Source: a virus. From it: a stretch of DNA of 64,000 nucleotides. The stretch's first letter is position 1; the number at the start of each line of letters is the position of its first letter. The DNA lies in the IMG/VR virus record IMGVR_UViG_3300042731_007944, positions 1-64,000 of that record; one strand, given 5' to 3'. The notes under the pieces were generated by a model that searched no databases, was not told the origin of the DNA, and was given only the letters and a program-made list of their open reading frames with translations. Of this stretch, positions 1 through 64,000 are shown in pieces. The position numbers were made by a program, and so were the translations under genes.

Positions 1-72
1 AAGTTTTATGCGTTGCACGTATGTTCAAACTGCGGAGCGCGGGTTTTGTCTTTGTGCAACGCTTTGTTAGCG
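1..72 (-). repeat. attC: attC site of cassette L7 (partial, runs off the window)
   Basis: Bases 1-70 are identical to 4106-4175. The GTTAGCG box at 66-72 is complementary to the CGCTAAC core at 4039-4045 that opens the cassette. Confidence 0.9.
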
Positions 73-157
73 CGCGCTTGTATGACACCACCAAACTTTC
101 TTTGAGGCTACCCACTCCAATATGTTTTGTCAAGCAGATAGCCTCAAATTTTAGAGG

Positions 158-931
158 TTATTTCAATTCTCCCTGCTTGGTTTCTGATATAAATTTGCGA
201 ATAAGTGGTAACGCTGCTGGATACCGCTTTTGGAAATACTTCTCGGCACGCTCTGGCAACCATACCGTATGAAAATGTTCAACGAAATCCGGCCATAATT
301 CTTTCGGGTACATTTTAGCCTGAACTTGACGACCATCAAGAAAATTATGACAATATGTCGGAAATTGTGAAGTATCAATCCCTTTTTCTTTCCGTAACCA
401 TTCACAAAACATTCGTCCTTCAGACCCATCAGGAAGCATATTCTCTGGCAAGGTGAAACCTTTCTCTTCCAAGGGAGCAATAACCCGAAATGTAATTTCA
501 TTGATCATTGAAAAGTATTGATACGGGATTTTACTTCTGTTGGCGAGATACCGTTGGAGATGATACGGAAGATTCTCTTTATGAAGAGCTAATCGCTCGC
601 ATTCAAGAAAATACTCTCGAATCCGTTCCCCGCGCTCTGTCCGTGACAACATGCAAACCTTCTTCGCAAAGTCTAACGTCAGATAAAAATCACGGCTTGG
701 TCTACCACCAGAGGTTTTCGACATAATGTCGAAAACCTCTTCATAATCTTCATGTTCTACCGCGAATTGATTTTCAACAATATTTTTTCTGTACCACCGT
801 GCCCATTGAGATTTATCAAATCCTAATTTTTCGTAAAGCTCTCTGGCGCTAACTCGGCATTTCCCTTGGTCATTTTTGTGAATAGTCACAAGCTGAGTGC
901 CCAAATTTGGCACACTTCTACTGTCTTTCAT
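158..931 (-). CDS. AntA/AntB-type antirepressor N-terminal domain fused to a BstA-like/KilA-associated C-terminal domain
   Basis: N-terminal VSARELYEKLG...DFYLTLDFAKKVCM..R.E.G..IREYF is AntA-like. C-terminal PYHLQRY..YFS..E..PDGSEG..YP..F..WLP..YF resembles BstA-family C-termini. Confidence 0.65.
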   Translation of the reverse strand: MKDSRSVPNLGTQLVTIHKNDQGKCRVSARELYEKLGFDKSQWARWYRKNIVENQFAVEHEDYEEVFDIMSKTSGGRPSRDFYLTLDFAKKVCMLSRTERGERIREYFLECERLALHKENLPYHLQRYLANRSKIPYQYFSMINEITFRVIAPLEEKGFTLPENMLPDGSEGRMFCEWLRKEKGIDTSQFPTYCHNFLDGRQVQAKMYPKELWPDFVEHFHTVWLPERAEKYFQKRYPAALPLIRKFISETKQGELK

Positions 932-954
932 GTGTAATTAGGGAACATATTTTC

Positions 955-1090
955 TTGACAGGAACGGTGGGGGGATATACTATATTCTCCGTTCAGAGGG
1001 GAAATGTAGTACTCATCTTTCGTAGTCCCAATACGATGATGACCCCACCTTCAAGCGGGTTTGGCTGTAGCGAGTCAGCCCGCTTTTCTT
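955..1090 (+). ncRNA. Candidate antisense sRNA opposite the antA leader (with promoter and terminator)
   Basis: TTGACA(955)-17 bp-TACTAT, followed by hairpin AAGCGGG..CCCGCTT plus a T-run at 1053-1090. Confidence 0.5.
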
Positions 1091-1250
1091 GTTCCTGCCA
1101 CACTATATCATGTCAAAAAACAAAAACGCCTTTAAGATTTTGCTACCGCCGGTCTTAAATGGCGTTCACGTCGTCGCCGACGCGAGAATCTTAAAGGCGT
1201 CAATTTATTCTACAATGCGCCATTTAAGACCTTAATTGGTAGCATGACGT

Positions 1251-1293
1251 ATTGTAGTTTGAATAGAAAAAACTGTCAAGAGAAAATTTTCAC
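1251..1293 (-). promoter_or_regulatory. Sigma-70 promoter with an adjacent GTGAAAATTTTCAC-type operator
   Basis: Minus strand reads GTGAAAATTTTCTC-TTGACA-17 bp-TACAAT. Confidence 0.65.
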
Positions 1294-1472
1294 CAAATCG
1301 ATCTTTCCCTGTCTGTGTGGGGAAAACACCACTGAGCGCGGGGCAAGGGACGCAGCCCTGCGCGGTGTTTCTTGTATCTGGTGACAAGAAACCTTTTTCC
1401 CGCGCCGCCGCGACGAGGAAAAACTTAATTGTTCCGCCAAACACAAGAGAGCGGGGGCAAAGCGGGCCACCA

Positions 1473-3791
1473 TCATTCCCCCTTCCCCCAGATGACTTTT
1501 ATGCGGTGTTGTATTTTGCCATCAAACATTTCCACCAATTGTTTAGCTTCTTCTATCTTCTTTTGGTATCCTTCTATTTCATCGACTATTTTCTGTTGGA
1601 TTTCAAGAGGCGGCAATGGGATTTTTAGTTTTTTTAACTGTTGTTTCGTTACTCCCTGTATAGTTGAACCTCTGCTGACCTTCTTAAATTGCTGGACAAT
1701 ATCAGAGATTACATACAGAAGATACCTCGGCAGCACTCGATCTTTTTTTAGCACCAGCCCTTGAATATCCTGGCTGATGCATACTGAAAAGTCTGTCAAA
1801 GCTACTTTTCCCAAACCGACACGTGTTACAACTAAAACACTACCTGACGGAATTTGATTTGTTGACGAATCTTGGATCGCTTCAACCGTAATATATCGTC
1901 TTGGAGTTATTTGATGCAATCCCGCAATATCAGCACTTGAAATCCAGGGAATTTCACCTTTCCAATATTGTGGAACTTTCGTAGATGGAGTTCCACCACC
2001 TAAAATTTTTTCACATAAATCGTTTAGCTCTACAAGATCCCATTGAACATTTCCATAATCCACCAATTGAATATAATTGCTTTTGCTTAGAGTGTAATCA
2101 TTTTCTTTCACATCTTGCAGGTCAATAATGGTAAATCCAACCTGTATCAGGTCTTTGTTTTCATACGAATCTATATTTCGATATGTTAAAAACTTGTCAA
2201 TATCGTTATCTCCCTCAAGCTTTTTCCTGTAATTATCAAGGGTAAAACCATCATTTTGAATGTCAAAAAACCAGTAATGACTCTGAGGTTCTGATTTTTT
2301 GACTTTTGTGCAATAAAGAATATCTGTTTTTACCCCTGAATATGGCAAAAACATCCCCTGTGGTAAAGATATAATACTTTGCAAAAATGTGTTCCTGAGA
2401 AGATATTCTCTCGTATTTCGGAGATGTTTACGAAATAAAAAGCCTTCCGGGACAACGATTGCAAGCCTCCCATTTGGTGCAGCACGATTGATTGCACGAA
2501 TACAATGTTGAACACAAATGCTGTCACCATCATGAGTCGGTAAATCATAAAGGCGGCCATACTCTGTCTCTTGTGAATATGGCATGTTCGTAACGACAAC
2601 ATCAAATTCGTTATCACTCGGAAAAGCGAGACTATTAATCTTTTTTATATTACTATGCCCATCTCCAGCCAAAATCATATTCATTTTTGTAATTCTGGCA
2701 GTTCCCGTAATTTCATTCCCGTAAATAGTCCGTTTCTGCAACCTGTCAATGTTCTCTTCTGTAGGAACGCTATTTCGTTCAATATGTCGAAAACTATCAA
2801 TCAACAATCCTCCTGTCCCACAAAAAGGATCATAAACCTTCTCGCCGAGTTGCGGATTGACGAGTTTGACCATCATTTTTACGACATGTCGTGGGGTAAA
2901 GTATTCTCCTAAATCGTTTCCCGTAACTGTTGAAGCTTTTAGGAAATACTCAAAAGCATCTCCCTTAATATCAGAGTTAATATCCGTAAGAGTTAATGGG
3001 TCTAATTTGTCGATTATTTTCTTGAGCGTAGCGTCACTTTTAATGGAAAGTTCTTGAAATATATCGGGATCGTCATAATTCCGGCTAATATTAGGGAGTA
3101 CAACGCCATTTATATAGTCTAAAAGCTCCCCTTCTCGTTTATCTTTAAAATAATCCCATCTCCATTCATATTTGATAGAACTTTGCTTACCCTGCTCTTC
3201 TCGGATATGCTCATTTTCGCTAATAAGTTTCAGAAAAAGGATATTGGCAAATTCGCTAAAACGCTCTATTCCAGCCCGCAACCCCTCAGCCCGAAGCATA
3301 TTGTTGGCTTCGTCAAATATTTTGATTAATTCATGACGAGAATCAATAACTTGCTTTGATATGGTGTTGACTTCATTATCTTCCAGAAATCTTATAGCCA
3401 AAACTTCACGTATTAATTCATCAACCTCCTCGCCATTGAGGATTAATGGCCTATGTGTTTTGGTGTGGTGAGTTTTGCAGTAGACGCCATCAGTTGCATA
3501 GACGATGGGAGTATCAAGTTTTTCGGCATATCCGATCCCCTGGTTTAACGCTTGAAGAATATCAACCCCTGGCTTTTTGGTCTCAATAATAATGAGAGGA
3601 ACACTCGTCCCTTGTTTATAGAGGACATAATCAGGACGCTTGCCTTTAAGTTTTTTACGCTCTTTCTCTGTGCGTGGTTGCTCAAAAAAGACATTCTGTT
3701 TAGGATTCTGACGATCTAAAATCCATCCTAAATTCTCAAGTTGTTTGTTCACTTGATGTCTGACATCAAATTCAAGCGGCGATGTTAACAT
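1473..3791 (-). CDS. Single-polypeptide restriction-modification enzyme (HsdR_N-type nuclease + N6-adenine MTase + one specificity domain)
   Basis: RPDYVL..IIETKK nuclease motif; GEYFTP, DPFCGTGG and NMPY MTase motifs; C-terminal GGTPST..IPLPPLEIQQKI TRD. Start moved to ATG 3791. Confidence 0.85.
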   Translation of the reverse strand: MLTSPLEFDVRHQVNKQLENLGWILDRQNPKQNVFFEQPRTEKERKKLKGKRPDYVLYKQGTSVPLIIIETKKPGVDILQALNQGIGYAEKLDTPIVYATDGVYCKTHHTKTHRPLILNGEEVDELIREVLAIRFLEDNEVNTISKQVIDSRHELIKIFDEANNMLRAEGLRAGIERFSEFANILFLKLISENEHIREEQGKQSSIKYEWRWDYFKDKREGELLDYINGVVLPNISRNYDDPDIFQELSIKSDATLKKIIDKLDPLTLTDINSDIKGDAFEYFLKASTVTGNDLGEYFTPRHVVKMMVKLVNPQLGEKVYDPFCGTGGLLIDSFRHIERNSVPTEENIDRLQKRTIYGNEITGTARITKMNMILAGDGHSNIKKINSLAFPSDNEFDVVVTNMPYSQETEYGRLYDLPTHDGDSICVQHCIRAINRAAPNGRLAIVVPEGFLFRKHLRNTREYLLRNTFLQSIISLPQGMFLPYSGVKTDILYCTKVKKSEPQSHYWFFDIQNDGFTLDNYRKKLEGDNDIDKFLTYRNIDSYENKDLIQVGFTIIDLQDVKENDYTLSKSNYIQLVDYGNVQWDLVELNDLCEKILGGGTPSTKVPQYWKGEIPWISSADIAGLHQITPRRYITVEAIQDSSTNQIPSGSVLVVTRVGLGKVALTDFSVCISQDIQGLVLKKDRVLPRYLLYVISDIVQQFKKVSRGSTIQGVTKQQLKKLKIPLPPLEIQQKIVDEIEGYQKKIEEAKQLVEMFDGKIQHRIKVIWGKGE

Positions 3792-4038
3792 AGCACCCGT
3801 AAAATAACAAAAACCCGTTTCACCTGCTGTTGATGCTTGCGGCATCTGTGCAACCCACGACTTGCGCCCGGTTGCCGTGAAACGGGATTCTAGTCAATTC
3901 TATAATAATTCATCATCAAACATCAACAGCATATTCACCGTCACCTGAATACATTCTGTTGTCAAGTGCAAAATATTGTTGTGAGAAAGTTCTCTATCTT
4001 TGCTCGTACCCACTTACTTTGTAATATAGAAAGATGCG

Positions 4039-4177
4039 CGCTAACGCCTGCGTTCACAAGCAAAACTCGCGCCCTATGCGGGAGACAGACGTTGATGCTA
4101 AGATTAAGTTTTATGCGTTGCACGTATGTTCAAACTGCGGAGCGCGGGTTTTGTCTTTGTGCAACGCTTTGTTAGGG
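4039..4177 (-). repeat. attC: attC site (139 bp) closing cassette L6
   Basis: CGCTAAC...GTTAGGG imperfect palindrome. GTTAGGGCG matches CGCCCTAAC at 6390-6398. Confidence 0.92.
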
Positions 4178-4203
4178 CGATTTTAGACAGCATCACCCAA
4201 ACC

Positions 4204-4665
4204 TTAATTTTGACAATTAAACTTCTCCGCAAGCTTCAGTAAATTATTTTCCATTGGAGGTCGCAACCATGCTTCATACATTTCTGGAATATCTTCACTA
4301 TGATGTTCAAAGAGACAATCAATTATTTGTTTTATGGTTTCAATTGATAATGTACCACCTTCTAAAACATGCCAATCATCCTCCTCATCAATGTCATTCG
4401 GAGGAATTGGGTATAAATCATAAAGCAGTACCCACGTATCTTCAGGAAAACAATCGGTGCCTTGTGGAATAAAGTATTCCCCTTGAGCATAATACGTTCC
4501 GCACCCCGGCTTTTTTGTTCTTCCTTTTTGTCGAGAGGTCGTTTTTACGAACAAATAATCTTCCTCCCCTGTCGGAGTATTCAATAGAACTAACAGCTTG
4601 TTACCAACTGTCCCATCACAAAACTTGAATTGTGGATTATGATAAATTGTTCCTCGGACATTCAT
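4204..4665 (-). CDS. Putative toxin partner of the Panacea antitoxin (possibly PemK/MazF-like fold)
   Basis: Overlaps the antitoxin stop codon by 4 nt; F.DG...K.LVLL...TTS pattern. Confidence 0.5.
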   Translation of the reverse strand: MNVRGTIYHNPQFKFCDGTVGNKLLVLLNTPTGEEDYLFVKTTSRQKGRTKKPGCGTYYAQGEYFIPQGTDCFPEDTWVLLYDLYPIPPNDIDEEDDWHVLEGGTLSIETIKQIIDCLFEHHSEDIPEMYEAWLRPPMENNLLKLAEKFNCQN

Positions 4666-5222
4666 TTTCTCGCTCCAAACACACGATACATTTCATGGCG
4701 TTCTTTTACCCGGTCATGGGCGTCTTCATACGATAGACTTTCTGGAGCATCATCCAATGCTAAATAGTAATCTATTCGTTGCTTCAACCCTTTTTCTTTC
4801 TTTGTTTTATACCAGGGAGAATTATATAAATGAGTAGATTCTACCATGTCGTCTGCTTGGGCATCTTTAAAGATAAATACCAAGTCTTCTAATAGCCGTT
4901 TTTCTCTTTTTGTAAAATATTTCCCATTAAATTTTTGACGAGGAACGATTTGCTGGAACTTATCACGTGTGATGATTTTGATTGCAGCAGCAAGATCCGG
5001 TTGCATATCTCCTGAAATCTCATCGAAAACCGGGACGGGTACTGGTCCCATTTCCCATGCATCATAGAACATTCCAGTAACGGATTTGCCGGTTTCTTTG
5101 AAGTGCCTAAAATCAAGAAAATAGAGTAACTTCATTAACTTTGTTTTACCACAAAATTCAGTATTTGCCGCAAAATAAATGATAGCATTGATAAGTTTTT
5201 CTCTATAATGAGTATTAATCAT
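4662..5222 (-). CDS. Panacea/SocA (DUF4065) antitoxin
   Basis: KTKLMKLLYFLDF..G.SVTG..Y.AW.MGPVP...SH-like/PW signature. Confidence 0.85.
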   Translation of the reverse strand: MINTHYREKLINAIIYFAANTEFCGKTKLMKLLYFLDFRHFKETGKSVTGMFYDAWEMGPVPVPVFDEISGDMQPDLAAAIKIITRDKFQQIVPRQKFNGKYFTKREKRLLEDLVFIFKDAQADDMVESTHLYNSPWYKTKKEKGLKQRIDYYLALDDAPESLSYEDAHDRVKERHEMYRVFGARK

Positions 5223-5382
5223 AATTTTTCACCACCAAGCACGACGCGAAGCGTGGTGCGTTTTTTTGCCGAAATTGGCAATCAGTTTTCTTCCCGCTGC
5301 TGCCGCGACAAGTACAATACTGATAGAGCCTCCCAAACATTGCAGAGCGGGAGCAAAGCGGGACGACTACCTTTATGATTTC

Positions 5383-6147
5383 TTATGGAGCCATAAGTTC
5401 GTCCAAGGCTTCTTTAACAGCAGCCATAAATGTCTTGCAAGCTGCTTTGTTTATAGTATAATCCCCATACTTTTTAGCATGATTAGCAGGATGGATTAAA
5501 TTGCGATATTCTATCAAAAGGTCATTATAAAATTTCACTCCCTGACTGATCCATTCACATTCATGCGCGATAAGTATCAGCTTACCGAGCCCCCATCTTG
5601 TAAGATCATTGATATCAATGGGGTTGCCATTTTTGTAAACTTCATGCGTTTTTTGTTTTGCCTCATCAAAGTTGTGTTTTAATTTATAATATAATAGCCC
5701 CTCAAGGATGCTACCAAGCAAAACAACAGTTGACAGGTTAGCTCCCACCTGGAGTGTTTTTTGTAATTCCTGCCATCGTTCTTCAAATATTCTTGTTGCT
5801 GTTGGGTCCCTGACAATATTTATAAAACTGTATGGCAATGGGGCGGCATGCCACTCCTGCTTAATAGCCTGAATAACTTGTTGAAGATGCCCTATTAAAC
5901 CTTGTGTTTGTGGATTGTCAAAAAATACAAGACGAAGATCATTGCCAGAGATCGGAACGCTTTTTATAAAAACACGAAAATTTCCACAAAGATATTCAAA
6001 ATACTGTTCTTCCTCTATTTCTACATTGTCCCTTAACCTGACACGAGGCCCAAAAGTTGCCCGTAAATACGTATCAAACCACCCCTTAAATTCATGATGA
6101 TTCGCATGAATAGCGAGGGTTTCATACTCCACAAAATCATCATGCAT
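5383..6147 (-). CDS. Protein with a C-terminal HEPN-like domain
   Basis: VLLGSILEGLL helix and an RNLIH (R-x3-H, HEPN-like) motif. Confidence 0.55.
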   Translation of the reverse strand: MHDDFVEYETLAIHANHHEFKGWFDTYLRATFGPRVRLRDNVEIEEEQYFEYLCGNFRVFIKSVPISGNDLRLVFFDNPQTQGLIGHLQQVIQAIKQEWHAAPLPYSFINIVRDPTATRIFEERWQELQKTLQVGANLSTVVLLGSILEGLLYYKLKHNFDEAKQKTHEVYKNGNPIDINDLTRWGLGKLILIAHECEWISQGVKFYNDLLIEYRNLIHPANHAKKYGDYTINKAACKTFMAAVKEALDELMAP

Positions 6148-6391
6148 GGTTTTGTCCTTTCATTTTATGATACACCCATTCAAGGAGTTCCAAAGCCGTA
6201 GTTTGACTTGGCGTTTTCCCGGTTTCTTTCATAAAGTACGCCAACACCTCATCGAGCGATTTATGCAATTGTTGATAATGCTGTTGTATATTTTGTATTT
6301 GTATCATAATTTCGCTTTAGGAGAGTTATCCAATTTTGACAAGTTATTTTTCGCTGTTCGCACCCCACTGTTTTTTATACGGAGGTGAGCG

Positions 6392-6532
6392 CCCTAACGC
6401 CTGCGCTCACGTGCGCAGCCCGCGCCCTCATGCGGGAGACACACGTTGACACCACCACTGAACGATATGCGGGGCAATGAGGCTCAAAACGGCTCCGCGC
6501 GGGCTGTGTCACCGTGCAGCGCATTGTTATAA
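6392..6532 (-). repeat. attC: attC site (141 bp) closing cassette L5
   Basis: CCCTAAC...GTTATAA. GTTATAACGC matches GCGTTATAAC at 7666-7675. Clearly related to attC 4039-4177. Confidence 0.92.
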
Positions 6533-6592
6533 CGCCTTTCATACTCCCAACTTTTCTTTTCTTACGTCATGGCTACTTGGTAAGTGATATCG

Positions 6593-6778
6593 TCAAAACA
6601 CCAAGGCCAAGACTTCGACATCGCAGGTTCTCTCCACGGAAATCTCTTGCGGATCGACAGCTTGAAGAATATTCACCCGTTCAATCAGCACCGTCGTCTC
6701 ATCCTCAAAGGCTTGAATACTTCGGAGAATATCAGCCTCTAATTGTTGCTTTCTTTTCCGAATTTCCGTTAATTCCAT
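6593..6778 (-). CDS. Small hypothetical protein (cassette L5)
   Basis: 61-aa ORF directly downstream of 6791-7282. Confidence 0.6.
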   Translation of the reverse strand: MELTEIRKRKQQLEADILRSIQAFEDETTVLIERVNILQAVDPQEISVERTCDVEVLALVF

Positions 6779-6790
6779 ATCGTATCACCA

Positions 6791-7282
6791 TTACGTTAAC
6801 CGCGTCAAAACCTCTAAGATCACCGCCCAGGTTGCCGGATGCTCAATACCTTTGAGAATTAATGATGTCATCAACTCCGTTGATACATTACCTGAAAAAT
6901 GTCGTAACTTTTTCAGAATGGTCTCCTTCTCCTCCTGGGGGATCGATGACTGAAGAATTTTTTCTTCGACAAGTTTTTTGACACTCTCAACGTCAAATTT
7001 GACTGTAACGGTATTGAGTATCGCTGTCAACCCTCCATCATCTTCCAAAAAATCCAATCCGCTTGCAGAGATTTTGGCCAGGATCATTGAACGTGGGGCT
7101 GACATCACTCGTCGCTCTTTGCCTTCAATCAATCCATGTTCTTTGAGATAGAACGCATTAAACTGTAATTCTTGTTCATCATCACAATCAAGCGCTAACT
7201 TGTGTAATTGCACCTCTTCTGGGTAATGGTCGCGTAATGCCACTAAGATTTTCCGCTGTATTTCACGATTCACACTCATCAT
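6791..7282 (-). CDS. Winged-helix-like hypothetical protein (DUF2513/YjcQ-like)
   Basis: IL..L...YP...YLKEHGLI...I.A.G.DFL..DGG pattern; AGGAGG RBS. Confidence 0.6.
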   Translation of the reverse strand: MMSVNREIQRKILVALRDHYPEEVQLHKLALDCDDEQELQFNAFYLKEHGLIEGKERRVMSAPRSMILAKISASGLDFLEDDGGLTAILNTVTVKFDVESVKKLVEEKILQSSIPQEEKETILKKLRHFSGNVSTELMTSLILKGIEHPATWAVILEVLTRLT

Positions 7283-7668
7283 ATCCTCCTGTCTTCAACC
7301 CCTGTCATATCCAGAAAAATGAGGAACAGCAGGCGACAGGAGTAACCTGCTGATTCGGGTCGCGATCCCTATCCTCATTATGGCGAGCAAGCGCGACGCG
7401 ATGCGTGGCGCGATGCGTGGCGCGATGCGTATCTTTGTTACTGGCAACTACCTTAATCCCACACTGGACGGTTGCGCCCTGACCGAAGGCAACAAGCCTC
7501 GACAGAGCACCAAACTGTAGATGACGAGGAGTATGTCTGATGAACCTCCGCGCAACTGTGCTGTGTGGGCCACCATACTTCTGATTCAATCGTAACCGAA
7601 CAAATCTGGAAAGCGCAAGACGTTTTTACAGCTTTTTACTGTCTTATCCAAGCGTATAGTCACATGCG

Positions 7669-7802
7669 TTATAACGCCCGCGCTCAACTGCAAAACCCGC
7701 AAGCGAGAAATGAAGCTGGCGCAAGCTGTAAACGTGTGCGGCAGTACAATGTGTAAATAACTACTGCACGCGGGTTTTGTCATTTGCAGCGCTTTGTTCT
7801 GC
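7669..7802 (-). repeat. attC: attC site (134 bp) closing cassette L4
   Basis: TTATAAC...GTTCTGC with internal AAAACCCGC/GCGGGTTTT arms. GTTCTGCGGC matches GCCGCAGAAC at 8354-8363. Confidence 0.9.
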
Positions 7803-8102
7803 GGCCAAAACCTCCATGCTTATTTTTTCAAAAGCTTCTTCTATAGCACGGGCATCGGCACGCTTAAAATCAATCCCGCAGGAATGACACTGCATTTCCC
7901 CGTCATCGCCATACAACGCAGAAAATGAACACCCATGCCGTAGCCACAAAAGACGTCGCAAAATTTTATTATCTTCTGCTAAATTGGTATTTTCTCCGCG
8001 CAAGATGGTAAGTGGGTTAATAGTTCTCCCACTCCCAACTACAACAACTTTGGGGCGCGTCTCCGTGAGATGTTTAATTTTGCCAATCGTATATTCCGAC
8101 AT
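7761..8102 (-). CDS. Phage-like hypothetical protein with putative Zn-binding motif
   Basis: LWLRHGC..LYGDDGEMQC..C.IDFKR; the ORF reads into the attC. Confidence 0.7.
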   Translation of the reverse strand: MSEYTIGKIKHLTETRPKVVVVGSGRTINPLTILRGENTNLAEDNKILRRLLWLRHGCSFSALYGDDGEMQCHSCGIDFKRADARAIEEAFEKISMEVLAAEQSAANDKTRVQ

Positions 8103-8103
8103 T

Positions 8104-8340
8104 TTATCTCCTTGGCTGGGGTTCTATGCGATTTTTTAACATATACTGAGTAAAATCATCATAGGCCCTATCGAGCTGATCTGCAACAATATTATCAATA
8201 ATGCTCTGCAATGTGGGGGTTGACTGAACCCATTGCTTGTACACTAATCGAGATGTTGAGTCTTTGGGTAATTTTTCCTTTTCACACCATTCTCCGTAAT
8301 CAATAATTTCGATGACTCGTCTTTCGATTGTCTTTTGCAT
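8104..8340 (-). CDS. Hypothetical protein (cassette L4)
   Basis: GGGAG RBS right after the cassette core; coupled to the next ORF. Confidence 0.7.
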   Translation of the reverse strand: MQKTIERRVIEIIDYGEWCEKEKLPKDSTSRLVYKQWVQSTPTLQSIIDNIVADQLDRAYDDFTQYMLKNRIEPQPRR

Positions 8341-8356
8341 TATTAACTCCCAAGCC

Positions 8357-8460
8357 GCAGAACGCTGAATTTCAGTTGCGGAAACCGCGCCAGGAAAAAC
8401 CTGACGCGACTACCACAACCAGACAGCGCGGTTTCCGTCAACTGCAAATTTTTGTTATGC
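8357..8460 (-). repeat. attC: attC site (104 bp) closing cassette L3
   Basis: GCAGAAC...GTTATGC with CGGAAACCGCGC/GCGCGGTTTCCG arms. Confidence 0.92.
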
Positions 8461-8775
8461 CGCACCACTACCAATGACTGTTCTTGCCAGCATCGCATCA
8501 ACATGATCGGCAGCAGATGCTAAATTCTGATAAGCTGTTTTCCATGTTTGATTCAAATCAGGTGCTTCAGAGAGTTCAAGAGAACCGTCTCTGATTTGTT
8601 GATAGTATTCCCTTGACTCTTCTGTTGTCATAGGTGACACGTTTGGCATTTCTTCAAAGGCCAATTTAAAATTCTCTTCAGTCGTTAATACTACTGTATG
8701 TTTTTTTAACTCAAGGGGGATGCCCTCAATTTTTACAACTGTTCCTGCCGGAATTGTTTTTTCTACTTTTCCCAT
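8455..8775 (-). CDS. Hypothetical protein (cassette L3)
   Basis: AAGGAG RBS; the TAA stop lies within the attC R'' box. Confidence 0.75.
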   Translation of the reverse strand: MGKVEKTIPAGTVVKIEGIPLELKKHTVVLTTEENFKLAFEEMPNVSPMTTEESREYYQQIRDGSLELSEAPDLNQTWKTAYQNLASAADHVDAMLARTVIGSGAA

Positions 8776-8797
8776 AATGCTCCTTCGCCGCAATGCG

Positions 8798-8898
8798 GCA
8801 TAACGTTGCATTCAGACGCCCCAACCCGCCTGAACGATGTTTGTAACTACGACAACTCTTGACGGCGGGTTGGGGTCGTTTGCAATGCTTTGTTCTGT
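8798..8898 (-). repeat. attC: attC site (101 bp) closing cassette L2
   Basis: GCATAAC...GTTCTGT with CCCCAACCCGCC/GGCGGGTTGGGG arms. Confidence 0.92.
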
Positions 8899-8903
8899 GG
8901 CGC

Positions 8904-9188
8904 TTAACAGACAGTTGCCGAATCAAGCATTTCCAGTGCTTCTTCATCGGCGATTGCCGTTTTTACTAATTCAACAAGATCCCCGCCTTTATGGACTTCG
9001 CACATAATTTCGTGTGCTTTCCCTGTGCCGAGCGATTGCTTGAACTCATTTTCAAGCCACAGAAGGCATAATGCAAGTTCTTTTTCCAAAAACGTCCACC
9101 GACGCAACCCCTTCCCTGCTCCTTGACCAATTTCTTGATGTGTTGTTTTGACTATTTTCGCAAGATTGATTTCCATGATTTTCTCCAC
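8904..9188 (-). CDS. Hypothetical protein (cassette L2)
   Basis: Single ORF filling the space between two attC sites. Confidence 0.7.
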   Translation of the reverse strand: MEKIMEINLAKIVKTTHQEIGQGAGKGLRRWTFLEKELALCLLWLENEFKQSLGTGKAHEIMCEVHKGGDLVELVKTAIADEEALEMLDSATVC

Positions 9189-9210
9189 GAATGTAGCATA
9201 CTTTCAAGCC

Positions 9211-9340
9211 ACAGAACGCCTGCCATCAAGCGCTGCGCCCTTGCGGGCACGAACGCTGAAACTGGAAAGACATTTGCGCGGTAGTAAAAAGCTGAAAACT
9301 GCCGACAACGGGCGCAGTCGCTTGCATGGCTTTGTTATGC
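9211..9340 (-). repeat. attC: attC site (130 bp) closing cassette L1
   Basis: ACAGAAC...GTTATGC with CTGCGCCC/GGGCGCAG arms. GTTATGC complements the attI core at 9768-9774. Confidence 0.92.
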
Positions 9341-9753
9341 AACGACACGCCCAATATCTTATTTTGATACTTAATAGCCTTCCTCAAATAGGTGAGTTTG
9401 CCAGTTGCATAGTATTCTAACCGATTGTTGAAATACTTCCAATATAAATCTTTGTCAACAGATTCAAAATTGACATTACTGATTGTCGAAATCTGCAAAA
9501 CATCATCAACTATATCGGCGTTAAACCATTCTCGTTGACGTGCTAAATATTGATTATACCTAAATAAAAAGAAGTTTTCAAGTTCATATCTGTTATCTGT
9601 TTTTATAACATGCAACAATTCAGGAGCAATCCCGATGCATTGACATTTCAACAATGACATTCTGCGTTTTACTTCAACAGTTTCCCCAACCTTTACCGTT
9701 TTAGGAGAAACTTTCGCAAAGTAAACATACCCTGGATAATACTGTGTCTCCAT
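9226..9753 (-). CDS. T5orf172/GIY-YIG-like domain protein (cassette L1)
   Basis: GYVYF...VKVG.T..V.RR...LE...REWF motif. Confidence 0.75.
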   Translation of the reverse strand: METQYYPGYVYFAKVSPKTVKVGETVEVKRRMSLLKCQCIGIAPELLHVIKTDNRYELENFFLFRYNQYLARQREWFNADIVDDVLQISTISNVNFESVDKDLYWKYFNNRLEYYATGKLTYLRKAIKYQNKILGVSLHNKAMQATAPVVGSFQLFTTAQMSFQFQRSCPQGRSA

Positions 9754-9767
9754 AAATTCTCCGAGTT

Positions 9768-9923
9768 GCATAACAATATTATTCTTTAAACTCTCAACAT
9801 AGATAATACTGACAGATGAACAGGTTTTTTGTCAAGGTATATTTACCAAAAAAGACCCATTTTTTATAATAATTTTTGCGAGAAAAACTTGACAAATTTC
9901 GTCAGCCTTTTTACGCTTCCTTT
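9768..9923. promoter_or_regulatory. attI: attI-L with divergent Pc and PintI promoters
   Basis: G/TTATGC crossover on the minus strand at 9774. Minus-strand TTGACA near 9835 (Pc); plus-strand TTGACA(9889)-17 bp-TACGCT (PintI). Confidence 0.85.
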
Positions 9924-10883
9924 ATGGCACAAAAAAGTAAGCTGTTAGCAGACTTTCAGGTTTGGATGACCAAAAAAGGCTTATCCTACCACACGGAACA
10001 AAGTTATGTCCAGTGGGCCAAACGATTCATTCTCTACTATAACAAAACCCATCCGCTTGAGATGGCAGAGCCGGAAGTGCAAGCCTACCTCTCGTACTTA
10101 GCCGTTGAACGCGAAGTGCGCCCTTCGACACAGAATCAGGCGTTTCACGCCCTGATCAACTTCTATCAGTTTCTCGGCAAGCCACTCTTTAACGTCAACG
10201 CCACTCGCGCCAAAAAGAAAACACGCATCCCGGTCGTGCTCTCACGAAACGATGTTCTTCTCCTGCTTGACCATATCACAAAGCCGCCGTACCCATGTAT
10301 GGCTGAACTGCTCTATGGCTCTGGGTTGCGCATCTCAGAATGCGTCCGATTGCGCGTGAAAGACCTTCTGTTAGATCGTCTGCAAGTCATTGTTCGCAGT
10401 GGCAAGGGCGACAAGGATCGGTTGTCCCTTCTCACGGATAATGCCGTTCCACTCTTGCAAGCCCAGCTTGTCACGGCGCGGCGTGTCTACGACCAGGATC
10501 GCAGGTCTCATCTCGCGGGCGTCTACCTTCCTCCGGCCTTATCTCGAAAATACCCATCTGCCTCAACCTCATGGGAATGGTTCTGGGTGTTCCCGTCTAT
10601 CAAGCGTTCAGACGATCCCCGTGATGACGTTGAACGGCGTCATCATTGGAGCGATCACGCCTTGCGGAAATATATCAAACAGGCCGCGAAACAGGCCGGG
10701 TTTGATACAACGATCACGCCGCACGTCCTGCGTCATTGTTTTGCCACGCATCTGCTAGAGGCGGGATTGGGGGATGGCCGAACGCTTGAACTCGTCCGGC
10801 AGTATATGGGACATGATTCAATTGAAACGACAAAAATCTATCTGCACTGTATGCAACGAGGGCGGAATCCGTTAAGTCGCTAG
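9924..10883 (+). CDS. intI: Integron integrase (tyrosine recombinase)
   Basis: GLRISE, GKGDKDR, HVLRH, GH..TTKIY catalytic set plus the IntI-specific insertion GVYLPPALSRKYP...WFWVFPS...DPR..RRHH; divergent from the attC array. Confidence 0.97.
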   Translation: MAQKSKLLADFQVWMTKKGLSYHTEQSYVQWAKRFILYYNKTHPLEMAEPEVQAYLSYLAVEREVRPSTQNQAFHALINFYQFLGKPLFNVNATRAKKKTRIPVVLSRNDVLLLLDHITKPPYPCMAELLYGSGLRISECVRLRVKDLLLDRLQVIVRSGKGDKDRLSLLTDNAVPLLQAQLVTARRVYDQDRRSHLAGVYLPPALSRKYPSASTSWEWFWVFPSIKRSDDPRDDVERRHHWSDHALRKYIKQAAKQAGFDTTITPHVLRHCFATHLLEAGLGDGRTLELVRQYMGHDSIETTKIYLHCMQRGRNPLSR

Positions 10884-11723
10884 AACAACAGTTCTGTCTG
10901 AAGTTCTTTCCCGGCTGTTTGCCGCAACATAACGCCGTGTTGGGCTTGCGGCATCCGTTGCCGTTCTTCCCCGAAATTCAACTTATAGCCTTCCTTTTTA
11001 ATGTCATAGACGTCGGCGATCTTTTCATAACAGCCCGTAATCACGCCATAGCGTCGTCGAAAGGTTAAGTTGTTTTTTGACGACACACTCATCTGGACCG
11101 GCAACTCAACCGCTAATCGCTTATGCTTATGCCCGAGCCAGATCAGATCGGATGACACCCAGGAGCAATAACGCTTCAGATCGATTATGCCATCCGTCAC
11201 TTCCGCATTCCCGCCCTGCCCGTGATTGTAGAATACGTCAAATTTCCGCCCATGTCCACCATTGCGTGTGTAGACAAACCGAATAAATCCGGTGTATCCG
11301 CCGTGACAAATCGGTTGCAGTGATGTGTTACGCCGCTCATTCAGCAGCGTGATCAACATATCTACGAGATCAAAATCTTGATATTTGAGTGTGCTCGTTT
11401 CGTGATTGCCTAAGCCAATGACATCAATGAGATCGACATACGGAACGAGCATCTCGAACGCGAAGTAGACGGATTGATTGAGTTTGGCCTGCCGTTGATC
11501 CTTGTCCTGGCTCCGAGACCACCGTTTTTTTGTCCTGCGAGAGGAGGAGGCTGGTCACATCGCCGTTGATAAAAATGCGAGCATTGCATTCCTTTGCGCG
11601 GTCAAAATCCTGAAGAAACACCTTTTTGTCAAAACCGGGTGCGTCCAAATGCAGATCAGAGGCAAAGAGGTGGTAATATTCTTTTTGCGAGGTGACATCG
11701 CGTCTGAACGTGATTATCTGCAT
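10880..11723 (-). pseudogene. Calcineurin-like metallophosphoesterase split by a 1-nt frameshift
   Basis: SDLH and NGD are in the 5' ORF; GNHE, HG and GHKH are in the 3' ORF. Removing one A from the A7 tract (11525-11531) fuses them. Confidence 0.8.
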
Positions 11724-12094
11724 TCAGACAGGTATCCCTCCACGATTTTCGCCACATCCGGATCGAGCACCGCCCGGTTCCCTGGCGGTGACGTCAACGC
11801 CCGGTATGCCTTCAGCGCATCCACGATGGCAACCAGCGTGTCTAATGTGGGCGCAACGGCACTCAAGTCTTTCCCGAACATCGCTTCCGCCGCTGCAATG
11901 CCTTTCTCATTATCCTGACGATCCTTGCTGGCTAGCAGGGCCAATTCAGCTAGCCGGTCAAGATCGATGTCGTCTTGAAGCACGGTTCCGTCCAGGTCGA
12001 CAAGGCCATACGTACCATCGCTTTGCGGCTGCAAGGCGCAGGCGGCCAGAAGAAGCAGGGCAAGAAAACATGTTATTATGAGACTCTTTTGCAT
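11714..12094 (-). CDS. Phage lipoprotein
   Basis: Signal peptide with an LAAC lipobox. Confidence 0.7.
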   Translation of the reverse strand: MQKSLIITCFLALLLLAACALQPQSDGTYGLVDLDGTVLQDDIDLDRLAELALLASKDRQDNEKGIAAAEAMFGKDLSAVAPTLDTLVAIVDALKAYRALTSPPGNRAVLDPDVAKIVEGYLSECR

Positions 12095-12282
12095 TGTTCA
12101 AAGCGCACCCGAATCCGCGTCACCAGGTCGTCTTCCCGATGACGTGGACAGGGCCACGACAGGGATTCAACGGTTTGCAAAGCCAGCACAATCTGCTCGA
12201 TCCGAACCTGATTGTGTTCCGCGCCGGGTTCGGTGACAAACAAGACTTGTTGCGCCAATAGATGCTGATCATGTGGATTCAT
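12076..12282 (-). CDS. Hypothetical protein
   Basis: Overlaps both neighbours in the same operon. Confidence 0.5.
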   Translation of the reverse strand: MNPHDQHLLAQQVLFVTEPGAEHNQVRIEQIVLALQTVESLSWPCPRHREDDLVTRIRVRFEQCKRVS

Positions 12283-12970
12283 GCTTTTCGTTGGAAATCC
12301 CCTTGTACACCAACCCATCCAAATCACCATTCAGTTGACTGAGTGTGGCTTCAGCGGACACCAGCACGAGTAAGGTATTGTTTTTCAAACTATACAAAAT
12401 CGCCGCGAGGCGTTGTTTATTCGAGGGAAAGGCCGCCGTCTCCAGATATTCGGAAATCTGCTGCAAGAATTGCTCGCGGTGGTGGCGATACACGGCGTTG
12501 AATTTCCGGACAATCATCTTCGCCGGGCCGGATTGCGCAGAGAAATAGATGGACAAGGCTTCTACCGCCCGATCTTCGCAATAGGGAAAGAGGGCAATCA
12601 ACCACTCCATCGTCGCGGTTTTAAATTTTGCCTTCGGCAGGGCATGATAGTCTTTCGACAGGCCCTCAACGAGATAATCGTGCATCGCGTGAAAATATTC
12701 ACTCAGAAAATCCGACCAGAGCGCCTGTTTGAAGGTGCTTGGAAAGCAGACATTATGCGCGGTGCTCGTATAAAAGACTTCTATCGTGGCGAGGATCGAA
12801 TGTGACTGAATGGCGTAATCAAACGGGAAATCCTGATGCAGGGGTTCTGCCTTCGGGCGCTCATTCAGCTTCTTCTCGAAATACCGATAGGCGAGAAAAA
12901 TTGCCAGACCGGAAATCAACAAGGGAGCGCCAAACTGATTGAGATACTGGAAAAGTTGTTCAACTGTCAT
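12269..12970 (-). CDS. Membrane-anchored phage protein (holin-like N-terminus)
   Basis: One N-terminal TM helix; first gene after the promoter at 12978-13022. Confidence 0.55.
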   Translation of the reverse strand: MTVEQLFQYLNQFGAPLLISGLAIFLAYRYFEKKLNERPKAEPLHQDFPFDYAIQSHSILATIEVFYTSTAHNVCFPSTFKQALWSDFLSEYFHAMHDYLVEGLSKDYHALPKAKFKTATMEWLIALFPYCEDRAVEALSIYFSAQSGPAKMIVRKFNAVYRHHREQFLQQISEYLETAAFPSNKQRLAAILYSLKNNTLLVLVSAEATLSQLNGDLDGLVYKGISNEKHEST

Positions 12971-12977
12971 GGCACGA

Positions 12978-13022
12978 TATCATAGCAGCATGGCGGGAAG
13001 AAAGTCAAGTGAAAATTTTCTC
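12978..13022 (-). promoter_or_regulatory. Sigma-70 promoter with the shared operator
   Basis: GAGAAAATTTTCAC-TTGACT-18 bp-TATGAT (with extended TG). Confidence 0.6.
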
Positions 13023-13134
13023 AGATAGATCGCCCTGACCTATCCTGGCTATCCCACGAGAGTTACAGCACAGATCAGGGCGTGACACCGTTCAGCAGAC
13101 AACCTAGGAGGGGAGACTGAACGGCGTTTCGTTT

Positions 13135-13590
13135 TTACATTGCGTCTAAAGCGTCCTCTACGAGGCCATCAAACACTGTCGCAACATTACGAGCGTTCGG
13201 ATCTTCCTCGTCATCAAATAAGATTCGGAACACCATCGCAGCGGCCACTTTTGCGGCAGCCTGGGCTTTGTTAAAAACCTCTTTCCCGGACTCGAACGCT
13301 TCTTTCCCGAGTTCAAAAATCTCCCGTAATTCTTCAGTGGTTTTCTCATCAGCCATCGCATTCACGACGGATTCAGCCGTTTCTGCGATTTTCTGAAAAT
13401 CAACCTCTCTCGATTTCATTTCTTCTGTCACTGAGCAACACCTCCTTTCCTTTGAAGTAAAAAATGTCATGGAGTCCAGCGCCATTTTCAAAACTTCCTG
13501 CTTGTCTTCATTCGACAAGACCCTGTACCACTGTCGAATCTCCTGGGCCGGGTGTCCGGCAAGCTGTTCAATCTGTTCGCCGAGCGTCAA
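13135..13590 (-). CDS. Hypothetical protein
   Basis: ORF coupled to the upstream gene. Confidence 0.6.
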   Translation of the reverse strand: MTLGEQIEQLAGHPAQEIRQWYRVLSNEDKQEVLKMALDSMTFFTSKERRCCSVTEEMKSREVDFQKIAETAESVVNAMADEKTTEELREIFELGKEAFESGKEVFNKAQAAAKVAAAMVFRILFDDEEDPNARNVATVFDGLVEDALDAM

Positions 13591-13955
13591 TTCAGTACCT
13601 GTTCAGAAACCTTTCTTGTGCGAGGGTTCGCATAGACCAGTACAAACTCAAACCACGGGAAGAGTTCACAGGCCATTTTGAGCTTATTCCATCCGTCTTC
13701 TCGCATGGCATCTTTATTCGCCTTCACTTCCACGATCCGAAGCCGATCTTGAAACACCACCAGGAAGTCAGGTTTATAGGACATCTCATTGACTTTCCCA
13801 GGAATGCCATGCACAAGAATCAATTTGAATGGTTCAAACCGATAGTCTTCAATTTCTCCGGCAAGCTTCAATGGGACCAAAACAGACGACTCATAGAACT
13901 TCTCCGTTTTATTCTGTCCGGCATAAACAGTTTTAGGGCGAACGCTTCGACTCAC
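13587..13955 (-). CDS. PD-(D/E)xK endonuclease (DUF1064-like, possible resolvase)
   Basis: NKTE..Y..YKPDF...IVEVK motif. Confidence 0.75.
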   Translation of the reverse strand: MSRSVRPKTVYAGQNKTEKFYESSVLVPLKLAGEIEDYRFEPFKLILVHGIPGKVNEMSYKPDFLVVFQDRLRIVEVKANKDAMREDGWNKLKMACELFPWFEFVLVYANPRTRKVSEQVLN

Positions 13956-14323
13956 AACAGCACCACCCCCTGGCGCGTCTTCGGCTGTCGTTCCGGTTCC
14001 GGTGCTGGCGTCTTTTTGTGCTCATGAAACCGTTGTAAAGACTGAACGACACGGCTTTTCAGCGTCTCCTCAATAATGCGTTCATGCGACTGCGCGACAT
14101 AAGCCGTATGGCATGTCTCACAATAGTATCCGGCCTTGCCGTATCGCGCACAGACAAGAATCAACTTCGTTTTATCAAACGACACACCACACTCCACACA
14201 CTGGGCCTCTGTCGGAAATTCTGTCGCCCGGGTGTAGGAGATCTTACGCTGTGGTGGTTGTGTTCGTCGTTTCATCGTTTTAGGCTTGTTTATTTTTTCA
14301 CGAATGTCAACAAAAATTTTCAC
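13952..14323 (-). CDS. Zn-finger hypothetical protein (true start probably ~14275)
   Basis: CVEC...CETC motifs. Confidence 0.55.
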   Translation of the reverse strand: MKIFVDIREKINKPKTMKRRTQPPQRKISYTRATEFPTEAQCVECGVSFDKTKLILVCARYGKAGYYCETCHTAYVAQSHERIIEETLKSRVVQSLQRFHEHKKTPAPEPERQPKTRQGVVLL

Positions 14324-14589
14324 TTTCCTTCGTATGCACCGCCTCAGCCGCCGTCAGCAGCACGCGTCGTTTGTATTGCAAGGGCAATTCCTGTGGCTTC
14401 CTGGGAAACACAGCAATCGTCGCAACAAGCAGGCGGCACAAATGCACGGTATTCGTCTACCTCACCACCATGTCCGCCAGCATCCAGGCGGTTTTCAGAT
14501 CCGCATAGAGTTTGCGCCCTTTGTCCTGCCCGAAGGCATCCCAGGCGAAAAAAAGAAAGAGTTTCAGTTTTCTGAGGGTTGTTCGCATA

Positions 14590-15072
14590 TCAATTCCCTC
14601 GTTTGTATGCAATGACCGGCGTGGTCAGCGCCTTCTCATGATCCCACCCGTACACGCAGACGCGCATGTACAGATTCGAGCGCGTGATGCCCAGCGCCTG
14701 CTGTGCCGGTTCACGCGCCCAGAGACGCAACAATTGCGTCTTGCCGTTCAGTGTGAGGTAAATCTCATCCTTCGTATTGTTCGCGCCGCCTATTGAGCGC
14801 AATTCAACACCCAGCGCCCGTAAATGTTCCCGGATGGTATTCTTGTGGATATCAAGCCGGGCCGCAATGTCACAAGGTCGCATCCCGCGATCCTGATACC
14901 ACTCCCGGATCAGCCGGTTGACATCGTCATGCGTCAGATCCGGCGCGTTCAGGGCCTTCTTGATATACGGCAATGTGGCGTTATTCCATATCATCTCGTT
15001 TTTTAAACTAGCGCGAATTCCCGTGGAATACGCACTTGCGCTTTTTTCACGCGTTTGTGTTTGTAAAACCAC
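14590..15072 (-). CDS. HTH protein with a homing-endonuclease-associated C-terminal motif
   Basis: DIAARLDIHKNTIR HTH; LTLNGKTQ..W...GW..EKALTTP. Confidence 0.6.
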   Translation of the reverse strand: MVLQTQTREKSASAYSTGIRASLKNEMIWNNATLPYIKKALNAPDLTHDDVNRLIREWYQDRGMRPCDIAARLDIHKNTIREHLRALGVELRSIGGANNTKDEIYLTLNGKTQLLRLWAREPAQQALGITRSNLYMRVCVYGWDHEKALTTPVIAYKRGN

Positions 15073-15872
15073 GTCATCAGACGCTTCCGTTCAAAGTCGT
15101 TCCAGCCTAATGCCTGCTGTGCTGCTGTCACGATATTTGGCTGCATGGCATCCAGAGGATGATACCACATCGGCAAGACTTTCCTGACGTGTTTCTCAAT
15201 GAACTCACAACGCGTCCAGGCGTCATCCGGCCCGGTCCGAAACCCGACCAGAGCATAACTACGAATATGGGTTTTCACCACGCTGTTCCGTTTCAGGGTG
15301 TCCACCGCCGTCAACCAATCGTCTACATACGCCATGCTATCCAGCGCTAACCTGACCGTCACCTGTGCGATCTCTGCGATCCGTCTGGCATGATAGTCTG
15401 TCAGCAACCGGGCATCCACGCCCTGGTTAAAGTCCGCCCATTCCCACTGTATCAGCCGATCTATCACCTTGTCGAAGTGTGTTTGTGAGGCGGCGAACAG
15501 GTTGTCATCGATCAGGACCGGACGATCCGGCCACTCCTCGAATTCCTGAAACGCTCCACAGATCCGGTTGACCCCGCAAAAGCCGCAACGATTCGGACAG
15601 CCCGCCGTGGTGCGCGTGGCAAGGGGGTTGATCCGTTGCAAGACGGAAGAATCATTCTCGCCAACCGTGACGTGTGAGAGGTCATCAAAATAGTTCGGCA
15701 GTAAGCGCACCGCTGGGCCTCCAATGACCGCCCTTTCCCACATAAACGACTTCTGCAAGAGCCGTATCCGCACGTCTGGAAGATTCCAGGTAAACGGAAT
15801 CGACACGTACAGTGTTTTCCCGCCTGTCCAGTAGACAGGGCCTTTCGGCCATGTGATCTCCGGGGTGTTCAT
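15003..15872 (-). CDS. Radical SAM protein
   Basis: GCPNRCGFC (CxxxCxxC), DDN and DFNQG.DARL motifs. Confidence 0.85.
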   Translation of the reverse strand: MNTPEITWPKGPVYWTGGKTLYVSIPFTWNLPDVRIRLLQKSFMWERAVIGGPAVRLLPNYFDDLSHVTVGENDSSVLQRINPLATRTTAGCPNRCGFCGVNRICGAFQEFEEWPDRPVLIDDNLFAASQTHFDKVIDRLIQWEWADFNQGVDARLLTDYHARRIAEIAQVTVRLALDSMAYVDDWLTAVDTLKRNSVVKTHIRSYALVGFRTGPDDAWTRCEFIEKHVRKVLPMWYHPLDAMQPNIVTAAQQALGWNDFERKRLMTWFYKHKRVKKAQVRIPREFALV

Positions 15873-16408
15873 GCCGCGAATAGCTCCTGTTGTGGTGACA
15901 GTTCAACATCAAGAGATGGTTTCTCAATAACGCTGAACCTCACAGGTTCTGCTACTGGTGTAAAAATGACAACCGCGCTCGGAAACGGGGCCGATGAGAC
16001 TTTCATCTGTCCGTCTTCTCGATATGACGGCAACATCCGGTTAATAAACTTCAAGCGCCCTTTGATAAAACGAATTTCTGACGCCTGCATCGCGTAATTA
16101 TGCCACCAGCCTGTATCAGTACGAGACGGAACCAAACAGACCACCGTTGCGCCTTGTACGGCTGACAGAAACGCTTTGCGCATCCACTGACCGATCACCC
16201 GTCCATAGGGAGGGTTCATCCAGCATACGCCCTGCCAGTCTTGTGATAACCCGTCGTCAGCCTTCGTATAAAACCGTGGACATGTCGCGTTTTCTGCTGA
16301 GGCACAGACATCAACGGTAAACGAGAATTCCCGGTGCAGTTTGTTAAACAGCCAGCGCGGGGTTTCCCAGTGTTCCGAGTAAGATGAGAAAACGCCTTTG
16401 TTAAGCAC
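15869..16408 (-). CDS. dam: Phage DNA N6-adenine methyltransferase (Dam family)
   Basis: WETP, DVCA, WMNPPY, RTDT.WWH, GRLKF, APFPS motifs. Confidence 0.92.
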   Translation of the reverse strand: MLNKGVFSSYSEHWETPRWLFNKLHREFSFTVDVCASAENATCPRFYTKADDGLSQDWQGVCWMNPPYGRVIGQWMRKAFLSAVQGATVVCLVPSRTDTGWWHNYAMQASEIRFIKGRLKFINRMLPSYREDGQMKVSSAPFPSAVVIFTPVAEPVRFSVIEKPSLDVELSPQQELFAA

Positions 16409-17795
16409 GCCGCCCCCGTCGCTTCTGCTCGTATTTCGTTTTCCCGCCCCGCACGGTTGCCGGGTGTGCCATCTTTGCGTTATCTTCCCACACGCCGCCG
16501 ATCAGCGTCTGGTGAAACGTCCGGCTCGTTTTCTTGCCTTTTCCGGCAGGCGTCTGTTCGACGCATTCCCGCCGTGTCCCGTTCTCACTGATAACTATCA
16601 TCGTGTTTTCTCCTCCGGCCAGTGCGCTTGCACAAATGCCCGCAACCCTTCCAGGTCACGAAACACCGGTGCAAGATCGGCCTTGTGTTGCACGAACTGC
16701 CAGACCGTGCCAACCGGCAGGCCGTGGCGTTCGGCAATGGTGTTGAGTTGTTCCACCAGCACCTCGGCTGGTGACATGGTTATCGACATGGTTCAATATC
16801 CCTCGGATCGCCCTTCACTCATGATGAGCGCCCCCTTTTCGGACTCTCCAGTAGGCCAAGATGTAACAAAACAACTACTGTACGGCGTAGAGGAGGAGGG
16901 TTTGTATGAAAAACCACGGGCGGTTTCCCGGTCCCGTTCCCCGTCCGATTCGTCCGGTCTCGCATATTCGCGGAGGAAGGGAGGGCGATCCCTTCTACGT
17001 GTCTTGAGAAATAATCAGCGATCCGAGGGTGTCCTTTCGTTCTCGTACAACCAGCGGGCGCACAAATTGATCTCGGTGATAGCAGGCCACGACCGCCGCC
17101 TCTCGCGCTCGGCGTTTCGTCAAGACCGACAAGGCCAGAGCCGCCGCCTCATCCGGTGACTGTGGTTGCGATAAGCGCACTTCGTCAAAGTACAAATCGC
17201 AACACACCCGCCCCAGGGCGTCCAGCGTCGGCTGTATATCCGTATCCTGTTGTACGGCGATGTCCTGACGGCGGCGGTGTTCTGCGCCGATCTTAGCCAA
17301 GGTATTCAACAAATTCGCGTACTTTTGCATAATGAAAATAACCTCACTCGCTGAAAGACATTATCATTTCGATCCTGGGCACGGTCAGCATAGGCAGCCG
17401 CATGCGCCGCTATCAACACCGTGACAGATCGCATAAACGCATCGCCCGTTTGCGAAGGCGTCATCAAGGTTAACCGGTTCCAGTCTTGCTCGGTGAGAGT
17501 CGGTTCAGGAAAGGGCATCTGCATCTCACACGTTCCCCTTAACCGTAATCGTAATGTCTTTGGCCTCAAGAACGCCATCCTTCATCCAGGATACGAGGAG
17601 TTCAAGAGCATTACGCAATCCACAGAAGCCTTCAATGCGTTTCGGTTCCCCTGTGCCGATCAGCGGGAGATCGCGCTCCTCGCCAGTATAGCACAGCCAG
17701 GCATTCGTTTTCGTGCCGGATCCTGGCCGGTATGAATGCTCGATATCCTCACCACAATAAGGCTGTCCGTCTATATGTATCGTGCAAATTAACAT
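16401..17795 (-). CDS. Cluster of short phage hypothetical ORFs (16401-16601, 16598-16789, 16995-17330, 17306-~17527, 17526-17795)
   Basis: Tightly overlapping co-oriented ORFs between dnaB and dam. Confidence 0.5.
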
Positions 17796-17796
17796 C

Positions 17797-19215
17797 TCAA
17801 TAGCTCCTCGTCTGCCAGTCGTCCGGCACGTCCGGCGCGGGCTGGTGATGGCGCTCCAGGTTCTCGAAGCGGGTGTATTCTTTCAAGTAGGACAAATAGG
17901 CCGTTCCAATTTCACCGTTTCGTTGTTTACGGAAAAGAATTTCTGCAAGACCCTTGTCTGGGGTCTCTGGATAATACACCTCATCGCGATAGATACACAT
18001 CACGACATCCGCATCCTGTTCAATCGCGCCTGACTCTCGTAAATCCGACAAAATAGGGCGCTTATCGGTTCGAGTTTCACAGGCCCGGCTTAATTGCGAC
18101 AGGGCCAGTACAGGCACGTTCAACTCTTTCGCCAGGGCCTTGAGCGACCGGGAAATTTCCGTGACTTCCTGCTGCTTATTTTCCTGTCTCCTGCGTGTCG
18201 TCATGAGTTGTAGATAGTCCACAATGACCAACCCAAGTCCGTGTTTCATCTTGAGTTGCTTCGCCTTCGCTCGCATCTCAAGAATATTCAGGGCTGGGGT
18301 GTCGTCAATGTGAATCGCGGCCTTTGCCAGCACTTCAGCAGCATAAGCTAACCGCTCCCAATCTCCCTCTTGTACCTGTCCGGCGATCAGCTTTCGATAG
18401 TTGACTTTCGCCTCAGAACATAGCAGACGCATCCCCACTTGTTCTTTCGACATTTCCAGGCTAAAGATCGCCGTTGGGATCTGGTGTTTCGCTCCGGTAT
18501 ATCGTCCGACACATAAGGCTAACGCCGTTTTTCCCATGCTCGGACGCGCGGCCAGGATAATCAAATCTGAAGGTTGTAACCCAGTGGTCAGATAATCGAT
18601 CTCCGTGTATCCGGTAGGGACGCCCGTCACGACCTGTTTCTTTTCAGCCAACTCCTCCAGCAGTTCGAAACTCTGCTTGACCAACACGCCTGAACTCACA
18701 AAGCCCTGTTTCACATGGCCCTGCGCCACATTAAAAATCATATTTTGTGCATCTTCCAAGATGACAGACGCTGGTTCCTGGTCGTCATGACAGCGACAGG
18801 CGATCTGGATGCTAGCGTTCATTAACCGGCGTGAAATCGCTTTTTCGTGAACAATCCCCGCATGAAAGGTGATGTTTGCCGCTGAAGGAACCTGATCAAC
18901 GAGTTCAGCAAGATAGGCCGGACCGCCGATCTCTTCAAGTTGTTTGCGGCGTTCCAATTCATCACGTAAGACAAGCAGATCGACCGCTCCCTGCTGTTCG
19001 AGACACGTCAACATCGCCTCGAAAATCTTCCGATGGTTCAGGCGGTAAAAGTCTTCTGGATCGAAAAGTTCTAACGCGGCGTACAGGGATGCGTTTTGCA
19101 CCAGCACCGCCCCTAAGACGGCTCGCTCAGCGTCCAAATTGAACGGTGGCGGTATTTCTGCCTTGCGATACATGGTCTGTATCGTCGCATGTTCATAGGT
19201 TTTCGGGTTACTCAT
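17797..19215 (-). CDS. dnaB: Replicative DNA helicase
   Basis: AARPSMGKT, FSLEM, VDYLQL, SQLSR, DLRESGAIEQDAD, KQRNG motifs. Confidence 0.97.
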   Translation of the reverse strand: MSNPKTYEHATIQTMYRKAEIPPPFNLDAERAVLGAVLVQNASLYAALELFDPEDFYRLNHRKIFEAMLTCLEQQGAVDLLVLRDELERRKQLEEIGGPAYLAELVDQVPSAANITFHAGIVHEKAISRRLMNASIQIACRCHDDQEPASVILEDAQNMIFNVAQGHVKQGFVSSGVLVKQSFELLEELAEKKQVVTGVPTGYTEIDYLTTGLQPSDLIILAARPSMGKTALALCVGRYTGAKHQIPTAIFSLEMSKEQVGMRLLCSEAKVNYRKLIAGQVQEGDWERLAYAAEVLAKAAIHIDDTPALNILEMRAKAKQLKMKHGLGLVIVDYLQLMTTRRRQENKQQEVTEISRSLKALAKELNVPVLALSQLSRACETRTDKRPILSDLRESGAIEQDADVVMCIYRDEVYYPETPDKGLAEILFRKQRNGEIGTAYLSYLKEYTRFENLERHHQPAPDVPDDWQTRSY

Positions 19216-20249
19216 TGTGCCCCTCCAATACCGGCCACATATCCGGTCATGCGGTGTTGTTGCTCAGGTGGTAACTTCGTCTCTTGTACCGCATGCGGAA
19301 CCCGGTTGTACTGGCGTTCTTGTGTGTACCGCTGCGGTGTCTGGGCTTTCACGTAATTCTGATATTTCCACGGCCATCGCCTTCGAGAACCACGGATAGT
19401 GAGATAATGGCTCTTATAGGCTTTTGCTGACATGCCAAACTGGTATTCATCATGCTCTTCCAGGAACTCATCAAGGTCTGTAATCCAAAACTGCAATTCG
19501 CGCTTATCCTGTTTGAAAAGCGTCAACAGCTTCCCTTTTTCATCGTCTGTCAGGTAGACATGCTGATATTCCCCATACGGTTTCTCGTCAGGGTCAGGTT
19601 CGGTTTTGACGCGTCGTCGTGTCTTTTTCCCTTTTCGAGAAGGGGGGGATGAAGCCGTGTCATCCTGCGACGAATGTTCTTTCTTTTTTTCTTCACTCTC
19701 AGTATTATTCTTTAATTCAGATCTACGTATCCTTATATCAGTATTACGTTGTGTCGGATTTTCCACCTTCTGGTTTTTCAGTAATCTGGATGACTCGTCC
19801 GGTTTTAGGGCGTTTTCACGAGATGACCAGATTCCTGACTTCCCGTCCACTGGTGTATCCATATAACCAGATTCCTGACTTCCCGTCCACTGGTTGTGTG
19901 GTGGATATGTTTGTGTCAATGCCTGTAGAAACGCCCCGTAGAGCGGGTGATCTTTTGGCACTTCCACCACGGCTGTTTTCCACTCTTGCACCCGTCCGCC
20001 GTCATCTCTCACGGCAAATTTCCGAAAATAGCCATACTGTTTGAGTTCACGCAAGGCGGCCCTGGTCGCATCGCGCCCTTCTGTGGCATGGGCCATTAAG
20101 TCTTGTTCAGAACATTCCCACCCGTCGCCATGTCCTACGAGATAGGTGAGGATGCCTTTGGCCCTCCAGGACAACCGGGTATCGTCGAGAATCGGATATT
20201 TATGAATCGTAATTGAGTCTGTCAGTACTTTCTGCACGCGATAAATCAT
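19212..20249 (-). CDS. Phage replication initiator (HTH, lambda-O-like organisation)
   Basis: DTRLSWRAKGIL...L.ELKQYGY; directly upstream of dnaB; contains iterons. Confidence 0.8.
   Translation of the reverse strand: MIYRVQKVLTDSITIHKYPILDDTRLSWRAKGILTYLVGHGDGWECSEQDLMAHATEGRDATRAALRELKQYGYFRKFAVRDDGGRVQEWKTAVVEVPKDHPLYGAFLQALTQTYPPHNQWTGSQESGYMDTPVDGKSGIWSSRENALKPDESSRLLKNQKVENPTQRNTDIRIRRSELKNNTESEEKKKEHSSQDDTASSPPSRKGKKTRRRVKTEPDPDEKPYGEYQHVYLTDDEKGKLLTLFKQDKRELQFWITDLDEFLEEHDEYQFGMSAKAYKSHYLTIRGSRRRWPWKYQNYVKAQTPQRYTQERQYNRVPHAVQETKLPPEQQHRMTGYVAGIGGAQ
19826..19894. repeat. Iteron-like 29-bp direct repeat x2 (putative ori)
   Basis: ACCAGATTCCTGACTTCCCGTCCACTGGT at 19826 and 19866, next to an AT-rich tract at 19680-19750. 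Confidence 0.7.
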
Positions 20250-20276
20250 GTGTCGCTTCCCTGTTTCCTTTCCCTG

Positions 20277-21563
20277 CTATGCGTAGTGTATCCTGTGTGC
20301 CATCCGTCGTGTCCGCCATTGTTTCTCTTGCGTCTCTGCCTGTTCAAGCGCCACTGTTGAAACGTCCTGCAATTCCTGCACCGTCACCTCATCCACGCCC
20401 GCCGCCTGGCAGAATGCATATTCCACCAGTTCAATCTCAACCGCCGCTCCGCCGTCACTCGCCGCCCAATACCGGATATTCCATTGCGCATCCGGTCCTT
20501 TCGCAATGCGTGTCACGACGACAGGCTCACCGTCTCGAAAGAGGACGGGCCACTGTCCGCCGTAGACGACCTGGATACCCTTGTAAAAGAGTTCTTCGCG
20601 ATACTTCCAGTAGACACGCCCTAAGCATTTGACACGCTTCCGGTCCAGGGCCTCGTCCGGGCGATGTTTCGCCTGATCAGCCATTTGTCGCAGGAATGTC
20701 CGTTCTTCCTGACACCATTTCGGGCGAGGACAGACAGCTAAATTCAGGGCGTAGGAAATTTCAATTGGTGTCATATCATCACCTCATGCGGCAATTGCTG
20801 TCCGTTCTTGTCGAACTGGTCTCTGATGTGGTTTCGGATCTTTCGGTGCAAACCGTGGACATCCAGCGGCGAGTAGTTCCAGCATGAACCAGCCCATTGA
20901 CGTCGCAAGATCGCCTTTTCGTAGGTTCAATTCCTGCTGGATCTTCCGAGACGTCCGGCACATGCGTTTACAATTTTTACACGTTCGTGTCGTTGCCATA
21001 GCACATCACTCCGCTATTCCAGGGCGATTAGCGCTTCAACGTCTGCCGTGATGGTCGCTGTCTTTTCGACAAAGCCCAACAGATGACAGATCCGCGCTAA
21101 CACGCCCTGGAACGTGATATAGTCGTGTTCATCTTCGTACAACGCCTGAAAAAACAGGGATCGGAAGAGTACACAGGTCTTTCTGTCGTTCAATTTCGTT
21201 CGAATGACTTTCGGTTGTTGTGGCATGATATTACCCTCACTTTTTCCAGTTGCGGAATTTCTTCGGCTGCTGCTTACACCCGTTAACGTGCTTCCTAGCG
21301 TAGTGTTCCGCTTTCAACTTCTGGTACGTGGCCCGCACGCTATCGGGTTGTAGCGAGATCGTCCCGCGATACTCTTGTTTCGGCAGCAGCGTCTCAATGA
21401 CGTTTTTCGCCTTCTCGACAAAGGCCATTTTTACCCGCCCGAAGACGCCGGGCAGCCAGACGCGCTTGGCGTTCGAGAAGGTACGGTATTTTTGGTTGCC
21501 TTGATAGAACGTCCCGGCCTGTTGTGCGAGACGCCGCAAGGCTTTGGCTGTCTTTTATCGCAT
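20277..21563 (-). CDS. Cluster of phage hypothetical ORFs (20277-20774, 20784-20999, 21014-21226, 21237-~21563)
   Basis: Co-oriented ORFs with RBS-like spacers. Confidence 0.55.
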
Positions 21564-21577
21564 AGTACTCCTTGTGG

Positions 21578-21654
21578 TGGTAGCGAGGCTCAGATTTGAA
21601 CTGAGAATTTTGAGCTTATGAGACTCACGGCCTACCGGATTGGCCTACCTCGCT
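21578..21654 (-). tRNA. tRNA with CAT anticodon (Met or Ile2)
   Basis: AGCGAGG/CCTCGCT acceptor stem, GGCC D-stem, TGAGT-CTCATAA-GCTCA anticodon arm, CTCAG-TTCAAAT-CTGAG T-arm, encoded CCA. Confidence 0.93.
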
Positions 21655-21669
21655 ACACATAAATTTTCT

Positions 21670-22460
21670 GTCTTTGCCTATTATGCAGGCGAACACACCA
21701 TTTCTTTCCTCAGTAATTCCGAGAGAGACACTTCACGCGACACGTTCAAAAAAGGATTTTGACGTTGCAGACAGGTGTCACCAAAACGAGACAGAGGCAG
21801 CATGCACGGTTGCCACTCATCAAAGATGCCGGCGCTGGCTTAATCGTCTCACGTATTAAGCTGCAATTGCGAACATCCGAGATATATCATTGTCGCGATT
21901 GACACGGGCCTCCGTCTCTGTATAGGATGCGCTCAGCATGACATGTGTTGGCGTCTGCACCCTTGCGTCTGCGTTCCCTGGTACGAACAGAGAACGCTAA
22001 CATTCAAAGAGCAAAACACGAACTTCAGTAGTTATCTTTGACGCCATCCTGAGCGCGGTTGCGTTCCATGCCGTTCGGATGTACAGGCCGCCGCTCCCGG
22101 TTGTTTGGTGGCCGTTCGGCCTGGGATGACTGGCCTGTCCTGGTGACAGGAACACATCTGATTGTGCTCTGCGGTGGGGACTTGGGCCTTTTCAGTAATT
22201 CCCGTATACGTACCCTTTCAGGCTCCTACCACCAAATTTAAGGATTTGAACGCACGGCGCTACTCTTTTTGCTGAGCATCCCTTCTAATGCTCACCCCAA
22301 CCGAGTCGCAGAGAGGGTCTTGTTTGCACAAGCCGCAGAACACACATTTCCTTCAAAGAACGCACTCGACTTTTCTTGATGCGTAAGATGTCAACAAGGC
22401 CGGATCTTGCCGTACAGGGAACCCGGTCAGGCTATGCCTCGAACAGCCCAGCCCGTGACA
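21670..22460 (-). ncRNA. Candidate large structured ncRNA
   Basis: ~800 nt with no credible ORF inside a gene-dense operon; many stems; repeated GGAATTACTGA motif; adjacent to a tRNA. Confidence 0.4.
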
Positions 22461-22464
22461 AACC

Positions 22465-22949
22465 TTACTCCGTACAGACTTCAGCGACACCCACGATCTG
22501 CTGGTGTTGAATGGGCAGAAGGGCGTCTGGCGTCTGCACTGGTGTCAATGCGTCGAGATACTGTTGGCCTTTTCGGTACTCCTCTGGATTTAACCGAAAC
22601 AGCCGATTCAACAGAAAGATCACCTGCTGGTCTGGGTTCACCTCCGAAATGCAGGCTGATGGAAGCCACGTGCCTGCGAGCATCTTGACCGCGGCAGGCG
22701 GCCTCCGTAACGGGCGCTGGATGGCCCGGCATTGATAGACATAGGTTTTTTCGTCGTGTTCTAACAACATTTCAAATAAGTCTCACGATCCAAAGCACGA
22801 ACGCATAGGTAAGCCACATGCCAAGGATCGCGAGAATTAAAACAAAACATATCTGTTTCATCGTTCATGTTCGCCTGTGGCTGAACTGGCTTGGGTGCGT
22901 GAGCTTCGGCCCTGATCAACCCCTGAATGCCAGCCACAGGCGATATCAA
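22465..22949 (-). CDS. Two small hypothetical ORFs (22465-22770, 22761-22949)
   Basis: Coupled to the upstream recombination genes. Confidence 0.5.
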
Positions 22950-24161
22950 TTACGTCAACAGGGCTTCTTGTTGGCCCTGTCCTTGCGTTCTGACCTCTTG
23001 CAAGACGACAAAGAGCGCGTTCCAGTCTTTGGCGTCAAAGGCATTGTTGCCCTTGTCCACCAGGGCGCTCAAGCCTGAATCTTCTATTTCTTCCATCCAG
23101 GCCGTGTAATCCGTCTCTGACAACGTACCGTTTCCACTAAATTGCTGTTCAAGTTGTCGTAACGTTGCCATGTCTTTTGGTTTGGCGTTAAAGGCACTCG
23201 ACAGGGTAATCAGTTGCGCCTTCCCTTCATCCGTCTGTTTCATAATAGCGGCGAGTTGTTTATAGTGCTCTTTCGTGAATGGCTCATCGTCTGTCGATGG
23301 CGCTTCGTTGCCATTGGAAGAAACAGGCTGAATAGGAACCTCCTCCACGTTTTTAGGCACGTTTGTCACAACAGGCGGCGTTCCGGGTGTCAGGGCTGGA
23401 CGATCTGACTGGGCATGGTCGCCTTCCGATAATGTTCGCCCTTTGTCCTGACTGAAGAAAGCCGCTATCGCCTTCTCTTTCCGTTCTATCCCGTCTTTCG
23501 TTAGATCCGGACGCAAGGTCAGGACAGGAAATTTCCGCAAATTGTTTTCTTTCCCGCCCTTTTTGATCCCCTTCTGCTCGACTTTTTCCACGGTCAACAC
23601 AAACGGCGCTCCAAACAGATTCAAGTCATACACACTCTGTAAGACATTCAAGGTGTCCGGGATGCTGCTCTGTTCTCCACGGGTTTCCACCTGCGTAAAA
23701 CAGGGAATGCCATCTTCCAGGAAATCCGTGAGCATAAAGAACAGGCGCAAGACGTACTTTTCCGTCAAGTTGTACTGTTTGACATATGCCTCATACTCTG
23801 CTTCAGAGACCGTCATAGGCGTCAATGTCTGGACGTCGATTGTCTCAAACGTTTCAGTTGGTGTTTCACTCCACCAGTCAATATACACGCGTCCTTGAAT
23901 GGCTCCGCCTTTATTCCTGGCCTCGATAAAAACAGCACAGACGTCTTCCCGTGAGGCTTTCGGAAAGAAGATATGGAGCCGCTTCGGGTGGTTGAACTTC
24001 TGTGTAAACCGTTCAGCAAAGTGCCCGGACGGTTTGAAGTAATCCAGACTCTTACAGTGCGCGCCCTTTGTTCCGGACGCCGCCACCTGTTCGCCGGTAT
24101 GCAGGATCAGATCCACCGCTTTCCGGCTCGATACCGTGTTTTTTAAGCGTGTAAATTTCAT
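22950..24161 (-). CDS. Gp3-like recombination-associated protein
   Basis: KSLDYF motif, L.FML, T.G..S, PFVL.V pattern; next to an exonuclease. Confidence 0.55.
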   Translation of the reverse strand: MKFTRLKNTVSSRKAVDLILHTGEQVAASGTKGAHCKSLDYFKPSGHFAERFTQKFNHPKRLHIFFPKASREDVCAVFIEARNKGGAIQGRVYIDWWSETPTETFETIDVQTLTPMTVSEAEYEAYVKQYNLTEKYVLRLFFMLTDFLEDGIPCFTQVETRGEQSSIPDTLNVLQSVYDLNLFGAPFVLTVEKVEQKGIKKGGKENNLRKFPVLTLRPDLTKDGIERKEKAIAAFFSQDKGRTLSEGDHAQSDRPALTPGTPPVVTNVPKNVEEVPIQPVSSNGNEAPSTDDEPFTKEHYKQLAAIMKQTDEGKAQLITLSSAFNAKPKDMATLRQLEQQFSGNGTLSETDYTAWMEEIEDSGLSALVDKGNNAFDAKDWNALFVVLQEVRTQGQGQQEALLT

Positions 24162-25159
24162 ACCGTAAAGCCCTCCTGTTCCAGGTATTCCCGGATCGCG
24201 TCCGCATATGAGATATATGTGAAGTTCTCCTCCCCTGGGCTGAATGGTTTGTCAGAAAAGGTGAGCACGTTCTTTTTCAGAAAGGTCTTGCCGTATTCAT
24301 ACCACCATTTATTCGCCATGCCCGCCAGGATCGCAAACGGCGTGTGCTGGCGTTCATCCATGTGGTAGAGATCGCGGGATCGGCAATTCCATTTCTTCGG
24401 GCTGACGTTGAATAAGTGGATTGGCAGATCGGCATAGTCTGGGAAGTTGGCCCGGAACAAAAGTTCATAATAGGCGAGTTGATATTCATAGTCTTGAATG
24501 TCCTTATAGGACTTTTCCCCTGACTTCCAATCGACAATCCAGATGCCTTCATATTTTCCGGCATTTTTGCGAGGCATCCCGACAATATCAATCCGGCTAC
24601 CGAAATAAAACGACACGGGTTCCTGCGTTACGGGATGTGGGAAGGTCCGCAAGATGGCAGGGACTTCCACCGCAAGAAATTGCAGATCATAGGTATCCAC
24701 CCATTGACAGAGGCTTGCGAGGTGTCGTTTGCCTTTTTGTTCCCAGGCTGGCCGGGAATATTGGCAGTCATGCGACAGATAAAAATTTACAATTGCCTCA
24801 GGCAAGTGGATGGGATCGTACTGCAACCCTGCTCTCACAAATTCCGGGATCTGTCCGTGAAAGAACGTGCCATAGTCGCGGGCCTCTTTCGTCAACAGAT
24901 CGGCGTCAACGGGCATCTCCCCCATAACGGCCATGTGTACGCCATTTTTGAATTGCCAATTCGCAAGAAAGGGCGACTTGCCCCCGGACGCAGAGGTGAT
25001 GGACGTCACGCCGGGAACCGCTTCTTTGTCATCCTGAAGGTATTTCGGCGTGAAGTAAATATGGTCTTCGCCAGGGTGATCTAAACAGAAGATCGCTTCT
25101 TGCGCTTCTAAAAGTCCGGCTTCGAGATGTAACATCGAAAACAATGCTTGTGCTTCCAT
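24158..25159 (-). CDS. PD-(D/E)xK exonuclease (RecE/Cas4-like phage nuclease)
   Basis: PGVTSI, GTFFH, GSRID, VDWKSG, YQLAYY motifs. Confidence 0.8.
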   Translation of the reverse strand: MEAQALFSMLHLEAGLLEAQEAIFCLDHPGEDHIYFTPKYLQDDKEAVPGVTSITSASGGKSPFLANWQFKNGVHMAVMGEMPVDADLLTKEARDYGTFFHGQIPEFVRAGLQYDPIHLPEAIVNFYLSHDCQYSRPAWEQKGKRHLASLCQWVDTYDLQFLAVEVPAILRTFPHPVTQEPVSFYFGSRIDIVGMPRKNAGKYEGIWIVDWKSGEKSYKDIQDYEYQLAYYELLFRANFPDYADLPIHLFNVSPKKWNCRSRDLYHMDERQHTPFAILAGMANKWWYEYGKTFLKKNVLTFSDKPFSPGEENFTYISYADAIREYLEQEGFTV

Positions 25160-25249
25160 ATCCGATCCCCTCCTAGTAGGGCGTACAGCCCGAATTCATA
25201 AACAGTATCACGAACACGACAAACACGAACACAAACCAATAGATGTATT

Positions 25250-25990
25250 TCATGCCGCGACCTCCTCTAGACAATACCGCCCGCCGGTGCCATTGTAGCC
25301 ACCCGGGATCAGGCGCAGCTTAATGACATTGTCCGGCGTCGGTGCGTTTGCTGCCCGGATCTTCCGGATTGCCGCCTTCGCCAGATCGGCGTATTCAGGA
25401 TACCGCGCGATCACCGCGTTCAGGGGTTCAATGTCCATATCCTTCGCCTCGTCCACAGGCGCGATCAGGACGTTGCCGATCTGTAACAGGGCCTTGACGT
25501 TCCGGGTCATGGTTCCGAGTTCCACACGCAAGGGCATAAGACGATGGTCAGTCAGATTGTGAATTTCGGCATGATAGGCGCTGTCTTTGTTGGACATCTT
25601 GGTGTGATTTTGAAGATTAGTAATCGTATTCTTGACGCGCTGAATCCGCGTCTGCATGTAGGCGGCCCAAGTGTCAAGGTTGGTATCGAGCGCGGCGACT
25701 TCCGGGATTGGGACACCGCCCATGCGGACGATTCGGCAAAAGTGTTGGATCGTGCGTTCCAGGTCGGCTTTGGCCTCTCCCGCCCACTGGAACAGTTCAT
25801 CATCTGACGCGCCGGAATCGTTATATACCCAGGCGTCATGCACGGCCCCTTGATGAATGAGCGTCAGTTTCCCGGCCTGTTTGAGTTGGCTGAACTCGTA
25901 ATAATTGAGTTCGCTCCCATCGCTACAGGTGTACCGGCCATGCTCATCCGGCTTGTTTGGTCGTAAGAAAATTTGCATAAGGCTTGACAA
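25250..25990 (-). CDS. Hypothetical early protein
   Basis: Long ORF heading the leftward early operon. Confidence 0.6.
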   Translation of the reverse strand: MSSLMQIFLRPNKPDEHGRYTCSDGSELNYYEFSQLKQAGKLTLIHQGAVHDAWVYNDSGASDDELFQWAGEAKADLERTIQHFCRIVRMGGVPIPEVAALDTNLDTWAAYMQTRIQRVKNTITNLQNHTKMSNKDSAYHAEIHNLTDHRLMPLRVELGTMTRNVKALLQIGNVLIAPVDEAKDMDIEPLNAVIARYPEYADLAKAAIRKIRAANAPTPDNVIKLRLIPGGYNGTGGRYCLEEVAA

Positions 25991-26141
25991 AATTCCGTTT
26001 GGATGCGATAGTATGTGCAGTCGTTCGCGATTCCCTCAAGAATGACTGACTGCATCACATCCCGGTCGCGTTGCAGCGCGTCCGGGACGCCATCCGTTCG
26101 GAATTCCCTCTAGAAAAGTGTGAAAGAGCATCTCATGTCAA

Positions 26142-26207
26142 AATGAAAATTTCACTACTTTAGATACAGTAAAAGAAGTGAACCTTATTGTCAAGTGAAA
26201 TTTTCAT
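26142..26207 (-). promoter_or_regulatory. Early promoter flanked by two inverted operators
   Basis: ATGAAAATTTCAC (26142-26154) and GTGAAATTTTCAT (26195-26207) flank TTGACA-17 bp-TACTGT. Confidence 0.65.
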
Positions 26208-26362
26208 TTAATTGAAAATAATTCTTCATGACATCCGAATTCGCCTTGTTTTGTAGGAGAAAAAAAGTGAAGATAATTAACGGGTGTTTTCTACTTGACA
26301 AAACCTTCAATATACTGAATTATTTCTAAAACAGAACATCTACGCTCAGAAAAGGAGACTTT

Positions 26363-26638
26363 ATGCATACACAGAAAGATTTAGAAAATGTCGTAATTGG
26401 TGAGTTGTTAAAGGCCAGACGCAGCGAAAAAGCAATGACAATCCTTGAGTTATCGGACAAGGCGCAAGTCTCATCTGGGGCGCTCTCTGGCATCGAAAAC
26501 GGGAAGTCGGCTTTACGTGTGACGACGTTGATGAAAATTCTTGGGGCACTGGATGAAGACTATTCGGCCTTCATGCAGGACGTGCAAAATGCGCTAAAAA
26601 AAAACTGCATACCGAAGGCGTTCTCGATGCTCAACTAG
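26363..26638 (+). CDS. XRE-family HTH repressor
   Basis: LKARR...MTILELSDKAQVSSGALSGIENGK; divergent from the early operon. Confidence 0.88.
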   Translation: MHTQKDLENVVIGELLKARRSEKAMTILELSDKAQVSSGALSGIENGKSALRVTTLMKILGALDEDYSAFMQDVQNALKKNCIPKAFSMLN

Positions 26639-26652
26639 AGGGGTTAGAAGCG

Positions 26653-26850
26653 ATGTCTAGAAATGAAAATATTCCAGCAGAAGAACGGGGGAAGATTCGG
26701 GAAATCTGGCGAATCATCAAGGATTTGCTAAATCCGGCAAATCACATTGAGTATGTCCGACGAACAACCAAAACATTTGAAGAAGAGCCCTTACTCAAGA
26801 AGCGAGACGATGAGAAGGATATCCCGACGAATCCGGCAGAAGAACGCTAA
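26653..26850 (+). CDS. Hypothetical protein
   Basis: Follows the repressor gene with an RBS. Confidence 0.5.
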   Translation: MSRNENIPAEERGKIREIWRIIKDLLNPANHIEYVRRTTKTFEEEPLLKKRDDEKDIPTNPAEER

Positions 26851-27212
26851 GCCCGTCCAAATGACTCCGTATAGCGCCATTGCACATACTGGATGGCGTG
26901 CTTTGCCCACACGACCCAATAGATCGTCCAATAGGCATTCCGAAAGCAAAAATACCAATCTTCATCACGGAAGTGAAAGATTGCCAGGAACTGGACGAGT
27001 TGTGTCCAGGCCAACAACTCGTAGAGCGCTAAGGCGAGGGTGAGGAAGCTGGCATAGCCTCTCAAACTGTGTAAGCGGTTATCACCCCGTAAAAGAACTA
27101 ATGTGTAACCAGACAAAACAATTTGAAGCAGCAGGTTGGCAAAAATGTAGGTGTTATCTGTTGTTAGTCGTAGTAGTAAGTCTAACATTACTGTTCTCCG
27201 GGTGTCCACCAA
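26847..27212 (-). CDS. Small multi-pass membrane protein
   Basis: Three hydrophobic segments. Confidence 0.5.
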   Translation of the reverse strand: MVDTRRTVMLDLLLRLTTDNTYIFANLLLQIVLSGYTLVLLRGDNRLHSLRGYASFLTLALALYELLAWTQLVQFLAIFHFRDEDWYFCFRNAYWTIYWVVWAKHAIQYVQWRYTESFGRA

Positions 27213-27600
27213 AACGCGAAAAGACTTCTCTTCAACAACCTCTGACTACATCGCAACCCATCCAAAAAGTCAACTAATTTTTTCACGATTCCCTGAAATT
27301 GTGAAAAGATCCACTTGTTAGTCAACGCCTGCCACGAAAAGCGAACAAACGTCAAACAATACTCAAAAAAAAGACAATTTTCCCGCCTAATTGTGAAAAA
27401 AATACTTTACAGAAAACCTGTGGTGTGATGTGATTTTTCTCGTTGATTGGAAGAAAGGCGGGCTGACGTAGCTTGGTCGGCAGCAGCCCGCCCGGATAAC
27501 CTCAGACTCATAGGGTGAGGCTATGAGCGAGATCGCAGGACAGTCTAGCACCCCCTCAGAATTTGTCAAGCGATACCCGCCTGTTGCCCTCTAATTTTTT

Positions 27601-29094
27601 GTGTCAGCACCAGTACCGATTTCAGTTGACCCTGAATTTCAGGCGTTAATTCCTCCGCTAACCCATGAGGAAAAAACAGAACTCGAAAACAGTCTCCTTC
27701 GTGAAGGCTGCCTTGACTCCATAAAAGTTTGGAAAGAAGGCAATATCCTTATTGACGGGCATAACCGTCTTGATATTTGTACGCTTCATCAGATCCCGTA
27801 TCAACTCACCTATTTGTCCTTTCCCTCTCGCTATGCCGTGGTGATCTGGATAATCACCAACCAGCTCGGACGGCGCAACGTGACAAAGGAACAGAAAAGC
27901 TATTTGCGCGGGAAACGGTATGAGGCGGAAAAAAAGAATATTGGTGGAAACTATGGGAATCAATATACAAAGGCTATAGATCAAAATGATCTAAAGCCAA
28001 ATCATACAGCAGAAAACCTCGCACAAGAGTTCAACGTGTCTGCTCCCACTATCAAACGTGATGCGCAATTCGCGAAAGGCGTTGATTTGGTTGGCGCGTC
28101 CAATCCAGCCCTTCGGGAACGAATTCTTTCAGGACAGGCGAACATTCCGAAACAAGACCTTCAGGCCCTTTCTGCCTTAACGCCACCTGAAACCCTGGCC
28201 GGGTTTGATGACGAAGACGATGAAGATGATGAACCCTGTTATGATGGCGGGATGGCCTATTGTAAATATTGCTATACCACCCATGATGAATGGGAGATTG
28301 GTGAAGGGTTTGACTGTCTTGCCTGGATTTGTCAACGTTGCAATCATGCGACGGCTGATGACTTCATGGAGATGAAAGACGATGAAACAGAAGGAAAAAG
28401 CTGCTATAATTGCACGCATTATCATTCTGACGGGCATCATGAAACGCGATACTATTGTGATGTAATCGGCGCGACATTCCACGATAACGAGGGATTAGAT
28501 CACCCGTACTGTCACTATTCTGAAGAAGAACCACTTGTCTTTCAGACAGAGGAAGATGTTCTAAAAAGGGCGGCTGAAATCAGAAGGTCGAAAAAGCCTC
28601 ATGTCGCGAATAATTCCGGTGACAACGAGTGGTATACTCCGAAAGAATTTATTGAAGCCGCCCGTTACGTGTTAGGAACCATCGATCTTGATCCGGCCTC
28701 CTCTGAAAGTGCAAATAAAATAGTTCAGGCAGTAACGTTCTATACGGCGATTGACAATGGCTTACAACAAGAATGGTTCGGGAAAGTCTGGATGAATCCC
28801 CCATATGAAGCCGGATTAATTGATCAATTCTGTCTAAAGCTTAAAACAAGCATTGCTTGTCAGGACGTGTCTGAAGCCATTGTTTTGGTGAATAATGCTA
28901 CTGAAACACAATGGTTTTTTAATCTTATCTCCGTTGCCTCTGCAGTTGTGTTCCCTACAAAACGGGTTCGGTTTCTTTCTCCCGAAGGGAAACTCGGATC
29001 TCCCCTACAAGGACAGGCCCTTGTGTATGCCGGGCCGCATAGCCAAACATTCCTTGAAACTTTTGCCTCGTTCGGATGGGGGGCGCGTCTATGA
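27601..29094 (+). CDS. ParB-like domain fused to a Dam-family N6-adenine methyltransferase
   Basis: LIDGHNR..NQLGRRN ParB-like region; NEWYTP, DLDPAS and WMNPPY MTase motifs. Confidence 0.88.
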   Translation: MSAPVPISVDPEFQALIPPLTHEEKTELENSLLREGCLDSIKVWKEGNILIDGHNRLDICTLHQIPYQLTYLSFPSRYAVVIWIITNQLGRRNVTKEQKSYLRGKRYEAEKKNIGGNYGNQYTKAIDQNDLKPNHTAENLAQEFNVSAPTIKRDAQFAKGVDLVGASNPALRERILSGQANIPKQDLQALSALTPPETLAGFDDEDDEDDEPCYDGGMAYCKYCYTTHDEWEIGEGFDCLAWICQRCNHATADDFMEMKDDETEGKSCYNCTHYHSDGHHETRYYCDVIGATFHDNEGLDHPYCHYSEEEPLVFQTEEDVLKRAAEIRRSKKPHVANNSGDNEWYTPKEFIEAARYVLGTIDLDPASSESANKIVQAVTFYTAIDNGLQQEWFGKVWMNPPYEAGLIDQFCLKLKTSIACQDVSEAIVLVNNATETQWFFNLISVASAVVFPTKRVRFLSPEGKLGSPLQGQALVYAGPHSQTFLETFASFGWGARL

Positions 29095-29702
29095 GTTTTA
29101 AGGACAACTTCAAGAAGGGACAAATTGGCGAAAGCCTTATTGCACGATGGTTGAAGCGTCACCATTATCATGTGTTGCCTGTCTATGAAGTGGAAATGGA
29201 TACCGGGAAGGGACCGCGATTGTTTAGCCCTCAACAACAATTGATCGCCCCTGATATGTTGGCCTTTACAGACAAAAAGACGATTTGGATTGAAGCGAAA
29301 CATAAAACCGCGTTTTCCTTGTATCGAAAAACAGGACAATGGACAACAGGGATTGACTTGCGGCATTATCGTGACTATTGTGAGGTCGATGACACGACAC
29401 CCTTTGATGTGTGGCTACTCTTTTTACAACAGGGAGGACATGCAAAAGATTCCCCAGAGACATCACCATCAGGGCTTTATGGAAACAAGCTGGAATATTT
29501 ACGTGAACATGAAGATCACAGATCGGATAAATGGGGGGCGTCAGGAATGGTATATTGGAGCATACACGCCTTAAAAAAACTTGACTCGTTAGAACGTGTT
29601 TACGGAAATATAGCGCCTACCCAACTCTCTCTTTCTGTTGAAAAACATGGGAGATCCGGGCATAGTACAAATTTGATTGAAAAGACCCTAAAAACCGCTT
29701 GA
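29091..29702 (+). CDS. PD-(D/E)xK nuclease-like protein coupled to the MTase
   Basis: GE..IA, APD, WIEAK motifs; ATGA overlap with the MTase. Confidence 0.7.
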   Translation: MSFKDNFKKGQIGESLIARWLKRHHYHVLPVYEVEMDTGKGPRLFSPQQQLIAPDMLAFTDKKTIWIEAKHKTAFSLYRKTGQWTTGIDLRHYRDYCEVDDTTPFDVWLLFLQQGGHAKDSPETSPSGLYGNKLEYLREHEDHRSDKWGASGMVYWSIHALKKLDSLERVYGNIAPTQLSLSVEKHGRSGHSTNLIEKTLKTA

Positions 29703-29933
29703 CATCCCGGCCCCGCTATGCCACCCTTCTTGTGTCGAAAACGTGTTCCGTGTGACTTTTCGCAGAGGCCAGCGGAACGTGTTGGATGTACAGGCGGCGC
29801 ACGGGTGTATTCAGTCATGCCGGACGCGAGCATGCTTCTGTGATAGGGATGTTCGTGATCTGGCGGCCTTCCTGACAATCGGTGCGCCGCTGTTTGCTTG
29901 ATGGCAACAAGTTTTCAGAAACGGGAAAAAATA

Positions 29934-30504
29934 TGAAGCACATCTTTAAACCGAAAACGATTGCTGGCCCTATAACGTTTTCAGCAGATGAGCGCGAACA
30001 GATGCAGGCGCGTATCGCACGGGAACAGAAACGGATGCGCCGCACGATGAAACGGTTGCAGGATGACCACGATCCGGATCTCGCGCATCACATGCAAGAG
30101 CCCACCATCACGCAATGTGACCGCTGCGTGAACCAATTCTCACGGCTCTATGGCCTATGTCCGATCTATGCCGAATTGCGAGACGCCCTGGAAGACATCA
30201 GCCGGCAGTTCACCGTGGCCCGAGAGCTGTCATGTGAGTTTGAAGACAACCCCTGGCTGAACGCCTGCAAATTTTCCTGCGACTTTTTTGAGGACCAGCC
30301 GTGATCTGCCCGCACTGCAAAGGGACACTCACGCCCGCCCATCTCGCCTCAGTGACCGCGCCAGTCCTGAATACGGACTATCACTGTCTGCGTTGTAATC
30401 TGCGCCTGTCTGTTGTGCCGATCGTCAGAACGGGTTTCGCCCGTTCGCCCGTCTCGTCCCGTTTGACAGCGAAGAACGGCGACAACAGCAGCCAGTACGC
30501 ATGA
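29934..30504 (+). CDS. Two small Cys-rich proteins (29934-30304, 30301-30504)
   Basis: CxxC motifs; overlapping stop and start codons. Confidence 0.5.
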
Positions 30505-30650
30505 AATGGTGTCTGGGGACAAATAAGAGTCCGGCCTTTCGCAAAATATAGCCCGCAGGCTGCGAAAATGACGCCGTGCGCTGTCAAAATGTGAAATGGG
30601 TACTCAGACGTCTTGCGTGGGAATGATGAAGGTGTGAGGTGGGAAAATAA

Positions 30651-30676
30651 GCTGGATCGGAAGCTTCCGATCCAGC
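30651..30676. terminator. Perfect hairpin between convergent genes
   Basis: GCTGGATCGGAAGCTTCCGATCCAGC. Confidence 0.6.
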
Positions 30677-30682
30677 TTGTGG

Positions 30683-30934
30683 TTATGTTGCCCGGTTATG
30701 GGCGTCTCGAACCTGTTGGATATATGTTTTGTGAGATTCTTTCAGAAACCGTCGGGCATACAGGTTGACGGAATCCTCTTGGCATTGTTCGATAGCCGCG
30801 AGGCTGAGCGCCTCGAAAAGTTCCTCACCGCAGCGGAAATAGACCTCATATTGCTTGCTGCCTTTTTTATTGGGGACGCCTTTTTTGCGCCCCCCGGCAA
30901 ATGTGCCCTGTCCTGGTTTGCGTCCTCGCGCCAC
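30683..30934 (-). CDS. Small DNA-binding protein (AT-hook-like N-terminus, RHH-like)
   Basis: GGRKKG basic arm followed by a strand-helix-helix pattern. Confidence 0.5.
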   Translation of the reverse strand: MARGRKPGQGTFAGGRKKGVPNKKGSKQYEVYFRCGEELFEALSLAAIEQCQEDSVNLYARRFLKESHKTYIQQVRDAHNRAT

Positions 30935-31227
30935 TATACCACCTTATGCAAAATGATATCTTGATCACCGTCTGTAAGCATTGGAAGGTTTTCTGCTGAT
31001 GCTAATACGAAATGAGCATCGTTTGCCCCGTAGAATTCAAGAGATCCACCCTGACTTTCTGCCACAAAAAACCCTTCGGGAAGTTCATATTGATGACCTC
31101 CGTCGTCATAGCCTTCATATTCTGTTGTGTTCTCTCCCCAGGGTGACAGGCTGTAGCGTGTTCCGAGTTCCATTGAGGCAACATACGCTTTTGTGACCGT
31201 AATTTTGTAAATTGTAACCTTTTTCAT
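30934..31227 (-). CDS. Hypothetical early protein
   Basis: Preceded by a consensus TTGACA promoter near 31307. Confidence 0.65.
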   Translation of the reverse strand: MKKVTIYKITVTKAYVASMELGTRYSLSPWGENTTEYEGYDDGGHQYELPEGFFVAESQGGSLEFYGANDAHFVLASAENLPMLTDGDQDIILHKVV

Positions 31228-31403
31228 ACCGTTTCTCTTGTGTTGGTTGTTGATCTTATTTTTTCCCTTTCCCTACTAATATAGGGCGTATTTAATATTT
31301 TGTCAAGCAAAAAATTAAATAATTAACCCAAGATCCTGGGTTTGCCTGAATAGTGGGCGAAGATTTTTTTGAGAGAACCAGGCCGGACGCCTCCAGCCAG
31401 ATG

Positions 31404-32042
31404 CTACAGCGTGTACGGATCGCCCACTTCGCAGCAATGGACGCGATCTATGATATTCCAATACGGCGGGGCCGTGCGCACCAGGCGCAGGCCGTTCGGA
31501 TCGGGCAGCCAGCGCATGGCCTTGCCGTCTTTGACGAGACTGTAGTCGTCAGGCGTTTCTTCAAAGTCAATACTCACTACTCGTCCTTTGCCTTTTCCGC
31601 GATATTTGCCGATGGCCCGAAGGTGCTTTGTCAGGAGGCGTTTGACTTCTTTGCGATTCCCGGAGGCGTAGGCCATCATGCGAGGGACACACAACAACGG
31701 CATCGGATGATTGTATTCCCGATATGGCCCGTTGGTGAGATTGAACGATCCTGATGTCAGGGCGAGATGGTCTTGATCGAATTTTTTCCGCCAAAATTGC
31801 AGCGTTTCAAACCCGTCCCCATCTGGAAATAAGGCTGAGGCGTGATAGATGTCGCGCCTGGCAATCGTGGATTGCGTCAGGGGCATCTTGATCACATCGG
31901 GCGTCTCATCACGTTGTAAGTCTTTGGCAAGCCCTTGCAAAGGGGTCAGAATCGCCCCCAAAATATCGTCAAAATGTGGTGGCTCATAGGGATCGTAATA
32001 GATCCCGCAGCCATCTAACCGAAAGATAATTTTGAAATTCAT
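31404..32042 (-). CDS. csf3: Type IV CRISPR-associated Cas5-like protein
   Basis: HFDDIL, YHASAL, GPYREY, IGKYRGKGKGRV glycine loop, PPYW. Confidence 0.85.
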   Translation of the reverse strand: MNFKIIFRLDGCGIYYDPYEPPHFDDILGAILTPLQGLAKDLQRDETPDVIKMPLTQSTIARRDIYHASALFPDGDGFETLQFWRKKFDQDHLALTSGSFNLTNGPYREYNHPMPLLCVPRMMAYASGNRKEVKRLLTKHLRAIGKYRGKGKGRVVSIDFEETPDDYSLVKDGKAMRWLPDPNGLRLVRTAPPYWNIIDRVHCCEVGDPYTL

Positions 32043-32806
32043 ACAATCACCCCGCGATCTCGTAATCGTTGAAATTGTTTCGGATAGTAAAAACGAATAT
32101 GCTCTAAATCACCATACCTTATGCCAGTTGGGGTCGGTAATGCCCAACATAAGCGGATATCCTCAGGCGTATGAAAACGGTTATAAAAATAACAGGGGTT
32201 AATTTCAATCTCATGCTCTATCAGATATGCAAAGACATCTTCAGCAGTCCATCTGCCTAATGGGCAGCATCGCCACTCACCATTTTTTAATTGGTATAGC
32301 TCGCCACGTTTCGCAAGGTTCAAATACCGAGAACGACTTTCCTGAGATCGTAATCCCAAAAAAACAACAGAGCAGTCCAATTCCTGCTGCTTTTCATGTA
32401 AAACTGCAAGAAATGAATCTTGCGTAAAAACATGAGTTTGGGTACAAATATTTTCAAATCCAAGCTGACATGAATACGAGCGTTCCCATACACTAAAGCC
32501 AGGCTCAACTCTATGAAAATTCCATCCTTGCGCATGCGCTACCCGTTCAGCATACACTCGTTTCTCTGGCCAATCACAATCATCAAATTGAATCATGATC
32601 GGCGTCTCAGGATAGAGTTCCTTGATCAAATGCGTCATGGCAGTGCTATCCTTCCCGGCACTCCAAGAAATGATGCTCTTGCCTTTCTTTTGAGCCGCAT
32701 GGATAATCTTTTTTGCATAATCAAGATGTCTGAGATATTCTTGCGTTTTTGCGCGGAGTCGCCAGCGCAGGAAATTCCCTTGTTGTTTTATAAGGTGTCT
32801 GTCCAT
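32039..32806 (-). CDS. cysH: PAPS reductase-family protein of type IV-B loci
   Basis: SWSAGKDS, GLRSQES..R, PLGRW..DVFAY motifs. Confidence 0.88.
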   Translation of the reverse strand: MDRHLIKQQGNFLRWRLRAKTQEYLRHLDYAKKIIHAAQKKGKSIISWSAGKDSTAMTHLIKELYPETPIMIQFDDCDWPEKRVYAERVAHAQGWNFHRVEPGFSVWERSYSCQLGFENICTQTHVFTQDSFLAVLHEKQQELDCSVVFLGLRSQESRSRYLNLAKRGELYQLKNGEWRCCPLGRWTAEDVFAYLIEHEIEINPCYFYNRFHTPEDIRLCWALPTPTGIRYGDLEHIRFYYPKQFQRLRDRGVIV

Positions 32807-33918
32807 TTTTTAATGACATCATCCGTGCGTTTTAGCTTATTTTTATATAAGATCTGCTCGCGTGTATAGTTAAACTCAAAATCTCGGTTCCATGTGATAT
32901 TCCCTTCCCAATCACACAGCAGAATCCGTTTTACCATATATTTACACGCTCCCACATCGTCTGTATCACCGAATCGGCTCCATTGATACCTAAATAATTT
33001 CGAGAGATCAGGATGGATATTCTCAAGCAAAAAATCCTTATATTCTTTCCACGTTGAAAAGCGTTCAGGGAGGGCTTTAATTGAATACATCAAATTTTCA
33101 TTTGCATAAATTGCCGCAGAGTGGACTCCTTGTAAGCGTCGTTCTAATTTATCATAGGTTTCAGGTTCAAGTTCTTGTAGTGTGGCAAGGCACCTGAAGG
33201 CTTTTTCATGCACAAGATTTGATACGCGCATGGTTCTCAAATCAAGACCAAGCATATACATTTTATCATAAATCTTATTGTATTTTAGATTATTTTCTAC
33301 CAGATATTTCCAAACGTCTTTATATGTCCAATCAATGATAGGATATGCTTTATGAGGTTTATTTTTTCGACGTAACCAGAATAATTCTGAGTCTTCGCCA
33401 AACATAACAAAACGGCGATCTGGACTTTCATCAGCACGTAATCCGATAATAGAAACACTCTTTCCGGGTCGTTTTTTTAGCTGTTGCCCAACCCATAAAT
33501 TGAATTTATGAAACCTTCTGGGGTATTTTTTTTCAATATCATGAATTGCGATTGGATGCTTTTCTCTCACCCATTGTTCCCCTTGCCCCCATGCCCATAA
33601 AAATAATTGTTGATGGCTTGCAGCGTTCGTCATAAATATTGGGACTTGATACCACAAAGGGATAACGTTTGGTTGTGTCATAGCCCATTCGACCATATCA
33701 ATTGTTCCCTGATATTCGGCTTCCTGGTCTTGGAAATAAAGAATAAACTGACGAGATCTTTTGATAGCCTCTGCATTAACGAGATGGAATAGGGCAGTAC
33801 TATCTTTTCCCCCAGAAAACGATAACTGAATGTTATCATAATGGTCAAAAAGATATGTAATGCGCTTTTTGACAGCAGACAAGACATCAATTTCTCCATA
33901 TATTGCAGTCCTGCCCAT
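32788..33918 (-). CDS. IbrA-like PAPS reductase/DUF3440 protein
   Basis: SFSGGKDS, DQEAEY, GLRADES, YPIIDW..DVW, MRVS, LEPET motifs. Confidence 0.85.
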   Translation of the reverse strand: MGRTAIYGEIDVLSAVKKRITYLFDHYDNIQLSFSGGKDSTALFHLVNAEAIKRSRQFILYFQDQEAEYQGTIDMVEWAMTQPNVIPLWYQVPIFMTNAASHQQLFLWAWGQGEQWVREKHPIAIHDIEKKYPRRFHKFNLWVGQQLKKRPGKSVSIIGLRADESPDRRFVMFGEDSELFWLRRKNKPHKAYPIIDWTYKDVWKYLVENNLKYNKIYDKMYMLGLDLRTMRVSNLVHEKAFRCLATLQELEPETYDKLERRLQGVHSAAIYANENLMYSIKALPERFSTWKEYKDFLLENIHPDLSKLFRYQWSRFGDTDDVGACKYMVKRILLCDWEGNITWNRDFEFNYTREQILYKNKLKRTDDVIKKWTDTL

Positions 33919-33919
33919 A

Positions 33920-34459
33920 TTACACCTCCTCTTGAATATCTTCTCCGGCTTCGACAATTTGCCTTTCAATTGAATATGGAACGCCTAAGATTTCAGAAGC
34001 AATGCCTTTTAATCCGATCAATCGTTGAATTTCATCAAGCGTCATCCCTAATTCAGTCATAATTTTTTCTTCCGACCAGCCTTCTTTGAGTATTGTAACT
34101 AAAGAGGCTTGCAATTCAACCTCATGTTTGCCACGTGCCCGATTATGACGAATTGTTGACGCCATGCGTTCGCTAATATCCTTATTGATAACAGAGACTG
34201 GAATCATTCCTTGTTCCCTCTCAAAAATATCAACGTACATCAACATAATACTATACCGATGATAGCCATCAACAATAGTGTATTTGTCTCGTGTTTGATC
34301 ATAATAACAGACAATCGGCATGGTAAACCCATCTTGTTTGATGCTTTGGTACAAGAGATCCATTTCTCGCTTTGCTACGTGATTTGGGTTATAATCATTC
34401 GCTTCAATTTTTTCAATAGGAATAGCTTTAATATTATACACTGGACTTTGGAAATTCAT
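33920..34459 (-). CDS. IbrB-like ParB/Srx-family protein
   Basis: ANDYNPN, SIKQDGFTMPIV, VDGYHR, STIRHNRARGKH. Confidence 0.9.
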   Translation of the reverse strand: MNFQSPVYNIKAIPIEKIEANDYNPNHVAKREMDLLYQSIKQDGFTMPIVCYYDQTRDKYTIVDGYHRYSIMLMYVDIFEREQGMIPVSVINKDISERMASTIRHNRARGKHEVELQASLVTILKEGWSEEKIMTELGMTLDEIQRLIGLKGIASEILGVPYSIERQIVEAGEDIQEEV

Positions 34460-35321
34460 GTTTTAATTCCTCCTGTGACGGCAGCAAATAACACAGAAAC
34501 GCATACAGCGCTGACAGGTATTTGTCCTTGGCCCACAACTCAAACGCCATCCACGTAGACAGACCGACTGTTCGCATGAGATACGGCGGACAGTCAAGCG
34601 ATTCCAACACCGTCCGCCCGATCCCATTTCGCAGCGCCCCATTCAACACCTTCCACCAGTCACGCACCTGCACCATATCCGAACAATCGACCTGCCGTTC
34701 CTCGAACAGCCAGAACCGGTGCGAACCCGTATTGACTTTGGCTAACAAACTTCCGTGCTTTTTGTAACTGGTGGTGGCATAGGCGGCCCAGTTTGAAGGG
34801 AGTTCTTCCCGAAACATCATCTCTCGCACGCCGATCCGATCTAATTCCTGAAACGTCTGTCCATCACAGAACCAGGACGACATCCGTTCCGGTTTCTTCG
34901 TGATCTTTTTCTGGGTGACATTCAAGATCGTCTCAAGTTCCTCGGTCCAGGTTCCAAGCCCGTCCCGAAACGAGGCTTCCGTGCAAAACCCTTGCGCTTC
35001 CACCGCTTTCCACAGGTTCAGCGGTGTGTGTCGAACGCCTTGTGTTAAGAGTTTCTTTTCGAGTGGTTCCGTCAAGGGTTTCGGCGCGGTCAAATAGCCA
35101 TAGTTCCAGGCGTAAAACACATCAACACTGACATATTCGCTGCCAGGGACCGCTAAGAGATCGCCATTCGTAAAGGACTTCCCTAATACGTCTTTGCGTG
35201 GCAAACAGGCCGTCTGTTGTCCCGTTACCGCACAGACGGCATTAATGGAGTTTGATGGGAGTTCCGGCAATGGAACCCCCTCATGTTGGAGCGCCTGACT
35301 AATTAGCGAACAAGGATGCAT
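34434..35321 (-). CDS. csf1: Type IV Cas8-like large subunit
   Basis: CAVTG..SFT..D N-terminus and TTSYKKHG motif; lies between csf2 and csf3. Confidence 0.7.
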   Translation of the reverse strand: MHPCSLISQALQHEGVPLPELPSNSINAVCAVTGQQTACLPRKDVLGKSFTNGDLLAVPGSEYVSVDVFYAWNYGYLTAPKPLTEPLEKKLLTQGVRHTPLNLWKAVEAQGFCTEASFRDGLGTWTEELETILNVTQKKITKKPERMSSWFCDGQTFQELDRIGVREMMFREELPSNWAAYATTSYKKHGSLLAKVNTGSHRFWLFEERQVDCSDMVQVRDWWKVLNGALRNGIGRTVLESLDCPPYLMRTVGLSTWMAFELWAKDKYLSALYAFLCYLLPSQEELKHEFPKSSV

Positions 35322-36546
35322 TTTTGAGACCTCCAATAGATTCGAGATAGTCTAAAATCTCAGATGTCTTCTCAGCGACATACGCATCATACAAGCCAGG
35401 ATCGGGATAGCCTTCCGGGAACTCGATCTTGACGTTGCCTTCCCCCTTCCGGTTTTCCGCCCCAAGTTTTCCGGATTGCTGGAAGAGAGACAGCATCTTG
35501 CCGATACAGGATCGTTCCAATTCTGTCGCATGGTCGAGGATATCAATGCCGCCATCTAAGACCGTCCCTTGCATCAGACATTCCGTATTCGCGATCATCT
35601 GGGCGCTTTTCTGCCCATCAACCCGGCCTTCATAATCGTCTTTTCGCGTCAAGAATTCCCAGGTAAACAGACTGGCTGCATTCAGATCGCCGGTATTCCA
35701 CTCTTGACAGCGAGGCTTAAAATCTAAATTATCAAACCGGCGCGGAACCGTTCGATTGCCTAATGCTGTGCCGAAAATCGACAACGGCAGGACCATGTCT
35801 CGAAATTTGTGAAGGCCCGTGGTGCGCACGGCCCCTGACCCGCTGCCAAGTTCTTTTGACAGGGCTTTGGCTTCCTGACTGTTTTCTTCCAGCTTGCCCC
35901 CGCTAAAGAGGGCGTAATAGAACCACTCGGAATACGGAGGGTTACTATGACTGGGTTGCAAGCCTAATGCCTGCGTCCAATTCCACGCTAAGAGGCGGCG
36001 ACAGTTTCCACGAATGGCATTGGCCGCATAGACGGGAAGGACTAAGATTTGTCCGGTCGTGCTTCGGCATTCCTGCCTCCGGTATAAGGTCGAATTTCCG
36101 GCCTTTTTGTCGGCCCCGTGCGCCAGCGGCGAAAGACAGGTGATCACCATCGGCAGATTTGGCGTACAGCCCGGCATGGCGGTTCCCATCTCACCCACGT
36201 CCGGGATCGTCATATCTTTTAATGCGTTATCAAAGTCTTCTTCAGTTTTCAGGGAACAACAGATCATACTCGCAACCCGTGGGTATGATCGCAGCCAGGA
36301 TAACACGCCCTGACTCTCCGAGGCGTTCACTACTGTCAGAAAATCAGCAACGGTCTTGCCTCCGATATATTCCAGTTCAACATTGACGCTTCCGGCCAGC
36401 CGTTCAATAAACCCTAACAATGACTGTTGTGTTCCGGCCTTTACGATCTGGTCGGTGTAGTAATCAGCAAACCCGCGATGGAGTTTGATGTTGGATGCGC
36501 GGGAAATCGCCCGCATCATTGACATCGTTGCGTGTAATGTACTCAT
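35299..36546 (-). CDS. csf2: Type IV Cas7-like backbone protein with a helical N-terminal extension (possible fused Cas11)
   Basis: LSPLAHG, LPVYAANAIRG, LFSGG.L, PLSIFG, TRKDD, QMI...E, LG...GEG.V motifs. Confidence 0.88.
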   Translation of the reverse strand: MSTLHATMSMMRAISRASNIKLHRGFADYYTDQIVKAGTQQSLLGFIERLAGSVNVELEYIGGKTVADFLTVVNASESQGVLSWLRSYPRVASMICCSLKTEEDFDNALKDMTIPDVGEMGTAMPGCTPNLPMVITCLSPLAHGADKKAGNSTLYRRQECRSTTGQILVLPVYAANAIRGNCRRLLAWNWTQALGLQPSHSNPPYSEWFYYALFSGGKLEENSQEAKALSKELGSGSGAVRTTGLHKFRDMVLPLSIFGTALGNRTVPRRFDNLDFKPRCQEWNTGDLNAASLFTWEFLTRKDDYEGRVDGQKSAQMIANTECLMQGTVLDGGIDILDHATELERSCIGKMLSLFQQSGKLGAENRKGEGNVKIEFPEGYPDPGLYDAYVAEKTSEILDYLESIGGLKNASLFAN

Positions 36547-36992
36547 AATAATTTTTCCTTTCGCAGCCGACATAATTTAATCCGACACGCCAGGCGGCTG
36601 CGACCTTCCGGGCGTATTCCGTTTTTCACGAGTTCACGTTCTTGCGGGGTCCAGGTGGTATGTTCCACCGGGTTCCCGTGATGCTTGCGCGTCTGCATCA
36701 CAAGCAGACAATCTTCCAGGTCTTTGAGCGAGTGCCGCCAGTACCACCATTTCTGCCACCCTCTGCGTCGCGCCCCGCGCCGACCTTTGAGCCACCCCTT
36801 TTTCCGCCAGACATGGACGGTAGATCGGTCAACGTGCATCAGATCCGCGATATCCTGCGTGGAGAGCTTTCGCCGGGTGTAGTCTCGCGGTAAGCGCTGT
36901 CGAAAATTCGCCGGATAAAACAGGTGATCCGGCGTGCCCACATTGCACGGAATGCCCATTGCGTGTGAGACGCCTTCCTGGTACGCCGTCAT
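36543..36992 (-). CDS. HTH DNA-binding protein heading the cas operon
   Basis: STQDIADLMHVDRSTVHVWRKKGWL. Confidence 0.7.
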   Translation of the reverse strand: MTAYQEGVSHAMGIPCNVGTPDHLFYPANFRQRLPRDYTRRKLSTQDIADLMHVDRSTVHVWRKKGWLKGRRGARRRGWQKWWYWRHSLKDLEDCLLVMQTRKHHGNPVEHTTWTPQERELVKNGIRPEGRSRLACRIKLCRLRKEKLL

Positions 36993-37180
36993 GTTTCCTG
37001 TTCAAACTCCCGCAACAGCGCTTTCCTGACGCGCTCCGGGCCATCCTCCTCTGTTAAAATGTGCTGTTTCAATTCAGGCGGTATGCGGACGGTGTAGTTC
37101 ACCATTGCTTCGTCATAGATCGGCGGACGTCCCGATCCGCCAGCGTGTCCTTTTGTGCCGCGACTGCCCTTTCCGCCCAT
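36989..37180 (-). CDS. Small RHH-like regulator, probably leaderless and autoregulated
   Basis: GSGRPP..YTVRIP. TTGACA-17 bp-TAGCCT ends 6 nt before the ATG; TTCTAATT/AATTAGAA inverted repeat flanks the -35. Confidence 0.6.
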   Translation of the reverse strand: MGGKGSRGTKGHAGGSGRPPIYDEAMVNYTVRIPPELKQHILTEEDGPERVRKALLREFEQET

Positions 37181-37262
37181 ATCCAGAGGCTAGATCGGGT
37201 TTCTAATTTTGTCAAGCAGAATTAGAAAAAAAGGCCCGAAGCGAGAACTTCGGGCACGCTGG

Positions 37263-39670
37263 CTAGAGATTGTAATGTAGCGTCACCGTGTTGCAGCCAT
37301 CAAAATCAAACTGCAATAATTTCTGCACATCGCCCTCACTCGTCAAGACCCATTCTCCAGGCGCAAGCTCAAACACTTGCGATTTATCGTGCTGCACATA
37401 GTGCTGGCACCAGGAGACTAATTCTTCCGTTGACGGGTCGCCAGAGGGATTAATAATCACAATATCTTCTTGTTGAATGATTAACGGTGACTCAACATTA
37501 GAACCGTGATATTTCAAGAAATACAACGTGCCTCGCCGTTGGATATAGCCCTCCAGCCGATCCGTCGTAATATTTTCTCCAGATGCCATTGACAGCACGG
37601 CCTGCACAAACTCATGTGCTGGTACAGTTTTCATGGCGTTTTCTCCTTTTTTTTCTTCGCGTCCCGCCGTGCCTTTGCCCGCAATTGCGCGGCTCGGCGC
37701 TGGCAGTACCGTGAGCAATATTTTTTCTGCTTCAGATCCCTGGCGTTCGTGATCTCGAAGAGTTTCCCGCATTCACTGAACGCACAGTGGCGCGTGACTA
37801 ACAATTCCGGTTTCTGGTTTAACACGGGAACCGCCGCCCGAAAGACGGTGTACCCCCGCGCTTGCAGGAATTGAATGGCGTCGGCTTCCGTCATCGTTGC
37901 GCCTCCTTCGAGCGCAACTCGTCCAGAAACGCCAGCGCCGCGTCGGGTGGAATTTCCCGAAATTTTCCGACCTTTTCCGACCGCAACAGGTCGCGCTGAA
38001 TCCGGCCTCGAATCAGCGACAACATCCGATCCGGATCGGTTTCGCCCGTGACGGAAATCGCCGCCTGCGCCAATTCCTCAATCGAATACGGCGCGGTGCG
38101 CTGCGAAACGACCACTTGCACCTCCTCCGGCAGATCGGCCAGATCCTCGACCCAAATAATCGGCTGCCCGACGCCGGGATACGCCTCATCCAGCCAGGTA
38201 GACGGCAGAAAATCAGGAACGTCAACGTCTTCCTTGAGAATCCGGACACCCCAATTCCCACCGTAGACGAGATACCCGTCCGCCGGATCGCCCGTGGTGC
38301 TCAGGGCCACGCCGACCCGTGCATGCACGACACGCACAGGGCAGACCGGCTGCCCGACGAGATCGGTCAGACCGATGACTGTGTATTGATCGCCGTCCTC
38401 GCCAAATGGCAACAGCAGGCTGTCACCTAACCAGGTCGGCGAGAGTTCGTTGACGGTCATGAGCGGCATCCCGCCGCAATTACTCGACTTTTTGACGTAC
38501 AATTGCATAAGATAAACCCTTCTTCAGGCCCAACCGGTTCTATTCGCATCTGCTGGCGAATGGTGTCCCATTCTTCATGCGAATAGAACCGGTTGGGCCT
38601 GACAGGGATAAGTATATTTGCAAGAATAAAGATCGATCTGGACATCCGGATCAATCTCTTATGTTCGCGCTTTTTCTACAATCTCATCACACATGCGATG
38701 AGATTGGCCTTCGTCATGGCTCTGCCGGTTCCATCTTTCTGCAACAGGGAGCCATCCCAAGGCTTCCTGCTCAGCTTCCGGACGTGATGCCCAGGCCAAA
38801 AAGATCTGACAGGCATCTATATTGTTGCCCGAAAGATATGCCCGTTGATACGAGTCGAAACATTTCCATATCTGGAGATAACAACGAGTATGGTTCACAA
38901 GAAAAGTTAACACCTTTCCGTGGACGATGTGGAATTCAATCTCTTTATTCTGCTCTTGAATTCGATATTCAAGAGCAGAAACAAGATTTTCTCGTTCATT
39001 AAGCATCTCTTGCATGGCAAACGATGCATTTGAACCGAGAAAATTTCCTTTTTTATCCCACCAACCATGTATCTCCCCTTCCTCCTCGTACCCTTTTCGA
39101 TAAGTGCAAGAAAGGGATTTTAATAACTCTGAAATATATCTCATCTTTATCCTCCTTGTAGTGCCCGCCTTGCCTCCGGGGGCGGGCTGACCCGGATTGT
39201 GTTCGATCCCTTACAGGGGTTTCAGGGGCCTCTTCGGAGGCCCCATCCCTTTCGACTGATTACTTGCCGCACATGACGGCATCGAACAGATCGAAATTTT
39301 CTTGCTGCTGTACATATTTCCAGATTGCCTGTTCCATTCCACCACAAAAATCAGAATATTCTTTTTCATGCTCATCTTTCCATGATCCCAATTTTTCGGC
39401 CAGATCTCGCAATTCCTGCGTGCCTCGACCCGGATTCCGAGGCTGAATACAGATTTGTACTACGCTATCAGATCCCCAGTATTCAGCATCCCAGGTATCA
39501 TCAATTTCCAACTCACTATTGTCAATGGCGGTTGACACCCATTCTGGAAGCCCTTCATACAGGGCATCAAACTCCGGGACAATCCCTAAATCCGTGCATA
39601 ATTCCGCTTCAAAAATCGCAGTGCTCAGGCTCTTGCTTTCGATAATGTCTTGAATTTCTTGCTTGTTCAT
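37263..39670 (-). CDS. Early/accessory operon of five hypothetical ORFs (37263-37634, 37631-37894 Zn-ribbon, 37891-38508, 38659-39144, 39260-39670)
   Basis: Co-oriented ORFs downstream of a consensus TTGACA...TATAT promoter near 39746. Confidence 0.6.
38524..38602. repeat. Perfect 26-bp inverted repeat
   Basis: TCAGGCCCAACCGGTTCTATTCGCAT ...27 nt... ATGCGAATAGAACCGGTTGGGCCTGA. Confidence 0.9.
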
Positions 39671-39899
39671 CTCGTTTCTCCTTGTTGAAAATTATTCTTT
39701 TTGTGAATACTATAAATCAATATATAGCATATTATCTTTTTGTCAAGTATTATTTCTATAAATTTGTAAAATATTTTAGACACAAAAAGATAACAACACC
39801 GAAAACACCACTCTAGTAGGCAAACCCAGGCAAGAAAAACAACAGGCAGGACACACAAAAAAGGCCGGGATCGATCTCGACCCCGACCCTCTCAACTCA

Positions 39900-40178
39900 T
39901 CACGACAGCCGCCAGATCGCAAACCGCCACATGACCCTCCACGCAAACACCCAATAGACGGCCAGCGCCAGCACACTCATCGCGACCGGACCATTACATT
40001 TCGCGCCCGGCGACAACAGCAGCCACAGATGCCAGCTTGTGATAAGACAGGCGGAACTCACCCCGATCCCTTTCCAGGATCGCACCATTCCGGCCAATAC
40101 GAGAATCAGCAGCAGATAGAGATTCAACAGACAGTGACCAAGCGACACGACGACCAATACATGATATAGTTTTGACAT
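39900..40178 (-). CDS. Small membrane protein
   Basis: Three TM segments; start re-assigned downstream of the sigma-54 promoter. Confidence 0.6.
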   Translation of the reverse strand: MSKLYHVLVVVSLGHCLLNLYLLLILVLAGMVRSWKGIGVSSACLITSWHLWLLLSPGAKCNGPVAMSVLALAVYWVFAWRVMWRFAIWRLS

Positions 40179-40252
40179 AGGCAATTCCCTTCCTTGAGTG
40201 TTCAAAAAATGAAACCAGGTGATCGCACCACACAAACCCGTTGCTACGTATA

Positions 40253-40267
40253 GCAAGCGACGTGCCA
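40253..40267 (-). promoter_or_regulatory. Sigma-54 (-24/-12) promoter
   Basis: TGGCAC-GTCGC-TTGC, an exact consensus match. Confidence 0.8.
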
Positions 40268-40297
40268 TTTACTCTAAGTCGTGTGTTTCTTTGCCGT

Positions 40298-40312
40298 TGG
40301 CGTAATTCTTGC
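40298..40312 (+). promoter_or_regulatory. Divergent sigma-54 (-24/-12) promoter
   Basis: TGGCGT-AATTC-TTGC. Confidence 0.65.
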
Positions 40313-40346
40313 AGTGTCCGCTCATGTAAAAAGGGGGAAGGAACTG

Positions 40347-40541
40347 ATGGCGATCTGTGTTGAGTGCCAGGAGGAACAGGCAACGGTGCTTATCGAGTTC
40401 GACGACGACGGGCCGCATCGTGTGGCACTGTGCCAGAAATGCCTTGAGTCTTACCGGATCATCTTAGGCGAGTTTAAAGAGATGGATCTCCCTACAAAAC
40501 CGGGAGATCCGAGCGTTGATTTGTTGCATTTCGATCCCTAA
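40347..40541 (+). CDS. Small Zn-finger protein
   Basis: CVEC...LCQKC; GGGGAAGG RBS. Confidence 0.65.
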   Translation: MAICVECQEEQATVLIEFDDDGPHRVALCQKCLESYRIILGEFKEMDLPTKPGDPSVDLLHFDP

Positions 40542-40858
40542 TACCACAACGTAGGGAAGCGTCGCTCTTTCGAGACAGAATTTTTGTTATTTTAAATTCA
40601 AACAAGACGTCTTACTTAGAGTAGCAAGTGATATGAGGTTCTGTCACCATTCCACGACACGGATCGGTACATAACGACACTTTTCAAGGAAATCTTTCGA
40701 TGACAACGAGAATTTTTTTGTACGATGTCAGAATTTTTGAAACAAATTGCCCGGATACGCTGTTTTTGGGCTTGACAAAAGCCCAGGCCGTGGCGCTGGT
40801 GGCGTTTCTGAAGCAACAAGACATCGCCTACGTGGTGAAGCCGAAGCTCCAACCGGCC

Positions 40859-43321
40859 TCAGCGTAGCCCGTATTTCTTCAGCTTTGTATGCAGCGTCTG
40901 GCGGACAATACCCAGCCGTTTCGCCGCTTCCGTCACATTCCCATGACACGCCATAAGCACTCGCTGAATATATTGCTTCTCTGTCTGTTCGAGTTGCTCC
41001 GCCAACGAAAATCGCGCGGTATCCGATAATGCCAGATCCGGCGCAATGGACAGATCGCCGGTGGCAAAAAACGAGTCGAGGACCCGGTAGAGTTCCCGGA
41101 CATTGCCCGGCCAATCATAGTCAAACAGCAGCGTCATGACCTCTGCCGGAAGAAATTCTCGCTCTCGCCATTGCGGATGGTGGCGAATATAGTGCTCAAC
41201 GAGCAGTGGCAAGTCGTCTTTGCGCTTGCGCAAGGCAGGCAAGCGTATTTGTACGCCCTGGAGCCGATACCAGAGATCCTTCCGGAAAGCCCCGTCTGCT
41301 ATGTCTCGCATGAGATCCCGGTTGGTGGCCGCAAGAATTCTGAGATCAACCGAAATCACGCGATCCGATCCGACCGGGCGAAATGACAACGTATCGATTA
41401 CGCGTAACAATTTTTGTTGCGACTCCAGCGACAAGTTTTCAATTTCATCCAGAAAGAGCGTGCCGCCGTTGGCCTGGATCAAGTACCCATCCCGATGAGA
41501 CATTGCGCCCGTAAACGCGCCTTTCCGGTGGCCGAAAAACGCGCTTTCAAACAAGTTCGGTGAGATCGCCCCGCAATCCACCTCAATAAATGCCCTGGCA
41601 CTCCGAGGACTGCGTTGATGAATTTCACGGGCCACCAATTCTTTGCCCGTTCCGGTTTCGCCAACCAAGACGACCGAAATGTCCGAGGCCGCTGTCTGCG
41701 AAATGCGCGAATACACCCGCTGCATTAATGGGTGTTTCCCGATTAATGCGCCGTACCGAAATCGGGTCTGCTGGGCATCTTCAAGTTGCGTTTCCAGCGC
41801 CTGCTGTCGCTGTCGTTCTTCTGTGATGTCACGCCCGAAGGCAAAAAACTCACAGACCTTCCCGCTTTTGAGGATGATCGGCGTAATGGACCACTCGATC
41901 CACTTGTTGTCCTGGTGGACAATAAGCGGTGTCTGCTTGTTGATCGCAAGGATCTGACGAAAGATTTTTTCACTCGGGACAAACGCCCGAAACGAGATCG
42001 GAAGATCCGGCCATCGGTTGCGAATCGACGCATTCACTTCTGACAGCACTCCGTTCGGCAGAAACGCACAGAAAAAATTTTTTTCGTGTTCAAGCATCGC
42101 TATATGTCGTTTTGCGTTCAGTTCGGCGTCTTTGCGCAAGAGCCGCTCTTGCGTCCAGGCGTGCTGCAACCGGGCCGCCATCGCATTAAATGCCCGGCTG
42201 AGACGTCCGATCTCCTCAATTCGGGCCGTGTTGATATCTGCCCGGATGGACAACGATCCCCCGTGGTGCGCTTGATCCATCGTCTGACACAGTGCTTCGA
42301 GAGGCCGGGCCAGGGACCGGCTGATCCGCCAGGAGAGTGCCGCGATGCCAGCCGATCCAAGCACCAGAATGCCGGTCACAACGCCAAACAGACGCCACAG
42401 CACGATCCGTTCTTCATCCCGTGGCTGGATCAGCAGAAACGCCCCACCAGCAAACCCAACCTTGCTGAGATACGCCGCCCGCGTTGTGCGTATGTTCGGG
42501 GCCGTAGGAATCGCTGAAAGATCAACGTCAAGAGGGGCGTCAAGGGAACTCAGTCGTCGTATTCCGTCGATCATTAATGTGACATGGACATCGCCCATTC
42601 GCCGGAACCGGTGCATGTCGAGATCGCTCACGGTCCGCAGTTCCCGCACGATCCCGAACCGCTCATGATTATACGTAATTGGCAGGCAATACTCGAAAAA
42701 GATGCCATCCGGGAAGGAGACGATTTCAAACCGGCCGTCTGTTGGAATCTCATCATCAAAGATGGTCGGCACGCTGGCAGGCGTCGGGATCGCGCGGATG
42801 TCTGTTTCTTGCTCGACGTATACATACCAGCGATCCTCCGGATGCATCTGTGTAAAGACTCCACCCTCGATAAAGGGTAAATAGACGCCGCCCGACAGGA
42901 TATCCGGATCGTCAGGATCGCGCTGAGCCATTCCGACCAGTACGCCCTCTCGATCATACACGGCGGCGTTTTGCGCCCCGACGAGGCGAAAATAATTCAC
43001 CAATTCCAGCGCAAAGAAATAATAATACGACTTCGTCCGATCAAAGCGCTCCATCGGGAGGAGGTCTTCGCTTTGCAACCACAGATCAAGCATATAGAGC
43101 CGATTCCGAATCGCTGGCTCAGCCTGCTTCATCTGATTGAGATAGATGATTTGCATGAGCCGCAAATCATCGTGAATGATGGCCGCCGCGCGTTCCACAT
43201 GCTGTTGAAAATCATGCCGTACCTGCCAGAGGAAAACGGCATAATAGCCGGCCGCAACGATCAGGCATCCGACGAGCGTAAATTGAAAAAAGGAAAGAAA
43301 AAACCGTTTGCGTAAGGTCAT
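40859..43321 (-). CDS. Membrane-bound sigma-54 enhancer-binding protein (TM-sensor-TM-HAMP-PAS-like-AAA+-Fis HTH)
   Basis: GETGTGKE, GAFTGA, LFLDEI, WPGNVREL, GNVTEAAKRLGI motifs; HAMP EEIGRLSRAFNAM. Confidence 0.93.
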   Translation of the reverse strand: MTLRKRFFLSFFQFTLVGCLIVAAGYYAVFLWQVRHDFQQHVERAAAIIHDDLRLMQIIYLNQMKQAEPAIRNRLYMLDLWLQSEDLLPMERFDRTKSYYYFFALELVNYFRLVGAQNAAVYDREGVLVGMAQRDPDDPDILSGGVYLPFIEGGVFTQMHPEDRWYVYVEQETDIRAIPTPASVPTIFDDEIPTDGRFEIVSFPDGIFFEYCLPITYNHERFGIVRELRTVSDLDMHRFRRMGDVHVTLMIDGIRRLSSLDAPLDVDLSAIPTAPNIRTTRAAYLSKVGFAGGAFLLIQPRDEERIVLWRLFGVVTGILVLGSAGIAALSWRISRSLARPLEALCQTMDQAHHGGSLSIRADINTARIEEIGRLSRAFNAMAARLQHAWTQERLLRKDAELNAKRHIAMLEHEKNFFCAFLPNGVLSEVNASIRNRWPDLPISFRAFVPSEKIFRQILAINKQTPLIVHQDNKWIEWSITPIILKSGKVCEFFAFGRDITEERQRQQALETQLEDAQQTRFRYGALIGKHPLMQRVYSRISQTAASDISVVLVGETGTGKELVAREIHQRSPRSARAFIEVDCGAISPNLFESAFFGHRKGAFTGAMSHRDGYLIQANGGTLFLDEIENLSLESQQKLLRVIDTLSFRPVGSDRVISVDLRILAATNRDLMRDIADGAFRKDLWYRLQGVQIRLPALRKRKDDLPLLVEHYIRHHPQWREREFLPAEVMTLLFDYDWPGNVRELYRVLDSFFATGDLSIAPDLALSDTARFSLAEQLEQTEKQYIQRVLMACHGNVTEAAKRLGIVRQTLHTKLKKYGLR

Positions 43322-43349
43322 TAGAGAAACGGGGCGTCGAGCGAGTGCA

Positions 43350-43425
43350 AACAGGCAACCCGGCTGACTCGACACGAGTCCCGTGGCTTTCCGTCCCATC
43401 CTCGCGGATGGTTTGGCATTTTTCT
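43350..43425 (-). ncRNA. c-di-GMP-I (GEMM) riboswitch
   Basis: GCCAAACCATCC-GCGA-GGATGGGACGGAAAGCCACGGG-ACTC..GAGT-CAGCCGGGTTGCC matches the GEMM consensus, with C21-G46 covariation. Confidence 0.88.
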
Positions 43426-43494
43426 GTGTTCAGTAGGTACTCTATACGATAGTGCGTGGGGAGAAAAATGTCAAATCGGTCTAGCAAAAAAAAT

Positions 43495-43876
43495 GTCCAC
43501 ACCGATCCGAATCTGTGGACGGCGTGGACGCGACTAGCCAGCCGTGGACATCAGATCCCGGATGAATAAACCAGCATACATTTTCTGCTGGCGTTCTGTG
43601 GACAAGGGGCGTTCGGCTTCCAGGACTTTCCGGAAGGTGCTACGATCCATTCCGCACCATTCTGCGATCTGGGCATCGGCCAGTGTCGGGGTTGCTCGCT
43701 TCAAGGCTGCGATCTTGTGTCGCACCAGATCGAGTGTCACATCTTCTGGTCTTTGGATCTCAAAGGCAAACACCTTTCGTTCATCCGAGAGGCCATCAAA
43801 CAGATCGTCTGCGTCCGTGTGGACGCCCGTGGACGCCGGTATCTGGGGCGTGGACGCTGCTTGTCCACGTGTGGAC
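43495..43876. repeat. Cluster of GTGGAC(GC) repeats (8 direct, 2 inverted)
   Basis: Direct copies at 43515, 43524, 43544, 43598, 43819, 43829, 43850 and 43871; inverted copies at 43495 and 43863. Confidence 0.75.
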
Positions 43877-45144
43877 GCCTCCACCACAAGCCGCATATCG
43901 TCATCTTTGACTTCAGGTATTTTTGCCAGAATCGGATCATCACACACTGGCCAAAACAACACATCACCTGGCTCTTTGACAGACGTTTTCAACAGGCGGA
44001 TGGCGTCCTTGTCTTGCAACAAGAGGTTCGCCTGTTTTGGTTTGATCCGATGGATATAGGCGCTCGTCAGAGTATCACGAACGGTTGAGTCGCCGCCGGT
44101 ACGTGAGGCCAGCCACGTCTGTGAGGACGCGAGCATGTAGACCTGACACTTCCGGCCTTCCGTGCTAATCCGTTCCATCGTATACGCGATGTGTGATCCC
44201 ATTGTCGTTTTTGACAGAAACGCGAGTTCATCAATCACTAGAACGACTGGTGTCGTGTCCAGATCGATTTGTTTCAAACGGTTGTTTATGATCGTTTCCA
44301 CGGCGGTCAACATAGTGGTCATATCATCCTTATACGTCGCCATCTGCATCAATCCGGCTTCCCAGAGCGGTTTTGTTTTGAACCCGAGTGAATTCGGGTG
44401 CGGATAATGCGGATCGATGCCGTAGAACCGGACGCCTTCCGTTATAATCCCGCTGCCAAGCAAAAAGAGCATGGTAGAGGTTTTCCCGCTGCCGGATTCC
44501 CCGGCAATGGCGGCGGAATAAATATTGAGAAACGATCCACGACGTGGCTCGCCGTGCTCAAATCCGAGAATCATGGGTTCATCCGGGGCGATCTCGCCTC
44601 GCCGTAAGAGATGGGCAAACGTTGGCACACGTTTTGGCCCGGTGAGCATCGCCGGTGCAGCCTGTTCGATCTGTTTCAGTCCGGCTTTATTGGCGGTTCC
44701 GGCAATCTCTTTGTAAATTTTGACTGCGGCTTCAGCCCCCTGTAACGTCCCTTCATTGACCGTCCGTGTTTGTTCAGCCGCCATCAACCCCATTGAGAGC
44801 GGTACGGCGATGCCGAGATCTTTTTTACGCACAGGGATTTCTTTATGTTCGCCAAGTTTGATGGTGTGGACAGAGGCTTTTTCTCGCTCACACAATCCGC
44901 GATTAAGGATATAATACGATCCTAAAAGCAACAGCATAAGTGGTCCTATAATAGCAATCGAGCGTAAGACCGCATTCAGCACATGGGTGTTGTCAACCTT
45001 TTCTTGCGCTTCTGCGATCAAAATTTCCGGGTGCGCGTCATAGAGGCGATAATTTTTCCACACGCTAAAGACGGTATTGGCTCCGAAGGCGAGCGCGATA
45101 GCAATAAATAATCCGATGATCACGCTAATTTGTTGTTTTTTCAT
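43534..45144 (-). CDS. FtsK/SpoIIIE/TraB-like membrane DNA translocase with a C-terminal HTH
   Basis: Two N-terminal TMs, GESGSGKT, VLVIDE, EGRK motifs, C-terminal HTH. Confidence 0.78.
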   Translation of the reverse strand: MKKQQISVIIGLFIAIALAFGANTVFSVWKNYRLYDAHPEILIAEAQEKVDNTHVLNAVLRSIAIIGPLMLLLLGSYYILNRGLCEREKASVHTIKLGEHKEIPVRKKDLGIAVPLSMGLMAAEQTRTVNEGTLQGAEAAVKIYKEIAGTANKAGLKQIEQAAPAMLTGPKRVPTFAHLLRRGEIAPDEPMILGFEHGEPRRGSFLNIYSAAIAGESGSGKTSTMLFLLGSGIITEGVRFYGIDPHYPHPNSLGFKTKPLWEAGLMQMATYKDDMTTMLTAVETIINNRLKQIDLDTTPVVLVIDELAFLSKTTMGSHIAYTMERISTEGRKCQVYMLASSQTWLASRTGGDSTVRDTLTSAYIHRIKPKQANLLLQDKDAIRLLKTSVKEPGDVLFWPVCDDPILAKIPEVKDDDMRLVVEASTRGQAASTPQIPASTGVHTDADDLFDGLSDERKVFAFEIQRPEDVTLDLVRHKIAALKRATPTLADAQIAEWCGMDRSTFRKVLEAERPLSTERQQKMYAGLFIRDLMSTAG

Positions 45145-45850
45145 CCCGATTGATTCTCCAGAATATGACAATTCCGATAATGGCGAGACCAAAGGCGATC
45201 ACGCCCTGAACGACATCACGCAAGATTCGTTGATCGCGTTGCTGTTTGGCTAGCGTGAGATTCACAGGCGCTTTTTTCGTGGGGAGAACAGATGTCGCCT
45301 GTTCCGGCGTCGGTGTCGGATCAATCGTGCGTATCTCTGGCAGGGGAACCTGGATCGCGGCGACCTGCGCCACAGGCTCAGGGGTAACGACTTCCGGCGT
45401 TTCCACCACCACATCAGCAACCGGTGCTAGTTCTGACCGTGACACGGACGTCTGGATTGGCGGGGTCTGCCATGTAGAGAGCATGGCGGCATAATACGGA
45501 TCGCCCATCCGTGACTGCTGGCGAGGATAAAAATATTGGACCGTCCGGCGCTGTGGCAACGGCAGATACTGCGCGCCATTCCACTTCCCATAACTGCGAT
45601 AGATCGGCTGTGTCTCTGTATAGGCAGAGACCTGTTGCGCCTGCTGTTGAAACTCTGGGTGATCGTCCATGTTCCATTCGGCATGGCCGGTTACGGTCAG
45701 GGTTTTTTGGGCTTCGAGTTGCGCCGCATATTGCAGCAGCGCCCATTCGTCATCGGTAAAATCATCCCGGCTGACGACGCCGTCATTATAGGCGAACGCC
45801 GGGCTTACAATAAACAATAGACTGACAAGTAGACTGACAAATACTTTCAT
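45125..45850 (-). CDS. Exported protein with a C-terminal membrane anchor
   Basis: Signal peptide (AFA cleavage site), Pro/Thr-rich linker, C-terminal TM. Confidence 0.7.
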   Translation of the reverse strand: MKVFVSLLVSLLFIVSPAFAYNDGVVSRDDFTDDEWALLQYAAQLEAQKTLTVTGHAEWNMDDHPEFQQQAQQVSAYTETQPIYRSYGKWNGAQYLPLPQRRTVQYFYPRQQSRMGDPYYAAMLSTWQTPPIQTSVSRSELAPVADVVVETPEVVTPEPVAQVAAIQVPLPEIRTIDPTPTPEQATSVLPTKKAPVNLTLAKQQRDQRILRDVVQGVIAFGLAIIGIVIFWRINRDEKTTN

Positions 45851-46092
45851 GATGTTCCTCCCTATGTTGATTGGTTTGTTCTACGTTCCAATTTTGCTTC
45901 CCGCTTTGTCAAGCGATTTTTCCGTTTCGCCCAGAGACCGGGCAAAGCGTTATTTGTGAAAATTTTCTCGTTTTCTGATGGCAGCTAAACAGATACCGGG
46001 CATAGGTGTCTTGCGAGACGATCCTATCTGCCGTCTTCTTGTATTGCCGGTACTGCTGTTGAATGGCGCGGTGGTGCGCCTGTTCCCAGGTC

Positions 46093-46484
46093 TCAAACGT
46101 TGTCATCTGTCACCTCGCGTTTCTGTTCTTTCGCCCATTCTTTCTGAAACGCTTGCCACATGCGTTGTTCAAGCTCTTTAAACTTCTCATAGCAGGCGTC
46201 ACAAACGACGCCATAGTTTCCCGGTCTGTCTTCCAGTTCTTTCCCTTCGCCGTCTTTCAGGTCTTGCAAACAATGACCACAGGTGTTCATTCTGCACCAC
46301 CTCCATAAATGCGTTCCGGCGTCTCTGGATAGTCCGGCCCGTTCTCGCGCCGGAATTCGTCGATCACTACACCATCTTTCTTCAGTACCACCTTGACGCA
46401 GGTCGGTTCGCGTTTTGTCAGCGCGAAATACGTCAATGCCTTCATTTCAGAATCAAATTGCTGAATTTCCTCAATGGTGTACAT
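46093..46484 (-). CDS. Two small hypothetical ORFs (46093-46290 Zn-finger, 46287-46484)
   Basis: Coupled downstream of the second initiator. Confidence 0.55.
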
Positions 46485-46486
46485 CG

Positions 46487-47263
46487 CTATTGTTCCACTA
46501 CTTGAAAGGTTATGTCAGGACGCTGCCCGATCTGTTTTTCGAGTTCATCCTGAATGATTGTCGTATAATAGTCTTGCAACCAGTAAACAAAGTCTTCAGA
46601 AGGAACCCCTATCACAACACCTCTTCCGTTCTGCTCCAGCAGGCGTGTAGGCCGCAACCATGTGTCAAACGATGGACGGTTGATCGTTTTTTGAAGAGAA
46701 ATTAAAATGGTGTCCCATAAATTATACTTCTTACAACCTTGCTTCTTATTCTTGTTAGTATTCAGATTTTCTGAATGTAGATTTTCTGAACGGCTACCCC
46801 CTTCTTTCAGATTTTCTGAACGTAGGTCAATCGCCTGTTTTTCTAGTACGTTCAGATTTTCTGAATGTAGCTTTAGATATCCACCTCGATAGAATTTCCG
46901 TTTGTCCGTCCCTTGGTGCTTTTTTCCAAGAGGAATAGACGTAGGGTCTTCGGGAGATGGATTGTGCTCTGGTGTCGCATACACATAATAACACCACTCG
47001 CTAATTTGATCTGAAACCCTTTTCGGTTGATATGTCGCATATCCGAAATGTCGTAATTCTTTTAAGGCGCTATAGACGACTGTTTTTCCATCCACAGATC
47101 TCGAGACAAGATCCGTGACGTTCATTTCCCATCCGGCGGCTTGCGCTAGAACATATGACAAGATTCCTTTTGCGGCCCAGGAGAGTCTTGAGTCATGATC
47201 AAGGGCGGTTTTGTCAAAGAGCGCAAAATTCTTTTCGTAATGAGCATTTTTGATTGTCGGCAT
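46487..47263 (-). CDS. Second replication initiator with a C-terminal DnaA domain-I-like region
   Basis: DSRLSWAAKGIL..LKELRHFGY; C-terminal LWDTIL..SFDTWLRPT..VPSEDF..WL. Confidence 0.8.
   Translation of the reverse strand: MPTIKNAHYEKNFALFDKTALDHDSRLSWAAKGILSYVLAQAAGWEMNVTDLVSRSVDGKTVVYSALKELRHFGYATYQPKRVSDQISEWCYYVYATPEHNPSPEDPTSIPLGKKHQGTDKRKFYRGGYLKLHSENLNVLEKQAIDLRSENLKEGGSRSENLHSENLNTNKNKKQGCKKYNLWDTILISLQKTINRPSFDTWLRPTRLLEQNGRGVVIGVPSEDFVYWLQDYYTTIIQDELEKQIGQRPDITFQVVEQ
46761..46865. repeat. Iterons (putative ori)
   Basis: TTCAGATTTTCTGAA at 46761, 46806 and 46851 (45-bp period), plus a partial copy at 46779. Confidence 0.75.
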
Positions 47264-47401
47264 CTTTTCTGCTTGACAAAACGAGGGGGAGGCAGGATGA
47301 TACTCACATACACAAGGGGTAAGCCTACCCTGGGGGCTTCTGTTTATCGACGTAATGGCGGGCAAACCATAGCAGATATTCAGAGGCCCTCTCTCTTTTG
47401 T

Positions 47402-47596
47402 CTACTCTTCTATTTTCTCTGTATTGTCAACTGTCTGCTGCTGAATAAATCGCTCGATCTCCTCTTGCGTAAACCGATAATCCCGGCCCAAATTGATCGC
47501 TTTCAGGCGACCATCCTTCACCATTTGATAGACCGTGGACTTTTTTATTTTGAATAAATCAGCGACTTCTTGCACTGTATAAAAATGTTCCGGCAT
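47402..47596 (-). CDS. Excisionase-like HTH (HTH_17)
   Basis: YTVQEVADLFKIKKSTVYQMVKDGRLKA..G..YR. Confidence 0.85.
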   Translation of the reverse strand: MPEHFYTVQEVADLFKIKKSTVYQMVKDGRLKAINLGRDYRFTQEEIERFIQQQTVDNTEKIEE

Positions 47597-47705
47597 AATA
47601 TTTCACTTTCGTTGAGTTTTGTCAAGTTTCTTTTTGTTACGTTGTGAAAAATCCTGTTATCACCAGGACTATTCAGAGTAAAACAGATACGATACCTTTT
47701 GTCAA

Positions 47706-48413
47706 TTAATTTTGCTCGCTATTTTCCTGCTCGCTATCTTCCGGGCGTTCTGGCGATGGCAACAACAGCGCTTTCAATTCGTCAAGTAATGCCTTCCGGC
47801 GCTTACCCTGCAAGAATCCTTGGTGATGTTCGAGGTCCGCGATGAGGCGTGTCACGTCGCGCTGTTGGTGGACTGCTTCGATCTCTTGACGTATCGCTTC
47901 TCGTTGCCGAGCTTCATACTCCTTGCGAATATCGTCCGGGCTTTTCCCATCAGGCAACATCTTTATTTCGCCTTCCAGGGCCTCATTTCTCCTAATCAAA
48001 TCGTAAATCTCTTTCTCTTTCTCCTGGAGATCCTTGAGGTGTTGGTCTTTTAATTGCGATATTTTTTCATGCAGATCGAAAAGCTGCTGGATATAGTGTG
48101 GAGTTTGAAGGTTGTTTGAAAGTGTTTGTGGTGGCGTGTCTTGCGCTGTTGGTGTTGGCGGCGGCTGCGGGAATTGATCCGGAAATGCCTGCTCTAGCCT
48201 GAGCCGAATTTCCGGCATGGATAAGCCCTGTTCTTTCATCTGTTTAATGCGGTCAAAAATTGGGAAGACCGCTTCGTCGAGCAGGATCTTATTCTTATTG
48301 CCGTGTTTGGTGTGCTGTTTGAACAAGCCAGGGAACTGTTTGAGGCATTCCCGGAGAAACTGATATTTCAAGCCGGTTAAAGACTCCAGATCTTTTATGG
48401 AATACATGGGCAT
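47706..48413 (-). CDS. MerR-like HTH plus coiled-coil protein (plasmid Par/DUF3967-like)
   Basis: YSIKDL..LTG...IKQMKEQGLSM.EI followed by a long coiled coil. Confidence 0.6.
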   Translation of the reverse strand: MPMYSIKDLESLTGLKYQFLRECLKQFPGLFKQHTKHGNKNKILLDEAVFPIFDRIKQMKEQGLSMPEIRLRLEQAFPDQFPQPPPTPTAQDTPPQTLSNNLQTPHYIQQLFDLHEKISQLKDQHLKDLQEKEKEIYDLIRRNEALEGEIKMLPDGKSPDDIRKEYEARQREAIRQEIEAVHQQRDVTRLIADLEHHQGFLQGKRRKALLDELKALLLPSPERPEDSEQENSEQN

Positions 48414-48718
48414 CCCCTCCTTATGAAACTGTCTAAAAACACGGTACGATTTTTCTGCCATCCCGTCAAGCGATTTTTCTTCAGGGAAATGAAATGCGAT
48501 CTTTTTTCGCACGAAGGTTCATTTTTTCTGCTTGCTGTCTGTTTTACGTTCTAACTCGTTGAAAACTCTGCGTTAGGAGAAAAACTAGAGAAAAACTCTG
48601 TTTTTAGCGATTTTTTGATTGACAAAGGGTTTCCGTCTATGGTTTGGTGTTTCAGAATGATGCGTGTTTGATGCTATTCAATATCTTTTTAGCAACTATA
48701 GTTTTACAAGGAGATGTT

Positions 48719-49816
48719 ATGGAAGTTATTCTTGCATGTGATACAGGGACATCAGAAGATAAAGGGGCCATCATGCCCCTCGGATCAGACTTTCATCCGA
48801 AACGGATTATCTCACATTCCTTCCCTACGTTGGGAAAAATTGGGGAATTTACCGCGCTACCAGGGGATCACTTAGGCGTCTTGCGAGAGCCACATCCCTA
48901 TCAAGGCGTCTACAAGGCCCGCGCCCGTGAATTTGGAGCGCGTCTGCATCGAAATTCAAACATCTATAATGATCCCGTCTATCTGCTCTATGTCTTTGGC
49001 ATGGTGGCTGATCTGCTGGAAAAAGCCCATATTACAGAGAAGCAAATAGACGTGATGTTTGCGGGCTTTGGGTTCCCGGTCTCACATAAAGAAGGACAGG
49101 CCGGGCAACTCAGATCCACGTTGCTGCATCGCGGAAAACCGTGGACAGTACAAAAACAAGACGGACGGGCCTATTCTGTCACGTTCCACAATGTTGTGTG
49201 TGAGACGCAACCGTATTATATGGTCGTTGACCAGATTTTCACCTGGCAGCCGAACGGGACGCTGTCGGCTGAGCGTGGCAAACAGATTTTTGCCAACGGG
49301 CCGCTATTATTCGGGGATCTTGGGTCAAACTCGAATGATTGGGAATGGGTTCCGTTGTCGCTCGCAAACTCCGAGAACGCCTGTTCGATGGGCGGGACGT
49401 TCAATTTTTTTCCGAAACTGGCAAAGTTGGCCTATGAAAAAACCCATCAGGATTTAACAGAGTACGATCTCATGTATCAGGTGTTTCGGAAACGCCAAAT
49501 CACCTTAAACGGTGTGACGTATGACTTTTCTCAGGAAATCCCGTTGCTCTATCAAGAGGCCGTCAAAGAGTTGGAGGGCGATATTGATCTGTTTTTGCGA
49601 ACCCTGAAAGAAAAGCCTCAGCCTTATGCGATGCGATTAGGCGGGGGTGGTGTCATTAATGGGGAATCGTATTTTCGACAGATCTTTTCCTCAAAATTCC
49701 CTGGCGGAGTGCAGATTGTTGAAGATGACCACGGGAAACCGGCCCCGGTCTGGTCTATCGTGCGTGGAATGGTGAAGAAAAGCGTCATTGAGGCGCAAAA
49801 GGCAGAGGTACTATAG
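48719..49816 (+). CDS. ParM/StbA-like actin-family ATPase
   Basis: ACDTG.S.K phosphate-1, GFP, Q-P, DLGSNS.D phosphate-2, GGGG adenosine motifs. Confidence 0.7.
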   Translation: MEVILACDTGTSEDKGAIMPLGSDFHPKRIISHSFPTLGKIGEFTALPGDHLGVLREPHPYQGVYKARAREFGARLHRNSNIYNDPVYLLYVFGMVADLLEKAHITEKQIDVMFAGFGFPVSHKEGQAGQLRSTLLHRGKPWTVQKQDGRAYSVTFHNVVCETQPYYMVVDQIFTWQPNGTLSAERGKQIFANGPLLFGDLGSNSNDWEWVPLSLANSENACSMGGTFNFFPKLAKLAYEKTHQDLTEYDLMYQVFRKRQITLNGVTYDFSQEIPLLYQEAVKELEGDIDLFLRTLKEKPQPYAMRLGGGGVINGESYFRQIFSSKFPGGVQIVEDDHGKPAPVWSIVRGMVKKSVIEAQKAEVL

Positions 49817-49817
49817 A

Positions 49818-50132
49818 ATGTCGAAAAAACCACTCACTGAAACAGGTCGGATACAGTTTGATCTCCAACCGCACCGACCTGATGATTATGCTCGGCTGAA
49901 ATATTTAGAACACCTCCGGCAAAAAGGGAAATTTGCCGATGGGATGCGGGAACTCATTGATTATAAGATGACACGTTCAACGACTGAGCAGCGGTTTGAC
50001 GAGATTAAACGAATGCTTGAGATGGTGTATGAACGAATTTCGTCAGGAACCATAACGTTTACGCCACAGGAACGACAGCAACTCAAAAAGACGGTTGTCG
50101 ATCTTGAGGATACGGTCACATTTGGAGTATGA
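49818..50132 (+). CDS. ParR-like small DNA-binding partner
   Basis: Directly downstream of the ParM-like gene; RHH-like N-terminus. Confidence 0.5.
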   Translation: MSKKPLTETGRIQFDLQPHRPDDYARLKYLEHLRQKGKFADGMRELIDYKMTRSTTEQRFDEIKRMLEMVYERISSGTITFTPQERQQLKKTVVDLEDTVTFGV

Positions 50133-50135
50133 ACC

Positions 50136-50372
50136 ATGACACTGAACGAAAAAGAACTGAACGCCGTGCTAGCCTCAGCTTTGAAAGATGCAAAAACGAA
50201 TCAGATAACCTGGGGGCAAATTCGCACAAAGGTGTATCAACAAGTTGGACAACTCGCCCGGAAATACTATCAAATCGGGATAACGGATTCTGAAGGCATG
50301 CACACGATAGCGCTGTTTTTCGCCCTGAACTATCAGGTAGACATGTACGAATTCATGCGCTACCTTGCATAA
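50136..50372 (+). CDS. Hypothetical protein
   Basis: GGAG RBS; same operon. Confidence 0.55.
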   Translation: MTLNEKELNAVLASALKDAKTNQITWGQIRTKVYQQVGQLARKYYQIGITDSEGMHTIALFFALNYQVDMYEFMRYLA

Positions 50373-50767
50373 ACCGAGGGAAACATCATGACATTCTCAA
50401 CAGATAGCGATATCCTGCTCTCTGCGATCATACAAGAACATCGACTTCTCGCAGAACGGGATGAGCTAGAACAGGCGATGCCAAGCGATTTTGAGGTGAC
50501 GCCATGACCGCTTTCGATCTCTACTGTGAATTGCGACAGCATGACATGAGGGCGCTCTATCATGGAAAGCCCTGTCAAGTGCTGACAATGCAATACGAAA
50601 CACCGAATGAGTTGGGCATCAGCCAAGAGATGCATGACGCTTTACCGGAAGGCCGTACCACGACACTCAGGGTGCGCTATTTCAACGAATTTTTGCAGGA
50701 AGATGACGAGGCGTTGCTGTTTCTGGATGAGTTTGTGAACTGCTCCCGGACATCAATGCCCGGGCAT

Positions 50768-51934
50768 CTATGCCGCTGACGCGGCAAGCGTCGCCAGCCC
50801 GCGACGCAATAAAACGAGAGAGGACACGTAGTCTCGATTTTCGACCAGCCCGCATTTCGGGCATTCATGCACTCGTTGCGACAGTGTTTTCCGTACTGGC
50901 TCCCCACAGACGCATACTTGTGAACTGCCTCTCGGGTTGGTCGGGATTCGACGTTTCCCTTGCTCTTTGACTTTATAGGCAACGATATTCAGAAATAGGC
51001 CCCAGGCCGCGTCTGAAATAGAGAGGTGCAAGCCTGACGTATGACACGCACCGTTCGGCAGATACGTCCCAGTATCATCCTGTTTTGCCTTTGGACGCCT
51101 GAGCATATTTCGGATATTCAGGTTTTCGTGAATGAGATAATCCGTTTGTTTTAAGAGCGCGTTTGCTGTCTTGTGTAAAAAATCCAACCGCTGACACTTG
51201 ACGCGATAATGGGTTTTTTGGATGGCCTTCAAAAGTTTGTACCATTGCGGAGAGCGTTTCGGAGCCTTTGCAAATCGCCGTTGAAGACGTTTCAGGCGTT
51301 GCTGTGATTTTCGGAAGGCTTTGGGATAGACGCAATGAAACCCGTTTGAGGCATAGACATAATCATTCAACCCTAAGTCAATCGCTAGAGGTGGCAAGGC
51401 GTCTTTAGGCTCTACTGATACTTCTAATTCAGTAGAGAAAGACGCAAACCACTTGCCTCCATCTTGTAAAATCGTCAGAGTTTTGATTGTGGCCTCTTCC
51501 GGGATCGGGCGATGATACACACACTTCATGTTGCCAACTTTTGGTACATAGAATGAGTCAGAGGGACGTTGCGTATATTGCGGATAAGTAATTGACGACC
51601 ACCTGCCACGTTTTTTAAACTTCGGGAACCCAGGCACGTCGCCCTGTTTAACTCGGCGGAAGAAGGCGTCAAAGGCGTTATCCAGACGGCGTAAGACATC
51701 TTGAAGCACCTGAGAATGGACACCCTTAAACCACGGACGGGCTTTTTTAAGGAGAGGAAGTTGGCGTTTTTGTTCATACCAGGACACAGACCGGCCTTCC
51801 TGCTCATAGACGTCCATACGTTCTTTGAGTGACCAGTTGTACACATAGCGGCACATCGAAAATTGATTCTTCAGGTTTGTCTGTTGCGCTTTTGTCGGAT
51901 AAATCCTATATTTATACGCCTTACGAAGGATCAT
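50768..51934 (-). CDS. tnpB: RNA-guided endonuclease TnpB
   Basis: AYKYRIYPT; RuvC D (IDLG), E (HENL) and D (NRD); Zn ribbon. Confidence 0.95.
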   Translation of the reverse strand: MILRKAYKYRIYPTKAQQTNLKNQFSMCRYVYNWSLKERMDVYEQEGRSVSWYEQKRQLPLLKKARPWFKGVHSQVLQDVLRRLDNAFDAFFRRVKQGDVPGFPKFKKRGRWSSITYPQYTQRPSDSFYVPKVGNMKCVYHRPIPEEATIKTLTILQDGGKWFASFSTELEVSVEPKDALPPLAIDLGLNDYVYASNGFHCVYPKAFRKSQQRLKRLQRRFAKAPKRSPQWYKLLKAIQKTHYRVKCQRLDFLHKTANALLKQTDYLIHENLNIRNMLRRPKAKQDDTGTYLPNGACHTSGLHLSISDAAWGLFLNIVAYKVKEQGKRRIPTNPRGSSQVCVCGEPVRKTLSQRVHECPKCGLVENRDYVSSLVLLRRGLATLAASAA

Positions 51935-52341
51935 TTGGTTTTTTGATCGGCAATATACCGCGTGACCGTCTCTTCTGAAACGTGTCCGATAGTTTCCACA
52001 TACGTTGAGGGGTTCCACAGATGCCCATTCCAGAGACGTTTCTGTAACTCTGGAAATTCAAGCAAGAGGCGTCTCGCAGAAATGCCCTTCATTAATTTAT
52101 ACATATGCGAGGCAGAGTATTTTGGATGCCCAGACACAAACACATGTACATGATCCGGCATGACCTCCAGTGATTGGATGACAAATCCTTTTTCTTTTGC
52201 GATCTCATGTAACAGTGTCTTGAGTCTGGTATCAATGCCGTTGACCAATACCTTGCGACGATACTTGACCGTCCAAACAATGTGATAGTTCGCATTATAC
52301 ACGACCGTTCTGGCATAGGTAAACCGTTCCTTGTCTCGCAT
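51931..52341 (-). CDS. tnpA: HUH (Y1) transposase
   Basis: YHIVW.VKYRR, DHVH, KG.SAR, LW, YI..Q. Confidence 0.96.
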   Translation of the reverse strand: MRDKERFTYARTVVYNANYHIVWTVKYRRKVLVNGIDTRLKTLLHEIAKEKGFVIQSLEVMPDHVHVFVSGHPKYSASHMYKLMKGISARRLLLEFPELQKRLWNGHLWNPSTYVETIGHVSEETVTRYIADQKTK

Positions 52342-52514
52342 ACAGATAGTCTAGAAAAGATAGGGAACTTTGTCAAGAAAATAAATGAATTTTATGGTGA
52401 CAGATAGTCATTTTTTTAAGGATAGCGATTCATCTCGGATATAAATAACCGAGGATTCTCGCTATATGATCCTAAAGTACTATCAACCCGTTATAGCATC
52501 GCCGCGATCCAATA

Positions 52515-52946
52515 ATGACTGAACAACTTACAAAAATTTGTTCGAAATGTAAGGAACCAAAACCACTCTCTGCGTTCTACAGACAACAGGAATGTGCCTA
52601 TGGGGTTTCGCCAGAATGCAAAGAATGTCGAAGGGCATATAAACGACAACATTACCATCGACATGCGACACGTCTCAAAGCCTACGGCAGACGATATTAT
52701 CAGGAACACCAGGGAATGGTTTCTCAAAAATTCAAGCGATACCGTAAGCAGCACAGCGAGAAATTCAAGGCGTATCAGCGAGAGTATCGTGCTCGTATTC
52801 TGGAAAAAGTCATTCAGTTTCTTCGTATCATTGATACAACCACAACACTTGACGAAATCGTTGAAATTGTAGGTGTTCCGAGGACAGAAGCCAACCATGC
52901 CTTGAGAAAAGTCTCTGATCGCTTGCGAGAAAAAGTGCTATCCTAG
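52515..52946 (+). CDS. Phage Zn-finger protein (HNH-associated N-terminal type)
   Basis: KICSKCKEPKPLSAF...CKEC. Confidence 0.65.
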   Translation: MTEQLTKICSKCKEPKPLSAFYRQQECAYGVSPECKECRRAYKRQHYHRHATRLKAYGRRYYQEHQGMVSQKFKRYRKQHSEKFKAYQREYRARILEKVIQFLRIIDTTTTLDEIVEIVGVPRTEANHALRKVSDRLREKVLS

Positions 52947-53771
52947 CGCCGCCGCGATCCGATCCGTCACCTTCCGAAATCCCTCTGACGTGGGATGTAA
53001 CTCATCTTTCCAGTCCTCCGGCGTCAGCGTGCCTTGCGTGTTCACCACCGTCAGCCCATCGATTGCTTGCACCGTTCGGGCATAGAGTGTTAGCAACACC
53101 CGAATCAGGTCCCGTTGATCCGCCTTCTTCGTGATGTGCGCCCGTTCTAAGGCGGGCGTGATCCACGGTTTCACGATCTGCCAGCTAAACAGGGAAAAGC
53201 CTTTGCCGGACGGATCGGGATAGTCATACGTATGGCAGATGATCCGGATATCAGGGTTCTTCGACACCTCCGGGACAACATGCGCCAGATCCTCATAATA
53301 GCCTTTGATCTTCAGCAGCCGGGCCGCCACGCGATCCCAGCGCACGCAATCCCGCCAGGGCATGCCTTTGCGGTGCGGCCACAACAAGCCGTCCAAATTC
53401 GAGACCAGATCGTTCCCGCCGCCTGAGAACAAGAGCACGTCAAACGCATACGACTCCAGCGTCCAGCGCAATTTCCAACGCTGTCCGCCGTCTAACATGT
53501 CTGAGAGCGTGTCGCCGGGCCGGGAAATATCGTAAATCGTCCAATTCCGGTCGTGTGCCTGTTTTCGCAAGTGATGGACGAGATTTGAGGCGCGGCCCCA
53601 GAACAGATACTTGCGCGGATACGAGAGCCAGCTATCACCCTCGCACAGGATGCGTTTTGCGCCACGAAAGCGGCGTTCCAGCGCGCGATAGACGCGTTCA
53701 TCTGCCGTAAAGCGTGTCATGATAGCCACCACCAAAAGAGAAACGGCAAGCAGCCGAAGACAAAGCAGCAC
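52938..53771 (-). CDS. SGNH/GDSL hydrolase
   Basis: EGDSW, SGGGND and DELHP catalytic blocks. Confidence 0.88.
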   Translation of the reverse strand: MLLCLRLLAVSLLVVAIMTRFTADERVYRALERRFRGAKRILCEGDSWLSYPRKYLFWGRASNLVHHLRKQAHDRNWTIYDISRPGDTLSDMLDGGQRWKLRWTLESYAFDVLLFSGGGNDLVSNLDGLLWPHRKGMPWRDCVRWDRVAARLLKIKGYYEDLAHVVPEVSKNPDIRIICHTYDYPDPSGKGFSLFSWQIVKPWITPALERAHITKKADQRDLIRVLLTLYARTVQAIDGLTVVNTQGTLTPEDWKDELHPTSEGFRKVTDRIAAALG

Positions 53772-53814
53772 GCAAGAAATAACAGCATTTTAATAGTGCG
53801 CAAGGACATTGTTG

Positions 53815-55398
53815 CTACCCTCCTATCACGAAATATTGTGATTCCACCGGGAGGATTTCCGGATTCGTCACCTTATAGAGTATATCATCCAGATAGACCG
53901 GATCGGGCGACGAGACCCCTTCTACGGCATTCAATACCGTGCCAACAGCCGTATACCCGGCCCCGACATAGAACTTTTCTGCGTAGCCGGTCGGCGCATA
54001 GGCGGGTTGCCAAAAATAGCGGCTCAGCATCGTGCCAGACGCTTCCACGCTGCCATCAATCAGGATCGACAGCGTGCCGAGGGAAAAGAGAATTTCCACC
54101 TGATGCCAGGCGTTATCATTCATCGTGGTCGTCGTGGTCAAGATGTAGCCGCCAGCCGGGTTCCAGACGTTTGTGAGTTTGATCTTCGGCGCGTTATACG
54201 GAGAGGCTGAGTCCAACGCGACACAAAGGTTGAATGCTTGTAAGATTCCGCGATTGGCGAAATACCCGCCGTTGGTTTTTACCCAGAAGGACAGGGAAAA
54301 ATCGCCGTATGGCGTCAAATCGCTGCCCAATGCCGTCACAACTTCGAGATAGTCGCCTCCGGATCCCATACCGGTTGAGGCCGTTAGTTTGATGGACGAG
54401 GCCCCAGTGTGCGCGGTATCCGTGCTATGTTTGACGCCCCCGTGGGCTGTGATGGCATGCGGATCTCCGCTGGAATCGGTAAAGGTGGTACTGCCGTCTG
54501 TGGTGTCTGATTGGAGATTGAAGACCGTCACTTCCCCCGGTCCAGCAAACCCATTGATCAGGAATTTCCCGGTGCCGAGCGTGAGATAATCCGGGGAGGC
54601 CGCCGCCATCGAGACATTGCTGAAATCGCGTGTTGCGGGCATGACGCCGAATTTAAACAGTGGCGCTTTCGGGGCATCTGGAAGCAAGAACACGGCTTTT
54701 ACGGCATCTGTTACCGCCGCGAGTGCTTCTTCCTGTGCTGCGGATCCGGTAGGCGTACAGGATCCCTGTTCCGCTTCCGCTAACCCGGCAAACGCGCCTG
54801 AGAGATGTGCCCCGGCTTCGGTATGCCCTCCTTGAAATTTGGTATCCAGATCGTATTCCACCGAATTCGCCGAGGTGGTTTCATCGCCACCCTGAAGCGG
54901 GGTTCCGTGCTGAATCCAGGCGGGCGGATCATCATTCACCCCAGGATCGGGGGTGCTGCCGTACCCGAGGACAAAATAGTGATACGTCACGCCTGACGTA
55001 TTTACCTCTGCCGCCGTGCCGAGCGTAAACCCGGTTGTGGAGATCGCCGTCACGCGATCTGTCTGTGGCGCTTCCTCTGCCGTGCTTTTCATCTTCGGCA
55101 TTCCGTCACCTGTGACGAGATACAGGTTGCCGTCTTGCTCGCTCCAAATCCATAAGCAGAGGATTTCGGTAAAGGTCGTGATCAGAAAATCAATGGTTTG
55201 GGCGGCGCTTGCGCCTTCATAGGTACTCGTTTCCGGAATCGGGAAACTATTATACGGGGGCGTATGCCCCCCGCTCGGATAGTGTTGATTCAGAAAGCTT
55301 TCCCAGAGCTCTTTTCCGTACCGATTTTTCGTATCCGGGTATTTTGGATGATTTTCCGCGATAATATACTCATCCGCGCTAATCAGTGTTCGTGCCAT
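53815..55398 (-). CDS. Tail fibre/receptor-binding protein with a LamG-like domain
   Basis: DGSTTFTDSS..GASSI..DFSLSFWVK..WHQV..YLDDI. Confidence 0.75.
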   Translation of the reverse strand: MARTLISADEYIIAENHPKYPDTKNRYGKELWESFLNQHYPSGGHTPPYNSFPIPETSTYEGASAAQTIDFLITTFTEILCLWIWSEQDGNLYLVTGDGMPKMKSTAEEAPQTDRVTAISTTGFTLGTAAEVNTSGVTYHYFVLGYGSTPDPGVNDDPPAWIQHGTPLQGGDETTSANSVEYDLDTKFQGGHTEAGAHLSGAFAGLAEAEQGSCTPTGSAAQEEALAAVTDAVKAVFLLPDAPKAPLFKFGVMPATRDFSNVSMAAASPDYLTLGTGKFLINGFAGPGEVTVFNLQSDTTDGSTTFTDSSGDPHAITAHGGVKHSTDTAHTGASSIKLTASTGMGSGGDYLEVVTALGSDLTPYGDFSLSFWVKTNGGYFANRGILQAFNLCVALDSASPYNAPKIKLTNVWNPAGGYILTTTTTMNDNAWHQVEILFSLGTLSILIDGSVEASGTMLSRYFWQPAYAPTGYAEKFYVGAGYTAVGTVLNAVEGVSSPDPVYLDDILYKVTNPEILPVESQYFVIGG

Positions 55399-55404
55399 AG
55401 CCTG

Positions 55405-55852
55405 TTATTCCACCCCTAAAATAAGATAGTCATAGGTGACGCCAGACGCATTCACCGCCGGATCGGTGCCGACTGTCAGAAACCCGACATGCGAGATATC
55501 AGTCAGTTGATCCGCCTGAAAAGCGTTCGTGCCAATCTCCTTCGTCCCTGCCATGCCGAGTGTGCGAAAGACCGGATATTCCGTATCAGGCCGCGACACA
55601 AACGCGACAACCGCCTTCAGGCTACTATTGCTATAGCTCACAGGGTGCGCCGCATCCGTGCCCGGAAACGTCCCGGTCTCTGTGACGAGATAGCCCGAGA
55701 TTTTATGACTTGAATCGTCATTATGCTCTTTGCTATACGCCGCATACCATTGTTTCATCGCGCGATTGCCAATATCTTCATTCCCTGACGGATGATTGGC
55801 GTAATCGCGCGGTTCGTCATATTGCGCCCAGCCGAGTTCTGATGCTGCCATC
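55405..55852 (-). CDS. Minor tail protein (paralogous to the N-terminus of the adjacent fibre)
   Basis: Shares GF.T.GT...VN.SGVTY.Y with 53815-55398. Confidence 0.65.
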
Positions 55853-55853
55853 G

Positions 55854-57062
55854 TTACAATGCCTCCATGTCGCGATCTCCTCCGAACGACCCGCCATCCC
55901 CGGCGGAGCATGCCCCATCCCAGATGTCAGGTTCAGCGGTCAAGACCATGTTGAGCTTTTCCAGGATATAGGACAGCTGCCCGGCATCAAGATCGACGTC
56001 TTTTTCTATCACTTTTCCAAACTGATTGACGAGGGGGTTTCCGGTGCTATCTCGCAAGAGCGCAGAGGAAAATACCACGCAATCGCCTTTTTCCGCCTGC
56101 ATCGGTTTCATATTGATGCACGGCCAGGTCACGAGCCAGAGTGGATGCCCGAATTTCTCAACAAGCCGGGCCTGAATCGTGTGGACCGTCACGTCGCTGC
56201 GCGTCCAATCCAGCGAGAGTTCCCGCAGGCGGATCCCATACCGCGCTTGACTGAACGCATCCAGGCTATCCGCCCCGTCATCAGTGGCCCGGTAGTTGCT
56301 TCGCGCCCCTTCGCTGTAGCGCTTATCCGATTCATAGGCAACGGCATAATTACACTGCACCTGATTCACCAGATTGCGCACATACTGTGACACCCGCACC
56401 CCATCGGTTTCACGTTCGACAAAAAACGCCACAGGGCTGATCCCGGTCGTGAGACCCGTATCGAATCGCACGACAATTTTTCCGTCGCCATTGACATACC
56501 AATCCATCAAAAAGCTTGCGGCAATGGCATTTAGCCAGAACTGATAGGGGTTTTCGTCGAGCATCACCCCGGCGCACGTATACCCGAGACTCTCAGCCAC
56601 GTTTCGCGCGATCGCAAAGCTTGTCGGATCAAGATTCGTGGCATCCCCCAGGAGAGCGAAAATCACATCAATCGGGTTCGTCAGGAGCGCTCCGGTGTCA
56701 TCCACTGCCCCCAGACATTGCACCGTGATATTCCCCGGATCGGAGGGAAACGTCACATAGGCAATCACCCCTTGTCCTTCATAGTCGCCAGCCGTTGTGG
56801 TGGTAAAATTCGTCAATTCCGTCCCATCCCGATCAAAACAGCGGATGACATTGCCGTTCGCTTCACTCAGGATCGGATGCCCGGCCAGACAATAATCATG
56901 GCTGTTCACATTGAGACACGGCGCAGTCCAGAGCCCGGCATCTCCTGAATTTTCGGACATATCACCCCAGACCTTCGGCAAAAACGCATTCGTTTCTCCA
57001 GGGGCGCTATAGATGTTCGTCTTTGTGAGCGTCAGGATGTCTGAGAGGGTTACATGAGACAT
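55854..57062 (-). CDS. Tail/baseplate hub-like structural protein
   Basis: LPKVWGD, NPIDVI, E.GD.V motifs; tail-module position. Confidence 0.6.
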   Translation of the reverse strand: MSHVTLSDILTLTKTNIYSAPGETNAFLPKVWGDMSENSGDAGLWTAPCLNVNSHDYCLAGHPILSEANGNVIRCFDRDGTELTNFTTTTAGDYEGQGVIAYVTFPSDPGNITVQCLGAVDDTGALLTNPIDVIFALLGDATNLDPTSFAIARNVAESLGYTCAGVMLDENPYQFWLNAIAASFLMDWYVNGDGKIVVRFDTGLTTGISPVAFFVERETDGVRVSQYVRNLVNQVQCNYAVAYESDKRYSEGARSNYRATDDGADSLDAFSQARYGIRLRELSLDWTRSDVTVHTIQARLVEKFGHPLWLVTWPCINMKPMQAEKGDCVVFSSALLRDSTGNPLVNQFGKVIEKDVDLDAGQLSYILEKLNMVLTAEPDIWDGACSAGDGGSFGGDRDMEAL

Positions 57063-57931
57063 AGACAGACCCCCCAGATCAGATACTTTGTTTGCCCGCT
57101 ACGAGGGCTGGCAAGCGCGTACAACAGAAACAGCCACCCCACGACCCCAGAGAGCAGCAACGGCAACCCGTAATAGCCTATCGTCGTCATTCGAATACGA
57201 TAGGCGGTCCGTTGCGATCCCGGCAGCAGACAGCGCGGCCTCGGCGACAGACTGTTCTTCCGGCATTCCCGCCAGAGTTTACGCATCCAGTACTCAGTAC
57301 GAAAGGCCAGAACATACCACGGCGTGACCAGGAGACAGACCATTATCGTCATCCAGCCGTGTGTCAGCGCACAGGCGATCACCGCAAGCAAGGCCACCGG
57401 TTTCACCCAGAGCGTGACGGCTAACAGCACGCCGGATACGAGCGGGATCGGACACCCCCACGCCCAGAGTAAGCACATCACGGCCAGGCTATCATGCGTC
57501 AGTTGCCCGATCACCATGGCGAATACCGGAGCCAGCAGCACCCATGCGGCGCGGCGCGGAAGCCAGAGCATCGGCAGCAGACAGCCAGCGATAGACAGGA
57601 TTCTCGCGAACTGGCGTGAGTGAATCCGCGACAGCGCAAAGGACACAAACGGATTCTGGAAGCGGCAATAATTCAGAAAGGAGAAATCCTGTAGGAAGAG
57701 CGCGAGCGACTTCCTGTTCCGCGTTTCCTGCCAAAGCAGATCCGCATCGGCATAGGACGCCTGCTGCCAGAAGACGAACGCGCCACAACTCACCAGGGGC
57801 AGCAGACGCCATGCTCCGGAGAGGAGAGAGAACCCCCAAGCGAGGACTCCTGAGAGCACGAGCCACACGAGATCCTGCCATCGTAGGGGTCGAATTGGAT
57901 CGGCTGCGGTCATGCCATACACGGAGATCAT
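57050..57931 (-). CDS. Polytopic membrane protein inserted in the tail module (GT-C-like?)
   Basis: About 8 hydrophobic segments; HD and KP motifs. Confidence 0.5.
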   Translation of the reverse strand: MISVYGMTAADPIRPLRWQDLVWLVLSGVLAWGFSLLSGAWRLLPLVSCGAFVFWQQASYADADLLWQETRNRKSLALFLQDFSFLNYCRFQNPFVSFALSRIHSRQFARILSIAGCLLPMLWLPRRAAWVLLAPVFAMVIGQLTHDSLAVMCLLWAWGCPIPLVSGVLLAVTLWVKPVALLAVIACALTHGWMTIMVCLLVTPWYVLAFRTEYWMRKLWRECRKNSLSPRPRCLLPGSQRTAYRIRMTTIGYYGLPLLLSGVVGWLFLLYALASPRSGQTKYLIWGVCLCLM

Positions 57932-58061
57932 CGCTTTTGTCCCTCCTCCGCCAGGATCGTGAGATAGCGGTGCCGTTCGTCTGGGGTTGCTCGAAGAAAG
58001 GACACGACAGACAGCACGATCCACGACGCCAACAAGAACAGACATATTCCGACAAACAGCA

Positions 58062-59231
58062 TTACGGCCATGTGACCCACTCCCCATCAACCAGCGACAG
58101 CGGAAGGGCCCCGACAATGATGTCCGGCATCGCTGTCAGTTCATCATTCCCGTCGCTGTTAACGTACCAGTATTGTTCATCGTTCCACACGATCTGGCGC
58201 AGTTTGCCGTCATACCCTTCGCCAAACGTGATTGTATTATCAGCCCCGGTGTCGCTGCGGTCCATCAACGTGACGCCGCTCTGGGTTTCTGCATTCGCGG
58301 CCTCGCCCCAATAGAGTTCCAGCGTATTGCCGCCGTCTGTCGAGCACCGGACATAGACGAGTAAGGGCCGGTCGAGATCGTCAGCCGTCAGCGCATGTGT
58401 GTTCGTATACGTCGCGGTGGTCGGCGTTCCGTCAAGATTTTGCCCGGTCGTCACATACAAACAATTACTGGCATTAAATCCGATCTGGAGTCGGATCGCG
58501 CTATATGTTCCGTCACGGATCTCAAAGATCACCCCGGCGTCCGCAAGATCGTCTTTCGTCACCAGCGCCCGAAAGATCCAGTCGTCACTTGCCAGAAAGG
58601 ACCCGGCCAAAACACTATAGGCGACCGTTTCAGATGCCATTGTCCCGGTGCCATCATCTTCTAATGCCAAGACCTCAACCGCGATTCCGGTTCCGGCGTC
58701 AGGAAACACCGTGGACACCGCTTCAGCGACAAGCCGCAAGGTCATCTCATCCAGATGCACTTCCGTAATTTCGCCGGAGAAGAGTTGGCGAAAGGCTGAC
58801 GAGGTATTGCCTTCAAACGCCTGCAAAACGGCGATCTGCTGTCCTAATAACGGCTCGTCACGATGATCCCCCAGCAGATCGGAGAAAAACCCGTCCGTAT
58901 TGTCCAACATCACGCTATACGCCCCGATCTCTGTTTGCGTGAGGCTCGTGATGAGATCTGAGATCTGCGGGGCCAATGTCTCTGTAACGTTACCAAACTC
59001 GATCACACGGCCTTCGGCATAGGCCACCGGGATCCCACCAAACGTGCCACCATCGCCAGCCGTGACAGAACCATCCCACTGCGCAAGTTCTCCAAATCCG
59101 CCGATCTCGTCATCGGTGGGCGTGGTAAGCCCGAAAATATAGCGCGTGCGCACGGTCGTAATCACCACGAGCACTTGCACGCGATGTTCCGCGTCTTTCG
59201 CGGCGATATAGGCAGAGTCAAGGTGTAACAT
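58062..59231 (-). CDS. Tail structural protein
   Basis: Position in the tail module; LDN.DG.FS..L pattern. Confidence 0.6.
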   Translation of the reverse strand: MLHLDSAYIAAKDAEHRVQVLVVITTVRTRYIFGLTTPTDDEIGGFGELAQWDGSVTAGDGGTFGGIPVAYAEGRVIEFGNVTETLAPQISDLITSLTQTEIGAYSVMLDNTDGFFSDLLGDHRDEPLLGQQIAVLQAFEGNTSSAFRQLFSGEITEVHLDEMTLRLVAEAVSTVFPDAGTGIAVEVLALEDDGTGTMASETVAYSVLAGSFLASDDWIFRALVTKDDLADAGVIFEIRDGTYSAIRLQIGFNASNCLYVTTGQNLDGTPTTATYTNTHALTADDLDRPLLVYVRCSTDGGNTLELYWGEAANAETQSGVTLMDRSDTGADNTITFGEGYDGKLRQIVWNDEQYWYVNSDGNDELTAMPDIIVGALPLSLVDGEWVTWP

Positions 59232-60311
59232 TCAGATCCTCGTCTTCACGCACTCTTTGAAGTGCAGATCCACGGCCCCGTGAAAATCCACCCCGGCGAA
59301 CTGCTGGCGGAAATCCCGAATATTGCGCCAATCACAGAGAAAGAATGTCTCTGGCTCATCATAAAACAGATGGACATACAGTGGGTGGATCTTTCCGCTC
59401 GTGACGATATCCACCACGGCGGCCTGCATGGCAGCGAGACTCGCAATATCGTTCAGCGATTGCACGTCATAGTGCAGCAGGAGATCCGCTTGCTGCGCAT
59501 ACGCCTTGTGTCGAAACATGCCGGCTGGATTCTCACTCTCCGCCCCGGTGTAGCCGTAGCCTCGCGAGGACGTCCACCAGGCGTTTGCTTCGAGTTCGCG
59601 ATAGGATCCCAGATAGAGCGTCGCCGTTTGAAAATACGACAGCGCCCCATCCACCGGGACGATGCGCCAGTACCGGTACGTCTGATCCAGGTAGAAGATC
59701 AGCTTGTGATCCGTCACGGTGATCGCCTGCGAATACGCCGGGCTGCCCCAACTGTCTGAGGAGTTCGCCTGAAGCGTCAACGTGCTTTGCCCGGCCACCA
59801 GATTGTGATTCATCAGGGCAAAGGCCGTCACCTGCTGCGCACTGCCGAGGTCAATCACGATCGGAAACGTGGCTCCTGACCGAAAAAGACTGTTGGGGTT
59901 CAAATTCAGCAGGTTTCCGGCTCCGTATTTCGCCACGGCGAAGAACTGAAAGGTGTCTTCCAGCGTGAAGTCATCGCCGACCCCCGCCTGCCAGGCGATC
60001 TTAACGCCATAATTCAGCGTGGCAAGCGTCGTGAGGGTCGTGACGCCGGTGGCTTCCCAGCCGGAGCTTTCTGAGGTCTTCCAACGATAGGTCGCCTGCC
60101 CCACAGAGACGCCGGGTGTGATGCTGTCGATCTGGGCGATGTAATCCAGGTTCTGCGCCCCGGCAAACGATCCGGCGGCAAACGCCGCCGCGCTGCCGGT
60201 CCCTCGCGTTTTCTCCACCCCGGAGACGATCCCCCCGGCCTGACTGCCTGCGGCGATCATATCCACGGACGTAATGTAGTTCGTATCCAGATAGCGCTCA
60301 GCGGTATACAT
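59232..60311 (-). CDS. Tail structural protein (distal-tail-like, discoidin-like insert)
   Basis: Immediately after the tape measure gene; IDLGSA..V..NHNL..YRYWR. Confidence 0.65.
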   Translation of the reverse strand: MYTAERYLDTNYITSVDMIAAGSQAGGIVSGVEKTRGTGSAAAFAAGSFAGAQNLDYIAQIDSITPGVSVGQATYRWKTSESSGWEATGVTTLTTLATLNYGVKIAWQAGVGDDFTLEDTFQFFAVAKYGAGNLLNLNPNSLFRSGATFPIVIDLGSAQQVTAFALMNHNLVAGQSTLTLQANSSDSWGSPAYSQAITVTDHKLIFYLDQTYRYWRIVPVDGALSYFQTATLYLGSYRELEANAWWTSSRGYGYTGAESENPAGMFRHKAYAQQADLLLHYDVQSLNDIASLAAMQAAVVDIVTSGKIHPLYVHLFYDEPETFFLCDWRNIRDFRQQFAGVDFHGAVDLHFKECVKTRI

Positions 60312-62773
60312 CAGCGGCTCCCCCAGCGGGTGGCGGTGGACACGACGCGGCTTTCCTGGGTGCGCTGGGCGTTCGTGATCCGCTTGGCAAACGCCTCCAC
60401 GCTGCGCTCGTCCACAATATTGTTGCCTTCAAACACGACGGTCACCGGCGCGGTGTGCGCGGGTGTTGCCGCCTGCGCCTGTACCTGTGGCGGCTGATAC
60501 TGTGACCGCGTGGGCATCGTGAGCACGCCTACCCCGCTCGCGCCGTAATACGATCCGCCCCCGGCCAGCGCACTGGCAATGTTCAGGCCCCCTCCGGCCA
60601 TGTACTCGCCGCCTCCGGCCAACATCGTCGCCAGGCTCGATCCAATCGCCTGCCCGGTCGTCTTCGCCTGGGAGGTCACGCCCTGAAGACTCGATCCGAT
60701 GCCGTCCACGGACGCCACGACTTTGTCCGCCCAGGACGCCATTTCTGGGAACACACTATGCTCATAGGCTTCATCGCCCAACGCCTTCACCTCTTCTTTT
60801 GCGCCAAAAATTTTGTCTTTCAATTGTGTCATGGCGACGCCCACTTTGTCAACCATGCGTGACATGCCTTCACTCACCGCTTCCCACGCGCCTGCTAATT
60901 CATTTTTCAGCAAATCAATAATGGTCCGGATACTGTCGCCAAGCGTGCCAAACACATCCAAATACGCTTCTTTAAAGCCATAGGCGCTATCACCCATTAA
61001 TTCAAATCCGGCAACGACCGCCTGAAACAAGGGCATCGTGATTTTACGCGCCTTCTCGATCCCCCCCGCGATACCATCCAGTACCGGCCTGATCACGTCC
61101 CACGCCACACCGAACGCATCGCCCACTTTTTCAGCGAAATCCACAACTTTCGTCAACTTAGGAATCAATTCTGTGAGCGCCGGGCCGAGCGTCGTCACGA
61201 TCTCTTTGGCCGTTGTGAACGCTTTACTCAGGCCCGTTTGCCCGGATTCGTCCGGCGTGGTGTACTTCACAAACACCTCTTTAATCTGCTCGCCCAGGCC
61301 CTTCAGGGTTTCCCAGAATTTCGAGGCCCCGGCTTCAACAGAATCCCAAAGGGTTGCCCCGTGCTCTTCGACATACGTCATCCAGACTTCAAACTGTTCT
61401 GATAGCGGTCCAATGACGGCCCCGGCAAGTTCCAGGGCTTTATCATGGAGAATACCAAACACCTCATGTAATTTCTCGCTGTTCCGGCTCCACTCCTCAA
61501 ATTTGTCAACCAAGGGGTTAATGTAATTTTTGAGGAAATCCGCAAATGTTTCGGCAAATGGTTCGCCGAATGTGATCAAAATGCTATTCCAAATACTACC
61601 AAGGACTTTTTGCGCTTCTGACGCCCGATCTACCTGACGGGCATAACTGTCCATGTGTGAGTTTGCGCTAATAAATGCGTCCTCAGCAATTTTGAAAATA
61701 GATAAAAAGCCCTCTCCAATAGGCATTGTCTGATCCATTGCCGCTGCTAATGTTGAAATAGCTTTGAGGCCGATTGCTCCAAAAGCATCGGTGGCAAGGG
61801 TATTTTGATCAACCCCCGCCCTGATAGATTCAACGGACATATCCAGGCCGTTAAACGCCTCGGTGAGCAAATTCATTGTGTTGAACGAATCCTGTCCGAG
61901 GGCATATTGAATCATTTCACCGAGTGAAGAGAAGGAGATCCGGCTTTTGCCGGTGATCGCCTCTAATCTGGCAATGGCTGCCGTTCCGCCGTCTGATTGT
62001 GCCGTCAGCATTTTCGCTGCGGCGGCTAACGCATCCGTTTTGGTTGTCAGGTTGAAATAGGCACTTCCCATCTGCCGCGATGCGCTCGTGGCCGCTAATC
62101 CTCCTGAGATCAGAGCCCCGCCCCAGGCTGTCGCTTGTTCATAGCTGAGCCTCATCACAGCGTTATTTTGCCCCATTGCCTTGTTAAAATTGCTGATCTC
62201 AAGCTCGTTCGCATTCATGCTTTTGCTGACAGCATCCAGGGCAGAGAGCATATTTGCGGTAGAATCAGCGGCGAGTTTAAAAATGGTCTGGGATTTCCCC
62301 ATGTGGAGGGCGAGCTTTTCCGTACTACCTCCAAATTTATCAAGTGCAACAGCGCCAATCCCGACTTGACGTGAAAATTCGGCGATTGACTCAGCGCCTT
62401 TGATCCCCATCTGACCAGCAACCTGCGCCACTTCAAGAAGGTTGGCGGCCGTCAGACTCCCAATTGGTTTGGCGAGTTCGCGGATCTGTTTGCCGAACTC
62501 ATCAAGGGCATCGCCAGTCATGCCGGTGGTTTTTCCGACTAGCGCGAGGGCGTCATCATACGTTTGGTAGGCATCGACGGCATCAGTCACAAATTCCGTA
62601 CTGATGTCCATCATCGAGGAGGCGACATTGCTAACAAGGTCAATAATGCCACCGAAGGCTTTGGTCGCAATAGAGGCGAGTGATGTGAATGCGCCACCGA
62701 GAGAAGTGACGCCCTTAATTGAACCCCCGAGATCCAGGCGGACTTTTACGGTAATTTCATCGACTGTTGCCAC
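60311..62773 (-). CDS. Phage tail tape measure protein
   Basis: DDALALVGKTTG..A..AGQMGI core, aromatic 11-residue-type repeats, HSVFP motif. Confidence 0.9.
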   Translation of the reverse strand: MATVDEITVKVRLDLGGSIKGVTSLGGAFTSLASIATKAFGGIIDLVSNVASSMMDISTEFVTDAVDAYQTYDDALALVGKTTGMTGDALDEFGKQIRELAKPIGSLTAANLLEVAQVAGQMGIKGAESIAEFSRQVGIGAVALDKFGGSTEKLALHMGKSQTIFKLAADSTANMLSALDAVSKSMNANELEISNFNKAMGQNNAVMRLSYEQATAWGGALISGGLAATSASRQMGSAYFNLTTKTDALAAAAKMLTAQSDGGTAAIARLEAITGKSRISFSSLGEMIQYALGQDSFNTMNLLTEAFNGLDMSVESIRAGVDQNTLATDAFGAIGLKAISTLAAAMDQTMPIGEGFLSIFKIAEDAFISANSHMDSYARQVDRASEAQKVLGSIWNSILITFGEPFAETFADFLKNYINPLVDKFEEWSRNSEKLHEVFGILHDKALELAGAVIGPLSEQFEVWMTYVEEHGATLWDSVEAGASKFWETLKGLGEQIKEVFVKYTTPDESGQTGLSKAFTTAKEIVTTLGPALTELIPKLTKVVDFAEKVGDAFGVAWDVIRPVLDGIAGGIEKARKITMPLFQAVVAGFELMGDSAYGFKEAYLDVFGTLGDSIRTIIDLLKNELAGAWEAVSEGMSRMVDKVGVAMTQLKDKIFGAKEEVKALGDEAYEHSVFPEMASWADKVVASVDGIGSSLQGVTSQAKTTGQAIGSSLATMLAGGGEYMAGGGLNIASALAGGGSYYGASGVGVLTMPTRSQYQPPQVQAQAATPAHTAPVTVVFEGNNIVDERSVEAFAKRITNAQRTQESRVVSTATRWGSR

Positions 62774-62806
62774 TACGTGGTCGTAGAGCGCCCGTGTTGA
62801 CGCCAC

Positions 62807-62926
62807 AAAAAAACCGGACAGACGGAGTGTAGCGGACCCCGTGTTTGTCCGGTAAGAAAATCATGATTTCGTGTGTTGGCAGCAGTATGGCAGGGGGGTG
62901 GTGAAAAGTCAAGTGAAAATTTTCAC
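62807..62926 (-). promoter_or_regulatory. Operator + promoter + leader terminator of the tail operon
   Basis: GTGAAAATTTTCAC-TTGACT-17 bp-CATACT, then a CCGGACA..TGTCCGG hairpin followed by T7. Confidence 0.65.
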
Positions 62927-62940
62927 TGTGAAAAGAAAGG

Positions 62941-63117
62941 CAACTTATTTTTTTGTGCCATAGGGGAAGCGTAAAAAGGCTGACGAAATTTGTCAAGTTT
63001 TTCTCGCAAAAATTATTATAAAAAATGGGTCTTTTTTGGTAAATATACCTTGACAAAAAACCTGTTCATCTGTCAGTATTATCTATGTTGAGAGTTTAAA
63101 GAATAATATTGTTAGCA
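62941..63117 (+). promoter_or_regulatory. attI: attI-R: inverted copy of the attI/Pc/PintI platform with no integrase
   Basis: 62941-63114 is the reverse complement of 9771-9944 with 4 mismatches; crossover G/TTAGCA at 63111. Confidence 0.93.
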
Positions 63118-63130
63118 GGCTTTTGAATAT

Positions 63131-63226
63131 GTGGCGTGTACCGTAGGGGTAACGAGAGGACAGACCTTGTCTCACGTACTCGCGATGCCGTGAGGCCCGT
63201 TGGTTCGATTCCAACCACGCCACCCA
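63131..63226 (+). tRNA. tRNA-like gene with an atypical anticodon arm, inside cassette R1
   Basis: (G)TGGCGTG/CACGCCA(C)-CCA acceptor, D-loop GG, GTTGG-TTCGATT-CCAAC T-arm, long variable region. Confidence 0.75.
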
Positions 63227-63246
63227 CAGAACAAGAAAAGAGGAAG

Positions 63247-63468
63247 ATGATGTCATTAGCAAAGATATTTTTTACCCAGTTAAGACTATCGCTTTGTTTG
63301 CTTTTTTTGCAACTCGTTTTGAAAATTGTTCCAAAAGATGACGATGAAGGAAAACTCATTATAGCATCAATTGGTGCATTGGCAAAAATGGAGTCGGCCT
63401 TGTTATCGTCACAACTGCCTGCTAACAAGGCCATGCAAAAGACACAGGCCGATGCCCGCAAAAATTAG
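63247..63468 (+). CDS. Small hypothetical protein (cassette R1), reads into attC
   Basis: GAGGA RBS; hydrophobic N-terminus. Confidence 0.6.
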   Translation: MMSLAKIFFTQLRLSLCLLFLQLVLKIVPKDDDEGKLIIASIGALAKMESALLSSQLPANKAMQKTQADARKN

Positions 63469-63542
63469 GAAATAACTATATACTGTATCGCCCGCTATCA
63501 GGTTCACTCTTTGCCTGTGCTTCTGATGGCCGGCCGTTATGA
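63420..63542 (+). repeat. attC: attC site (123 bp) closing cassette R1
   Basis: TGCTAAC...GTTATGA. GCCTGCTAAC is the perfect complement of GTTAGCAGGC at attI-R. Confidence 0.9.
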
Positions 63543-63553
63543 GGCTTCGTTAA

Positions 63554-63829
63554 ATGGCAATCCGATTAAGGAAAATAGAAAATACGTATGTAGCGTTATG
63601 TGCTGTTGAATCAGACGCAAAAGTTGGCGATATTTATCTTGATGATAATATGCACCATGCGCTTTATACGAAATTCGCAATAGATTTTAATAGTGAGCGG
63701 AATTGCGGTATTGTGTTTGATGAAATTGTCGCAAAACTTATGGAGTCTCAAAAGGTTCGTGATGCACAAGAAGAAGCCGAGAGGTGGAGTGCAGAACGCC
63801 GTCATAACGCTCCAAATCAGCAGAGGTGA
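63554..63829 (+). CDS. Phage-like hypothetical protein (cassette R2)
   Basis: GAGG RBS after attC; ALCA.E...GD.YLDD..H.AL..KF. Confidence 0.75.
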   Translation: MAIRLRKIENTYVALCAVESDAKVGDIYLDDNMHHALYTKFAIDFNSERNCGIVFDEIVAKLMESQKVRDAQEEAERWSAERRHNAPNQQR

Positions 63830-63832
63830 CGT

Positions 63833-64000
63833 ATGCGAGAAATAAATTTATTGAAGTGGATGCGAGATCATTGTTTGCGTTATGGCAGTATTGGAATTGC
63901 TGCAAAAAGATTCACTGTCTCGAATATTTGCTATGAATTGTTCATAGACCGCGATACCATTACGACGGAGATTGAAAAAATGGTTGAAAGTGGTTTGGTA
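63833..64000 (+). CDS. Partial ORF, possibly winged-helix (MREINLLKW...)
   Basis: GAGGTG RBS; open to the end of the window. Confidence 0.5.
   Translation, partial: MREINLLKWMRDHCLRYGSIGIAAKRFTVSNICYELFIDRDTITTEIEKMVESGLV

Follow-up and report, generated by a model that had tools for sequence, protein, structure and literature searches.

A large uncultivated temperate phage that probably carries a complete integron with two inverted attI sites

The DNA analysed here, a window of 64,000 nucleotides that forms the start of a 104,987-bp contig from IMG/VR, appears to belong to an uncultivated temperate phage of large size (at least 105 kb) that holds a canonical, apparently intact integron, a reading in which we have good confidence. 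Only a few phages are on record with this arrangement, and the present one is an unusually large case. A wider proposal is made only tentatively: integrons may be, in some phage lineages, a regular self-encoded system for accessory genes and not rare captures, which here would comprise one IntI, two inverted attI platforms and an exclusion and addiction cargo wired to a phage operator.

The integron integrase gene, intI, lies on the plus strand (9924-10883) and encodes 319 amino acids from its ATG, the reading frame being open from a TTG at 9876. The protein passes the integron-integrase model TIGR02249 (329.9 bits; cut-off 265) and aligns over its full length with the solved Vibrio integrase VchIntIA (2A3V; E 8e-70). 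This alignment is ungapped across residues 190-245, the IntI-specific insert or additional domain, and the RHRY-type catalytic motifs (R, K, HxxR, H and Y) are kept. IntI is probably active as a recombinase. No relative with more than 50% identity was found among 5.8 billion proteins, and no LexA box was recognised.

At its 3' end, intI meets the phage backbone. Its stop codon (10881-10883) and that of a convergent minus-strand ORF (10880-11452; ORF190) share 4 nt within CTAG, and the junction is unique sequence. The convergent ORF, which weakly matches phrog_7339 (E 1e-6), is the last of a long string of early and replication genes on the minus strand that also includes DnaB (17797-19215) and a replication initiator (19212-20249). 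An earlier note on this DNA had claimed that intI overlaps the 3' end of a phage operon with no transposon remnants in between, and both parts are borne out: no transposase match was obtained among the ORFs scanned within 1-13,590, the nearest transposase found being located at 50768-52018. The composition of intI (GC 0.52, GC3 0.575) is backbone-like, while the cassette genes are 10 to 15 points lower. The tie between intI and the phage is supported by the ORF overlap, by a duplication of attI with the 5' end of intI and by a promoter-operator of backbone type in cassette 7.

The attI site (attI-L, minus strand, 9771-9923) has its putative crossover at GTTA 9774-9771, and the adjoining array (L) starts with the GTT core at 9774, which is 150 nt away from the ATG of intI. 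When attI-L is compared with its second copy, identity ends exactly at this GTTA. The site contains divergent promoter candidates: a consensus-level TTGTCA-18-TATTAT on the minus strand (9895-9866), which is a candidate Pc reading into the array, and TTTACC-17-TATAAT on the plus strand (9842-9870). The proximal cassettes may be driven by a promoter in the attI/intI leader.

Array L can be resolved into seven cassettes. The G of the opening GTT core is found at 9774, 9217, 8804, 8363, 7675, 6398 and 4045 for cassettes 1 to 7, and the last C of the R'' box, which ends in AAC, at 9334, 8892, 8454, 7796, 6526, 4171 and 66. Contiguous reverse-complementarity between a core and its own R'' extends over 10, 10, 11, 10, 10, 9 and 10 nt, respectively, as compared with only 3-7 nt for the non-self pairs of the full matrix. 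Since nothing but GTT/AAC is invariant, the self pairing goes far beyond chance. The seven minus-strand cassettes that the earlier note had delimited are confirmed by this match of 9-11 nt; its R'' coordinates hold as well, whereas the positions it gave for the cores are their ends and not their starts.

The six complete attC sites fold into imperfect hairpins in which single bases bulge out of the 3' arm of the bottom (plus) strand. The contig start truncates the attC of cassette 7, leaving only its R'' half (1-77, minus strand), which covers positions 1-75 of a covariance model with 47.3 bits. This model, for which 15 attC sites of the same genome were used, found no attC outside the arrays in the 119 kb scanned. 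When 32 distinct sites of two phages are taken together, 95.7% of attC cells are paired, against 58% after shuffling and at most 40% after sliding, and compensatory changes occur at 14 of the 17 pairs. The sites are heterogeneous, with a mean column identity of 52%; those of cassettes 6, 7 and 8 are near-identical.

The cassettes close to attI are small. Cassette 1 (9218-9774; attC 9204-9345, 120.9 bits) encodes a T5orf172/MUG113 (GIY-YIG-like) protein (9226-9771) with matches to Pfam PF13455 and PF10544 and to phrog_5032 and phrog_18411. Cassette 2 (8805-9217; attC 8791-8903) contains a 94-aa ORF (8904-9188), cassette 3 (8364-8804; attC 8350-8465) an ORF at 8455-8811 with a likely start at 8775, and cassette 4 (7676-8363; attC 7662-7807) two overlapping small ORFs (8104-8340 and 7761-8102); none of these ORFs matches any family. 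Cassette 5 (6399-7675; attC 6385-6537) has a non-coding leader of about 380 nt, followed by a DUF2513/phrog_3983 protein (6791-7282; phrog_3983 match E 9e-41) and a small ORF (6593-6778). The description of the proximal cargo as small phage-like ORFs therefore fits cassettes 1 and 5, but not cassettes 2-4.

Cassette 6 (4046-6398, 2.35 kb; attC 4032-4182, 117.3 bits) holds a 55-aa ORF, a 254-aa ORF (5383-6147), a conserved hairpin (5288-5376) and a Panacea antitoxin (4662-5222; PF13274, 65.3 bits, cut-off 25.7), which overlaps the next ORF by 4 nt. The partner protein (4204-4665) has a predicted fold resembling PemK/MazF (TM 0.57-0.72, to be taken as a lead only). The two are classed as a predicted toxin-antitoxin pair of the Panacea (PanA/SocA) type, with the antitoxin translationally coupled to a putative toxin gene. 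The 254-aa ORF gave no match in Pfam, NCBIfam, PADLOC or PHROG, its sole signal being a language-model feature resemblance to DUF4145/AbiJ (AbiJ_NTD5) clusters. A HEPN identity is not supported for it, as there is no profile match and its candidate motif, RNLIH, has 3 residues between R and H, against Rx4-6H.

Cassette 7 (60-4045, about 4 kb) encodes a fused nuclease-methylase-specificity enzyme (1473-3845) and a BstA-like protein (158-931), and further contains a hairpin (1383-1472) and a promoter with operator (1251-1293; promoter TTGACA-17-TACAAT). The enzyme comprises HSDR_N (residues 40-107), N6_Mtase (291-593) and Methylase_S (600-768) domains, and has PDB matches to type I M and S subunits. 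It is predicted to be a single-chain (type IIG/IIB-like) restriction-modification enzyme, uniting a nuclease, a gamma-class N6-adenine methylase and a target-recognition domain. The BstA-like protein has an AntA domain at its N-terminus, and its matches to BstA in PADLOC (5e-17) and to phrog_6287 (5e-34) span only residues 119-237. The PADLOC search proposed in the earlier note gave matches to BstA, MTase_I and Specificity_I in this cassette. Of the distal cargo it had described, the restriction-modification, toxin-antitoxin and BstA-like genes are supported and the HEPN-like gene is not. No antibiotic-resistance genes were found in the cargo, and the set supports the idea of a defence and addiction locus instead of resistance cargo, as had been supposed; by its gene content, it would act in defence.

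The operator in cassette 7 is a palindrome that is enriched 10-fold. It abuts a TTGAC -35 box not only there but also at 13.0 kb and, at 62913-62926, upstream of the tape-measure gene. Cassette 7 has the same promoter-operator as backbone promoters.

A second platform lies far from intI. An inverted copy of 174 bp (attI-R, minus strand, 62941-63114) contains attI, the intI promoter and the first 7 intI codons, and is identical to the attI-L copy at 170 of 174 nt (98%); the copies differ at 4 positions, and no two of their four flanks are alike. It is located directly upstream of the tape-measure gene (60311-62806) and heads a second array (R), the first attC of which is on the plus strand at 63415-63549 (81.6 bits). 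Array R has 7 attC sites in total and extends past the window to about 68.5 kb. Together with attI-R it sits between the neck and tube genes and the tape-measure gene, and is thus flanked on both sides by phage hallmark genes. In a related phage, IMGVR_UViG_3300035670_000271 (G004), there is no such block, the neck gene being directly followed by the tape-measure gene; hence attI-R and array R are an insertion in the late region. The two arrays have a leader of about 280 bp in common: positions 7403-7676 in cassette 5 are 79% identical to 66,827-67,102 in cassette R7. This common leader and the near-identical neighbouring attC sites suggest recent events, and the segments occurring in both arrays hint that cassettes may be shuffled.

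The contig has the gene set of a phage. TerL, portal, protease, major capsid, adaptor, neck and tube genes are found at 74-93 kb, and the genes from tape-measure to fibre at 53.8-62.8 kb. A phage-type tyrosine integrase (98,146-99,204) is located near the far edge. Among the contig ORFs scanned there is no recognisable host housekeeping gene. The description of the integron as phage-borne is supported by these structural genes, the replication genes and the attI copy in the late region. Searches revealed no close relatives of TerL, and with the tube protein only G004 (47% identical), a provirus (28%) and a 2.4-kb fragment. The contig is a metagenome assembly which CheckV, named in the earlier note as a check on element boundaries, rates as 89% complete and which is classed as 'linear'. 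Each end shows exactly 70 nt of perfect identity to the attC of cassette 6, within an attC repeat of three copies. Put together, the two ends would make up a single attC, as its complementary halves, save for a gap of 3 nt, the far-end half being at 104,917-104,987. Ends of this kind are what a de Bruijn graph broken at a repeat produces. Both ends sitting in repeated attC, circular closure of the contig, with the size of array L that it would imply, is plausible. The whole element, with intI and array L, is probably packaged.

Other origins have to be weighed against a phage-borne, working integron. Possibly, a bacterial chromosomal integron, flanking the prophage or invaded by it, is the source of intI and array L, the contig then being host DNA joined to prophage, as in the case of the Vibrio anguillarum phage described below. 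The array is indeed at a contig edge with both ends in repeated attC, the phage-type integrase lies near the other edge, cassette GC is unlike the backbone, and a prophage embedded in a chromosomal integron has been published (PMC9892861). Nevertheless, this origin is unlikely: intI overlaps a backbone ORF, a second attI with its array resides inside the late operon in the interval between neck and tape-measure genes, and cassette 7 and the backbone use a common promoter-operator. Furthermore, no attL/attR-like direct repeat of at least 14 nt was found within the contig, no housekeeping gene was seen among the ORFs scanned, the heterogeneity of the attC sites is unlike a sedentary chromosomal array, and G004 has such an array within terminal repeats. 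Several of these points also bear on an assembly chimera, which would have arisen if the phage had been joined to an unrelated bacterial integron of the same sample through repeated attC or attI. We regard it as highly improbable, even though the assembly is of short-read style, repeats of 70-174 bp are present and the cassettes are set off from the backbone by a step in GC. Several independent false joins would be needed and the intI junction is unique; moreover, the attI copies differ in sequence and flanks, intI has backbone composition, the operator occurs in both parts, and G004 independently shows the same association.

The integron could also be part of the phage and yet be a dead passenger, a host fragment captured once with arrays that are fossil morons. 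The related phage G004 retains just an N-terminal remnant of intI, the Shewanella example discussed below is a cryptic prophage, no other contig was found with the same attI but different cassettes, and the last cassette of the far-end array is without a full attC. Such decay is difficult to reconcile with a full-length IntI in which catalytic motifs and specific insert are all present, with pairing and bulges kept in all complete attC sites alongside compensatory changes, with the perfect match of R'' and opening core over 9-11 nt in 7 of 7 cassettes, and with the signs of recent events in neighbouring attC sites and the inter-array leader. We consider it quite unlikely and favour an integron that works within the phage.

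Such an integron would operate as follows. IntI is a tyrosine recombinase bearing the integron-specific insert, and its gene is transcribed away from attI; a cassette would enter by recombination of its folded bottom-strand attC with attI at the GTT|A crossover, and leave by recombination between two attC sites. The attI-near cassettes, as promoterless single ORFs, would be expressed from the promoter in the attI/intI leader, while the large distal cassettes would bring their own. Since a second array starts from the inverted duplicate platform among the tail genes, there would be two entry points for one IntI. The cargo may serve the prophage in keeping its host and shutting out rival phages, with an exclusion and addiction set consisting of the single-chain restriction-modification enzyme, the BstA-like abortive-infection protein, the Panacea/MazF-like pair and SieB, the gene for which lies just beyond the window. 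Under the wider, tentative proposal, the two inverted platforms, which bracket 53 kb, would allow cassettes to be captured at two sites and possibly half the phage genome to be inverted, either by IntI or by homologous recombination, and prophage exclusion and addiction modules would be wired to the phage's own operator.

Phage-borne integrons have already been published, including a Shewanella prophage with dual attI (Qi et al. 2023, PMC9892861). This prophage, vB_SspM_M16-3 (MZ568829), is a P2-like cryptic prophage of 40 kb with an IntI that is 95% identical to a chromosomal IntI of the host genus (PMC9892861). As here, one edge of the genome, near the phage att/integrase, is occupied by a complete integron, with intI on the plus and cassettes on the minus strand, and a second array without intI has its own inverted attI copy inside the tail-gene region. 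On re-examination, the inverted attI duplicate of M16-3 was confirmed (151 bp), and its two arrays have cassettes in common. The differences are nonetheless considerable: 40 kb against at least 105 kb, unrelated phages, IntI proteins with 36% identity, and a duplicate that is 87% identical in M16-3 but 98% here, where it reaches into intI. Furthermore, the close chromosomal relative of the M16-3 integrase has no counterpart for the present one. The Vibrio anguillarum phage Va_90-11-286_p16 (MK672802) ends in attC sites of the host integron (PMC9892861). It is likewise temperate, with intI, an array including a toxin-antitoxin cassette, and phage ends in attC repeats. Its integron is a subset of the host chromosomal array with homogeneous Vibrio-type attC, whereas the present phage has heterogeneous attC sites and a further array in the late operon, and the two IntI proteins are only 39% identical.

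With canonical integrons (class 1; the chromosomal integron of Vibrio cholerae, VchIntIA 2A3V), the system shares the IntI fold and insert, divergent intI and attI, attC sites with R''/R' cores, bulged bases and a variable loop, and the usual sense of cassette genes. It departs from them by its phage replicon and two attI platforms, by having neither resistance genes nor a Tn402/Tn21 context, and by distal cassettes of 2.4 and 4 kb that hold several genes and supply their own promoters. Anti-phage genes of defence type have been reported in integron cassettes (bioRxiv 10.1101/2024.07.02.601719; PMC12614218). Those integrons similarly carry defence-type genes instead of resistance genes, but they are located on plasmids or chromosomes and protect the bacterium. 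In the present case it is a phage that carries the integron, and BstA and SieB, as part of its cargo, belong to the classic prophage-exclusion type.

G004 is a 54.5-kb genome with terminal repeats and a CheckV completeness of 100%. Its structural module is distantly related (tube 47%, capsid 30% and baseplate 30-33% identical), and 15 attC sites were found in it by the covariance model of the present phage. They lie next to an attI-like site whose end is similar to the one here, and they follow the same rule of self-complementarity. Methyltransferases and a fusion of methylase and nuclease are among its cargo. It differs in its degenerate intI and in having just one array, which is located elsewhere in the genome. 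The literature searched yielded no survey for integrons in metagenomic viral contigs. In IMG/VR, 479 stretches match IntI, the best 80 of which are 39-48% identical over nearly the full length. All ten IntI-matching contigs that were sampled pass the integron-integrase cut-off; capsid or portal genes are present in some of them, and terminal repeats in one.

The intI gene lies on the plus strand within an ORF at 9876-10883, with the ATG at 9924 as its most likely start. The encoded integron integrase scores 329.9 bits against TIGR02249 (cut-off 265), contains the Pfam domains Phage_int_SAM_4 and Phage_integrase, and aligns end to end with the Vibrio cholerae IntI structure 2A3V (E 8e-70), the alignment spanning both the integron-specific segment and the catalytic motifs. 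To the left of intI, attI (9771-9923) and seven cassettes follow on the minus strand. The opening GTT cores of cassettes 1 to 7 have their G at 9774, 9217, 8804, 8363, 7675, 6398 and 4045, and the corresponding R'' boxes, on the same strand, end at 9334, 8892, 8454, 7796, 6526, 4171 and 66. The earlier note had delimited these seven cassettes by the pairing of each core with its own R'' box, and a complementarity matrix bears this out: contiguous complementarity amounts to 9-11 nt with the own box versus 3-7 nt with those of other cassettes. Such self-only complementarity is a signature of cassettes that were formerly circles. The claim that intI overlaps the end of a phage gene string is likewise upheld, as its stop codon and that of the backbone ORF 10880-11452 overlap within the sequence CTAG.

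All six complete attC sites of this array fold as imperfect hairpins, with two single-base bulges in the 3' arm of the bottom strand. A covariance model trained on 15 attC sites from this phage genome detected, over 119 kb, no further site apart from one truncated half at each end of the contig. Across 32 distinct attC sites drawn from two phages, this one and a relative, pairing is present in 95.7% of cells, against 58% for shuffled and at most 40% for slid partners, and 14 of the 17 base pairs show compensatory changes. By eye, the attI/intI leader contains no canonical LexA box, which carries little weight. An exact search with this attI of viral and metagenome contigs, aimed at assemblies with other first cassettes, gave no match.

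The segment 9771-9944, comprising attI, the intI promoter region and seven intI codons, is repeated in inverted orientation at 62,941-63,114 with four mismatches (positions beyond 64,000 are genome coordinates). This copy is situated directly upstream of the tape-measure gene, its identity stops exactly at the GTTA crossover, and it heads a second array, on the plus strand, with seven attC sites. In IMGVR_UViG_3300035670_000271 (G004), a distantly related IMG/VR phage, the tape-measure gene comes directly after the neck gene; therefore, the block from 63.1 to 74.0 kb is an insertion in the late region. Furthermore, the palindrome GTGAAAATTTTCAC occurs five times at no more than one mismatch, versus 0.48 expected. 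The copies at 1280, 13,009 and 62,913 directly adjoin a minus-strand -35 box (TTGAC), the first of these being located in cassette 7, before the BstA-like gene. In base composition, intI (GC 0.52, GC3 0.575) is backbone-like, with GC 0.37-0.45 and GC3 0.28-0.44 for the cassette genes. The intI side and the integrase side share no direct repeat of at least 14 nt, and hence no internal prophage boundary is seen.

Both arrays have a 280-bp leader in common, at 79% identity. It extends over 7403-7676 in cassette 5 of the intI-side array and over 66,827-67,102 in cassette 7 of the second array; the two cassettes start with the same opening core and non-coding leader and differ in the genes behind it. 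In appearance, the leader combines a promoter with a structured RNA. The first cassette of the second array also harbours, about 20 nt past the attI crossover, a 95-nt tRNA-Gly(acc)-like gene predicted by ARAGORN (63132-63226, plus strand), for which the Rfam tRNA model is silent at gathering threshold.

PHROG matches provide the contig with a DnaB-type helicase, a replication initiator and an exonuclease (17.8-25.2 kb), tape-measure and fibre genes (53.8-62.8 kb), adaptor and neck proteins (74.4-78.4 kb), a tube-type tail protein (76.0-77.2 kb; also PF18906), TerL, portal, protease and major capsid proteins (82.6-93.3 kb), and a phage-type integrase (98.1-99.2 kb). The further ORFs scanned comprise methyltransferases and PAPS-reductase-like, DnaA_N-domain and radical-SAM proteins, and no housekeeping genes were found among them. 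Single-protein searches of viral contigs and species genomes yielded no TerL relatives. Among cultured phages, only Mu-like terminases match TerL, at about 23% identity, and nothing matches the tube protein. On its gene content, this is a phage without a cultured relative.

The IMG/VR record, of which the window covers bases 1-64,000, totals 104,987 bp and is classed as linear, with a completeness of 89% estimated by CheckV. The contig starts with attC model positions 1-75 and ends with positions 79-141, which together make up one attC with a 3-nt gap. Taking these halves as near-proof of a circular genome was given up, because each contig end consists of exactly 70 nt that are perfectly identical to the attC of cassette 6, as expected from a break in the k-mer graph for adjacent and non-adjacent ends alike. 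Circular closure is plausible but unproven; in its favour are the same orientation and the same attC variant of the cassettes flanking the break, and the lack of host genes. The ends may be separated by further cassettes, which would fit the completeness estimate.

With regard to cargo, cassette 1 encodes a T5orf172/GIY-YIG-like protein, cassettes 2 to 4 contain small ORFs without a family match, and cassette 5 carries a DUF2513/phrog_3983 protein after a 380-nt leader. Cassette 6 combines a 254-aa protein, whose likeness to DUF4145/AbiJ clusters is confined to the feature level, and a Panacea antitoxin coupled to a protein with a predicted PemK/MazF fold. In cassette 7, a 790-aa nuclease-methylase-specificity fusion is accompanied by a BstA-like protein with an AntA N-terminus and its own putative promoter. 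The next cassette, just past the contig break, contains SieB (PF14163, E 8e-28). Since no family match among the scanned cassette proteins points to antibiotic resistance and the restriction-modification fusion, the BstA-like protein and the Panacea/MazF-fold pair are found, the proposal in the earlier note of an accessory or defence locus rather than a resistance cargo is sustained.

Several RNA-like elements accompany these cassettes. Known families were not detected in the cassette leaders within the window, even at permissive Rfam thresholds. The int-alpA RNA motif RF02996 is present twice on the minus strand inside far-end cassettes, at 102,091-102,161 and 103,857-103,924 (44 and 35.5 bits, respectively; gathering threshold 35.8), in both cases with a TTGACA-type promoter upstream and an ORF downstream. 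The stretch 7320-7375 resembles this motif by eye and has no Rfam match; 7315-7381 is 82% identical to 69,367-69,433, again with no Rfam match for either. Moreover, an imperfect hairpin of about 70 nt, in which CCCGC..GC..CCCGC pairs with GCGGC..GC..GCGGG, is conserved on the minus strand at 5288-5376, at 1383-1472 and in the far-end stretch of the contig (L005 13086-13176, numbered such that L005 12091-12161 and 13857-13924 are the int-alpA copies). In every case it lies in a multi-gene cassette, 3' of the stop codon of a gene: the one for the 254-aa protein, the restriction-modification gene or that for SieB. It matches no Rfam family and has no AAC/GTT cores, and three of its pairs show compensatory changes, in three copies only.

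As to activity, regulation and phenotype, we infer that IntI would recombine the folded bottom strand of attC (the plus strand for the intI-side array) with either attI. Cassettes near attI would rely on a leader promoter, while distal multi-gene cassettes would drive their own expression. Such a cargo would suit a temperate phage guarding its lysogen and itself.

G004 was found through homologues of the tube protein. It measures 54,492 bp, has a 128-bp terminal repeat and a CheckV completeness of 100%, and has the tube (47%), capsid, portal, neck and baseplate genes in common with this phage. The present attC model recognizes 15 sites in it (29-66 bits), with an array at 26.5-36.9 kb, an attI-like end, and cassettes that follow the same self-complementarity rule. 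A 243-aa ORF is an integrase remnant with only the N-terminal SAM-like domain, and the cargo includes three N6/N4 methyltransferases, one of them fused to an Mrr-type nuclease. G004, a distant relative, gives independent support for the association of phages with integrons.

No relative of this IntI exceeds 50% identity, and most of the related sequences are unlabelled metagenomic ones. In an alignment search of IMG/VR with IntI, the best 80 of 479 matching stretches are 39-48% identical over nearly full length, and ten out of ten sampled contigs (36-68 kb) exceed the TIGR02249 cut-off, with 390-468 bits. Capsid or portal genes occur on some of these; in one contig, G011, an HK97-type capsid gene is combined with terminal repeats. 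The attC model matches 17 of the 80 best loci at E < 0.01, several of them downstream of intI on the same strand; hairpins beside the IntI gene of G011 were not counted as attC, their GTT...AAC ends being in reverse order. The attC type of this phage is spread across many phyla and is commonest in a 7.3-Mb Ca. Vecturithrix sp. genome, which contains at least 14 sites by the phage model, nine of them at 50-78 bits, and four IntI genes, two adjacent, that are 47, 41, 38 and 41% identical to the phage IntI. This genome may possibly be a source or sink of cassettes. It is not supported as the host of the phage: TerL has no counterpart in it, and similarity is limited to a transposase at 32% identity.

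The integron is thus real and was read correctly from the outset; it belongs to a known kind with few members, among which it is unusually large and well integrated. A screen of 10,705 phage genomes yielded three complete integrons and 17 integrase-less attC clusters (Qi et al. 2023, PMC9892861), and the very few published complete phage-borne integrons are pieces of host arrays or reside in a cryptic prophage (PMC9892861). A matching arrangement occurs in the Shewanella prophage vB_SspM_M16-3 (MZ568829), where a complete integron is accompanied by a second array that lies among tail genes and has a separate attI (PMC9892861); we confirmed the inverted 151-bp attI duplicate of this prophage, and its two arrays have cassettes in common. 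Integron cassettes with defence genes have also been described (bioRxiv 10.1101/2024.07.02.601719; PMC12614218). The present integron departs from published phage integrons in four respects: its IntI is intact and deeply divergent; its two arrays hold at least 16 cassettes bounded by attC; it is bound to the phage backbone both physically and via a common regulatory site; and an array of the same kind is present in a relative with terminal repeats. This makes it a good system to ask whether phages swap superinfection-exclusion and addiction genes by integron, and whether cassettes pass between phage and host arrays. These results suggest that it would be worthwhile to screen viral metagenome contigs systematically for integrons.

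Finally, some features of the backbone may be mentioned. The only transposase among the ORFs scanned (50768-52018, minus strand; phrog_506, E 3e-94) is located in an AT-richer accessory region between FtsK-like and tail genes. An AT-richer 921-aa ORF adjoining the capsid gene (79,754-82,519), without a PHROG match, includes a 332-bp direct repeat, 77% identical (80,934-81,265 versus 81,756-82,087). A c-di-GMP-I-GGC aptamer (RF03167, 43350-43426, minus strand; 60.2 bits, gathering threshold 59) is found at the 5' end of an 846-aa ORF (40859-43399), the C-terminal part of which matches phrog_7998 and ATPase families; it is a predicted phage-encoded riboswitch in front of a large regulator-like gene.

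Follow-up and report, generated by a model that had tools for sequence, protein, structure and literature searches.

The viral genome described here carries an integron with two copies of its platform, which face in opposite directions, and a single integron integrase (IntI) that most probably serves both copies in trans. The two platforms (attI-L and attI-R), the cassettes adjoining them and the intI gene were located in the window, i.e., the 64,000-nt stretch of DNA that was analyzed (Table 1). The complete viral record comprises 104,987 bp, and the two platform copies split these ~105 kb into arcs of ~53 and ~52 kb.

Table 1. Features of the two platforms, their cassette arrays and the intervening phage DNA (window coordinates)
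Feature	Position	Strand	Description or basis
Left cassette array	1-9773	-	L1-L7 in window; core/R'' pairing, attC folds
Cassette L1	9217-9773	-	T5orf172/GIY-YIG-like protein (Pfam)
attI-L platform (repeat copy S+)	9771-9944	+	Crossover G/TT at 9774/9773, minus strand
intI	9924-10883	+	319 aa; sole integron integrase of the record
Core-like 13-mer GTTAGCAGACTTT	9944-9956	+	Directly inside the repeat, intI codons 7-11
Phage arc A	10884-62806		Replication, accessory and tail genes (PHROGs, NCBIfam)
DnaB-like helicase	17797-19215
Replication initiator	19212-20249
tRNA-Met	21578-21654
IS-type transposase	50768-52018
Tail fibre gene	53815-55398	-
Tape measure gene	60311-62806	-
Tape-measure/tail operon leader	62807-62940	-
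attI-R platform (repeat copy S-)	62941-63114	-	Crossover G/TT at 63111/63112, plus strand
Cassette R1	63112-63536	+	Start core/R'' pairing, attC fold
R1 tRNA-like element	63131-63226		ARAGORN
R1 ORF	63247-63468		73 aa
R1 attC	63417-63536
Cassette R2 start	63537-64000	+	attC chain and folds

Results

Two inverted copies of one integron platform

The preliminary description of this DNA had reported a 174-bp inverted repeat with a 150-bp perfect core, four mismatches and no indels, and this structure was reproduced by a repeat search, BLAST and alignment. Its arms are 174 nt long and 98% complementary, and BLAST across the whole 104,987-bp record returned exactly two copies; an inverted repeat of such length within 64 kb is far beyond chance. 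The four mismatches (at 9921, 9922, 9937, and 9942) are confined to the inner 24 nt, with the remaining 150 nt free of them (P = (24/174)^4 = 3.6e-4), leaving 17% divergence in the inner segment beside perfect identity over the core (9771-9920). Such clustering would fit constraint on, or conversion of, the part that holds attI and the promoters. The limits of identity were likewise as first described, namely the GTTA of the crossover and a point seven codons into intI: the outer ends of both arms stop at the common GTTA (GTTATGC on the minus strand at 9774-9768 on the left, GTTAGCAGGC at 63111-63120 on the right), and the inner end lies directly after intI codon 7 (9942-9944). A 30-mer from the perfect core had no match in viral or metagenome contig collections beyond this record, and the 174-mer platform had none among GenBank phages.

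The repeat thus delimited corresponds to an integron platform, comprising attI, divergent promoter-like sites and the first seven codons of intI. In attI-L, which adjoins intI and is joined to its first cassette at G/TT, promoter-like sites are directed toward the cassettes (9895 to 9866) and toward intI (9842-9870), and the intI start codon at 9924 is included with codons 1-7. The same promoter-like sites are present in attI-R, where the intI remnant consists of seven codons followed by six unrelated codons and a stop. The cassette-facing candidate Pc of both copies, TTGTCA-18-TATTAT, agrees at 10 of 12 positions, as a consensus match only. A LexA box (CTGT-N8-ACAG) was sought by eye in the repeat and discarded, the nearest candidate having the wrong spacing.

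The inner junction of copy R, …AAGTTG/CCTTTC…, is not of the IntI type (non-G/TT). Immediately inside the repeat, within intI, lies the core-like 13-mer GTTAGCAGACTTT, for which only two matches with at most one mismatch occur in the window, versus 0.03 expected; the other match is formed by the attI-R crossover and the start of R1. Four models for the origin of the duplication were considered: a staggered-break inversion, a single-strand exchange between inverted sites leading to an inverted dimer, a cassette insertion at the core-like site in intI, and an in situ flip of the platform. None of the four accounts for every junction, notably the non-G/TT inner junction of copy R.

A single integron integrase

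The product of intI is a tyrosine recombinase with the extra domain and intact catalytic set of integron integrases. It scores 330 bits against TIGR02249 (cut-off 265), aligns over its full length to VchIntIA (PDB 2a3v; E 8e-70), and possesses the integron-specific insertion (190-240) as well as catalytic R, K, H-x-x-R, H, and Y. A search of 5.8 billion proteins gave a closest relative with 50% identity, and the exact protein is on record in two contigs. A separate intI belonging to the right array, which had been named as a possible refutation, was looked for, and no second intI was found in the 104,987-bp record.

The search of related elements that the preliminary description had proposed was carried out on 71 loci (36 genome and 35 metagenome) with related IntI proteins (33-59% identity over the best segment), which were scanned for inverted repeats; an inverted copy of the attI region, i.e., the same duplication, was found at 0 of the 71, a weak negative because most of these contigs are short. 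The virus Rctr41k (KX853513) was examined as a further phage case and set aside, since its IntI-like gene runs in the same direction as the gene block around it and no array is visible there.

Cassette arrays at both platforms

The left array contains ~10 cassettes and runs across the start of the record into its last ~4.5 kb; the two ends of the record are two halves of one attC that is identical to the internal attC at 4033-4175. The right array contains seven cassettes; its attC sites begin at 63,417, and it reaches ~68,496 of the record. In both, the core/R'' chain is continuous, the opening core of every cassette pairing with its own R'' box. The claimed complementarity of the first cores is perfect at either head: the L1 core GTTATGCAAC complements the R'' box GTTGCATAAC at 9343-9334, and the R1 core given above complements the R'' box GCCTGCTAAC at 63417-63426 (10/10).

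The attC sites of both arrays are imperfect hairpins with R'', L'', L', and R' boxes and extrahelical bases, and their bottom strands form bulged hairpins of one shared design. Left attC folds gave z-scores of -2.4 to -5.8; DNA folding of eight attC sites drawn from both arrays placed seven at z-scores of -2.4 to -6.7, with that of R1 weaker at -0.9. A generic AAC...GTT hairpin finder proved too noisy for counting attC sites and was used only at positions confirmed by pairing and folding. The tRNA-like element in R1 is a weak tRNA-Sec-like match (23.9 bits versus a gathering score of 47). The cassettes hold mostly unknown small genes plus defence-type genes, and genes of restriction/methylation type are present among them.

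With at least two attC sites and no integron integrase nearby, the only intI being 52 kb away, the right array is a CALIN. Homology between the arrays is confined to the 5′ part of one cassette (66827-67102 versus 7676-7403; 79% identity). Nothing therefore points directly to a recent exchange of cassettes between the arrays, unlike in the Shewanella prophage M16-3 discussed below.

The phage genome and the 53-kb arc

Genes for terminase, portal, capsid, connector, tape measure, fibre, replication, and integrase identify the record as a tailed temperate phage, the integrase, encoded at 98146-99204 of the record, being a tyrosine integrase distinct from IntI (PHROGs). The terminase is only 23% identical to those of Mu-like phages, and tape measure and major capsid queries had no matches in IMG/VR. 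The 53-kb arc had been described as the phage core, and this does not hold: it carries replication, accessory, and tape-measure/fibre genes, whereas those for packaging and the head are encoded elsewhere on the record. Terminase, portal, capsid, adaptor, and Neck1 were found at 74-93 kb of the record on the minus strand (PHROGs), and packaging, head, and neck genes overall span 74-100 kb. The 52 kb from the intI stop codon (10883) to attI-R (62941) are occupied by replication, accessory, and tail genes, and attI-R does not flank intI directly.

The two arcs hold complementary parts of the morphogenesis gene set, head and neck genes at 74-93 kb and those for tape measure and fibre at 53-63 kb, and all of these are encoded on the minus strand. 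The right array interrupts this module, and the assembled orientation is the only one that keeps the late genes colinear. Between attI-R and the tape measure gene, the operon leader contains a 14-bp palindrome (GTGAAAATTTTCAC; 62913-62926), a promoter-like sequence (TTGACT-17-CATACT; 62912 to 62884), and a hairpin with a T7 run behind it (62852-62807), which together extend up to the GTG start codon of the tape measure gene; this hairpin was read by eye, and a terminator scan did not list it. Tetranucleotide usage correlates between arc A and arc B at r = 0.86-0.95. In composition, the left and right arrays are closer to one another (r = 0.81) than to the backbone (0.58-0.75). Because both phage arcs match compositionally, one genome rather than a chimera is argued for.

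Discussion

Comparison with known systems

The layout is not new, a smaller published case being the Shewanella prophage M16-3, which carries an integron plus an attI-headed CALIN (Qi et al. 2023, PMC9892861). When its sequence was checked, the attI 28-mer was located at 14594-14621 (+) and 38588-38615 (-), i.e., inverted, with phage genes between, in an inverted repeat of 140 nt that ends at the crossover; the attI heads are 24 kb apart. The arrays of M16-3 have common cassettes at 97-100% identity in different order, as would be expected from site-specific shuffling between two platforms. Both phages thus have one intI, two inverted attI copies, and a repeat ending at the crossover, and in both a second copy of the same attI heads an integrase-less array in the tail/morphogenesis region of the same phage genome, with phage genes between the heads. 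They differ in that M16-3 is a 40-kb P2-like cryptic prophage, whereas the phage described here is ~105 kb and unrelated: the IntI proteins are 36% identical, and the terminase of the larger phage is the Mu-like one noted above. The M16-3 repeat has 87% identity and ends ~160 nt short of intI, in contrast to the 98% identical repeat found here, which includes the promoter region and intI codons. Likewise, near-identical cassettes are shared by the arrays of M16-3, whereas those of this phage share almost nothing.

As in other CALINs, no intI lies within tens of kilobases of the right array, which has at least seven attC sites; however, no complete attI and promoter platform is reported at the head of a typical CALIN, whereas the right array begins with an intact, near-identical copy of the integron platform on the same molecule. 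Sedentary chromosomal integrons, such as that of Vibrio cholerae (VchIntIA), resemble the present system in integrase family, attC design, long arrays of mostly unknown small and defence-type genes, and an intI that reads away from the array, but they have one attI head, in contrast to the two phage-carried heads here. The 2-micron FLP/FRT system and the Gin/G segment of phage Mu, each with a recombinase (of tyrosine or serine type) and a pair of inverted target sites on one replicon, offer a functional analogy only: IntI is specialised for attC x attI recombination rather than inversion, and inversion here is hypothetical.

Interpretation of the second platform

With two occupied inverted platforms, one intI, and one attC family, the earlier proposal that one integrase feeds two arrays stands as the best reading. 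Copy L is a normal integron, with intI and ~10 cassettes, and copy R a CALIN with its own attI and no integrase behind it, situated between neck/tail genes and the tape-measure gene. The single IntI would most probably act at both sites in trans, so that cassettes could enter at either head, each of which provides a cassette-facing candidate Pc. IntI works in trans in standard assays (PMC9892861), and IntI1 performs attI x attI recombination at about 1.8e-4 (PMC7790495). The 150 bp nearest the crossover appear to have been kept identical by recombination or gene conversion between the copies, while the inner 24 bp have drifted apart. Since identity between the copies stops at G/TT and their first cassettes differ, at least one IntI-type event at one attI followed the platform duplication. 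The orientation given by the assembly is probably the one that functions, as it leaves the genes for head, neck, tape measure, and fibre on one strand and in the usual order. Which array adjoins intI is decided by linkage over the 150-bp perfect core, as given by one assembly.

The second platform could instead be left over from an earlier duplication or inversion that split or copied an array, with attI-R idle and the right array a passive CALIN, but we consider this unlikely. CALINs are common and some are phage-borne (PMC9892861), the arrays show no recent cassette sharing, and, because the inner junction of copy R is not IntI-type, at least one end of that copy would have arisen by illegitimate recombination. 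However, perfect identity over 150 nt directly beside a strongly diverged segment is hard to square with an old, unconstrained relic, and it stops exactly at the crossover, next to a well-formed first cassette; an intact IntI is also encoded on the same molecule. An assembly artefact, in which two population variants or elements were joined at the shared 150-bp sequence, is very improbable. Although the perfect core is as long as a short read and the record ends also break within a repeated attC, the four differing positions are linked to different inner flanks, so the copies are two real loci, and the inner flank of copy R is the tape-measure operon leader and not intI. In addition, the flanking arcs are compositionally one genome, the two parts of a single morphogenesis module that they contain complement each other and agree in order and strand, and a natural precedent exists in M16-3, whose sequence was Sanger-verified according to Qi et al. 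2023 (PMC9892861).

The inverted geometry, with copies that divide the record almost evenly, would also permit IntI or homologous recombination between the attI copies to invert the 53-kb arc regularly, such that two isomers would differ in the array next to intI and in the promoters directed at the tail operon. Inversion of this kind produces isomers of the 2-micron plasmid and of other inverted-repeat genomes. Recombination of attI with attI is an established reaction of IntI1 (PMC7790495), the homogenised core suggests that the copies recombine, and the tail operon, with its own promoter-like leader, might tolerate inversion. Regular inversion nevertheless seems improbable, given that the assembler gave one path through both copies, that the assembled isomer is the one with the colinear late module, that a 174-bp repeat offers little length for frequent RecA-dependent exchange, and that, of the reactions of IntI, the one between two attI sites is the weakest. 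Quite doubtful, too, is an extended version in which two inversion isomers arise through IntI or homologous exchange and the platform is perhaps bounded by inverted core-type sites, namely the 13-mer in intI and the crossover. With two such boundaries, IntI could flip the platform or have made the second copy, and the isomers would constitute a recombinase-driven device for genome isomerisation and array switching rather than a static duplication.

Significance

With a single IntI probably serving two inverted platforms, this large, apparently intact phage is a clear case from nature in which an integron integrase occurs together with two capture sites in one mobile genome. It extends the single published phage case, the cryptic prophage M16-3, to an unrelated and much larger phage, and the presence of the layout in two unrelated phages suggests that it recurs and is not an accident. 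The system may serve as a test bed for the origin of CALINs, for the service of a distant attI by IntI in trans, and for genome rearrangement by inverted attI sites.

Two inverted attI platforms and a single integron integrase

The 104,987-bp record (IMG/VR; classed as linear, CheckV completeness estimate 89%) contains, within the window, a single long inverted repeat, whose arms were designated copy L (beside the integrase gene, intI) and copy R (lacking the intI body). The arms are 174 nt long, 98% complementary and separated by 52,996 nt, as determined by a repeat search of the window, and a BLAST comparison of the full record with itself recovered exactly these two copies, inverted, with no third copy. 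The viral and metagenome contig collections yielded no further contig with the repeat. Pairwise alignment of the arms is free of gaps, and the four mismatches (9921, 9922, 9937, and 9942) leave a perfect 150-nt core at 9771-9920. Toward the arrays, identity ends at a common GTTA, which opens the left core GTTATGC (minus strand, 9774-9768) and the right core GTTAGCAGGC (63111-63120), while the inner limit lies just past codon 7 of intI. The preliminary description of this repeat, its boundaries and its cores was accurate in every detail.

All four mismatches fall within the 24 nt adjoining the unique flanking DNA on the inner side (P = (24/174)^4 = 3.6e-4). The contrast between 17% divergence in this segment and zero in the other 150 nt suggests either strong constraint on the attI and promoter part in both copies or its recent homogenization by exchange between them; both readings speak for a second platform that is still live rather than an old relic.

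The intI product is a true integron integrase (TIGR02249, 330 bits versus a curated cut-off of 265), aligning end to end with VchIntIA (PDB 2a3v; E 8e-70), including the integron-specific insertion and the catalytic arginine, lysine, H-x-x-R, histidine, and tyrosine. It is an orphan, with the next best match among 5.8 billion proteins only 50% identical. A family search of the whole record for a second integron integrase, including one that could belong to the right array, found none, and both platforms bear cassettes, in line with the earlier proposal that one IntI accompanies two occupied attI platforms.

Coordinates and content of features in the viral record
Feature	Coordinates or location	Strand	Content or evidence
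Copy L	9771-9944	+	Heads the left array
Copy R	62941-63114	-	Heads the right array
Repeat unit	Both copies		Crossover site and ~150 bp of flanking DNA
Promoter-like sites	Repeat unit		Consensus-type candidates, one toward cassettes, one toward intI
intI ribosome-binding region and 7 intI codons	Repeat unit		
intI	9924-10883		Integron integrase
Cassette L7	1473-3845	-	790-aa fused methyltransferase/specificity protein; resembles MADS2 and type I HsdM, HsdS-like C-terminus
tRNA-like element in R1, first right-array cassette	63131-63226		95 nt; ARAGORN: tRNA-Gly(acc)
DnaB-type helicase, replication initiator	Between copies		
Exonucleases, methyltransferase	Between copies		
c-di-GMP-I-GGC riboswitch aptamer	43350-43426	-	Rfam, 60.2 bits versus gathering score 59
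IS-type transposase	50768-52018	-	phrog_506, E 3e-94; accessory genes on one side, tail genes on the other
Tail fiber gene	Between copies		
Tape-measure gene	60311-62806		Next to copy R, on its inner side
Tape-measure leader	62807-62926		Perfect 14-bp palindrome GTGAAAATTTTCAC, then TTGACT-17-CATACT promoter-like site, then hairpin and T7 run ending at GTG start
Neck1/tail-completion gene	Record 74437-74952	-	Beyond right array
Portal, major capsid, head-tail adaptor	Beyond right array	-	
Terminase	Record 91440-93278	-	Beyond right array
Ordinary phage integrase	Record 98146-99204		Only other match of the integrase family search

Cassette arrays

The left array extends leftward from copy L with its cassettes on the minus strand, and the right array extends rightward from copy R with its cassettes on the plus strand. 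Throughout both arrays, the opening core of a cassette and the R'' box of that cassette's attC are reverse complements, and the exact complementarity previously described for the first cores holds for both L1 (GTTATGCAAC with GTTGCATAAC) and R1 (the right core with GCCTGCTAAC). The bottom strands of eight attC sites drawn from both arrays form long hairpins with R/L box spacer bulges and single extrahelical bases, as is typical of attC, and all but one of the eight fold far better than their shuffled counterparts. The common design of the sites (AAC-G-YY...CCCGC / GCGGG...TTGTTA) places both arrays in a single attC family.

The ends of the record (window 1-95 and record 104918-104987) are two halves of one attC, which is identical, apart from 3 missing nt, to the internal attC at 4033-4175. 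Thus, the left array almost certainly crosses the window start and reaches into the final 4.5 kb of the record. A circular or circularly permuted genome is probable, with the assembly broken in a repeated attC.

The only homology between the left and right arrays is the 5' part of one cassette: the first ~280 nt of L5 (7403-7676) and R7 (record 66827-67102) are 79% identical from the exact cassette boundary, and both carry the core GTTATAACGC. The gene they have in common has no Pfam match. A third partial homolog of this segment lies past the right array, at record 69367-69433. Judged by its predicted product, cassette L7 represents defense-type cargo in a phage-borne integron. In the tRNA-like element of R1, the acceptor stem is perfect and both a T arm and an encoded CCA are present, but the anticodon loop is odd and the variable arm long; its tRNA-Sec-like Rfam match is weak (23.9 bits, under the gathering score of 47).

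Division of the phage genome by the platforms

Gene content between the copies was assigned by PHROGs and NCBIfam searches. The 53-kb spacing of the platforms stands, but the characterization of the intervening DNA as a phage core does not: packaging and head genes are absent from this arc, and the genome instead comprises two arcs, one between the copies and the other beyond the right array. Since packaging, head, and neck genes lie beyond the array and the tape-measure gene lies on the inner side of copy R, the right array and its attI split the morphogenesis module between neck/tail genes and tape measure. The c-di-GMP-I-GGC aptamer, an unusual phage cargo, is at the 5' end of an 846-aa gene (40859-43399).

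A chimeric join at the repeat is strongly opposed by the agreement of the two arcs in tetranucleotide usage (r = 0.86-0.95, versus 0.58-0.75 for arrays against backbone and 0.81 for array against array), taken together with the division of a single morphogenesis module into complementary parts whose order and strand are correct. Which array adjoins intI is the assembler's choice, because sequence alone cannot link flanks over the 150-nt perfect core. The assembled isomer is taken as the main form because its head, neck, tape-measure, and fiber genes are colinear; the array neighboring intI rests on the assembly. Recombination between copies L and R would turn the 53-kb arc round, and attI x attI recombination by IntI1 has been reported at ~1.8e-4 (PMC7790495). 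An inverted form would not obviously be lethal, since the tail operon owns its leader, with palindrome, promoter-like site, hairpin, and T-run. This leader looks like a late promoter plus a terminator that would require antitermination.

Origin and proposed use of the second platform

Because identity halts exactly at G|TT, the crossover point, and the first cassettes differ, the sequences indicate that, after the platform duplication, one or more IntI-type events took place at one attI. All standard assays show integron integrases working in trans (e.g., PMC9892861), so the simplest mechanism would be insertion and excision of cassettes at both heads by the single IntI, whose activity in trans is plausible.

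The 13-mer GTTAGCAGACTTT is found directly on the inner side of copy L, within intI codons 7-11 (9944-9956), and recurs with one change at 63111-63123, spanning the copy R crossover and the first nine bases of R1. The consensus, GTTAGCAG(A/G)CTTT, has only two matches in the window versus 0.03 expected. Its position means that the inner boundary of copy L falls together with a core-type G|TT site, and it suggests that such a site bounds the repeat on the inner side. With the 13-mer as reference, the 174-nt platform has opposite orientations at the two loci. Neither a flip of the platform between a pair of inverted core sites nor an IntI nick at the 13-mer initiating the duplication explains the inner junction of copy R, which is not G|TT, and convergence on a sequence that IntI prefers to bind likewise leaves that junction unaccounted for.

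Comparison with prophage M16-3

The architecture had been presented as new; however, Qi et al. 2023 (PMC9892861) published it in passing in a cryptic prophage, Shewanella M16-3 (MZ568829), and the geometry was confirmed from that sequence. Its attI 28-mer is present twice, at 14594-14621 (+) and 38588-38615 (-), as part of an inverted repeat (140 nt, 87% identity) whose end likewise coincides with the crossover. The copies are separated by 24 kb of P2-type morphogenesis genes, and the second array lies between baseplate and tail-completion genes. Common cassettes of its arrays (15048-16367 and 34114-36532) are 97-100% identical but differ in order when counted from each attI, which points to cassette-by-cassette site-specific shuffling between two platforms rather than block duplication. 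No inverted attI copy was found among 71 loci with IntI relatives, most of them on short contigs.

In contrast to the cryptic M16-3, the present phage is unrelated, ~105 kb, and apparently intact. Its repeat copies, unlike those of M16-3, are nearly identical and take in promoter-like sites and the intI start, whereas its arrays have only the 79% homology in part of one cassette. The element is classed with the kind reported by Qi et al. 2023, of which it is a larger, cleaner, and probably active example.

Follow-up and report, generated by a model that had tools for sequence, protein, structure and literature searches.

A tRNA-like gene sits within cassette 1 of an integrase-less integron array, behind a duplicated attI/promoter platform, in the phage genome studied in this work. 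Going by its sequence, the gene is derived from a tRNA and apparently non-decoding. That it is functional in some way, be it as a tRNA mimic or as a processing signal, seems to us slightly the better supposition; the reading put first here, that of a processed, non-decoding tRNA mimic acting via its acceptor end, is a tentative one, which taken by itself stays short of probable. The window (i.e., the whole stretch of DNA analysed, positions 1-64,000) is the first 64 kb of the IMG/VR virus record IMGVR_UViG_3300042731_007944, which is linear, 104,987 bp long and ~89% complete. The features of the array and its surroundings are as follows:

9876/9924-10883: integron integrase IntI
62941-63114: right-hand attI/promoter platform, an inverted copy of the intI-proximal region, without its own intI
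62990-63019, plus strand: predicted Pc-like outward promoter, TTGTCA-18-TATTAT
63111-63119, plus strand: crossover core G|TTAGCAGG, the start of cassette 1
63112-63536, plus strand: cassette 1 of the right-hand array, 425 bp, with the tRNA-like gene, a small ORF and attC
63131-63226, plus strand: tRNA-like RNA gene, 96 nt counting G-1, delimited by ARAGORN, fold and a G+C island
63239-63468, plus strand: ribosome-binding site AGAGGAAG and an ORF of 73 or 72 aa, beginning at ATG 63247 or 63250
63417-63543: attC of cassette 1, ~127 bp, with R'' at 63418-63426 and the R' crossover at G63536|TT

The initial annotation had placed a cloverleaf about 20 nt past an attI-R crossover, which is borne out by the anatomy of the region. 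An inverted repeat of 174 nt (9771-9944 and 62941-63114) is 98% complementary between its two copies, and in each copy the identity runs as far as GTTA at the cassette side and ends exactly there, with the right-hand crossover at G63111|T63112. The two attI copies stand in inverted orientation with 53 kb of phage genes between them, and intI is found at the left copy only. Its product shares ~44% identity with IntI1 across 89% of its length, matches PF00589 at 10245-10850 and has integron integrases as its nearest Atlas clusters; in IMG/VR a single, distant IntI relative was found. Recombination between the inverted attI copies would flip the phage core. The Pc-like promoter agrees with the consensus at 10 of 12 positions in the scan, and its predicted start lies ~105 nt upstream of the tRNA-like RNA.

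Cassette 1 starts, as integron cassettes do, at a G|TTRRRY crossover, and its start core and the R'' core of its own attC, CCTGCTAAC at 63418-63426, are exact reverse complements of each other (GTTAGCAGG at 63111 versus CCTGCTAAC at 63418). The bottom strand of attC forms a single long imperfect hairpin which brings its two ends together, and the next cassette follows the same core rule, starting with GTTATGAGG at 63536 and having its R'' core, CCTCATAAC, at 64056. In the left array, the ORF of the first cassette begins ~20 nt past the crossover and is preceded by no tRNA-like element, so the element on the right belongs to cassette 1 and not to the platform. The description of the gene as first-position integron cargo can thus be kept in one respect, its place in cassette 1 of a genuine attC array, and has to be qualified in another, as the same cassette carries the ORF at 63247/63250-63468. 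Since the cassette holds a protein gene too, to speak of an RNA instead of an ORF overstates the oddity of this cassette.

The ORF, the last 17 codons of which fall within attC, is present in public gene calls with the downstream start (P0001/P0005). When 1.84 billion representatives were searched in full with HMMER, one distant relative was obtained (P0002/P0004; 65/73 aa; 57% identity over 37 aa), encoded on short metagenome contigs of 1.0-1.4 kb, P0002 on one from ENA (1368 bp) and P0004 on one from JGI (1035 bp); the conserved core reads LRLSLC...LKIVPK...EG...SIG.LAK, and the P0002 alignment covers only the region from the downstream ATG start. No Pfam or PHROG family was found for the 73-aa protein, nor any match of the cassette protein family in IMG/VR. 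The 73/72-aa ORF is probably a real gene, judged on start site and relative, in which case the RNA is not the sole cargo of the cassette.

Elsewhere in the record, the following genes are of relevance:

9876-10883 and 98146-99204: two tyrosine recombinases, both more than 35 kb from the tRNA-like gene
21578-21654, minus strand: bona fide tRNA-Met (CAU), 64.9 bits with RF00005, CCA encoded
60311-62806, minus strand: tail tape measure gene, 831 aa, upstream of the tRNA-like gene

The tape measure gene, for the product of which no relative was found in IMG/VR, is followed on the minus strand by tail-fibre-like genes. Downstream of the tRNA-like gene the plus strand has a series of small ORFs, mostly without family, one of them with a helix-turn-helix domain and another with a partial DNA methylase domain. 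The tRNA-Met (CAU) is the sole standard tRNA of the 105-kb record. A c-di-GMP-I-GGC riboswitch aptamer was also seen in this phage (43350-43426, minus strand), at 60.2 bits and Rfam gathering level. An attP site, or an array anchored at a tRNA, was considered and rejected, as no part of the tRNA-like gene is repeated anywhere in the record and the tyrosine recombinases are so far off.

The initial annotation also listed a perfect acceptor stem, a T arm, an encoded CCA, a possible G-1:C73 pair, a non-canonical anticodon loop and a long variable region, and each of these was found in its place. The acceptor helix pairs G63131-G63138 with C63216-C63223 in 8 bp without exception. Taking U63132 as position 1, this gives a 7-bp stem (U1-G7/C66-A72) plus G-1:C73, formed by G63131 and C63223, and CCA (63224-63226) comes directly after C73. 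The T arm is canonical (GUUGG-UUCGAUU-CCAAC), bringing the acceptor/T helix to 8+5, or 13, bp. The D stem, which comes after U8 and A9, has three pairs (C11:G24, G12:C23 and U13:A22), with C10 and A25 mismatched, and the D loop AGGGGUA supplies A14, G15, G18G19 and A21. The ARAGORN cloverleaf has an anticodon stem of four pairs plus an A27/C43 mismatch and the anticodon loop AGACCUU, with G in the place of U33 and U at 37 in the place of a purine. The variable region of 25 nt encloses a 6-bp hairpin (CUCGCG-AUGC-CGUGAG). Across acceptor, T and extra-arm helices 19 of the 19 pairs are perfect and all the elbow nucleotides are retained, the tertiary-contact positions present being U8, A14, G15/C48, G18G19, A21, G26/A44, T54-A58 and C56. 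Defects are confined to the D stem (C10/A25), to 27:43 (A/C) and to the anticodon loop.

Folding predictions draw a similar line across the molecule. Pair probabilities are at least 0.94 for the acceptor, T and extra-arm helices, whereas in the D/anticodon region an alternative made of a UACC/GGUA pairing and a 9-bp arm with a 5-nt loop is favoured over the cloverleaf (-38.4 versus -31.2 kcal/mol), the pair probability of the D stem being ~0. As this alternative is the more stable of the two, only the top half of the RNA is structurally secure. Within the 265-nt leader transcript the tRNA-like module keeps the same predicted fold. Its G+C content is 60%, against 27-33% in the flanks, and the spacers around it are short: 20 nt from the attI crossover to the RNA and 12 nt from CCA to the ribosome-binding site.

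The check proposed at the outset, by ARAGORN and Infernal, gave a divided answer. ARAGORN calls a tRNA-like gene (tRNA-Gly(acc), 95 nt, 63132-63226), and it makes one call per 6.3 Mb of block-shuffled copies of the phage genome; this rate, together with the G+C island, the helix pair probabilities and the unchanged fold in the leader, places the gene beyond chance. With RF00005, the membership cut-off of which is 29 bits, the gene was not matched at gathering level, nor even at E<=10. The top Rfam family was that of tRNA-Sec (RF01852), at 23.9 bits versus a cut-off of 47 (E=0.03 over 751 nt), and its alignment has gaps and non-standard pairs at the D and anticodon regions.

As regards the known classes, the RNA has the acceptor stem, the GTTCRANYC T arm and the G18G19 with U8/A14 of a canonical elongator, and is devoid of U33, purine 37, the 5-bp anticodon stem and the RF00005 score. 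Like bacterial tRNA-His, it encodes G-1:C73 in an 8-bp acceptor stem followed by CCA, with a U before the expected RNase P cut; bacterial tRNA-His, however, has a GUG anticodon and a short variable loop of 4-5 nt, whereas the cassette RNA has a non-canonical loop and a class II arm. Allo-tRNAs have a 12-bp branch (8/4 or 9/3), and here the branch is 13 bp. The 13-bp acceptor/T helix (8/5) and the long extra arm recall tRNA-Sec; unlike tRNA-Sec, the RNA lacks a 6-bp D stem, a UCA anticodon and a discriminator left free before CCA, and this identity was rejected on these grounds and on its low score. An identity as tmRNA was likewise rejected, since ARAGORN found none and Rfam gave no tmRNA or Y-RNA-like family at E<=10.

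Relatives of the tRNA-like gene were searched for by several means. The region 62800-64000 and the RNA alone, compared by blastn with INPHARED (50,697 phage records), gave only T-arm matches of ~30 nt; by the same means, no match was obtained for the cassette in PLSDB plasmids or for the RNA in E. coli genomes. In IMG/VR, 21-23-mers taken from either end of the RNA and from its extra arm had no exact match, and neither did the pattern ACAGACCTTGT-N20-40-GGTTCGANTCC; two hits of this pattern in GTDB genomes and four in JGI metagenomes are at places where ARAGORN sees no tRNA, and they look like chance. A further pattern, made from features common to this gene and a second tRNA-shaped gene of the record (see below), matched 18 loci in IMG/VR, mostly ordinary phage tRNAs, none of which resembles the tRNA-like gene in the D, anticodon or extra-arm region. 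Such pattern scans are exact-match and insensitive, and so weak evidence that the RNA is unique. Within the 105-kb record the covariance model R1 had no match besides the RNA itself, and it matched neither the Shewanella phage M16-3 nor the sole IMG/VR record with an IntI relative. In the collections searched, therefore, the tRNA-like gene is a single instance by sequence, and evidence from conservation is absent there. The record encodes no HisRS-like, AbiEii or PIN protein which could serve as partner, so any partner would be encoded by the host.

The second irregular tRNA-shaped gene lies 9.5 kb past the end of the window:

73459-73590 of the same record (10659-10790 of L011): second irregular tRNA-shaped gene

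It has an 8-bp acceptor stem, a linker of TA, D and T arms of normal build and a long variable region, is without CCA and carries ~45 extra nt in the anticodon loop, so that ARAGORN calls it, as tRNA-Phe(gaa), only with introns allowed; by blastn it has no relative in the phage collection. The 8/5-plus-long-arm build is common to this gene and the cassette RNA, and four of the 13 acceptor/T pairs differ between them on both sides and yet pair. With two sequences only, such pair changes show little more than that both are tRNA-like. Taken together, the two genes suggest, by their sequences, that the phage retains non-standard tRNA shapes. A G+C-rich, ORF-poor stretch comes directly after the second gene.

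Other phages in IMG/VR hold tRNA-like sequences that ARAGORN rejects (L017/L024, L021 and L022). Two of these (L017:6392-6486 and L024:100-186, both on the minus strand) are identical and come from contigs of 61.6 and 101.6 kb, otherwise unrelated to the phage record; they have normal D and T arms and, in place of the anticodon arm, a hairpin with GAGUCCAAAAGG, similar to the GAGUCCAAAGG hairpin of the gene at 73459-73590. In two IMG/VR tRNA arrays (L025:7035-7122 and L034:4565-4652) an 87-nt class II tRNA with a GUU anticodon was seen, labelled tRNA-Asn by ARAGORN; a long-arm body with a GUU anticodon is an unusual pairing.

How could such an RNA be of use? RNase P, the CCA/3′-end machinery, the T-loop modifiers and EF-Tu all read parts of tRNA that are intact here, whilst the anticodon part, which is damaged, is the one needed by the ribosome. 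Some synthetases rely little on the anticodon: HisRS reads the acceptor end, via G-1:C73 and CCA, and SerRS the long arm. In the explanation that we tentatively put first, the tRNA-like RNA and the ORF would be transcribed together from the duplicated Pc-like promoter, RNase P would cut between U63130 and G63131, keeping G-1 as in bacterial tRNA-His, and 3′ trimming would halt at the encoded CCA, leaving a stable RNA of ~96 nt and, as a by-product of its excision, an ORF message released from its leader. The RNA could then be charged by HisRS via G-1:C73, and perhaps by SerRS via the long arm, or else be bound or modified by an enzyme which recognises both acceptor end and extra arm. Kept out of the ribosome, it would act during infection as a tRNA mimic, a decoy or an aminoacyl carrier.

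Several lines of evidence point in this direction: the ARAGORN call, the perfect helices of 8+5+6 bp and the presence of the tertiary-contact positions; the G+C island, the same fold in the leader, the membership of a cassette and the Pc-like promoter; the compact spacing to a real ORF with a relative; and the second irregular tRNA shape in the same phage. With the defects found only in the D stem, at 27:43 and in the loop, the pattern resembles that left by selection on the top half and not uniform decay. As the tRNA-Met of the phage also encodes its CCA, the CCA at 63224-63226 is read likewise. Precedents are given by the G-1 tRNAs (PMC5389517) and by MenT3 (PMC7450476), both discussed below. 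The same explanation is weakened by the occurrence of the gene as a single instance in the collections searched, the lack of covariation, the alternative pairing predicted for the D/anticodon region, the rejection by general tRNA models and the lack of a partner in the record.

The explanation that survives next best, which we hold to be possible and rather doubtful, is that of a remnant, a pseudo-tRNA: a tRNA gene of class II, from phage or host, would have been caught in a cassette, or have hitch-hiked with the ORF, and have lost its anticodon loop, being now inactive and too young to show decay in its other parts. This would fit a gene with no homologue in any collection searched, with no RF00005 match and half of the tRNA-Sec cut-off, without U33 and R37, with mismatches at 27:43 and 10:25 and with a minimum free energy fold departing from the cloverleaf. 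Inactive allo-tRNA pseudogenes on mobile elements have been published (PMC5389517), and the ARAGORN-rejected sequences on phage contigs (L017/L024, L021 and L022) indicate that further tRNA-like sequences of this sort are held by phages. Random decay, however, should not spare all the top-half pairs and the elbow and cluster its damage as seen here. Moreover, the gene stands where expression would be highest, in a streamlined cassette of 425 bp which, as its two short spacers indicate, has no spare DNA, and this also speaks against a mere remnant.

Alternatively, the element could be a processing or stability signal only, by which RNase P and tRNA 3′ processing free the ORF message from the attI leader, as happens in tRNA-mRNA co-transcripts, the RNA having no role of its own. 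That the element lies in the 5′ leader, with 12 nt between it and the ribosome-binding site, is as expected under this explanation, and so are the autonomous folding in the leader and the identity of the intact parts, which are those that RNase P reads (i.e., the acceptor/T helix, the elbow, CCA and the U before the cut); the lack of the element in the first cassette of the left array would make the signal cassette-specific. On the other hand, RNase P needs neither G-1:C73 nor a 6-bp extra arm, and no integron case was found in the literature searched. We therefore regard a role in processing alone as unlikely.

A very unlikely explanation is that of a sense/antisense control module, in which an antisense RNA acts as in type I toxin-antitoxin systems and the tRNA-like leader stabilises or gates the message of the small protein. 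It derives from a further feature of the cassette:

63358-63385, minus strand: predicted antisense promoter-like site within the ORF, TTGCCA-16-TGcTATAAT, 11/12 with extended -10

From this site a predicted antisense transcript, beginning at about 63351, would run back across the start of the ORF and on through the tRNA-like gene. Sites scoring at least 11/12 number nine in the record versus 1.8 in shuffles, and this is the only one of them with a TG extended -10 (0.07 expected). The N-terminal stretch of the small ORF is hydrophobic, and toxin-antitoxin cassettes are reported to be common in integrons (PMC13108822). The N-terminus of P0002, however, is much less hydrophobic and charged residues are conserved, which makes a membrane toxin doubtful; in addition, no terminator was found for the predicted antisense RNA, and nothing ties the tRNA shape to the scheme. 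Pairing of the RNA with the ribosome-binding site of the ORF was rejected too, as no complementarity was apparent by eye.

Finally, a working decoder tRNA-Gly(ACC), or else a coding 5′ part of a 110-aa ORF (GTG 63136 to 63468), is hardly credible: the ARAGORN label and the frame open from 63136 into the ORF are in its favour, whereas the lack of U33, of purine 37 and of an RF00005 match, with only four pairs in the anticodon stem, argue against decoding, and the coding reading was rejected, since GTG 63136 has no ribosome-binding site, the strong one precedes ATG 63247/63250, where the public calls start, and P0002 aligns from the downstream start only.

Going back to the non-decoding tRNA mimic, its closest known counterparts are the G-1 tRNA1 and allo-tRNAs of Mukai et al., NAR 2017 (PMC5389517), which likewise combine G-1, a non-His anticodon, a long extra arm, a five-stem junction and residence in mobile or accessory loci. 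The E. coli HisRS charges irregular tRNAs that combine G-1 with a Thr anticodon better than it charges tRNA-His itself, and yet in an E. coli reporter no His was inserted at the matching codon; such tRNAs were found near toxin-antitoxin loci (PMC5389517). The branches of the published tRNAs are 12 bp long (8/4, 9/3, or 7/5 with G-1 added), their anticodon loop has the normal 7 nt, and they are encoded in polycistrons of soil Acidobacteria (PMC5389517). The cassette RNA differs in being 8/5, with a disabled loop, and a single gene in a classical integron cassette of a phage, with no sequence relative detected. Further counterparts are the phage tRNAs that counter tRNA-targeting defences, which are similar in being tRNA-shaped accessory cargo, and the toxins that act on the acceptor end. 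MenT3, of the AbiEii family, extends the 3′-CCA and prefers tRNA-Ser, and its authors note the long variable arms of its substrates (PMC7450476); the cassette RNA has the long arm and CCA of the tRNA-Ser that MenT3 prefers.

The speculation can be taken further: the phage would carry and swap a non-decoding tRNA mimic by means of its integron and, once cut by RNase P, the RNA would serve as a sponge for an acceptor-end defence enzyme (e.g., AbiEii/MenT-like nucleotidyltransferases or acceptor-stem nucleases of host defence) or as a carrier of histidine for non-ribosomal use, the dead anticodon loop sparing translation from corruption. As a whole, this chain of steps is improbable. To our knowledge, the tRNAs described as acting in counter-defence still decode and have altered loops, and a non-decoding sponge for an acceptor-end toxin is without precedent.

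As for the integron itself, the Shewanella prophage vB_SspM_M16-3 (L013; Front Microbiol 2023; PMC9892861) likewise has IntI and an integrase-less array, each with its own attI, among structural genes. It differs from the phage studied here, in which 53 kb separate the two attI copies and these stand in inverted orientation. Neither ARAGORN nor R1 found a tRNA or a tRNA-like gene in vB_SspM_M16-3, and the text of PMC9892861 does not refer to tRNA.

Integron cassettes are usually regarded as carriers of protein genes, and phage-borne integrons are a recent finding, the cargo of which is now being mined for defence and counter-defence functions. Non-coding cassettes were already known, in a paper on Vibrio cassettes that makes no mention of tRNA (PMC1382264), and in the literature searched no precedent was found for a tRNA-like gene as integron cargo. 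Phage-borne integrons, non-coding cassettes and irregular non-translating tRNAs are thus all known, and the novelty of the tRNA-like gene in an integron is one of vehicle.

In conclusion, with a cassette led by a tRNA-shaped RNA, structured RNA genes would join the pool open to mobilisation by integrons. Were the RNA a remnant only, its value would be smaller, that of a record of tRNA genes ending inside cassettes, with a bearing on the origin of cassettes. If it is charged and remains untranslated, it would offer a tractable natural case of the irregular tRNAs so far known only from soil metagenomes. Should the mimic prove true, it would be the first RNA-gene cargo of an integron with a defined role, and may represent a new class of anti-defence RNA.
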